Part shown: positions 1 to 64,000 of the stretch, in pieces
Position numbering within the stretch: the stretch's first letter is position 1
Layout: each line of letters opens with the position of its first letter
Assembly (NCBI RefSeq): GCF_964204645.1
Contig: NC_134033.1
Location: 3,120,131-3,184,130, forward strand
Origin: Tubulanus polymorphus
Lineage: Eukaryota; Animalia; Nemertea
Length of the DNA: 64,000 bases
Reading direction: 5' to 3'
Position numbers and translations under genes: made by a program
Notes under the pieces: generated by a model
The model's database searches: none
What the model saw: only the letters and a program-made list of their open reading frames with translations
What the model was told of the DNA's origin: nothing

Positions 1-1102
1 TCTTGTGCATTCTAATGAGGACTGGTCCACTTCTTATATTTGACCGATGTATCCTCCAGCTAATGAATTATTGATACCCACTGGTCCACTTCTTATTCAT
101 TGTATTTGAAATGAACATGTTTCAGTTTGTAAGAATAGTACAGAGGTTGTGGTACGTATTATCATAGAACCACGCGTTTGTAGTTCAGTGGTATTTTGTA
201 GTCAGTGGTGCTCGTGTCCCATTATGACAAACTCAGCTCATATTGTGTCATGTTATTGTCCTCGGTCTTTGAAATCATGTAATACGTGTTCGATTTGAAT
301 TGAACCAGTTTTGAGGATTAATTCTTGACGCACGTTGAATTCACTATACACGCACATATATGTCCAGTCCTTACGTGAGGTTAGGTGAGTTGAATCTTAA
401 ACGGGATTTTGTAAATCTATAAGCTATAAGGGCTCGGGCTTCTTTACTTGAATATTGATTCATCAGTCAGAATTGAAACTGTAAAATATGAAATTGTTTT
501 CTTTTTCAGATCAGCCATTCCTCATTGAGGACCTCATTGCTTCCAATACCGCGGGGCTGACTAAAACAACGCTGTTTTCAAAATAATCTATGATTCTCCA
601 GAATTGAATTGGTGGTGAGTAGATTTGTAGGTTTTTTAATACTGGATATAACGGATTGTATGGAGTCAAATTAAAAAACATAACGGTGATCATTACGTTT
701 TTTTCAGAGGAGCTCTACTTCCTCTGTCAATGCGTGCTGGACTTAATCAACTAATACACAGTGGACTTCAGGCCTTCCTCGCTTACTCGGGACCTGTTTG
801 CTGTCAATACCTGCTGCGGACTAAATCAACAAATGCATAATTGGAATTCAGACATTCCTCGATTACTCCAGACCCGATTGCTGTCTGCGTGCTGGACTTT
901 ACCAACCTGGACCAACAGACCAGTAGAATGTTGTAGCCTGCTTGGATGTCATATCTTCTAAGAAACAAACAGATAACTGATCGAAGTAATCCATGAATTG
1001 GTGAGTAGAATTTCTAATAGTTTTTCGTATAGGAAACTTAGGTTAGGTCGAGTTTAAGCCTATCTATCAAACAGATTGGTCCTCGTTACAGCAATTTCAG
1101 AT

Positions 1103-1296
1103 ACATTAGACTCCTAAAATTCCTCTTAACTCGAATTAATTTCTGACCAGTGATTAATGTTTGAGGTGTTAGAAAAACCTGATTGATATTCTTGATATTC
1201 TTTTGTTGTAATGGTTCTAAATTATGTGTATTAAAGTTTGAAATGATAATTCCACTTGCCGGTTTTGACAAATTTGAGTTAAGAGGAGTCCTATGT
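1103..1296. mobile_element. small MITE-like element with imperfect terminal inverted repeats
   Basis: Left ACATTAGACTCCT..CTCTTAACTCGAATT is the imperfect reverse complement of right AATTTGAGTTAAGAGGAGTCCTATGT. Confidence 0.5.
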
Positions 1297-1604
1297 GAAA
1301 CAATTTATCAGATAAAGCAATCTTGAAATTTATTCCATAAAACTGGATAATGAAATATTACTTGTAAAACCGACTTGTAACCGGTTCAATCGTCCGAGAC
1401 ATTTATACAGCACCTGAGAGTAGTCGAGCTATAGGCTTGGGAAGGTGGTCGCATTTATCAAACATATATCGCAATTTTGTTCTAAATCATTGATTCAAAT
1501 TAGTTTTGATCGTCTGCTTGCCTGGAGTTAAGAATGGAATCTCTGATCAGTCAAGGACGATTAATCCGGTTATAACGAGTAGATTTAATAGTCATATGAA
1601 TTTC

Positions 1605-3969
1605 GGGTTTGACTATTTCACGGAATGGCTTCGTATTGTAATAATGCGTATAAATATGTAAGTTTCCGGGTCTGGGGATCGCGGTTACTACGAAGAGTGG
1701 TTCTGAAAAATGCAACAGATGTCGCCTTCGCTTAATTTACACTTGTCGTATAGTTTTCTCAGGAGACCGAGGAGGTTAGCTCGTTGGGCACAGGACGGCG
1801 CTCCGGCCCACCGGCGAATTCATGACAGAAATAGACTTTTTTACTAAAATGGTTATTTCAATTTCCGACCAACAGATGATCCCCTCGTTTACCATACCTA
1901 ACACCTTGCCACTACACACTCAACCTCGCTTAAGTCATTATCAGATAAGTCATCACACTACATCAGTATTTGTATTTCCAATTCTCTGGAGTAATTTGTA
2001 ATACGTTCTTTCGGTAAGTCATCATCTTAACGATTCTCCCAACTAAAGAGGACTTAAGCGATGTTGACTTTACTTTCTCCGAGCCGAATGAATGAAGACA
2101 TAGCTATTTTGTGATGGCCCTTTCTGGTCTCCAGCGACGAATCGGCTTCTGCAAGTAAATAAAGCTAGTGAGAGTATTCTTAGAAAAAATGATGGCAGAT
2201 TTTGAATAAAATTACCGTGGTAAACCATTGTGGAAACCACTTGGCTTGGTCCTAAGTTGTTACAGCCTGCGAGCTCTGTGACTGCACCCTCACTTATTGA
2301 TGTTAACTCGGCATTCTTTATTTCATTGTTATCTTTAAGTGACAAATAAATCATATCATGTTATTATGTTCTGTTTTAAGTTCGTAATTTTGGTTGAATC
2401 TGCGACAAGTGTAAATTACTTATTCTCTTATTGTTCTTGCTCAGTCACACGTATAAAAACAGTAAAATACATTGAAGTGAAGCTGAAAATGACCTGATGC
2501 AATTGATACGAAGTTTTTTCGAGTTGTTCCTTGAGTGAACACGAAATAGTCGGAGTCTCCCTCCACCGGCGCGAACACGTCTCCCTCCATCGCCTTCCAC
2601 TATCTAGGCCGTTTCGTGATGCAGTTCCACACATTTGGGGACGGCGTTCTGCTTAGGGTTAGGTTTAGAGATTAAGACACTGTTAAAACGAATTTGAGTT
2701 AGAAATACACGTTGAAAAGGTATCACTGACGTGTCTAAAGCCTAACAACCACAACCACCTTTTCATAAATATGCCCTGCATATTTTTAAAATGTTGATGC
2801 TATTTGTTTTGTAGGGTGTCGTAGTATAAGTGAATAACGCTGTGAGGAGGTGGAATACCTGAAGATATGCGAGGTGTAAATACTGAAATTCATTGCGTGT
2901 GTGTTCAATGAAAATAAAGTGTTTGAAATAAAGGATTCGATTTCTGCAATTTAGGTCGGGTTTAAGAACTTTTCATAGAAATACCGAAATAACGGGTTTC
3001 GTCAACACACCAAACACTCGAAGTTCAAGAGAATTCGAAATGGTTATAGATAAATGCATTATTTCGAAAGTTTCTATCTTGGTTTTGACTATTTCAAATC
3101 GCTAAACACTTCACTTACCTAGAGGAACGCGACATTGTCAAATGTATCATTATCGGAACCTTGAACCAGCAGCGGAGAGAAGTCCTTATACAGCACCAGC
3201 GGATGAGCAAAGCGTCGTTACACCATCCAAACTCTACCGGGTGGTTCAACAGATGTCATTTTTTGGATATATTCATAACCGAAGATAATAAACTGATTAT
3301 AAAACTTTTTATTCAACTAAGCCAGGTATACACTCAAAGATCAGCTTCACTATTTCGATGTATTGTATTTCGTTTATTGGTTTTATACGTTTGACTGAGC
3401 AAGAATTATTAAAATAAAGGAGACTCGTAATTTACACTTGTTGCAGATTTAAATAAAATGACCAATTTGAAACCTTGATTCCTACATGACTTTTATTCAA
3501 AATTGTACAAAGTTTATTCGAATGTAAAAACGGTTTCTGGGACAAAATCATTTCCGATGAGGCTCTGCTCGCTAAAGTTGATGACATCTCCATTCATCAG
3601 CCAGATACCACTTATAGGCACATTATTTCAACTTTTAAATCAATCTCTACAGTAATTAATTCAGTTAATAGGGAAATTAGTGGCACGAGCTTGAGGATCT
3701 GTGAGCGAAGTTGACCGCTGACAGGACGCAAAGCGCAATAACCATCTCAGTGAAAGTCAGTTTCTAACCTCCATCAGTCTGTGGGCCGGAGCGCCGTCCT
3801 GTGCCCACCGAGCTAATCTCGTGAGTCTCCTGAGAAAACTCTACGACAAGTGTAAATTAGCGAAGGCGACATCTGTTGCGTTGTTTAGAACCACAATCTC
3901 CGGAACCGGTGACTTACACATTTATAACATTAATACAATAAGAAGCCATTCCGTGAAATAGTCAAACCC
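1605..3969. mobile_element. ~2.4 kb non-autonomous foldback/TIR DNA element
   Basis: 1605-1811 and 3781-3969 are ~200-bp inverted repeats (GGGTTTGACTATTTCACGGAATGGCTT...GGACGGCGCTCCGGCCCAC). A second inner inverted pair lies at ~2397-2418 / ~3428-3450. No transposase ORF or clear TSD seen. Confidence 0.65.
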
Positions 3970-5014
3970 ACACTTCATTCAAATATATATATATATTGGC
4001 AACCTTTCACAAACCTTTACTCGACTCCTCGGTGCCCGTTATAGTCTAGCCAACCTTCCTATACTGCCGAATTGCCCGTATCAACTCTGGACCAGGTCAA
4101 ATGTGTTTAGAATTGGTTTTATATTTTGCACTTAAAGCCAATTTAAAAGTTTGAACGGACACTTCAGTTTCAGTAAATCCCTGCAAAAGTTTTGTGTTAT
4201 TGAGTGTCAGGTGACAAAGCCACAATTTTAGTTATTTCTCAATAATTTTCATATTTGTCTCGCGTCTAAATACAGAATCTAGAATGGTTTGAGTGTCAGA
4301 CGATTAAAGCGGTTACAACATATACGATGTGGATTGTATGACCCAATATGCAATGAAACAAATGTTTTCGATTGTTTATATCTGATAAATCGTTAGATTA
4401 CTCGTTACTCGAATCTCTTACTCGAAGTCGAATAAGCATTGAAACTCCGAAAACAAATATTGGAATACTTGCATTCGATGCTGGCAATCAGATTTCCGTT
4501 GTTTAATTGGAATTCAAACACAAATCACTGATATCACAATCGATTCGAGTTAAGATTGAGTCCACTGTATTTCAGTTTGCTATAACGAGGGTCCGTCATT
4601 TCTTCGACTAAGCTTAAACCTAACCTAACCTTAATTTCCTAAACAGAAATAATTCAAAATTTCTACTCTACCGTTGGGTTCGAATCCCGAAACGAATGGT
4701 TCGCCGCGTTGATACGGGGATAAACATGCTGGACCCAGTGGCACAGTTGTGAGTTAAAGCTAAATCCGAGATAAATACAAATTACACGAATTAATGAGTA
4801 ATTCGGTGGATTTTACCGGATTTGCCAGACGCAATAGAAAAGAAATTCTGCAGTTTGCTGATGTAATTAAGCCACTTTTCGTCAACCAAATGTATCTCGA
4901 CAAAATACAGCATCATGAAATCAGTTGCATGAATCAAATTTGAAATCGATGGTTACATTTACATGTAACATGGTTACACGTAGTTACATGTTAGAATGTT
5001 TTCCAATCACAATC

Positions 5015-5300
5015 GGGCGGACCGGATGGCTTAGTCGGTCGGCGACTAGCGTGTCACCGCTGTGGCCCGGGTTCGAGTCTCGGAGGAGGCGGGTCAGGAT
5101 GTGGCAAATGATCTCCGGTAAGCGGGCGAGTCGAGAGTACTGTCCTCCCTGGAATGAGGTTGCTAATGCGTGAGTCCTACAAAATAACTGGTGTGGGGTA
5201 AATTATGTTTAATTCAGTCGTTTCTGGCTGAATTATTTATTTATCCCACAATACCGGTCCAGGCTGCGGAGTAATTCCCCCAGGGACCTTCGACTTTTTT
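5015..5300 (+). mobile_element. tRNA-derived SINE
   Basis: tRNA-like head with A box TGGCTTAGTCGG and B box GGTTCGAGTCT (GTC anticodon-like loop, Asp-like), a non-tRNA body, and an oligo-T end at ~5295-5300. Confidence 0.6.
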
Positions 5301-6659
5301 ACAATATTAGTTTGTTATTTTAAGTTTAGTGGTGAGGGTTTGGGAAATTTTTTTATATTTATTCAATTCCTCGAACTGAAGAAATCCAAGCGACTATTCG
5401 GTACAAGCAGCGCACGCGGTGATCAATCACAGTTCTTTCTCAACTGATGATAAAACTTTGATAATTTTTTTAACTTCACCAGATTTCGGTTAAAGAAGAT
5501 GTGTACGCGGCGATGTCTGGTGAACTTGTGTATAAATTCGGATTCAAAACGACTCTATCCAATAGAGAATCACTCACTGGAGACCTGCCATACGCTCTAC
5601 TACACAATAGTGCCGCGTCACTGCACAAACCCTTAAGCAAACTTCGATATCCTAAAGCAAAACTCGAAAATAGTAAAATTGAGCCGGTATTATAGTTCAA
5701 AACCAGACGTAAATAGAAGGGAAATCTACACTAAAGTTTGTTGGATAGTTTAGATAAAATTTCAGCTTACAATTTTAGGCAAAAATCGAAGCATTCGATA
5801 TTTCTATCTTAAACAATATGTGCCTCTATGAATAGTCGAATTAAACTCGATGACCTGTAGGCCCCATTGAAAATGTTTGGCACGAATTGAATAGTTCTTT
5901 CGGATTAGCGTCACGGACTCGGGTCTGTCACAGGAATGCGCGATCGAGCTTTCTGATTGATCCATTCCGGTCGCATCGATTATGCACCGTCGTTGATTGG
6001 TTGACGTAGGTATTAGAAGCGCGGTTCGAGCCGCCCGGTGCCAGTCCGAGAACCGATGTCCAGTGATGAAGGTCGACCTATAAGAGCTCTGCAACAAGGC
6101 GTGAAGAACGTGTGGCTTCAAGCAAACAACCTACTGATAAGCGGCTGATGATGTTAGGAGAGACTGGAACGTGAAGGAATTTGTGACGCCTTGCGATTGA
6201 GAACGCAAGATGAGACTGGCGGCTGTTGATGCTGATGATTGCGGTGGAGATCCCGATACTGCTGCTGCTGCTGTTGATGTCTGATTTCAACTACAAACAG
6301 ATTACGGCTAATTTGCTGATGAAGACTAGTTGCTGTTGTCGCTGATTTCCGATGTTCTATTTCGCGCACATTCATACATTATGAATATTGTGTCTTTTTA
6401 GGGTTAAACCGAAACCAGTTCGCTACTACTGACAACTACATGTACACAACTCGTTTGTCGCAACGTCCTAACTAGTCTGCTGCTGCTGCTGCATTGGGAA
6501 CCGCATCAACCCACATTTTGCTGTTTCGGTATCTTTACATTAAGATAAGGTAATTATATTAAACTACACCCATCCTTACATTTTGCATATTCAATCTTCT
6601 TCAATAGCTTGACGATTATCCGATTTGTTTTTCAGCCGGCTATATTTGAGTTACAGCAA

Positions 6660-6988
6660 CATCTTCAAATCTCGAGACGCAGACTCAACTCCGACTAAAG
6701 CACCATCTCCAAACCTCGAGATGCAGACTCCACTCCATCTCCAAACCTCGAGACGCAGACTCTACTCCGACTAAGGCACCATCTCCAAACCTCGAGACGC
6801 AGACTCTACTCCGACTAAAGCACCATCTCCAAACCTCGAGACGCAGACTCTACTCAGACTACAGAACCATCTCCAAACCTCGAGACGCAGACTCTACTCG
6901 GACTACAGAACCATCTCCAAACCTCGAGACGCAGACTCTACTCCGACTAAAGCACCATCTCCAAACCTCGAGACGCAGACTCTACTCC
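6660..6988. repeat. 44-bp minisatellite, ~7 copies
   Basis: Unit AACCTCGAGACGCAGACTCTACTCCGACTAAAGCACCATCTCCA repeated in tandem. Confidence 0.9.
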
Positions 6989-7270
6989 GTCATTATTTCG
7001 TTTTGCCGCATGTTATAAAGTAACGTAAATAAATAAACGTCCATATACATAAAATGCTCGTCTTACTAAAAATCTCTGTCTCGGGCTCCGGAAAGAACTC
7101 TTCCGCTTACAACTTCTCACACAATCAAGGAAAGGACAAAGTCAAATAGGAAAGGACAAACGCAAAGTACAAATCAAAGAATTTATTCCAAATTCAAAGT
7201 AGGAATTTCTTACAGCTTGTTTGCAAAAGTAAAATTCAACATTTTATTGAAACATCAATATTTAATATCA

Positions 7271-7342
7271 ACTAAAATGGGATTTGAACCACCGATGATT
7301 CGACTAAGCAGTCCAGCACCCTACCTACTACGCTATAGGGAC
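7271..7342 (-). pseudogene. degenerate tRNA-like / SINE head
   Basis: Minus strand has A box TAGCGTAGTAGG and B box GGTTCAAATCC, but the stems do not form a full cloverleaf. Confidence 0.35.
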
Positions 7343-7467
7343 GTACTGACAGCACACAGAGAAACTCATATTTATCCATTGCTTAAGCAAATTTTATCAA
7401 AAAAATAATGCCATCTACCGGGCGAGACAGGAACTAGTTCCCATTTCAACCCGGTAGATGGTAATAG

Positions 7468-8240
7468 AGAATGAGACAAGAAGAGTAAGAGATGAGAGTG
7501 AAACAGAGTGAGGAGAGAATGAGAAAGAGACAGAGTGAGGAGAGATGAGAATGAGACAGAGTGAGGAGAGAGTGAGGAGAGATGAGAGTGAAACAGAGTG
7601 AGGAGAGAGTGAGAATGAGACAGAGTGAGGAGAGATGAGAGTGAAACAGAGTGAGGAGAGATGAGAGTGAAACAGAGTGAAGAGAGAGTGAGAATGAGAC
7701 AGAGTGAGGAGAGAGTGAGAATGAGACAGAGTGAGGAGAGATGAGAGTGAAACAGAGTGAGGAGAGAGTGAGAATGAGACAGAATGAGGAGAGATGAGAG
7801 TGAAACAGAGTGAGGAGAGAGTGAGAATGAGACAGAGTGAGGAGAGATGAGAGTGAAACAGAGTGAGGAGAGAATGAGAAAGAGACAGAGTGAGGAGAGA
7901 TGAGAGTGAAACAGAGTGAGGAGAGAGTGAGAATGAGACAGAGTGAGGAGAGAGTGAGGAGAGATGAGAGTGAAACAGAGTGAGGAGAGAGTGAGAATGA
8001 GACAGAGTGAGGAGAGATGAGAGTGAAACAGAGTGAGGAGAGAGTGAGAATGAGACAGAGTGAGGAGAGATGAGAGTGAAACAGAGTGAGGAGAGAGTGA
8101 GAATGAGACAGAATGAGGAGAGATGAGAGTGAAACAGAGTGAGGAGAGAGTGAGAATGAGACAGAGTGAGGAGAGATGAGAGTGAAACAGAGTGAGGAGA
8201 GAGTGAGAATGAGAGAGGATAGAAAGAGATAGAGAGGATA
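7468..8240. repeat. purine-rich GA/GAGT compound minisatellite
   Basis: Variants of ACAGAGTGAGGAGAGATGAGAGTGAA / ACAGAGTGAGGAGAGAGTGAGAATGAG; explains the two long low-complexity minus-strand ORFs. Confidence 0.95.
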
Positions 8241-8472
8241 GGATGGCATATCACCTGAACTTATGTTCCTCTTGTTTTCTATCTAGAATGCCGTTTACAG
8301 TTTCTAGTTCAAACAGATATTTATCCCATCAGCAGTAATGTCATTATTTTGTCCTCGTGGACATAAAGTTCACTATAACTGAAGTCAAGTTCTCCCAATA
8401 TGAGTTCGTTTGTTTGTTTATACTGTCGCTGAGTTTGAACACTGCCCACACCATCTGATGTAGTCCTGATCA

Positions 8473-9330
8473 TAGTTCCACCATATTGATGACAAACATC
8501 CTAAAAATATACATGAAACTTAATAGCTTTAAGGCCATCAATCAAACATACAGAGTTAGAGTTAAGTCTAGTTACCAGTGTATCAGAGAAATGGCAATCT
8601 AAGGTACCCCCAAAATGAGGGTCAGGGGTCAAATATTTTTTGTCTCCGATTTCGATGAAATTCAGTATATACATGTATTCTGGGGTGCTGATTACAAATC
8701 TGAAAGAATTTTTCGGATCCGAGGCCCCAAAAATGAGAAATTCTAATTTTTGGGGGACCCCTAAATTGTCAAAAGGCCTTGGACCCCAGAATTTTCGAGA
8801 TATTCAAAATCTGATTGCAGATTTGGATTCAGCGCCCCTGAAAATAGTAAGGACTAAAATTTTAAGCAAATCGAAGAGATTCGATTTTTTGGCCAAAATC
8901 GGCAAAAATCAAAGAAGTTTTTTTTCGGCGAAAAATTTTTTTTCTCTGACTCCTTGTAAACTTGGTAGGAAGATGTATTCTGTGGTGTAGATTCCGGATA
9001 TGCAATCAGATTTTGAATCGGAATTCATCTTCATTGGCAAATAAGGGTTTTAATGCCCAAAATATGCACCCCAAAAATGGGGTACAAAATCAAAATATTT
9101 TTTTGCCCCAATTTTAATAAAATTTGGTACAGAAATGTTTTTTGGTGTGCTGATCACGAATATGAAGTTAGTTTTTGGATCTGAGGCCTCTAAAATGAGA
9201 TATTCAGGATTTTGTGTTTTGACCCTTATTTTCGTCACAAATTTTGATGAAATTTGGTCCAAAAATACAATTTTATCTATTGAGCCAAGTATTCAATTAA
9301 TTTTTAAGGCAGAAATTGATACTCTCACTA
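8473..9330. mobile_element. interspersed repeat with internal sub-repeats; partial second copy at 12797-13313
   Basis: Recurrent motif TGTATTCTGGGGTGCTGATxACAAATCTGA in both orientations; 8473-9000 aligns with 12797-13313, including ~100 bp of shared flank. Confidence 0.7.
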
Positions 9331-9599
9331 AAACCCTGAATTATAATTCCTGCCACACAATTACAGGCTGCTATAAATAACTCCATTGACAATTCTTATG
9401 ACACTCAGTAAACACTATGTTTACAGATAAACTGCTCTCTCATAATTGTTTTTGAAACATAAAAGAAATTCTACTCACACAAGTCTCTCCTCCCTTGTCT
9501 AGCAGTAATAATAGTCCACTGAGTTCCACAATTCCACATACAGAGTTCCACACCTTCAGGAGTCAACCACTGATTTTTTACGAGTATCAATCCACTTTT

Positions 9600-9752
9600 A
9601 GTCCAGTTAGTCCACATGTAGTTCGGTAAGTTCACATGTAGTCCAGTTAGTTCACTAGTAGTCCGGTTAGTGCACATGTAGTTCACATGTAGTCCGGTAA
9701 GTTCACATATAGTCCGGTTAGTTCACTAGTAGTCCGGTAAGTTCACTAGTCC
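9600..9752. repeat. 20-bp tandem repeat
   Basis: GTAGTCCGGTAAGTTCACAT-like units. Confidence 0.85.
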
Positions 9753-10524
9753 GGAAGAAGTTGACTGAAGAAGTAAAACTGATGAATTTCAGTCGAAGTC
9801 CACATCCAGTATTTGTGATGAAGTTTACCAACGATAGTCGAGAGAGGAAAACCTGAAATATGAAATTGAAACAGTCTCTAGAGAAACACATTAACAAACT
9901 CAAACTCAAACTCTCAGACATACTAGTAAAGGCTTATGCAAAAGTTTTCACAACTTTACTGGATTAACAGATTGTTTTTACGTAACTGATATACTCGGCC
10001 ACTGTGGGAGTAAGATGGTGAAACTGGTTGAGTCAGCTGGTGATGGTAACCTGCTGAACATGTGGAAAAGAGGAGGAATTAACAGGAATTGTAACAACAG
10101 CTCATCAAGATTTGTGAAACTATCACCTGCACCATGTCGTGCATGCGGCGCCGCCTGGCTAGTGAAAGTGGTTATTGACACTGAGTGCCGAGGTCCCTGT
10201 GTCTGTGAGGTCCCCCTGTGTGTCCCTGAGGACATGAAATCTTGTGAATTCTTATTCTTACGTATGTCTTACTTTAAACGGCCAAGTGAAAGTGACCACA
10301 GCCACAGCAAGGTTACCGTTAAACACTGACTCCAGGTCCCTGTTGTGGTGGACGTGTCTGTAAAGTCCGTGTGTCTGTGAGGGCACGAAATCTCATGAAT
10401 TCTTATCTTTTAAACCAATATCAAAGTTCGTACGTTGGGAATCATTGTGGCTTTAAAGTCTTTATCAATTGAGAGACTTAGTTTCATTGTAAATAAAGAA
10501 TTAGAGATTGAATTGAGCGCGCTC

Positions 10525-11197
10525 CACAGTGCACGATTTCCATATCGACCGTCTAGTGCTGCCCCTACATATAACGATAGCGGGGAAAACGTGAACTAAC
10601 TTAATACTCGCTTGCCAGAGTCTTCGGACGGCCGTAGTGGACGAACTAATTACCGATTTGCGGGCCGGATTCCGAGGGAATTCTCCAAATCTTACAACTG
10701 CTCTGAAACGTTTGAACCAAACAATTATTCTATAAGAGAATTAACCTTAAAAGAGTAAATTGAATCGGGATATTTTTAGTATCGTCTGGCAGAGAGCGAC
10801 AGGTGTTTGAATGTTCCCTGATTATTTGCGCGCAATTAAAATATATCGAAGAAAAAATATGGAAATTTTGTCAATTCAGATGATAAATTATCATTCAAAA
10901 ATATAACTGAATAACTTATTCTGAATATAAATACTAATTAATTGATAAGAAAGTGAATTTTAGCTATCAAAATTGAATATCGTTCCCTAAAAAATAAGAA
11001 AATTTCATTAAAAAGTTATAAAGTATTCATAGTATCATATTTAATCAGAATTAGGCACCACACTGGTCCGTATTGTACGTAATTGGGAAATTCATATTCC
11101 GGCGGCGCTATTTTAGTTCACAGAAATTCCGCTGTCGTTATTCATAGGGGCAGCACTGTACGGTTGATATCTAACCCAGCCTCGCAATCTTACTGTG
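10525..11197. mobile_element. non-autonomous TIR element with CACAGT termini (Transib/Chapaev-like ends)
   Basis: Left CACAGTG..ATATCGACCGTCTAGTGCTGCCCCTA..TAACGATAGCGG..GTGAACTAA mirrors right TTAGTTCAC..CCGCTGTCGTTA..TAGGGGCAGCACTGTACGGTTGATAT..ACTGTG. No TSD found. Confidence 0.55.
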
Positions 11198-11781
11198 GCA
11201 TGCAAGTAAAACAGATATTTTTTTAGCCGAATTTCGTTCATTATTCACCACGATTCCGTTTTCTATGAATAATTCAATTAATTTTTAAGCTTTTGGAAAG
11301 GGGATCTTCTTTTTAAAACGATTTTCAAGCCATTTTTGATAGAACTCTTCTGTCAACGGAATCTAATTGCATAAAGCGGTAAAGAGGTAGACTCACATGC
11401 CACAGACAGAATCTAAAGCAAATTAAATTTTATTCTCCAAAAAAGTGCATTCATCCAACGCTATCATCAAAGTTGCAGCACGTGAACCATTAAACCTCCT
11501 ATTAAGGTCGACCCTTCTTGGTCAGGGTTAAAATCAAACTCTCCCAACCACAAATTGGTGCAAACAACTGGAAAAACTTCAGTTGAACATCGTTAATACG
11601 ACAAATCTGTGTAAAGACGAAACCAGTTTGATTCAACAATTGTATCCCACAAGATTCATATCAACGAGATTCCACTTAAACTAGAACAGAAAATCAGTTA
11701 CAACCACCACAAAATTAGTGAATAATCAATTTATTGTGAAATTTATTTCTTTCAGTGAAAAATGTGCATCAGAGTTAAATA

Positions 11782-12393
11782 TCAAATAAAAGTCTTGCAT
11801 AAAGCGAACATGTGATCAACTCCGCAAAGAACTGACTGAACTTACCCAGGAATCGAAACCTGAAATCATATTTACAATATCAGACATCAGATTTATGATG
11901 CATCAGTATCACACATGTTGTTTCTGGTGCGCTATGTTATTACAGTACAGTAGAGTCTGCTCCTAACTTGAATCAATGTGATACCAGTGATACCCCATTG
12001 ACTGATGATTCAAGTTCTGTGGTCGAGAATTAAAACCTAGCAATCTAACTCGGAAATGTCTAAAAACTCCTGGACTTTTGTCGAATTCAGACGGAAATGA
12101 AATCATTTTCTGACTTTCTAATGGAATTTTCTGATCCTCAACTCAGATTTTTGCTTAGCAAGTATAAATTTTGCAAGTCTCCGCTTCAGTAAGACAAGGT
12201 TTACTGTTTTTGAGTTAAAAGCCGACATTTCTTTGTAGAAATAAACCAAAAATTTTGAGTGACTGGTGCTTTAGGAGTGTTTTAAATCTAGAGAAATTGA
12301 GACTTACCTTAAACGGAAAGAATTGATCGTCCATGTTTCCGAAACCTAAGGAGCCATGTTTATTTCTACCCCACACGTACAGATCATTGTTAT
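11782..12393 (-). pseudogene. RCC1L: last two exons of RCC1-like (WBSCR16) gene, with premature stop
   Basis: Exon 12393-12308 (NNDLYVWGRNKHGSLGFGNMDDQFFPFK, ag/GTAAGT) and exon 11859-11782 (VSIPG*VQSVLCGVDHMFALCKTFI*) resemble the RCC1L C-terminus as recalled (..VWGKN..CLGIG..DQYFP.. CGVDHM..KSFI). In-frame TAA at 11844-11842; no upstream exons found. Confidence 0.75.
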
Positions 12394-12796
12394 CTACAAT
12401 ATAATAACATTGTAAACAATGTAACATCATTCTAGATGCTAGGCTAGGGATTGATAGAGAGAGGGAGCAGGGCCAGGGAGTTTCACACAGTAACTAGGCT
12501 TAAGAATAGAAATCCGATTCCCTTTGTACTAGCATGTCTCCAGCCTCGATTGCCTACGTACCTATTGATAACTATTAAAATGAGACATCAATTTCTAGCA
12601 TTTCTTCCAAATCACAACTCTACTTGGTTCATCTTGGTTTATCTGGGTTCGTCCTGGTTCATCCTGGTTTATTGGGGTTCGTCCTGGTTCATCTTGGTCC
12701 ATCTGCTCCACTGCATCAATGTCTGTATAATGTTCAAATCAATTCTCTACTGATTGTAGGTAAAGGGGGAATCGTCACCACCATAACAACCGTCAA

Positions 12797-13313
12797 TAGT
12801 TCCGCCATATTGATGACAAACATCCTAAAAATATACATGAAACTTAATAAATTTGAGTTATGTTAGAGTTAAGTCTAGTTACTGGTGTATCATAGAAATG
12901 GCAATCTAAGGTACCCCCCAAAACGAGGGTTAGGGGTCAAATATTTTTTGTCTCCAATTTCGGAGAAATTTAGTATAGACATGTATTCTGGGGTGCTGAT
13001 CACAAATCTGAAAGAATTCTTAGGATCCGAGGCCTCAAAAATGAGAAATTCGAATTCTTAGGGGTAAATTTTAAAAAGGCCCTGGACCCCAGGGTTTTTG
13101 AGATATTTGAAATCTGATTGCAGATTTGGAATCAGCACCCCCGAAAATATTTAGGACTTAAATTTCAAGCAAATCGAACAGATTCGATTTTTTGGCTAAA
13201 AACGGCAAAAATCTAAGGTGTAAGTCCAGGAGTTTTTTTTCGGCGAAAAAAATTTTTCTCTGATTCCTTCTAAACTTGGTAGGAAGATGTATTCCGAGGT
13301 GTAGATTCCGGAT
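12797..13313. mobile_element. second, truncated copy of the 8.5-9.3 kb repeat with shared flank
   Basis: Colinear similarity with 8473-9000. Confidence 0.7.
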
Positions 13314-13871
13314 CTACCGCGGTCATCCCCGTCTTACTTTGTTGCTATTGTTTCTTCAAAACAATCTGTACCAAACAAGACCTTACTCACCACAATCAGA
13401 TATCCACGCGCTTCACTTAGCTTCAACTCAGTTATTATATTGACTGTAGAGCGAATTTAGTCAAAACAGATATTGACGAAATGTTTTACAGAGACGCAGA
13501 ATATTTCGAGGTACAGATAGAAAATGTCATAGAATATTATCACAAACTGAACGCAGTTCGGGAGCGACAGTAAATATTTTTAGAGAAATAATTGCACATG
13601 ATTATAAACACGATATATTGAAACACGTCTAAATTTAGAAACCGCGGTAATTACAGCGAAACCGAGAACAGATGAAAGTTTCACAAATACGAGACTGGCG
13701 CCAGTTTGATGGGAGATCTTTTTACAAAATAATTGGACTCGGTCAATTCGTCAACTTCTGACATTTGCGAATTCGTCATTACTTTGTTTGCAGCCACTCT
13801 TATGAGAAATGTCGTGAAAACTTGGAAATAGTTAGAAATGTGTTTGTTTTGAAGCGTGAATTGTGTTCAAT

Positions 13872-16800
13872 ATGCCGCGAATGAAAGCGTTGTTCGTAGT
13901 TTTACTGATCGCTTGCGGAGACTGTATATTTACGCGGGCTGATCGCGCAAACTCTGTCGAGGAAGCCGCGTCTGTTACAGTCAGTTCATCTTGTAACAAC
14001 ACTCAATACTCCGTCGATTCTACGTCTGGTTACATCGTTTCACCGAACTATCCGTCGTTAGTGCGCGGTGTTGAATGTCGTTGGTTCGTCAACAGCTCTT
14101 TACCGGGAAGTTTTCTCGTTCAAGTTTACTTCGACATCGAGCCGTCGATATTCTGTAACAAAAACTACCTTCTCGTCGGTGAGTCCGACAACAAACTCTG
14201 CGCTACCGGAAGAAAACAACTAGATATCCGCAGTAACGATTTGATTTCGTTGTTGTTTAGGAGTAACGTCGATGGAGCGCGAGGTAGTCGGGTTTATATC
14301 ATATATCGTTTTGAAGAACAGAGTCGCTTGAAAATCTTACATACATGTCACAAGCATGCAGTGAAAGAATTACTAACTCAAACAGGTTATGAATTCATGA
14401 TTTCTGCCTGGCGATGTAAATTGTTGTTAGAATGGATCGGGATGCCAGACAGGTTTGCAATGAATTTAACGTTTATACAGATAGATTTCAGATTATATCC
14501 AGGTGAGGATCCGATGAAAACTCGTCCTCAAATTTACGACGGATGGAACAGCACCAGTGAACCTATAGCTCTTATACGAGAACAAACCGGACATCCACCT
14601 TCATCGTTTTATACTAAAACTAATAAAGCACGTATTGAAATTATTTCAAATAGAAACCCACTTTTTAAGTCGCAGTTACTCGTGCAAGTTTACCAAATAT
14701 CAGATTGGAACATCTCTAACCCGTTAATTCAAGTCTATAATAAATCAGGACTGCTCACTACAATTGATGGAATACCACATATAGTAACTCAGTCTAAACA
14801 CTTATACTGCTGGTCTATCACAGTCGATGTTCTGCAGTACGTCGTCTTCAACTGGTCACGTGATCTCGTCTCGTCACCTGGTGTCGTTGGTGTATATAAA
14901 CAGGAAGGGTTACGTATTGTGAGAACTGATATTTTACTCAGTTTTAACCATCTTAAATCTCTAAATGTAAAATCAGACGGATTTCTCGTCATTCTGTGCG
15001 TTTTAACGACATCGGATTTTGAAAGATCCAATTTGAAAATAGAATTTGAGGTGAAATCAATGACAATATCAGACGTCTACGTCAACAAACCGAGGATATC
15101 GGTAAGTTTATTACAGTGATTTGTAAATTTGGTTCGTGTAATAGAATCAATGTAATTATCTATATTTTAATGGCTTTTTTGACCAGTGAAACTTTACCGA
15201 GAATCTTGGAATAACAACGTTATGTGTGACCCAAATTTCAATATATTCGGACGCACTTGTTGTTTACGCAGAGTAATTATGATGATTTGTGGAAGATAAG
15301 TTAAGATTTGATTGCAACATTTTGAACTATTATCAAAATATCGAGGTCGTACAGAGTTTGAAATTGCCGTTTTGTAAACATAAAATGCTGTTATCAATTT
15401 TCTTATATTTCAGCATTTATACACAAGGAAATCAATATCAGCTAATCGATTGTTCCCGAGATCAAAGAATACATTGTATCGTGTAACTACATTACAACTA
15501 AACTGGAAAGTGAACATCTATGAAGAACAGTTGAAACTAACAGTGCAATCAGAAAACTGTGATCGAGCTGGTTTTTATATATTTGATGGTAGTAATTTCA
15601 CAGCTAGACGCTATGGTCCGTATTGTCCTGGTTCATACTACGGTCGATCTGTCGTCAGCCTGATTACATCAGGTGGACCGGTTACTGTAGTAGCATACGC
15701 TTATTACTATAACAATCAGTTAACAGTTGGTTACACCGGCAACTCAATTCTTAGATTTGCTCCTACTGATTGTGATGGTTATGTTCTACAGGAAGAAGAA
15801 CGTCAGATCAATATGACGTCACAATGTCTCGCGATTACACCTGAAAATCGACGCCTTCGCTTGAAAAATATCCATATATTATCAGAACACGAATATCAAA
15901 TTGATATATGTTTTCTCAAGATGTCATTATTATGTGATCAGTTTCTGAGTTTAAGTAATCGGTTTCTTAATAACAGTCTCGTAAAAAACACTGTAGATTT
16001 CACAGGTGGGTTTGTATTCTGGCAAGAACCACTAATAGTTAAACTACGTCGTGAATGTCTAGGAGTGAAAAAAGCGGTTAGTTTTGGATTTCTTGGATCC
16101 CGTCTTCCAGTTACTACTAAAGATAAATGTGGACTCGTGCAGTCACCGAACTACCCGGGTTTGGCAGACCCTACATCAAAATCTATTTCCTATAAATTCG
16201 AAAACCCGATACAACAAAAAATATTTCAATATTACAGATTTATTGTCAAATTTATTGGATCAATTTCATGCGAAACAAACAGCAGGGTCGAGAATGATCC
16301 AATCATTTTGATACAAACAATAAATTATGACCTCTTTCTAAATGGAAAATATTACAAAACCATTTTAACCCAACATGAAACTAAAATATGTGAAAATAAC
16401 GCGGTTCGTGGACTTATATTTTATAGTTTAACAGATAATACTCTGCGTTTTGAAGTAAAAAATGGTATACCCATCTTTCAAATACAATACACTTTACACG
16501 AGTCGTTACCGATTAAACATTTCGATGATTTCTACTGTAAACAAGGATTTCTAGATTCCGGAATTTCTTGCATCAAATTCATCAGAGATGAACGTCTGAA
16601 TTGGGAGAACGCTGAAATATACTGTAGACAGAAGTTCGCGGGACATCTACTCAGTATCAACTCGGAACAGGAAATGATTTCCATCAAAAGATTATTCGCT
16701 ACAGAACTTCTCCGAATGGCGTACACATTAAAAGCGCTCATAATGATGATTGGATTGAAATGGCAGGTAAGACTAATGTATTCAAATATGAATTAGAAAA

Positions 16801-19800
16801 GAAAGGTTTTTAAAGAGAATGATATATATTTCATTTTCTTCACGAAACAGAATGATGGTTATTACACGTGGACTGACGGTAAACCATTGAGCTACACAGA
16901 GTGGTATAAACCTGTTATTAATGAAACGATACCAGAAGTTATTCGAGGATTGATATCTCCGCTAAGAAAACAACCGATAAATGACGTCAATATGCCGTGT
17001 GCGGCGATGATACTAAATAATCCACGAGGATCAGCGAACTGGGTTCGATTCCCGTGTCAAATCGAGGAGACGCACACGACATTCATTTGTGAATCTGAGA
17101 GAATCGACATCAAAAACAAACATAATTCAACGATAAACGACGCGAACAATTCAACAAATACAGGCTTAAATAAAACCAAAGATCAAATGATTCCCGATGT
17201 TACTTTAATAAATTCAACCTGTCCAAGAGGTTGGGTAACTATTACCGGACAATGTTATCACATACTAACCGACTGGAAAAACAATCGAGGTTTGAATATT
17301 CGGATTGCTAGAGAAATGTGTAACAGCATCCGCACCGAAATAGTAAGAATCAACTTAAATATAGAAAGTGATATGAAAAATTTGATCAACAAATTTCAAT
17401 ATCGCCATCAATATGGCGCTATACTGACAATGGATCGCGGCGGATTTAAAGTTATCAAACCACTGGTGACCAGAGATGAAATTACTTATATTCAGTCAGT
17501 TAAATGGTTATTGAAACCTTTCGATAATACAAAAGATAAAGTGCATTCCGTGTTGTGTACCTATAATGTAACTGGTAAAGAGTTAGCTTCTATAAGCGGT
17601 TGTAAATCGTGGCAGTTTGAATGTAACGATCGAAGATGTATCAGCGACCATCGCGTATGTGATACCAGACACGACTGTCAACACGGTGAAGATGAACTCA
17701 ATTGTACGGATATCAATTTACACAGTCAGTTCCGCTGTAACGATGGACAGGTTATATCGATTAGCGGTTTCTGTGACTTTATGAGAGATTGCGTCGATGG
17801 CTCGGATGAGAACTCGTGCTATCATCCACCGTGTTTATCTACGCAATATCGCTGTTCCAATGACCAATGCATCGATAGTTATAAACGATGTGACGGACTA
17901 GCCGACTGTAAAGACGGTTCCGATGAGATCGGATGCACTGCCGAACTTTGTCAGGGGTTCTCGTGCGCGGACGGTGAATGTATTAGTTCTCAGTTGTATC
18001 GGGATGGTGTCGTTGATTGTAGCGGAAGTCTCGAAGAAGACGAATTGGTCAATAATATGACATTGAATCCCGAGGTTTACTGTAATAATGACAATCACTG
18101 TACGACTCGTTTCACAGATCTGTGTAAACAATCGGGTGAACAAAGATGTTCGTTCAATTCTCCTCGCTGTTATTCCCGACACGAAAGGTGTATTTTAGAA
18201 AGGATGCCGATTGGTTTCCCGGTATGTCGAAATCTTGAACACATACTCGCGTGTAATGACTTCCAATGCGCGGCTGGTACTGTAAAATGTCCGGCATCTT
18301 ACTGTATACCGATCAGACACGTTTGTGACGGTCGATCCGATTGTCCTAATTCAGAAGATGAACGAAACTGCGAGACTTGGTCGTGTCCGGGAATGTTTAA
18401 ATGTGGCCAGAAAAATCGATGTATTCCGCAATCTGAAGTTTGCGACGGAGTCGTAAATTGTAAACATAACTCGGATGACGAGTCATACTGTAAGGTCACG
18501 TGTCCTGAACGTTGTAATTGCCGGGGTCATTTCATCGATTGTGAAAATGCTCTTTTATCAGATATTACCGGCCGTTTTATAGAATCAACTCGGGTTTTGA
18601 TTTTGTCGAATAACCGAGTCGTATTTAACGAGTCGACGTTCAACTCTTTCATTTATCTTCGTTTTCTCGATATTTCGGGCAATAATTTGTCTTATATCGT
18701 TCCCAACGCGTTTTCTAATCTAAACAATCTATACGCATTAGACCTTACACACAACCGCATAACATCATTATCTGCTAATACATTCGCAGGTTTGATCGGT
18801 TTAAAAGAACTATTTCTTATCGGAAATCCGCTGCAACATTTAGAAGACGGTAGTTTTCGAGGTCTGAAGTCACTTACTGTTCTCGATCTTCACGGACTTT
18901 CTATATCGGTTCTCGGTGAAAATGTATTCAAAAGTTTATCCGCATTACAGTCGTTAAATATCAGCAGTAACAGAATCCATTACATTTCGACATTTGCTTT
19001 TTCTGGATTGGTTGGACTTGAAATTCTAGATCTTGTCAAAAATGCCGAAGTGATATTTGTAAAAAGAAACGTTCTTGGCGATCTTACATCATTGAAATAC
19101 CTCGCTTCGGATGCTTACAAATTTTGCTGCATGGCACCGAATGTTGACCGATGTCTTCCCGAAGCTGATCAATTTTCGACCTGCTCTGACCTGATGGGTA
19201 ACGCTGTACTGAGAGCCATCATCTGGATGATCGCAACTTTCAGTTTTCTCGCTAACAGTATCGTTATTGTATTTCGCGTTCAAGCTTTGCGGATTGAATC
19301 CTCCGGAACACGTAACACATCTTCAGATATCTTCATCATAAATATTGCCGGTTGTGATTTTCTGATGTCGGTCTATTTGTTTTTGATCGCAGGAGCTGAC
19401 CACGCGTTCAAAGGCGTTTATTATCTGAATTCTGAAACCTGGACGGATAGCTCATTATGTCGTCTCGCCGGGGTTATTGTCACCGTTTCGTGCGAAGGTT
19501 CCTTAACTTTTCTCTTATTTCTAACGCGTCAGAGATATTCAAATATCGTCAACCCGTTTTCTAGAAGTTCGATTATAACTCCTAAATACGTTATCGGTAT
19601 TTGCTGCATTTGTTGGCTCGTTATGAGCACAGTTTCTATTCTACCGCTGTCATCGTCGTCTTACTTCGGACACAATTTTTACGGTACAACCGGAGTTTGT
19701 TTGCCTATGAATTTACTGACGATCGACGTCAATGGCTGGCACTATTCATTCGCTATTTTTGCCTTGTTTAATGCGGCCATATTGGCTACGATAATGACGA

Positions 19801-20105
19801 CGTACGCTCAGATGTATAAACTCGTATCTGGAAGTAGGTCGGGCTCGGGAAGAGCCGATCCTACCGAACTGGTTTTAGCTCGAAGGAGTTTAGTAATCAA
19901 TCTTTGTAATCTATTTTGCTGGCTACCGATAATAATCGTTCAGTTTTGCGCCGTATTTTCGGTCGAGATACCGAACCAGGTGGCCGCTTGGCTGGCCGTT
20001 CTATTTTTACCGATCAACTCGTCTCTGAATCCGCTTCTTTATACAATACTAACTATCGATATGAAATCAATTAGAACGAGATATAAACGTCAACAAAAGA
20101 AGTAG
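13872..20105 (+). CDS. GRL101-like (LGR type C / relaxin-receptor-related) GPCR with CUB and C-type lectin domains; exons 13872-15101, 15414-16766, 16851-20105; ~1945 aa
   Basis: Three long ORFs joined by phase-0 GT-AG introns. Signal peptide MKALFVVLLIACG; CUB motifs (GYIVSPNYP..CRW, IFDG..YGPYC, CGLVQSPNYPG); C-type lectin (NWENAEIYC..GHLLSI..IGL..YTWTDG..W..C..FICE) plus a second CTL-like unit; 6 clear + 1 degenerate LDLa repeats; LRRNT + LRRs; hinge SDAYKFCC; 7TM with NPLLY. Confidence 0.92.
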
Positions 20106-21413
20106 ATTACGAACACTTCAGTAGCAATAAAGGAGCTTTTAAACGAATCGTTTTAGTGTTCATGGTCGCGCACCAAGCTCTAGTAATGAATCTAAAGAAC
20201 AAAGGACAGATATTAACGACGACCTTTGGGCCCATGGTCTATTCAGTTTTTATATCACTACTTTATCTAAACAATTCACATGAAACAGTGTTTTTTTCGT
20301 AGCTATTAGATTAATTGTAGATCGTTTGTTAAATGCAATAGTATTTACTTAAGGTGTGGATTTAAGGTGCTCGGTGAGCTCTTTACTGACCACTGCAATT
20401 GAAATAGACGATTACATAGATGACGACTTATTAATTTATAAATATATTCACTGATGTAGTGTGAGCGTGTGTGTAAGAGTGATTGGTTTGATTTTTCTTT
20501 TCGCAATATGTGATTTAAACAGAATAGTAGATTTATTTCTCTCACAATTTAATCATGTTAACCCCTTTATCAGATTTAATTTCGAAAGTTGACTATATTG
20601 CTCGCTATACAGGTATATAGTTTATGATTATTTGTCCTTGTTTAATTCCGGTCACGATACAGTTGGATTGACAGGTACTTTCGTTGATCACGCTTAATCA
20701 GTTATCAGAAAAGAACACTAACTCTCCATCTATCCACTTATTCTGGAAAATGAACAATTTGAAATTTTTTTTTAATGGCTCACAGAATTGTCGAAACGTC
20801 TCTTTTCTTACTATAGGTGGGTTTATCAACTAACAGTTTGCAGAGTTAGCCAATAGATAATGCTTTGGTACGATCATCTGGAAATGACAAAAATCGCTTT
20901 TCGATATCAACCACTTTTGTGGGTAGGTACCGAATGGATGCCCCATCTTAAGTTTTATGTAGGACCCAGTTTCGTTAACTGAATATTTTGTTTTAAATCG
21001 CTTTCAATGCGGAAAAAAAATTCAAACTCAACCGCGATTTAAAGTTAGAACTTTTTCATAAATCTCTTGCCGTTTTCGTATAAGCAAGTAAATTCCTTTA
21101 GGTAAGCGATGTTGTTATTTAGCCATATGAACTGTTCAAACCTGTCTGTTTTACGGTACCGAGTATCCATTGTATTCCGTACGCTTAATGCGGGTATCAG
21201 TTTGTATCCATGGAACCACATCGCTTCAAGCGATCACTATTGAAAGGCTGCTGATTGAATGTATCTAACGTCTGGTGCAGTTCATATTTTCCGGGGTGAC
21301 CTCTGGTTCGAAAATATATAAAAGTTTAAATTTTAGAAATATAACAGAATCAAAGTTCATTTAATTCTTACTTTCATTTGTTCATAGTTTTGATGATTGC
21401 AAAAAGCCTCTGC

Positions 21414-21489
21414 ATCTGCCGTTGCCTGCCCCTGCCCCTGCCCCTGCCCCCTGCCCCTGCCCCTGCCCCTGCCTCTGCCTCTGCCTTTC

Positions 21490-21520
<31 letters not shown>

Positions 21521-21547
21521 CTCTGCCTCTGCCTCTGCCTCTGCCTC
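21414..21547. repeat. (CCTCTG/CCCCTG)n hexanucleotide microsatellite
   Basis: Visible directly; source of the RG/AE/AS pseudo-ORFs. Confidence 0.95.
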
Positions 21548-22431
21548 TTCCTTTCCCTCTCCAATAACAAATATCACAGCCAGTGATAAACATCACGGTT
21601 AGATACATCGTTTCATAGCGATGTATAAATATTTTACCACATATTATACGAACGCACCAGCGAGCCGGCGATCATATCAGCGGATAAATCACTCGTAATA
21701 AATGCAAATAAAACCGCGATGATGAGTTATAAAAACACGTTTTGAACGAATCTGTATCGATACAACACCTCTCCACACGTCAGCTCGTATGTACGTACCA
21801 GTGCGCGACGTACTTGAACAGTCATTTTAATCGCGTTTTTCATCAGTGACTGTTTGTCACACAGTTCTGTGATCTAGCTACCAGTTGTACTTTATCATCG
21901 CTAGGATTTCGTCAACTTCGGGAGCCGGTCGAACCCAGTTCCATAGTTGCCGTTACAATTTGATTATGTTGAATTTATGAATGTTAAAAAAACAACTTAA
22001 TCTCGATCGTATATGATACAAAAAAACTAAACATTTCTATGGCGACTACATTGGAAACTGGATAATGACGAGTGATTCATATATTGAAAACTGGTCGGGA
22101 TCTCGGAGGGAAAAATTGACAACTGATTTTGAATTTATTGCGAAACAATCGGAAGAAACTTAACAGTGACGTGCTAAAACTGATTGTGACATTACAGATA
22201 TCATCGTTGGACAACGATTGTGAAAAATGAAATCTGATTGTAAGTTCTAAATCGATGGAAAATTGAATTTGAATTTCTTTAGAAATTGACACATTGAAAA
22301 CTGATTGTGACTTTCTTGCCAAATCATCGAAAACTAATCGTGATTTGGAAGCGAAATCATTCTAAGCTGATTGTCACTTCGCGATCAAGTTGACTGGAGC
22401 GAACTTTTCAGGAGAATTTATCCGCGAATAA

Positions 22432-27273
<4,842 letters not shown>

Positions 27274-27445
27274 ACGACTCGTCGAGGAACCGGTGACAAA
27301 CACTAGATGGCGCGACTAACAGTCAGTTTTGGGACATTCCGAATATAAAAACATTTGAAATGTTTTATATATATATAGATCTTGGGTAGAGAGTCTAGAT
27401 AATTAAAAATCCATAGCAGCAAAAACAGTACAAATCTCATTTCTT

Positions 27446-27497
27446 ATTTATCATAGCGAACGTTTTCGGGAGTTACATTAGCCCCTCTTCAGGCATA
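27446..27497 (-). ncRNA. minimal hammerhead-ribozyme-like motif (Penelope-type)
   Basis: Minus strand CUGAAGA-GGGG..CUCCC-GAAA-ACGUUC with a palindromic AACGUU stem III; stem I is weak. Confidence 0.4.
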
Positions 27498-29273
27498 GCG
27501 CAAATGATTAAATTTACATATCATACTGGTATTTATATAGAATAAGACGAAGCTAATTACTAACGATTTCAAATTACTGAGTGACAAGATAATCATAATA
27601 TCGTCAAACATCGTCTGCGTTTCCGGTGTCGCTGTGAGCACGTGATCTAAAACGAATCGGGTCAATGTCGTACGCGCGACAATAGAGTTTACTCTTATCT
27701 GGAGACAAACAAATAAACAACGGTTCAACGATGAAGAATGTTTGTCAGATACTCGGAGTCCCTGTTCATATACCTTAACCGGTGGGCCCAAAAGCTGTCC
27801 CAATAGTTTACGTACCCCGTGCGGTCCAAATTGTACCGCCCCAAGTCGCGTCATCGCGTCAAAAGTCGCTTTACTGATTATACAGGAATCGACCTTCAAG
27901 TCGAACCCACGAATCGAACCGATACTGGACATATTGACAATATAAGCGGCAACTTAACGATCGATAGAATTCTTAGCCACGACCTTCAAAATACAAGAAA
28001 CAGAAATTACGAACGTTGATGTAAATACGTGAGAAGTGTTGTTTGTTGACTGTTTAAATATGCGAGAAGTGTTGAATCACCTGACTGTTCAAATATGTGA
28101 GAAGTAAGTGTTTGATCACGTGTTTTGATCATAAAATAGGGATTGTCCACGTTATATATTTGTTTGGCTGGTAAATTTCGTTTGATTTTTCGATTGAGTG
28201 TCCCTTACAGACCCACCACACCTGCCGGGAGCGAAACAGGGGGTTTGATTTTAAAATCGAAAATCGAAGTACAGATATAGTTGTGTGATCGGCGATCGAG
28301 TTCAAAAATTTTGTTTTGTTCAAATCGAAGTACAATTGGTAATTGGTTTCCTGAGTTACGTTAATCACTAATTTTACATTCACGTTTCATCGTGCTAGGA
28401 ATGATAAAATTAGAGGATATTTAATCTAATTACCTCATACAAACATTGGAACATTATAGATGAAATATAGATTAAGTAATGTACAAGAATTTCTGAATTA
28501 AGCTAAAAGAAAAAAAAAATTTTCAAATGTAATCTTTGGATCGAAATTAATACGATTGGATCAGTTAGCGATATACATGTATGTACGTACTTTTCTGAGA
28601 CGGGCTCTCTTAAGAAAATGCACGTACTAAGAGGAATCAAAAATCATGTCAAACAGTTATACAATTACAGAATCCTAATGTCATCGTCGCTATTGAATTC
28701 TAGCATTAAACGTCCGAGATTTCCGTTCTGGTGGGTACATGAGAGCTCATATTTGAATAATTTTTCTGTTGATGATACAATGCCATTGAGGTTATCTCTG
28801 GTCTAAGAACGGATCCAGATGTTTCACCACCTAAGGGCGGATAGGTTAACTGGATAGTCACCTACATCATGGCCAAATATGGAGGATCTGGGGGCACTCC
28901 CAAGAAGATTTTGAATGTCAAGGCCCTGAGATGCGATCTTTGAGTATATTCGGGTCATTTTCAATTAATGGTAGGTCAACAATTTGAAAAATAACCTCAT
29001 ACAATTCGTCGATTGATGGGAATAGGCTTCAAAATGAACGTATGGTTGGTCAATAAAGTAAGTACACCTCTAGATTCGGGATTAATGCCATAAGGGGGTG
29101 TGCTCACGACCGACGAGAAAGCCGGGTATTCAGCTAGTATGTATATAAAAGTGGAAAAGCACCATGGGACCGGTCTTACAGCATATTCGAATAAGCCACC
29201 CAAAAGAAACTCTGGTGGACCACGTTCTTCGACTTTTGGACTGAAGTCTTGGATGTGCATCCAGTTTTCTTTT

Positions 29274-30359
29274 CTATTTCGAATCACAAAAATAATTTAT
29301 CAGTAAAATCTGTTTAGCTTTTTTTCTAAAGGCGCCGTTTGTCGCGCAGTAAAGGAAGAAATTTACGGAAGAATCTAAAACACTGAGCAGAATTCCTACT
29401 TTACGCATGATCATTAGCTGAGCCGTAAATAGACCGTTAGGTAATCCAAACTCTTTTCTGAAGTAACCTAGCAGACGGTCCAGTGATGCGGGAATTTCAC
29501 AGATAAAAAATATAGCTACAATTATGAGAACCAATTTTAATATTTTGAGTTCGGTGGATTTTTCACCGGGCGCCGCTGCGTCCGCGCGAAATTGTTTCTT
29601 TTGTTTTAGTTTTCTAAATATCATAATTCCGAACAAAGTTATATTGATCACAATTAGAAAAATAAAAGGTGCAAGAACAGTCATGAACATATAGGAATTA
29701 GAAACAAAGCTGGATGCTCGATTACTTTTATAAATAAAAGGTGTTCGAATTATTTCCGCTCCAAAAGGTCCCATTGTAAACAAACCTTCAAAACAGCGTC
29801 GCGTAGCCCTTCCGGGTAAACGTTTTGGAAAATAATACGGCCAGAAACAAACGGCGGAAGAAATTGCGTTCAAAACCGAGAAAAAGATGATTTGTTTTTT
29901 GTTCCAGAATCGTTTGAAATACAGCGGACTCGCGACAACCAGAAGTCTCTCGAAATTGATTATAACTACGGCCCAATTTCTGGACATGTGGAACGTATGA
30001 AACAGCGGTAGAACCCAAATTATAATTTCGTGTCCAAAAAACCAATCATCGTAATGGCCAAAGAACACAGCATCTATTTGACCAGAGATAATTATTATCC
30101 GAAGTGGATACAGAAGAAACACTGAAAATACGAACAGTAAATCAAACCAGGCGAGAACTATGATAGTTTGATAAATAGCGCGACCGATCTTTCTGAATAC
30201 TAGAATGGAAACGAAGTTTAGAAACATTCCGAAAACTGATGCCGGCAAATATCCGTACAAGTACAGATTATAGCTGAAAACGTGTGTCCATTGTTCTGGT
30301 GGAAATCGGCTGGCGAGGCAGCGCTCAATTTTAGTCGTGGAGATTGTGGTAGAATTCAT
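29274..30359 (-). CDS. FMRFamide-receptor-like (Srw-type) rhodopsin GPCR, intronless, ~361 aa
   Basis: ATG at 30359 (MNSTT, N-glycosylation sequon), 7 hydrophobic segments, NFERLLVVASPL, FFICEIP, DSSVNFFLYC. The C-terminus is probably shifted by a T7 run at 29319-29325. Confidence 0.88.
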   Translation of the reverse strand: MNSTTISTTKIERCLASRFPPEQWTHVFSYNLYLYGYLPASVFGMFLNFVSILVFRKIGRAIYQTIIVLAWFDLLFVFSVFLLYPLRIIIISGQIDAVFFGHYDDWFFGHEIIIWVLPLFHTFHMSRNWAVVIINFERLLVVASPLYFKRFWNKKQIIFFSVLNAISSAVCFWPYYFPKRLPGRATRRCFEGLFTMGPFGAEIIRTPFIYKSNRASSFVSNSYMFMTVLAPFIFLIVINITLFGIMIFRKLKQKKQFRADAAAPGEKSTELKILKLVLIIVAIFFICEIPASLDRLLGYFRKEFGLPNGLFTAQLMIMRKVGILLSVLDSSVNFFLYCATNGAFRKKAKQILLINYFCDSK

Positions 30360-30543
30360 GTTGAAACTCAAAGAGACCCGTAATCAGTTGCTCTGCAGTT
30401 CTGCAGTAACACAACCTCTCTCTCTCTCTCTCTCTTTCTTGCTCTCTCTCTATATCTGACACCCTATTATCAATGATGAAGCTGTGCAATAAAATAACAC
30501 CCATCGTTCTCCGCGTCTCTCATCCCAACCCCTATCATCAAAC

Positions 30544-30947
<404 letters not shown>

Positions 30948-31340
30948 CCCAGAATTGACAAAATTTATTCATAACGGTTTAGATAGTATAGATCGCTGGT
31001 GTTGTATGTTAGTAAATAGTACATTTGTATAACCTTGTAAATAACCTTGTTAAAAGTCTTTATTTTTCTCCTTTTCGATTGTAAGCAAAATTATTGTTCC
31101 CTACATATATACCATTACTATCAAAATGGTAGGAAAATAAATTAATTTATCCATCTTTACATTTAGGGAAAATCATTTTTGCCTACCGTCAGTTTACGTT
31201 CAGTCAACCTTAACCAGACAATGGATCAAATTAACTGCTCGGTGTTTGGTAAAGTTAAACTTCAAGCAAAAAAGAATAAATTATCCGATTTCATTTGAAT
31301 GAAATGTAGAAGGAATTAAAGCGCGGAAGACCAAGTAACT

Positions 31341-31636
31341 ACTAGCGACACCCGCTGGATCCTCACTTGCCACAAGTGGAATTTTCTTGCCGCAGTAGTT
31401 GATGTCCTACTGCACACTAGCGACACCTGGTGGATCCTCACTTTCCACAAGTGGAATCCTCTATTGTCGCAGTAGTTGATGTCCTACTGCACACTAGCGA
31501 CACCTGGTGGATCCTCACTTTCCACAAGTGGAATCCTCTATTGTCACAGTAGTTGATGTCCTACTGCACACTAGCGACACGTGGTGGATCCTCACTTGCC
31601 ACAGGTGGAATTTTCTTGCCGCAGTAGTTGATGTCA
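31341..31636. repeat. 75-77-bp tandem repeat, ~4 copies
   Basis: CTAGCGACAC recurs at 31342, 31417, 31494 and 31571; related single copies at ~36760-36850 and ~48925-48978. Confidence 0.9.
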
Positions 31637-32561
31637 ACTGTTAATAGATCGACGTTGTTCGTGTTTGGCGTCGCTAAATCTAAAACAAATTCGAATCTGT
31701 GGTTTCGTTGTTTTCGTCGAAATGTAAATAATGTATTGTCAAGATATGCGCAGCTGCAGATAACACAGTCAGATGAGATCGTGATATGTCAGCATGGTTA
31801 TGATTTCATAGATCTCTTTTATCCTACTATTTATTCTATTGATTGATTTGAATTCTTCGTCGACATAGTTGTAGGGTGTCCCGAGTGAAGGGGCGTAGCC
31901 TCCATGTACCACTGTCCCACAAATTTTTGGCCAAGATCATTATTTTGTTCCTTTAGTTCAAATACATAAACTAGCTGGACGGGTTTCCGAGTGCATTTAA
32001 AAGTGATATCGAAATAATAAAGTGACCTTGGCCTTGGGCAAAATGTCTCTCAAATTACAGTTATTTCCGAAATCTCGATGTATTAAATTAGGCGGCCAAC
32101 ATAATTAACCCCAGTCAGTCGCTTGCCTGTTCAGGTTAGTTGGAAGATTGGTTGAATGAACCGGAATCGACATTTTACAATTATGCACTTCGATATGTAC
32201 TTCGATTTAAACAAAAAGAATTTGTAAATTCGACCGCCGATGCTATTTCTATTGTATCTGTGCTTCAATTTCCAATTTCAAAATCAACCCCCCTCCCTCC
32301 TCCCTCCCCCATTTGTTTCGTTCCCGGCACATGTCGATGGTCTGTAAGGGACACCGAATAAAAACAGAAAAGAATCAAAATCTATCAATTAAATAAATAA
32401 CATGTTCAATCCCTATTTTTAGGTAGAAAAATACGAATAAATTTTCGTGGCTGCTACTTTTAAAATCCTGACTTGGTAACCAGTTGGGAACGTGACATCT
32501 GGTTTGTTTTTTTAAACAGAATAAATAGTTCAATAAATGTCTATATACTATCATTGCGAAC

Positions 32562-45357: not shown

Positions 45358-45462
45358 GATCCAGTTCCACAGTCATGAGTTACAGTTAACTCTGAGTCGA
45401 AATTTGTTCCTTTTCAATGAGTTAACTCAGAGTCAAATCTTAAGTCAGAACTGTGGAACTGG
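45358..45462. mobile_element. Harbinger-type MITE (family shared with 46396-46504)
   Basis: TCCAGTTCCACAGT..ACTGTGGAACTGGA TIRs. Confidence 0.65.
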
Positions 45463-45619
45463 AGATTTTGGAAAAGTGCCCTTCTTCCAAAATTATTGTT
45501 GTTTCCTTAAGAACTGGCCTTTTCGGGTTTCTCTAACCCACCACCCCCCCCCCCTCCCGCCACAAACATTTAAAAGCTGGTACGGCCCGAATATAGTTCT
45601 TCGTAACGACCGATCTATC

Positions 45620-46320
45620 GCGTGGAGCTTTCACGATCTGGTGCACGCACCGTGGAGACGCGTGTATTAGTATCGGGTGATTCTAGACTGATTAGTTTAC
45701 CCCTGCGCTTGTAAATTGGAAGCTCAATCTTTGCCGGTGACATTTGCGCCCGACTGAAATAAAAAAAAAAAATATGTGCCCTTTTGACGAATCGCTATAA
45801 AAATGTCGCAGGTTTATATTATCGTAGGTTTTATGGTTGAGCCACACGAATGGCCTATCGAAGATCGATTAAAACCACGCGATCGTTTGTCGGATTCAAT
45901 GAAATGGCGCGGGCTTCATTGAGAAGGATATAAAAAATGAAATCGAATTCATCGTCACCGTAAACATTACAAGCAGAACACAACCTATCGTTTCGATCTC
46001 ACGGATGAAAATGATTCTTAAAAAGAAAAAAATTCTCTTTGTATTTTCCAACTTAAGATGTAAAAATATCTAACTTTAAGAGGTTTCGAATTCTGCACTA
46101 ATTTATTCAGTAAGCTTCCACGCTCACACACGAAAGCAATAAGCTTACTTTGAATTTGTGAAACGGCTTTTCCTGGATATCTAATCAGTTGTTGTTGAGT
46201 AAATTTGTAGCATTGATTATTGACTCGAAGTCGACTACCACTGACAGAATGCTAATGTTTAACTGGCTTCTCATATATCTATTAGTCAGAGACAGCTGTG
46301 CACATGGTGTCAACCGTACG
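45620..46320 (-). pseudogene. internally deleted paralog remnant of the 47331-50057 gene
   Basis: 45620-45860 resembles the last exon, its acceptor and adjoining intron (47365-47630, frameshifted). It is joined to ~45990-46320, which resembles the upstream region ~50330-50650. Confidence 0.6.
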
Positions 46321-46395
46321 ATTTTTACCATTCGAAAATTCACGATAGCAACAACAGTAAAAACATCGTTTTCTGATGAGTAGAATAGAGCTCTG

Positions 46396-46504
46396 GGTCC
46401 AGTTCCACAGTTCTGAGTTAAGATTTGACCCTGAGTTAACTCATTGAAAATGAACTAACTTTAACTCAGAGTCAACTCTAACTCACAACTGTGGAACTGG
46501 GTCC
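46396..46504. mobile_element. Harbinger-type MITE
   Basis: GGTCCAGTTCCACAGTT..AACTGTGGAACTGGGTCC. Confidence 0.7.
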
Positions 46505-46507
46505 AGT

Positions 46508-46711
46508 AAGATAAAAACCCACTACGTATAAATTAAAAAAATTTCAAAATCGATATTTAATTTCTAAAATGTGAAATACACGACGATTCGATCTCGCCCA
46601 CACCTGACGATGATCTCTGCGGTGAGGTCGTAACGTCGTGTATTTTACATTTAGAAATAAATTCTCGATTTTGAAATTCTTTTGATTTGTACACAAAGTG
46701 GATTTTTATCT
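46508..46711. mobile_element. Penelope-like inverted terminal repeat remnant with degenerate hammerhead
   Basis: ~90-bp inverted arms. Plus strand ACAC-CUGACGA-UGAUCUC(..)GAGGUC-GUAAC-GUC-GUGU, with GAAA mutated to GUAA. Confidence 0.55.
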
Positions 46712-47330
46712 CATTATCCGTGCACCACGTTTGAGTGTGGTTATCGTACTAGATTAGAGCTATTATTGCGAACGTTTTCGGGATTTCGGTCATGGTGTAT
46801 ATAACTGAACCTTGAAAGCATACACCCTTCATTGGTGTATTACATTGCCCAACATTTCTTGGGCGGACGGGTTGCCGTTTAGCTGTTGGCAGATGCTTTG
46901 ATAGTCACCGGTAGTTCCGCTACGGATCCGATAAGCTAGATATATGGACTGGTTGCCGTTCAGCGGCGAACTGTCCGCCCAAGAAACTTTGGCCAAACTT
47001 TGTAATTTACGGCCGGGTTTCGTGTTGGCGTGAGTTTCGGCGGGCGGCGGTCAAACCCTGGCAATCGAGGATGGCAATGCTTAGACAAAACAAAGCGAGT
47101 CATTTCCGGGACCAGTCTTTGGTCAGGCCAAACGAGCACAGGTTCATTTGGCAACCGTAATGAACGGTTGTTCCCGGGCCAAAGTTCATTTCAATGACTC
47201 CCTAGCCGAATCGTAACTCGTCGAACCAGTAAAAGAATTTAAAAAAACTGTTTATTTCACAAGTTAGAATTACTTTATTCGCATTTATCTGGACACAGAA
47301 GAAAAAACCCTGATTTTTTTAAACCACAGA

Positions 47331-50057
47331 TCAGTCATAATACGGCCTAGTGTTCACCATTTTATTGTACGGGGCTTTCATGCACACGATCTGTAGGTAA
47401 CACCCGCCGTACAGACACGTGTATGAACCGCCACGGAACGAAACCGGTTCTACCGAGCAACTGTTCGAGTACTTTCTGCCGTCGAAATTTCCGAGTCTAA
47501 TCTTAACCGGTAACCTGTGCGCCCAGCTGAAATAGAAAAAGAAAATGTGTGCACCAGATGGCTCGCAAAAAAAAAATCCTGTTTGATTGTCGGATATATG
47601 AGTTAGCCGCCCGAATGGGTTACCGACACGCTACGCCGCTACTTCCACTGGGCTCCACCAGGTGCGCTAGTGTACATCGCAATAAATGTTTTTTTCTAGT
47701 ACAGCGACGAACGTAAAAAATGTCAATCATTGTGTATGCTGCGTGAACGTATTTCTATAGCACGTGAATGTATGTTAGCATCTTTATGTTTTCAAAAGCT
47801 TTTATGATGATGTTGATGATGATGATGATGATGATGAAATACTATTGACATAGCGCCAATTTTACTGGTTCAATGTCCAAAGGTGCTTTAATTTAATGTA
47901 TTAAGCAGGTTTGTTTTTGGGAGTTGTCTGAATACATCCAGATCGGGTTCAAGACGAATATTTTAGGTAGAGCATTCCAAATGTCATGAGCAAGAAATCC
48001 GACGAAGGATCGTCCGCCAAAGGTGCCAAGTTCATAGTTTTAGAATGTTCCGATCCAGATCTAAGTTGACGAGCAGGTGAATATTTTTGGAGAAGTTTGT
48101 GGAGATAATCGGAAGCTAATCCACGGTAGCATTTGAAAGCGATCAGGAACAGTTTAAACTTGATCCTTTTTATTGCTAACTCAATTAGAATCCAACCATC
48201 CTTTCTCACATTCTTTGGACGGAACGGTTGGTCAAATAATGTAGACAAGTAATTTGTATCTTTTTTTGACGCGAAGGCTTAGAATTTACGTCTGGATGTT
48301 ACAGTGGTGCCGTCTGGCGGGCTAGCTGGTGTGCTAGAGGAAGCACTTTTGAGCACATGGAGATTCCTCCCGTGGCAATCGAGGGTCCGGTAGGTGCGCT
48401 AGTGTATAACGCGCGTCTGCTCTATCCATCGGAAAAATAAGATGAACTTACGGATAGTGGTACATGCATCCAACTAGTTGAAGGTGTGAAGGACAGCCGA
48501 TCATCGGCTGCTGTTCTAAAGATGTCGTCTGTAGAACTGTGTATCCTTTATCAAGCGGTATCTCTTCACAAATCGCTTTAGCCTATACAAATAAATACCG
48601 TAGGCCTGCATTACTTATTCGTGACATCATTCTGATTACAATTTTGGAGTCTTTATTTCAGTTCAGATTTTCAATCAAAACCTCAGGTGGCAGTATAGAG
48701 AATCGCAAACCCGGTTATGAATTGTATATAAATGTAGACGAATCACAGTGCGGATAAGATACATAGTCTCCAACCGTATCGTATGAGTGTGGAGGGAAAA
48801 AATTATTTTTTTCACAAAGGAAACATATAATCTTCAATATATGCACCAACACACTACAGGGGCGATCAGTTATTAATGTCAAAACCTTCTTAAAAGATTT
48901 GATAATTGACTACGAGGTATAATTGACTACTAGCGGATCTACATTCGCCGCAAGTGGAATCCTCGATTGCCGCAGAAGCATTTAAGATTCCCTAATTACG
49001 GGCTGATTCAGTGATCCGGCTTACCTTAGTTCTTCCTTTCCCATTCATGTGAAAGGCGGTACAGGTTCGACCGTTGTTTGAAATGACCGCGCCGTCGCAA
49101 GTTCCCAAATCGTGACACGAACAGGAGGTAATCTTGAAACCCGACGGGCAGTGGACGGCGCTAGGCGCATCGTCGCGCGAGCCGCTTTGCGGGCCTTCTA
49201 CGGTCGTAGTCCGAGCAGATACCACTGAAAAGAAAACATGGAAATAAGTATTCAAGAAACTTGTAAAGTTCTGGCGTGACCATCTTAATTTAGGTATCAA
49301 TCTACAATCTATTTCCCCTTCAGACAGTGAGATTTTTATTTGAAATTGACTGGTTATAATGTCGAATGTCTGGTGTTTGTAGTTCATTTCAATTGAAAAT
49401 GTCTTAAGTGAAGTTCATGGGCCGGTTACATAGTCATGGCTTAGACTTAAGACCAGTCTAAGACCAAGTTAGTTCTATAGCCAATCTAACAGCTTGAGAC
49501 CGGTCTTAAGATTTAAGACCACTTTTGAACCTAAGTCACGACTGTGCAACCGGCCCCCGAACACATGCGAAGTGTGGACGATCAGCTTTTGAAAGTGCGC
49601 TGATAAAATGTCTAATTCTAGTGGTTTAGTTCATTTTCAATTGAGAATGTCTCATAGTTAGTTCTGAACACATGTGAAGTGCGAACGATCAGTTTTTGAA
49701 ATTGCGCTGATAAAATTTCCAATGTCTGGTGCTTTTAGTTCATTTTCGATTAAAAATGTCTCAGTCGAAGTACTGAACATATGTGAAGTGTGGACGATCA
49801 GTTTTTGAAAGCGTAAGCTACCGATAATATTTATTTCTAATATTTTATTTCGAATGTCTAAACCGGGTACTGCAGGACGCAGACTTGCGGATTCATATCA
49901 TTGATATAAAGTTACGGTCACAACGTCACGCAAAATTATCGTTCTTTTTTGAAATCGAATGGTAATTGAACTGTTTTGCATACTTACCAGACGGCCGCGG
50001 AAATAATGCAAGTAGTGCTACAGCTGAAATACAAGCAGATATACTATATGGTTTCAT
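47331..50057 (-). CDS. small secreted Cys-rich protein with two resistin/PCSK9-C-terminal-like modules; exons 50057-49988, 49224-49025, 48582-48452, 47526-47331; 198 aa
   Basis: Phase-compatible GT-AG junctions. Signal MKPYSISACISAVALLALFPRPSVVSA; module 1 SGSRDDAPSAVHCPSGFKITSCSC..CDGA..CTAFH..AKAIC; module 2 GCPSHLQLVGCMYHYPW..C..C..C.LQIVC; AATAAA at 47279-47274. Fold call is by motif recall. Confidence 0.8.
47806..48200 (-). mobile_element. 3' fragment of an L2/CR1-group LINE
   Basis: RIKFKLFLIAFKCYRGLASDYLHKLLQKYSPARQLRS resembles the L2-type ORF2 C-terminus; ends GGCGCTATGTCAATAG..(CAT)n. Confidence 0.7.
49419..49556. mobile_element. PIF/Harbinger-type MITE inserted in a ~107-bp tandem repeat (49350-49812)
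   Basis: GGGCCGGTTACATAGTCATG..CACGACTGTGCAACCGGCCC; GAACAYATG recurs at 49559, 49666 and 49775. Confidence 0.7.
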
Positions 50058-51760
50058 TATGTCAAAAAATTAAGGCCTCGACCATAGTTACTAAAGTTAC
50101 ATGTTTACCGTACATGATAATAGATTTAGATTCATGAATTACTAAGTATAATTTCTAATATATATATATATATCGGAAGTTCCACAGTCCTTGATTTTGA
50201 ATATAGCAATTAAAGAGAACATTTGGGATAAACCCGAGCATGTTGAACCCTGAAACCCGTTCACCGTTGATACTAATGAATATCGTCCTAATATGTCCTA
50301 AATGACCCGTACCTGCAAGAATGATCGATTTAACCTCCATGATGAACCGAAAAAAGAAATTCCTTGAAAGAAAAAACTATTTTCTAGCCGCCTTTTTCGA
50401 CTTCAAATTTAAAATGCGTAGTTTTAAGACTAAGATTTAAAATTCTAAAGCATTGATTAGCAAGCGTTCAAGCACTAATACACTAAAACAATAAACCTGC
50501 TATTTTCATGCACGTTTTCGTGGATATTTAATCATTCGTAATTGAATACATTTGTAAATTTGATAATTGACTTCAAATCAATCACCATCGACAGCATGTT
50601 AATATTTAATGAGTCGCTTCTGGAATATCAATTAGCGAACAGCTGTTTTAGACGTATATTTTTCGAATTCGAGAAGTCTTTGAACTCGATACGATGTTCG
50701 ATCTACGTCTCATCCACAGACCCTATCGTCCACGCACAACCTTTAGAAATAATAGGCGAATTTATCACATATCAAATTAAATTTGATTTTAAGTAAAATC
50801 GTATTTATCTTGTCATAATCAAATTTTATTTGGTCTAATCTTTGAATATAACACGGCATCGAATTCAAATCGATTTGTCAAATCATCAAATCACCTCGAG
50901 AGGTGATTTGATACGATTTGAAGATGGTGGACTCAAAAATCTTTTTCTCGAAGAACTAATATGATGGCCAAAACTGGAACAGAAACTGAAACTCATTCAT
51001 AGGAAATAATACTTTAGAAATCGGGGCAGTATTTTCTTGTCAGCTGTTTGGTGAGCAAGTCATCAAATTCACCCAGTTGTGCAAATCCTATTTGATTAGA
51101 TTACACGTGACTAGCAAATTATGATTAGGAAAATCAAATCTGATTTGACGAGATAACTTCGCTTATGCATTTTCTCGCGAATACGTTATCATTTGGATGC
51201 TATGAACAACCTGGGCCAACATCGGTTTTCGGAGTTAGTCGACTAACTAAGTGAAACCGAATGTTAATTACATGTTGTCGGAACTATATTCTGGAAATAG
51301 TTCGGAAATTAGGCGCATTCGGTGTTTCGTTCCGTCCACTAGATACGAAAACCGAATTTGGCCTCGGATGTAAAAACAGTACTCGATTTTTGCATATGTT
51401 AATATATAGTTCCTGTCTGTTACGATAGATGGCGAATTGGTAGAAACATATTCGCAAACGGGCTCGAATCCCAGCCGAGGAAAGGATGATGTCCAATACA
51501 GTTTTTACGATTTGATCTAATTACTCCTTGCCTGCCAGGCCTATTTTTTCAGGAAATCCTGCGCTTTGCCAGGATTTCCGTGTTTTTCAGAGATTGATAA
51601 AACAAAAACTTGAAGAGATATCTTCATCAAATTTGTTTTATTTTGCTCATCTGGTCTTGCTGTCTCATGTAGAATAAGCAGAATTTCTTCTAAGAATGAT
51701 AAATCTGCAGCAATCACTAGTGCAGAGGGGGTATTTTGCAGAAAATATGCCCATCATCCA

Positions 51761-51839
51761 TGCGTGTTCAGTCCCCATTTCAATAGATGACGTCACTAAC
51801 TTAGTGACGTCATCTATTGAAATCGGGACTGAACACGCA
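51761..51839. repeat. near-perfect 79-bp palindrome
   Basis: 39-bp arms around C51800 with one mismatch; contains TGACGTCA twice. Confidence 0.9.
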
Positions 51840-53528
51840 AAACACTGCGTAGAAGGACTGATGACACTTCAAAAAGCATTCAACTGTTTGTACGGCGAGG
51901 AATTCGCCATCTATCGTTAGAGTTAAGAACCGAGTCAACCGTCCCAGTACGTTTTTTGCAGACGAGATAATAGCCAAACACACTCAGATAAAGTGCTTAG
52001 CCGAAGGCCTGCTCTTATTTTACGATTATTTTACAAAACACAGCCCATCATCCATATTGCTATATACATGTAAACTGCATGCGTTGGTACTAGTTAGTTA
52101 CCTAATCGTTGGTGGTAAGCTTTTTTTATAGTCGGATGGGCTTATGTGGTTTGTGAAAATATCCGATCGTGAAACTTAACCACAGACAGGTTACTGACTA
52201 GCGTTGGTACCTGCCTTCAAGCCGCAGAAATCAAGCTCACCTTACGATAACAACAGAGATAAAAAACAAACCAGAAACAAAATTCATCATACTGGTAATC
52301 ATAATAATTATTATTATCATTAAAATATAATAATTGAACATATAATCATTAGATATTTACACAGAAAGTTTGTTTTCTTGTACAAGTAAAAAATATATAC
52401 ACATAACAGGTACCAAGTTAAATAGACTCAAAGTTGCAACTTTACAAACAGCTCTATTTTAATCATTCCTAGTTTTCACCAGCGCCCCCTAGTTCCCACT
52501 ACAAATGTAAAGACGGTCAGATGCGCAGTTTGCTATAGTAATACATCGAAACCTTACAGTTTTTGCCACTAATTTCCATAAAAGTTTAATCATCGGTTCA
52601 TAATTTGAGTTTAAAAAAAACAAACGAAACACTTTAAATACTGCAAGTGACAAATCAGACGTTTTCTACGCTCAACATCAAACGACGATTTCATTTTTTG
52701 GAACACAGGCCGGTAAAAAACATTTGAGGCAGGTTTCAATTTCGATTCGGGAATTCTCTTCAGGCACATTCAATCATTTCAACCGGAATACGCTCAACCT
52801 ACGGATCCAAGATTTTTTTTGTAGAAGAACCCTTTCAGTGCTGACTAATCAATACCCCATAGTGCTGGAGGATAATTTGAAATATTCGAAAATTCCACCC
52901 TAGTGTGTTTAATAACGGGAATACCGCTATAGTGCGTCTACACCTCGGTGCGGTGTTTCGTTAGTTACTAGTATTTCACTATGTTTGACATGCGCTGCCA
53001 TCTTTAATAGAGATAAAAACTAATTACAATTTACATCAATAAACTGCAGTACGGTGTACTAGCAAAATCCATCACCGATTCATACACCGCACTGCGGTGT
53101 AGACACACTGAAGGGGATAAGGATCCTTGAAAAGACATATTAGTAAATAAGGCATCACATTCGAAAAATCATGGATGGTAAATTTCAAAGCATTTCCAAG
53201 TTAAGTAAAACAATTTTCATAATCCTACTCGAGTTATTCATATAATTCAGAAACGCAAAACTGAAAACATTTGAGGATCTTGCGCATGGCGCACACGACT
53301 CGGGCTCTGCGCATGACCTATTCCAGAAGGGTATCAGAAAACCTGATAGAAGCGACCCGTAGAGAGTTCGGCAGATTTTGATCGGTCTCTGCCGATTCTG
53401 AAATAGCTGTAAACCTGATAGCAGTTTGTAATCGAATATTGATATTCCTAAACCGGAATACGTCCGATCGAAACCTGCCTTCCGGAAGAATTCCGAAAAA
53501 AAAAGAAATCCTCGAACTTCCGCGACGA

Positions 53529-53819
53529 TCAATGAGTGACGATGTTCAACGGTTCAGCTTTGATCGCCGCGAAGTCCAGAGCGCCGTCGATACCGTCGTC
53601 GATCTCGCCGACGACGGCGACGTTGTCGCCGCGTATGATGTACAACCCGAGCACGACCTGCTCCATGCCCTGCGTAGTGCTGAACACGCGTTCGTGTGAC
53701 TCGTCCAGAATCAGGTTGATCGTCTGATCGAATCCCTTCAGCTGCCCGACGATGATTCGTCCGTCCGCCGTGATCACCGAAACCGTTTTGTTGACGTATT
53801 TCTCCAAATCGGACGCCAT
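53529..53819 (-). CDS. LSM8: U6 snRNA-associated Sm-like protein LSm8, 96 aa, single coding exon
   Basis: MASDLEKYVNKTVSVITADGRIIVGQLKGFDQTINLILDESHERVFS..GLYIIRGDNVAVVGEID..IKAEPL. Probable 5'UTR intron: acceptor at 53853-53854, donor GTGAGT at 54326-54321. Confidence 0.96.
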   Translation of the reverse strand: MASDLEKYVNKTVSVITADGRIIVGQLKGFDQTINLILDESHERVFSTTQGMEQVVLGLYIIRGDNVAVVGEIDDGIDGALDFAAIKAEPLNIVTH

Positions 53820-54724
53820 TTTCTTTCGATTTTTTTTGCTTTCGACCGGCGACTGAAAAAAAAAAAAACATCGAAATGAAAACGTGAGGATTGTAATAAA
53901 GATAATCACGGTGCACAAGACAGGCCACCGAAGTCGGAACAGAAAAAGTTAAATCGCAACAAAAATATCCCCTGTCCGTTCTAAGGAACATTCATTACGT
54001 ACGCATTAGGGGAGGGGGAAGGGGGTGAAGTTCTTTGCGTACTGTAATGCTTAATGTTTATGAAAAAAATGGCCGATTTACGTACAGGGGGGGAGGGGGG
54101 GTAGGTAGAAAAAGTCAAATTTCATGCGTACGTACTGAATGAATGATCCCCAAAGCATATCTGAAATTTCACTTGCCCCCTCAAAAATCAACTTGCCCTA
54201 AACAGGCAGTCCGATTGGTGGCACTATCATCCATAGTATCGAGTGGGAAAAAACCTTTGATATATGATATTGCTGCGCGGACAAGTGATAATTGTAACCT
54301 ACTTGCCCTCATTAAAATATACTCACCCCGGGCAATCGGACCCTGCATGTAAATCTGATTTCGCAAAAGGAAAATTCATGTTTTCCTACTTTGATGTCAA
54401 AACAGGGATTAAAAACCTCGATTAAAAAATAAACAGGGAACCATAATCCTTTTTATCAAATAGGCTGGGGGAGGTCCATAGATGTCTAACAGTGGCAGAG
54501 GTCTACTAACAGTGGCGGATGTAGGGCACCTCACATGCCTCGCGTGAGGCACTCAAAAAAATCCAAAATGCCCTTCGTGGAAAGAAAAAAAATTTCGAAA
54601 TAATTTGAAAACTTTTCAAATGTCTTATCAGGCAAAATGTCCCGAGGGTTTGCCTCTAACAAATGAGTGGCACTGGTACCATAACTGCAGCTCCCTGGCG
54701 ACGAGGGACACCTAGCTGCAGTTT

Positions 54725-55778
54725 CGCGACTTAGAGAATTCAAGGAAAATGTGGAGAACAGAGTAAGAGAAAATAGAGCGGATAGAGCGAGACTCGAACC
54801 CGGGCCGGTAAATTACTAGCATAACGTCTGCCCACTAGACCACCGAGCTCGCTGAAAACCAACCGAATGTTTTAACTAGATATAATACCTCACCTTACCC
54901 TTATCCTATCCCTAGGGGTAAAACGGAACCCTCTGGACCCTCTTCTCACCCTCTCAACAGGGACTCGAACCTGATGGCATCGCTACACTCAGCCACGGCA
55001 CGAACCCCTGCACCAGTAGACCGGGTGCGCAGGTACATGCGCAGCTTTCCGAACGAAAACTGGCGGCACCAATCAGATTGCTCGTTGTATAATCGTTGAG
55101 GCAAATTTCAAGGAAGAACTATAAATGGGAAAACCCGGGCTAAAATAAAACGGGATTTCTGATTGGCTAAAAATCACATCATCTGAACTGCGCATGTATC
55201 TGCGCACACGGTCGATTATGGCAGGGTTTCGTGCCGTGGCAATCTCGATGCCATCAGGTTCGAATCCCTGCCGGGGGAGGATGTCTCAACACTAGCCCTA
55301 TCGAAACCCTAAACCTAAACTCAATATAATGATTTTATTGTTACTTTTATTCGTTAATACGATATATATAGTAATAATGTATGGTGAATTAAAAAAGTGG
55401 AAGCAAATACTTTGGATCGATTTAAAACAAAGTGGCTACATTAACGGCGTCGTAAAGCAGTCGTGAATTCTATATTTACGACGGTTTTATAATGAATTTA
55501 GGATTATGGTCTAGAGAAGAGAGGATTAGCGTCAAGCGGGTGAGAAGAGGGTCCAGAGGGTTAGGGTAAGGGTCCGTTTTACCCCCTAGGGATAGGATAA
55601 GGGTAAGGTGAGGTATTATATCTAGTTAAAACATTCGGTTGGTTTTCAGCGAGCTCGGTGGTCTAGTGGGCAGACGCTATGCTAGTAATTTACAGGCCCG
55701 GGTTCGAGTCTTGCTCTATCCGCTCTATTTTCTCTAACTCTGTTCTCCACACTTGCCTTGAATTTTTCACAAGTCGCG
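54725..55778. mobile_element. foldback element with nested inverted repeats carrying four tRNA-like modules
   Basis: Outer arms 54725-54951 / 55538-55778 and inner arms 54958-55044 / 55188-55270, each with A/B-box-like motifs. Confidence 0.75.
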
Positions 55779-55837
55779 CACCCTAATGCACATGCGCAAC
55801 GTGCATAAGCCAATCAGAATGAAACGTCGTAAATATA

Positions 55838-56387
55838 ACTAATGTCTATTTATTAATTGATGAGACCTGTTTTTCTTGGATATTTTGCTTACTTTTTGGG
55901 GTACATACCTCATTTATGTCTTAACAGAATGCCAAAAATCGCGGACAACAACTGAATATCCGATATATTTCCAGTTCTGTACCAATTGGATGGATTGGCA
56001 AAAAGACTCCTTAAGTCCAGTTGAATGAGAGAGAAAATCCTCCATTTTGTCAAATTTCTTGGATTTGAACATTGTTACCATGCCTACGCCACCCTGATTT
56101 AGTTGTTGAGACCCCACAAGAAAAATAACTTCATTTCGTAGGCATGGTGACAATGTAAAAATTTAAGAAATTTCACAAAATGGAGGATTTTCTCTCTCAT
56201 TCAACTGGACTTAAGGAGTCTTTTTGCCAATCCATCTAATTGGTACAGAACTGGAAATATATCGGATATTCAGTTGTTGTCCGTGATTTTTGGCATTCTG
56301 TTAAGACATAAATGAGGTATGTACCCCAAAAAGTAAGCAAAATATCCAAGAAAAACAGGTCTCATCAATTAATAAATAGACATTAGT
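55838..56387. mobile_element. young palindromic MITE (~250-bp arms, ~47-bp loop)
   Basis: ACTAATGTCTATTTATTAATTGATGAGACC.. is mirrored almost perfectly by ..GGTCTCATCAATTAATAAATAGACATTAGT. Confidence 0.9.
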
Positions 56388-57142
56388 GTCATTCGTTTAC
56401 GGCGCCGTAAAAATAGCCTGAGCGATTTAAAAAACGAGAATTGGATTTGATTGATTTTCAAGAATCTGATTTCGACGCGATATTTCCATATTTTTACTCA
56501 CTTCAAAAACTTCCAACTGGTATGATCTATTTCTTCTCACTCTAAACTTTCTTCTGCGGAACTTTCGGCGTCTGAATGCTGTTTACCGGGTTCAAAATGA
56601 TGAATCTAAAACGTTTCGACGCCGGTTTCGATTTTTTGTCGATGGTAAAATGTACGATGTCGGCGGAAGATGTCTCGTTCCTGGGAACAATTCAAATTAT
56701 TTATTGATCAATCCAACATTAAATTAGTTTATTCTTCAACGGAAATTCAATGTAATTATATTGCTAAGCGGGCCGAACCCGATGCTTAGTTTTACGTTGA
56801 TTTTAAAAAGGGTTTTCTATTGTATTCTTAGTGAATTCATCTTTTTCCGCTTTGCAAATCCGTCTCCTACAGATTCGTAATAAAAGCTTGTAAGTAACAA
56901 TTTCCGTGAAAGCGCTCTGAACCAGTACTGGGACTTCCGTGCATTTGTCCATCTATTTCAAAACTCAAATTACTTACAAAACCGACCGCAACGCAGAACT
57001 ACTATGAATGGTAACGCGGTATGATTTTGATATTGTGCCGGATAAATGCGCCATGCGCGATTCCTGGCTAGAACCGGCTAGCTGAGTGGTGACGGTCTCA
57101 GCCCACGCGAGAAGTTGCAGGAGAGATTAATTAACTTGCGAC

Positions 57143-59575
57143 TTGGAAAAGCTATCTATTATTTCACCTAATATCGGAAGCCTGAACAAAAATTTTAACT
57201 GTTTTACTGACTTTTTGACTTGCTGTAACGGCCAATTTTCGGTTATTGGTTTGACCGAAACTTGGACAAATTCTAATAATTCTAACTCCAATTTATATAG
57301 AATTAATGGCTACTCGAGTATTTTCAAGTCTCGCGCCAATGGTCAACATGGCGGTGGCGTAGCTTTATTTCTTAAAGAGAATTTCAATTTCAAAGTTCGG
57401 ACTGACTTGTCATCTAAGTATCTAAGCTTCGAATCTTTATTCATCGAAATTGTTTCAGAACATAAATCTAATATTACTATTGGAGTAATATACAGACCTC
57501 CAGGAGGAAGATTACCAGCGTTTCAAGATGAATCCGAAGTCTTAATGGCTGAAATTACTCGCGAGAACAAACTTTGCTATTTAATGGGGGATTTTAATAT
57601 TGATCTCATTGAATATGATATGCAAAAACATACGGATATTTTTCTCGAAACATTTTTCTCCTATTCCTTTTCACCTTTGATTGACAAGCCAACGCGAGTG
57701 ACTTGTGACTCGACGTCTTTAATTGATGATATATTTTTTGTAACGATTTGAGAAACATTCATAAATCTGGGATTTTTATCACCGACCTTTCGGACCATTA
57801 TCCAATATTTACTATTTGCAGTGGTGAAGAGCCTCTGTCTGATAAACAACCTTATAAAACTAGAATCTTTTCGCTGCGAAATATTTCTAAATTTCAAAGA
57901 TTATTAAACAATGTTAGCTGGAGTGAAGTTTATTCTTCTGATAATCCTTGTTCCGCTTACTTAAAAATTTCTTCAGTTTTTCATCAAGTTTTTCCTTTGG
58001 TATCTGTTAATCCAACCGATCCATCATTTCACAAACCTTGGATAAATCCTGGTATTGTCACAGCAATTAAAACAAAAAACAGCCTCTATAGGAAACTTGT
58101 TCGAACTCGTTCGGATGAAATAAAAACCAAGTATAATTCGTACGAAAATCTCATTTCAAAGCTTATTAACAAAGCTGAATCTGATTATTATTCTGAAAAG
58201 TTACTTGCTGCTGGAAATGATATGAAGAAAAAGTGGAATCTGTTGAACACAATTTTAGGGAGAAACATTCATTCAAAACTACCAAACTCTTTTATCTCCG
58301 ATCAACGCATTCTTTCTGGTGATACAAATATTGCCAACGAGTTCAACAATTTTTTTTGTTGTAAATATTGGTGAAAAGCTTGCTAGTCAAATCCCCGATA
58401 TAGGGCAATCTCCCATCAATATATGAATAATCGTGTCAGTGAAAATATCTTTTTTCTCCCAACCTCACCTAATGAAAGAAGTGATGTTTTTCGGGTCTTC
58501 CCTCAAAAAAGAGTGCCGGCGTTGATGTTTTTTTAGTATTTTTATCATTTAACAAGTAATTGATACCGTTAAGTTCCCTCTATCCCACATCTTTGTTCTT
58601 TCAAGTTTGTCCTTTGTTTAAATCAGGAGCCCCTAATTCTTTTGATAATTACCGCCCGATTTCTTTGCTTCCTAGCTTCTCAAAAATTCTGGAAAAATTG
58701 GTTCACAACAGATTAGTTTCATTTTGTAACAAACAGGATATTGTAATCCCCAACCAGTTTGGTTTTCGTCCAAAGCAAATTAACTGCCTTGGCACTATCC
58801 AAGGTCGTTGACAATCTTACTGAAGCCCTAGAAAAGAAAGTTATTACTATAGGATTATTCTTGGACCTTTCGAAGGCATTCGATACTGTTAACCATACAA
58901 TTTTGCTTAAGAAACTCGAGTTTTATGGTATGGGGGGGGGTTGTCATATTTGGTTAAAAAGTTATTTGACTGATAGGAGTCAAGTAGTTAGTTTTAATAA
59001 TACTATATCGTCCCCATTAAAGGTATCAATTGGTGTACCGCAGGGTTCCATTTTAGGCCCTTTACACTTATCTTATACATAAACGATTGCGATAATGCAT
59101 CCAAGTTGCTCCGATTTATTCTTTTTGCAGATGATACCAATTGTTTTTATAGCCATTCAAATATTAATGAATTGGTTTCTACAGTAAAATCAGAACTAGT
59201 AAAACTTGGTATCTGGTTTCAAGTGAACAAACTTTCTTTAAACATTAAGAAATGTCACCTCATGATTTTTGGTAATGAAAATCACTTCAATTTTTCCATT
59301 CGTTTAAATGGTGAATTAATCAAACATGTTCACAGTACAAATTTCTTAGGTCTTTTCATAGATGATTAATTAAATTGGGATGTCCATATCAAAAATTTTT
59401 GTTGTAAGGTTTCACGCTACATTGGAATTCCGAATAGATTTAAAAAACATTTCCCATCACATCTCCTTATAACCCTTTATTATAGTTTTGTTTATCCTCA
59501 TTTACAATATTGTAATTTAATCTGGGGTAGTAACTATGCAAATAAGCTCAATGCACTCTTTTTATTACAAAAAGG
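57143..59575 (+). mobile_element. decayed non-LTR retrotransposon ORF2 (APE endonuclease + reverse transcriptase; CR1 group, e.g. Crack/Daphne/L2-like)
   Basis: APE motifs IGLTETW, GGGVALF, IYRPP, MGDFNID, SDHYPI; RT motifs [40 protein letters not shown]. Multiple stops and frameshifts. Confidence 0.93.
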
Positions 59576-59714
59576 CGTGCGTGCGTGCGTGCGATAAGCC
59601 TTTTATAAGCCTTTGTTGGCTTCATCTAATCTCCCCCGCATTACATTAAAATGTCCCACACTTGCATATTTTTGTATATCCTTATGGTATGTTGTATTTA
59701 AATGTAGAAATGAA

Positions 59715-59870
59715 TTATTATTATTATTATTACTATTATTATTACTATTATTATCGCTATTATTATCGCTATCGCTATCGCTATCGCTATCATTATCACC
59801 ATCACCATCACCATCATCATTATTATTATTATTATTGTTATTATTATTATTGTTATTATTATTACTATAT
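59715..59870. repeat. (TTA)n/(TCGCTA)n/(TCACCA)n compound microsatellite, probable LINE tail
   Basis: Visible directly. Confidence 0.9.
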
Positions 59871-60671
59871 TGACTTGAATAGTGATAATATGTGAATCAT
59901 TTTGTGCTAACTGAAACCAAATTTTTGAAAAGAAAATATATTGTTGGACATTTCTTTTCCGATTTTCGAATTTTTACGCCATCTTGGAAGATACTAAGGC
60001 CAACGAAAGGGGTAGCACCGAAAATATCCATATACCCATATCCCTTGCATCCTATGCAAGGTAGATCTGTTGATCGTGTTCGCATTTGTTTTTTTGTCAT
60101 AATAAAGTAGAATGGTTAAAAAAGAAAATATCCATATCAGAGTATCCGTGGCAGCGCTCTCATAACCAAAACGGGTAATATCCGCGGAGGGGGAAGGAGT
60201 CACATAACATGCATCTATCGTTCACTTAAGCGCACAAATTTGATGAAAACTATTGTCAATAAAAACTAGACAGTGAGTAGTTTTTCAGACACAAAAAAAC
60301 CCAAAACTGACCCAACAATACAGGACAAAAACACCGTAACGAAATTGCGGCTAGCAACTGCAAAATGGTTTTATGCAGGTGCTTCACTTTTCAGCAGTTA
60401 AGCAGTTAAGGACGTTTTAAAATCGTATGTAAATATATAAATATAAAACTGACTACTGTATACGTCCTATATCGAATTATATTTTTAATCTCGTTAATCA
60501 TTACTCGGTTTTGTAAAGTATCGAATTTATTTTTAATGAGCGCCGTGTAGTCTGACTCATCCTCTCTACCGCTCTCTCTCTCTCTTTCTCTCACTCGGAA
60601 ACGCCCAACATTAATTGGATTAAAATCTATTCGCTGTAGTTAGAGTTAAACTGATCGAGGAGAATGTCAAC

Positions 60672-63600
60672 ATGACGCGCAGTCTCTTAACGTTATTACT
60701 CATTCTACTAATGAAACTGTCGTCGGTTCAGACGACTGATCGGATCTCTACCGATCAACCGTCTGTAACTGTCAGTTCACGGTGTAACAATACGTGGTTT
60801 TCACTCGATTCTACGTCCGGTTACATCGTTTCACCGAACTATCCGTTGTTTACGCGCGGTGTTGAATGTCGTTGGTTCGTCAACAGCTCTTTACCGGGTA
60901 CCTTTCGCGTCCAAGTTTACTACGACATCGAGCCGTCTATATTCTGTAGAGATAACTATCTTCACATCAGCGATTCTGATAACTTACTGTGCGGTGCTGG
61001 AAAACAATTAGATATTTACCGCAGTAATTCATTATCGTTGATGTTTAAGAGTGATGTAAATGATGTTGTGAAAGGAAGTCGAGTTTATGTATTTTATCGT
61101 TTGGAGGAAAACCATCTAAAAACTGTTCACCACTGTTCGTCCAACCGACTAAAACAATTGCAAACTTTTGAAATTGGTTATAAATTTGCTATCGCCATGG
61201 GTGGAAAATTATGTCATTTCCTGCAGCTCGAGTGGTCCGGGTTACCAGAGGGTTTCGGCATGAATCTGACTTTTGAGGAAATAAACTTAAGATTAGAACA
61301 GGCGGGTTTAGATTTGACCGTTCAAATTTATGACGGATGGAACACAAGTGAACCTATAACGAATATACAGGAACAAACGGGACATCCGCCCATCTCTATT
61401 TACACTAAAACTAACAGAGCTATCATCACTTTTTCAATGAAACAGGCCGGATTACATTTTGAAACTAATCTATTTGTTAAACTGTATAGAATATCAGATT
61501 GGAATATTTCGAATCCATCGATTCCGATCTGTAAAAACAAATCCGGAGTGCTCATTCCTGGTGATAGGCCGCACGTAATAACTCAGTCTAAACGCTTATA
61601 CTGCTGGTCTATCACAGCTGAAATACTGCAGTACGTCGTCTTCAACTGGTCACGTGTTCTCGTCACTTCCGGTGACGTCATCGGTGTTTATAAACTGGAA
61701 GTTTTAACGGTTGTCGGAACTGATATTTTACTCGGCGAAAACTACCTGGAATCGTTAGGTGTAAAATCTGACGGATTTCTCGTGATATTGTGTTTACTGT
61801 TATCAGAGAATCTTTCCGGAAAATCGTTGAGGAATTCAACGTCGATCGATTACAAAATAGAATCATTGAAGGAAACAGACGTCAAAGTGGAAGATAAAAA
61901 AGTGAGTTAAAACAGCTTGAAAATATCTTTTATATTTATTGTATTGATTTGAAATTGTTTGATAACGATGAAATAATGTGTAGAATTCACATGAATCGTA
62001 ATTTTTTTAATCAAACCTTATCGAAAACAAGTCATTGACCCTTTAACGGCAGAGTTGCAATATTTTCGGTTAAATGGCAAAGAAAAATACGGCATGAACA
62101 TTTATTGATTATCGATGATTTACTCTATGTTTGCATCTATTGTAGGCTAGAAATGGTCATTTAGTGTCGTATGACAGTCTGTTCCCCCGTTATTCGAAAC
62201 GGAAGTTACAATATCGTATCAGTAGATTTGCACTCAGCTCGAAAATCGACATCTATGAGTCTGTATTCGGAACTCAGGAATTAAAACTAACAGTTTTATC
62301 AGAGAACTGTGATCGAGCTGGTTTTTATATATTTGATGGTAGTAATTTCACAACTAGACGCTATGGTCCGTATTGTCCTGGTTCATACTACGGTCGATCT
62401 GTCGTCAGCCTGATTACATCAGGTGGACCGGTTACTGTAGTAGCATACGCTTACAACTGGCATGATCTACTAGTATCTGGTTATCTCAAGTTTGTTCCTA
62501 CTGACTGTGACGGGTATGTTCTACAGGAAGGAGAACGACAAATCACATTGACGTCATATTGTCTCGTGATTACTCCTGAAAATCGACGCCTACCGGTAGA
62601 AAACATTGATGTATTATCAGAACACGAATATCAAATTGACAGATGTTATCGTACAGCTATGAATCCCTGTTCAGCGATAAGTCTCAATAGTCAATTGTTA
62701 AATACCAGTCTCGTAATAAACCATGTGAAATTATTACTCACTAAATATAGATTCTGGAGGACACCACTAATGATTGTATTACGACGTAAATGTCAGAAAT
62801 TAAAACAAAGTCTACATATTCCAGGGATCCGGGGTGGAAGGGATGCTATAGATTGTGGACTCGTGCAGTCACCGAACTTCCCTGGATTATCAACCTCTTT
62901 CTCAACTATATTCTTTAGTTTTTCTTTTCCTACTGACAAAAATATAAATCATTACATCAGATTCCTGTTTAAATTTATTGGACAAACATCATGCTCCGAA
63001 TCTGTTGGTACCCGCACAAGGGGATCAATATTACTAACACAAATTATCAAAATATTTGATGATCCGAACAATTTATTTTCCACGTTTACAGAAACCCGTC
63101 ATACAACAACAATATGTGAAAATAACGCAGTAGCAGGACTTGTATTGTACAGTCTACTCGGGTATGACTTGTATTTTGAGCTGTCAAAGTACATGCCAAT
63201 ATTTCGAATTCAATACACTTTAGAACAATCACCTTTAAAAAAACACCGAATCAATGGCTGCCGATCAGATTTTCTAGATTCAGGTGTTTCGTGTATAAGA
63301 TACATCAAACATGAACGTCTGAATTGGGAGAACGCTGAAATTTACTGTCAACAGAAATATGGAGGACATCTTCTCAGTATCAACTCTGAACAAGAAATGA
63401 TTGCCGTGAAAAAGCTGTTCGCTACAAAACTGCTTCATGAGGCATATTCACAGGTGGCGCTTATTGTGATGATTGGATTGAAATGGCAGGTAAAATACAT
63501 ATCAAATATTAATCATCTAATTGAGCTTTCATATTATGATTTATCTTCATGTCATGTGTATATATAAGGTATTAAAAGCTATTCCAGAAATGATTAGAAC

Positions 63601-64000
63601 ACAGAAAATAATCCAAAACAAGTTTTCACCAATGTAGGTATAACAAGTGTTTGTCTTTAAAGGAGTCCAGTGGTTATTACTCGTGGTCTGATGGTAAACC
63701 GTTCAGTTACACGGAATGGTTCGAACCCGCTGCTGTTAATGAAACGATACCAGAAGTTATTCGAGGATTGATATCTCCGCTAAGAAAACAACCGATAAAT
63801 GACGTCAATATGCCGTGTACGGCGATGATACTGAATAATCCACGAGGATCGGCGAACTGGGTTCGATTCCCGTGTCAAATCGAGGAGACGCACACGACAT
63901 TCATTTGTGAAACAGAAAGAAACGATTTTAATGCATCTTCACAAAACGATACAACTGGAATAAAGCGGAAAAACTTTGAACTATTTAACTCCACGTGTCT
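60672..64000 (+). CDS. second CUB/C-type-lectin GRL101-like GPCR paralog (5' part; exons 60672-61901, 62146-63489, 63663->64000)
   Basis: Same exon structure and phases as 13872-20105 (first exon 1230 bp in both), signal peptide, colinear CUB and CTL motifs. Runs off the window, so the LDLa/LRR/7TM part is inferred. Confidence 0.88.

What the first reader, a model, noticed from the sequence alone, without database searches (positions are those of the whole stretch)
14014..63911. Mosaic identity between the two GRL101-like paralogs: candidate gene-conversion-diversified receptor system
Seen by manual alignment: 15555-15703 vs 62305-62453 match at 148/149 with no synonymous change; 16918-17093 vs 63736-63911 at 173/176; 14014-14107 vs 60805-60898 at 89/94. 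Adjacent parts of the same exons are indel-ridden and barely alignable (ADPTSKSISYKFENPIQQKIFQYY vs STSFSTIFFSFSFPTDKNINHYI), and the introns do not align. Purifying selection alone would not hold silent sites identical. Inference: short-tract gene conversion or segment shuffling among family members gives constant frameworks and hypervariable segments, as in diversified immune or chemosensory receptor families. This is the best candidate here for an undescribed system.
Basis: partly seen in the sequence, partly recalled or inferred. Interest (0 to 1): 0.8.

Follow-up and report, generated by a model that had tools for sequence, protein, structure and literature searches.

The report
Gene-conversion mosaic in giant receptor family
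Two neighbouring ribbon-worm genes for a giant cell-surface receptor, members of a family of about 300 copies, share short stretches that are almost letter-identical although the rest of the genes has diverged to saturation; the cause is gene copies overwriting parts of each other (gene conversion), an ordinary process seen here very clearly in a receptor type already known to multiply in snails.

Summary
In detail: 148/149, 173/176 and 89/94 identities at the stated places, with unalignable introns. The window is from Tubulanus polymorphus (nemertean). The genes are not "two paralogs". Gene A belongs to a lineage of about 60 copies and gene B to one of at least 12-25, in a family of roughly 300 three-exon genes for ~1,930-aa CUB / CUB-like / C-type-lectin / 6x LDLa / LRR / 7TM (GRL101-like) receptors, mostly in a 2.9-Mb array.

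All 24 A copies examined share the tracts with B. Silent diversity among A copies is not depressed there (0.055 observed; 0.010 expected under pure constraint), so letter-level selection fails.

Raw reads of an independent individual show A-identical tracts joined to B-type flanks at the same breakpoints, so it is no artefact. A copies are themselves mosaics (PHI z = -38) with old, reassorting hypervariable cassettes. Window-level dN/dS is mostly below 1.

Verdict: recurrent short-tract interlocus gene conversion is strongly supported. A dedicated or "undescribed system" is not shown. The scan had already found this family on other windows of this genome.

The parts
13872..15101 (+). Gene A exon 1 (signal peptide, CUB, second CUB-like region); donor GTAAGT at 15102
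   Evidence: Open frame and ATG; donor conserved in 24 copies and phase 0; Pfam CUB E 3.5e-4, just under the cut-off, in A and 6.1e-10 in B
15468..16766 (+). Gene A exon 2 (two CUB-like modules plus the N-terminal half of a C-type lectin domain). An alternative phase-0 acceptor would start the exon at 15414
   Evidence: Conserved AG acceptors in phase 0; no Pfam hit for residues 1-350; ESM features nearest CUB clusters at 0.93; CTLD half hit against PDB snaclecs E 2.6e-4
16851..20105 (+). Gene A exon 3 (rest of the CTLD, a further unassigned region, 6 LDLa, LRRs, rhodopsin-type 7TM, stop codon)
   Evidence: Pfam Ldl_recept_a 1.8e-36 (6 stretches), LRR_8 2.3e-28, 7tm_1 3.2e-23; exon length is identical (3252 nt) in all 24 A copies
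60672..61901 (+). Gene B exon 1
   Evidence: CUB 6.1e-10
62206..63489 (+). Gene B exon 2
   Evidence: homologous phase-0 splice sites
63663..64000 (+). Gene B exon 3, cut by the window end; it continues to window-scale 66893 (L031:4663-7893)
14014..14107 (+). Tract T0 in A (start of CUB1); B counterpart 60805-60898; 89/94
   Evidence: dS(A-B) 0.076 vs 1.27 background
15555..15703 (+). Tract T1 in A (core of a CUB-like module); B counterpart 62305-62453; 148/149
   Evidence: dS 0.015. Its invariant 28-mer occurs at 98 genome places on 8 contigs. X5 reads leave A at 15703 into B-type sequence
16918..17093 (+). Tract T2 in A (C-terminal half of the C-type lectin domain); B counterpart 63736-63911; 173/176
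   Evidence: dS 0.037; B is closer to each A copy than A copies are to each other; X5 reads enter at 16918 from B-type sequence
17565..17825 (+). Tract T3 in A (LDLa modules 1-2); B counterpart L031:5344-5604, beyond the window; 255/261
   Evidence: B-type loci appear among the 97%+ hits for this tract but not for a control segment. 93 X5 reads leave at 17825 into B-type sequence
19905..19990 (+). Tract T4 in A (TM6 to TM7 region); B counterpart L031:7684-7769; 82/86; the oldest tract
   Evidence: (dS 0.188)
62305..62453 (+). Tract T1 in B
63736..63911 (+). Tract T2 in B
60805..60898 (+). Tract T0 in B
14600..14675 (+). Hypervariable patch P1 (16 cassette types among 24 A copies)
15704..15765 (+). 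Hypervariable, indel-rich patch P2, directly abutting T1; the one hypervariable patch with window omega above 1 (2.2)
15900..16100 (+). Hypervariable patch P3
16245..16450 (+). Hypervariable patch P4 (pS among A copies up to 0.48, so old cassettes)
17330..17430 (+). Variable patch P5
18945..19060 (+). Variable patch P6 (last LRRs)

Best explanation
Genes A and B are members of two lineages of a roughly 300-copy, mostly tandem family of three-exon genes in the nemertean Tubulanus polymorphus. The genes encode ~1,930-residue GRL101-like receptors: CUB and CUB-like modules, a C-type lectin domain, six LDLa modules, LRRs and a rhodopsin-type 7TM domain. The patchwork of near-identity is produced by recurrent, short-tract (about 90-270 nt), non-reciprocal exchange between paralogs in the germ line, that is interlocus gene conversion. 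It acts in two ways. (i) It has homogenised five framework or signalling tracts between lineages whose remaining coding sequence is saturated at silent sites. These tracts are part of CUB1, a CUB-like core, the C-terminal half of the lectin domain, LDLa 1-2 and TM6-7. (ii) It reassorts old, very divergent 'cassettes' of the outer modules among copies that lie up to 1-2 Mb apart and in either orientation. Shown: the non-uniform dS, the contrast with within-lineage diversity, the discordant trees, the recombination statistics, and read support from an independent animal. Inferred: that the exchanges are non-crossover conversions rather than double crossovers; that selection decides which conversions persist (tolerated in interchangeable signalling modules, resisted in ligand-contact loops); and that the family is a sensor repertoire, chemosensory or immune.
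For: Family and organism. Domains. 19 of 24 A copies keep an intact frame and all their indels are multiples of three. Sliding NG86: pS(A-B) is 0.5-0.9 even where pN is about 0.02, but 0.01-0.09 in the tracts. Pooled: in the tracts dS(A-B) 0.065 vs dS(A-A) 0.058 (ratio 1.1); in the rest 1.27 vs 0.109 (ratio 11.7); Fisher p = 7.5e-4; 10 fixed A-vs-B differences in the tracts vs 923 outside. Synonymous-only runs of 56 and 48 codons vs a permutation maximum of 37 in 10,000. ML branch of B: 0.03 in the tracts, where it is sister to L024 within the A diversity, vs 2.15 in the rest. Per-tract dS ranges from 0.015 to 0.188, which suggests several events of different age (few silent differences per tract, so not formally tested). 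Among A copies: PHI z = -38 (0/1000); 74 of 276 pairs have significant shared fragments of 150-750 nt, including pairs ~1 Mb apart on opposite strands; cassette types at six patches are essentially unlinked. Independent raw reads (X5): ~1x depth over the copy-specific parts, 27-48x over the tracts, and reads that switch from A-identical tract to B-type flank exactly at 15703, 16918 and 17825. The T1 core 28-mer occurs at 98 places including B-type loci and clusters on C6, C8, C12, C3 and C10, whereas an A-specific 28-mer occurs at 60 places, none of them those. The ten C6 copies share one private variant, as expected for cluster-local homogenisation.
Against: Donor, recipient, direction and timing within the B lineage are therefore untested. 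No clear GC-biased signature was seen (GC3 0.40 in tracts vs 0.37). A-A diversity is about 2-fold lower in the tracts than elsewhere (0.055 vs 0.101 pS), so some extra constraint or homogenisation within A is not excluded. RDP and GARD were not run; the PHI and GENECONV-like tests were my own simple implementations. Expression and splicing are unverified: no RNA run held the gene.
Confidence: 0.8

Rival explanations
1. One-off chimeric origin: a single old recombination or segment-replacement event built the ancestor of the A or the B lineage from mosaic parents, and the tracts have simply been inherited since. On this reading there is no recurrent conversion.
For: All 24 A copies share every tract with B. 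In T0, T1, T3 and T4, B is slightly further from A copies than they are from each other.
Against: Tract ages appear to differ (dS 0.015 to 0.188). In T2, B lies inside the A diversity and in the tract tree it pairs with L024. The T1 core also sits in copies on five other contigs that lack the A marker, with variants shared across lineages and one private to the C6 cluster. A copies show abundant ongoing exchange.
Confidence: 0.1
2. Selection on the letters themselves: the tracts carry an RNA structure, a regulatory or splicing element, or a small-RNA target that freezes silent sites. An earlier scan note (s1-492867) favoured this for a 33-nt core in a 400-copy receptor family of this worm.
For: The tracts are sharply bounded and conserved in many copies. 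A-A pS is about 2-fold lower in the tracts than elsewhere.
Against: Pure constraint predicts pS(A-A) of 0.010 in the tracts; 0.055 is observed, so silent sites do change there at a near-normal rate. 109 tract sites are polymorphic among A copies. The T1 core is within 1 mismatch in only about 98 of ~300 copies and is absent at that stringency from the B-related lineages at C9:15.7-16.3 Mb, C4:4.33 Mb and C10:3.42 Mb.
Confidence: 0.05
3. Assembly or polishing artefact: reads of one paralog were mis-mapped onto the other and made the tracts identical.
For: The repeat family is large and Logan unitigs break within it.
Against: The tracts differ by 1-5% among 24 copies rather than being identical. 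Raw Illumina reads of a different sample and study support the copy-specific parts at ~1x, and show A-identical tract joined to B-type flanks at the same breakpoints.
Confidence: 0.01
4. A dedicated, possibly somatic, diversification machinery (as in chicken Ig gene conversion or lamprey VLR assembly) uses the array as a cassette library.
For: The layout is cassette-like, with constant modules flanking variable patches, and cassettes reassort between copies.
Against: No evidence of any kind was found. Most copies are complete, intact genes with their own promoter-proximal region of about 500 nt, not donor pseudogenes. The mosaics are fixed in the germ-line assembly and recur in another individual.
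Confidence: 0.02

Closest known systems
GRL101-family GPCR expansion in apple snails (Ampullariidae), PMC6573481
   Same: A lineage-specific, tandem expansion of GRL101-type GPCRs to tens or hundreds of genes (29-132 per species), interpreted as environmental sensing and expressed in tentacles and labial palps.
   Different: Here the phylum is different (Nemertea), there are roughly 300 copies, and the receptor is much larger, with CUB/CUB-like and lectin modules in front. The passages I read do not mention gene conversion or mosaicism. Expression is unknown here.
Biomphalaria sudanica SudRes2 cluster of GRL101-like genes, PMC12297450
   Same: C-type lectin + LDLa + LRR + GPCR architecture, in a dense, hyperdiverse, structurally variable cluster. 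An immune-recognition role is proposed there.
   Different: That cluster has 12 genes in 440 kb, one LDLa, and no CUB modules, and it is associated with parasite resistance by GWAS. No such functional data exist here.
Lymnaea stagnalis GRL101 and relaxin-family type C LGRs (RXFP1/2); own knowledge
   Same: LDLa modules followed by LRRs and a rhodopsin-type 7TM. The best non-self hits are annotated GRL101-like (31-37% identity).
   Different: Those have no CUB or lectin N-terminal extension and are single or few genes with hormone ligands. The ligands here are unknown.
Interlocus gene conversion in tandem receptor families: vertebrate olfactory receptors, MHC, KIR, plant NLR clusters (established knowledge, not tested here)
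   Same: Short-tract patchwork identity; discordant segment trees; homogenised framework beside variable recognition parts; old variants reassorted.
   Different: No difference in kind. This is a new gene family and phylum, with unusually sharp contrast (dS 0.065 vs 1.27) and large scale.

Membership tests
GRL101-like / type C LGR receptors | Rhodopsin-type 7TM domain at the C-terminus | tested here: met
   PF00001 7tm_1, E 3.2e-23, residues 839-1082 of the exon-3 frame
GRL101-like / type C LGR receptors | Leucine-rich repeats directly N-terminal of the 7TM | tested here: met
   LRR_8 2.3e-28, LRR_5, LRR_4
GRL101-like / type C LGR receptors | LDL-receptor class A module(s) N-terminal of the LRRs | tested here: met
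   PF00057, 1.8e-36, six stretches
GRL101-like / type C LGR receptors | Closest relatives outside the species are GRL101-type receptors | tested here: met
   Haliotis, Portunus, Lymnaea and Gigantopelta GRL101-like proteins, E 1e-113 to 1e-144, 31-37% identity
GRL101-like / type C LGR receptors | G-protein signalling on ligand binding | not testable with these tools
   Needs expression and a signalling assay
Interlocus (ectopic) gene conversion | Discrete tracts of very low silent-site divergence inside otherwise diverged paralogs | tested here: met
   pS 0.01-0.09 vs 0.5-0.9; run test exceeds all 10,000 permutations
Interlocus (ectopic) gene conversion | Low divergence is not explained by constraint (between-lineage vs within-lineage contrast) | tested here: met
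   dS ratio 1.1 in the tracts vs 11.7 outside; pS(A-A) 0.055 observed vs 0.010 expected under constraint
Interlocus (ectopic) gene conversion | Tract phylogeny discordant with flank phylogeny | tested here: met
   B branch 0.03, within the A diversity, in the tracts vs 2.15 outside it
Interlocus (ectopic) gene conversion | Formal recombination signal among paralogs | tested here: met
   PHI z = -38, 0/1000; 74/276 pairs with significant shared fragments; own implementations, not RDP or GARD
Interlocus (ectopic) gene conversion | Donor and recipient identified; non-crossover shown | not tested
   Only one B-type copy was available as DNA
Interlocus (ectopic) gene conversion | GC-biased signature in the tracts | tested here: inconclusive
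   GC3 0.40 vs 0.37
Diversifying-selection receptor repertoire (immune or chemosensory type) | dN/dS above 1 in the variable patches | tested here: not met
   Window omega among A copies is 0.3-0.8 in the patches, which also have high pS (0.2-0.48). Of the hypervariable patches only 15711-15741 reaches 2.2; a few other windows exceed 1 where pS is near zero. Site models were not run and recombination would confound them
Diversifying-selection receptor repertoire (immune or chemosensory type) | Expression in sensory or immune cells | not testable with these tools
   No RNA run holds the gene
CUB domain | Match to the CUB profile | tested here: inconclusive
   Exon 1: B 6.1e-10 (met); A 21.3 bits, just under the 21.4 cut-off. 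Exon 2 modules: no Pfam hit, ESM features nearest CUB at 0.93; the AlphaFold model was unusable
C-type lectin domain | Match to the CTLD profile | tested here: inconclusive
   Only the N-terminal half scores: Lectin_C E 0.0026 (B) and 0.16 (A), below the cut-off; PDB profile hit to echicetin 2.6e-4. The domain is split by intron 2

The most novel reading that the evidence does not exclude
The array is a germ-line combinatorial recognition repertoire built on a giant GPCR. Conversion tracts are bounded, by selection or by hot spots, at the edges of ligand-contact loops. They keep interchangeable activation modules (lectin half, LDLa 1-2, TM6-7) uniform across at least 100 genes on several chromosomes, while reassorting ancient loop cassettes into new combinations. 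That would be an invertebrate counterpart of diversified immune or chemosensory receptor systems that has not been described for GRL101-type receptors or for nemerteans.
Probability: 0.3. Interest if true: 0.65.

Novelty: new member of a known kind. Interest (0 to 1): 0.45.

Why it matters
The case shows how a very large receptor repertoire is shaped in a little-studied phylum. The same process keeps the signalling modules uniform across lineages and shuffles old variable cassettes, so copy number understates the combinatorial diversity available.

It also carries a practical warning. Trees, orthology calls and dN/dS scans on this family, and probably on the published snail GRL101 expansions, will be misleading unless recombination is modelled.

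The process itself is textbook biology, and the receptor expansion has precedents. The value lies in a clean, quantifiable example and in pointing to which modules are interchangeable (lectin half, LDLa 1-2, TM6-7) and which are likely to contact ligand.

Tried and rejected
1. Further B-type or third-lineage DNA.

2. P0001 (72% identical to A) was taken as a possible third lineage. The alignment shows an A-type copy with an exon-skipping RefSeq model, so the lead was dropped.

3. From I first inferred that T3 reaches "further lineages". The control segment showed that the extra loci are mostly unscored A-type copies, so I withdrew that inference. It is replaced by the pattern tests.

4. AlphaFold on exon 2 with 23 paralogs gave a mean pLDDT of 29.8, which is unusable. 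No fold search was run, and the variable patches could not be mapped on a structure.

5. Pfam at E up to 5 and a PDB profile search assign only the lectin half in exon 2.

6. Reads: no RNA run and no splice joints. The three 'joints' seen are length variants of paralogs, not splicing.

7. A GC-biased-conversion signature was not evident.

8. A neighbour effect was rejected: gene A is no closer to B than the other A copies are.

Searches were made exon by exon by reference. Codon alignments were made per exon in local scripts.

Full report
**Observation.** The three near-identities are exactly as reported: 148/149, 173/176 and 89/94. Self-BLAST and a global alignment show genes A (13.9-20.1 kb) and B (60.7 kb onward) colinear at an offset of about 46.8 kb. 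They are ~71% identical over most exon sequence, with sharply bounded blocks of 95-99% and introns that do not align. Gene B runs off the window, so I fetched the rest (L031). Two more blocks then appear: T3 at 17565-17825 (255/261) and T4 at 19905-19990 (82/86).

**What the genes are.** Each gene has three exons, all in phase 0. Gene A: 13872-15101, 15468-16766 (an alternative acceptor would start this exon at 15414) and 16851-20105. Gene B: 60672-61901, 62206-63489 and 63663 to window-scale 66893. Splice sites are conserved in all copies. Pfam finds CUB in exon 1, and six LDLa modules, LRRs and a rhodopsin-type 7TM domain in exon 3. The end of exon 2 plus the start of exon 3 form a C-type lectin domain, of which only the N-terminal half scores. 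The first 350 residues of exon 2 have no Pfam match. Language-model features place them nearest to CUB clusters, and an AlphaFold attempt failed with pLDDT 30. The best relatives outside the species are mollusc and crustacean 'GRL101-like' receptors at 31-37% identity. A hit from Tubulanus polymorphus lies on a contig of exactly the length of C9, which identifies the organism.

**Scale.** Gene A has at least 24 copies at 91-96% identity over the whole 6.2 kb. Gene B has at least 12 full copies at 93-95%, and relatives at 85-90%. Three separate 160-230-nt segments each give 300-321 first-look candidates. An A-specific 28-mer occurs at 60 places. At least 84 distinct loci are visible from coordinates alone, mostly on C9 between 2.27 and 5.18 Mb and in blocks of either orientation. 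Of 24 A copies, 19 keep an intact frame, and their indels are all multiples of three. Earlier notes of this scan on other windows give 270-400 copies, which agrees with this.

**The tracts are lineage-wide.** In an alignment of 24 A copies plus B, every A copy shares T0-T4 with B at a mean of 95-99%. Gene A is no closer to B than the others are. The tracts are therefore not a recent exchange between the two window genes.

**Synonymous sites.** In sliding Nei-Gojobori windows, pS(A-B) is 0.5-0.9 over most of the CDS. That includes stretches where the protein is almost invariant, for example 18288-18348 with pN 0.02 and pS 0.5-0.66. In the five tracts pS falls to 0.01-0.09. Pooled values:
- In the tracts, dS(A-B) is 0.065 and dS(A-A) is 0.058, a ratio of 1.1.
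- In the rest of the CDS, dS(A-B) is 1.27 and dS(A-A) is 0.109, a ratio of 11.7.
- If the ten-fold drop were constraint, pS among A copies in the tracts should be 0.010. It is 0.055.
- There are 10 fixed A-vs-B differences in the tracts and 923 outside.

Runs of identical codons among same-amino-acid codons reach 56 and 48, against a maximum of 37 in 10,000 permutations. In maximum-likelihood trees the branch to B is 0.03 in the tracts, where B sits beside L024 within the A diversity, and 2.15 in the rest. Per-tract dS differs (T1 0.015, T2 0.037, T0 0.076, T3 0.081, T4 0.188), and intermediate windows with pS 0.14-0.36 exist. This suggests several events of different age; with few silent differences per tract it is a suggestion rather than a test.

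**Not an artefact.** Raw Illumina reads from a different sample and study (X5), laid at 98% or better, cover the copy-specific parts at about single-copy depth. Intron 1, 15860-16059 and 17260-17459 have ~6-7x, and the expected depth is ~7x. The tract bins have ~180x for T1 and T2 and ~320x for T3. Groups of 32, 44 and 93 reads match A through a tract and then continue, exactly at 15703, 16918 and 17825, into sequence that matches B at the homologous positions (27/30, 26/30 and 29/30). That sequence matches no A copy better than about 20-23/30. No RNA run held the gene and no splice joint was seen, so expression and the exact intron 1 acceptor remain unverified.

**How far the tracts reach.** The invariant 28-mer of T1 occurs at 98 places with at most one mismatch, against 0 for the reversed control. 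These include B-type loci and clusters on C6 (ten copies, all with the same private variant), C8, C12, C3, C10 and C22. It is absent at that stringency from the B-related lineages at C9:15.7-16.3 Mb, C4:4.33 Mb and C10:3.42 Mb. The A-specific control 28-mer is at none of the B-type, C6, C8, C12, C3 or C10 places. The tract is therefore shared across lineages and chromosomes but is not frozen family-wide.

**Mosaicism within the A lineage.** Six patches are hypervariable among A copies, with median pairwise distance 0.11-0.21 and maxima up to 0.45. They form 8-18 discrete types among 24 copies. Sharing a type at one patch hardly predicts sharing at another 1-2 kb away. PHI is 0.399 against 0.504 +/- 0.003 in permutations (z = -38). 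74 of 276 pairs carry significant identical fragments of 150-750 nt, including pairs about 1 Mb apart on opposite strands. The patches also have high synonymous divergence (pS 0.2-0.48) with omega 0.3-0.8. They therefore look like old variants that are kept and reassorted, not like a burst of positive selection. Of these patches only 15711-15741 exceeds 1.

Introns among A copies are more diverged (0.15-0.21, gap-free) than exon silent sites (~0.10). Homology with all copies reaches only about 500 nt upstream and is lost for most copies right after the stop codon. The shared unit is essentially promoter plus gene, not a set of young large segmental duplicates.

**Interpretation.** Recurrent germ-line interlocus gene conversion in a very large tandem family is the best explanation (confidence 0.8). 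The constant tracts fall in part of CUB1, a CUB-like core, the C-terminal half of the lectin domain, LDLa 1-2 and TM6-7. In relaxin-type receptors the LDLa module takes part in activation (own knowledge, not tested here). A reasonable inference is that conversions spread in interchangeable signalling modules and are resisted in ligand-contact loops.

**Comparison with the literature.** Large tandem GRL101 expansions with sensory-organ expression are published for apple snails (PMC6573481). A hyperdiverse CTL-LDLa-LRR-GPCR cluster linked to schistosome resistance is published for Biomphalaria (PMC12297450). No paper in the library pairs GRL101 with gene conversion.

**Verdict.** This is a new member of a known kind: a known process acting in a new, very large family. 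The 'undescribed system' reading is not supported by anything beyond the layout.

Noticed in passing
L003:1019-1200, L007:853-986, L008:746-950, L009, L005, L014, L025, L026, L030 (upstream of A-type genes); corresponds to window 19462-19666 of gene A: A solo 130-200-nt fragment of the 7TM region (89-96% identical to gene A) sits 500-900 nt upstream of the start of many A-type copies, though not upstream of gene A itself. 41 X5 reads leave gene A exactly at 19666 into sequence that matches those upstream regions (29/30). It may be a relic of the previous unit's 3' end carried along by duplication. Unexplained.
   Followed up: partly
window 24797-25483 (-) and 29274-30371 (-): Two small intronless-looking rhodopsin-type GPCR reading frames (7tm_1 and Srsx, E about 1e-6), 83% identical to each other over 1.1 kb, lie between the two giant receptor genes.
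   Followed up: partly
window 42679-43647 (-): A 322-aa ORF with a LicD-family domain (E 5.7e-18; LicD is the fukutin/phosphocholine-transferase-like family, from own knowledge) inside the receptor array.
   Followed up: no
window 57143-58374 (+) and 59001-59366 (+): Non-LTR retrotransposon remains (endonuclease/exonuclease/phosphatase domain, then a reverse-transcriptase fragment) directly upstream of gene B.
   Followed up: partly
window 33995-34761: A 67-nt satellite of 11 copies (91% matches). Another first-stage note (s1-503690) calls it a hammerhead-ribozyme array; I did not test that. Other arrays: 7467-8214 (53 nt), 37658-38142 (47 nt), 6655-6989 (44 nt), and long AT dinucleotide runs at 26000, 30544, 30832 and 40615.
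   Followed up: no
G000:C6:19829085-20759558: Ten family copies on another contig all carry the same single variant (GAGGACC...) in the T1 core 28-mer, a hint of cluster-local homogenisation.
   Followed up: no
P0001 (RefSeq LOC141911221, 689 aa): The public gene model is an A-type copy with large parts skipped (689 aa against ~1,930). Where present it is 90-100% identical to gene A. Automatic annotation of this family is probably poor.
   Followed up: partly
L009, L017, L020 (one stop each); L016, L022 (frameshift or 137-nt deletion in exon 1): Five of 24 A-type copies are broken, all by single lesions, so pseudogenisation is recent and ongoing.
   Followed up: partly
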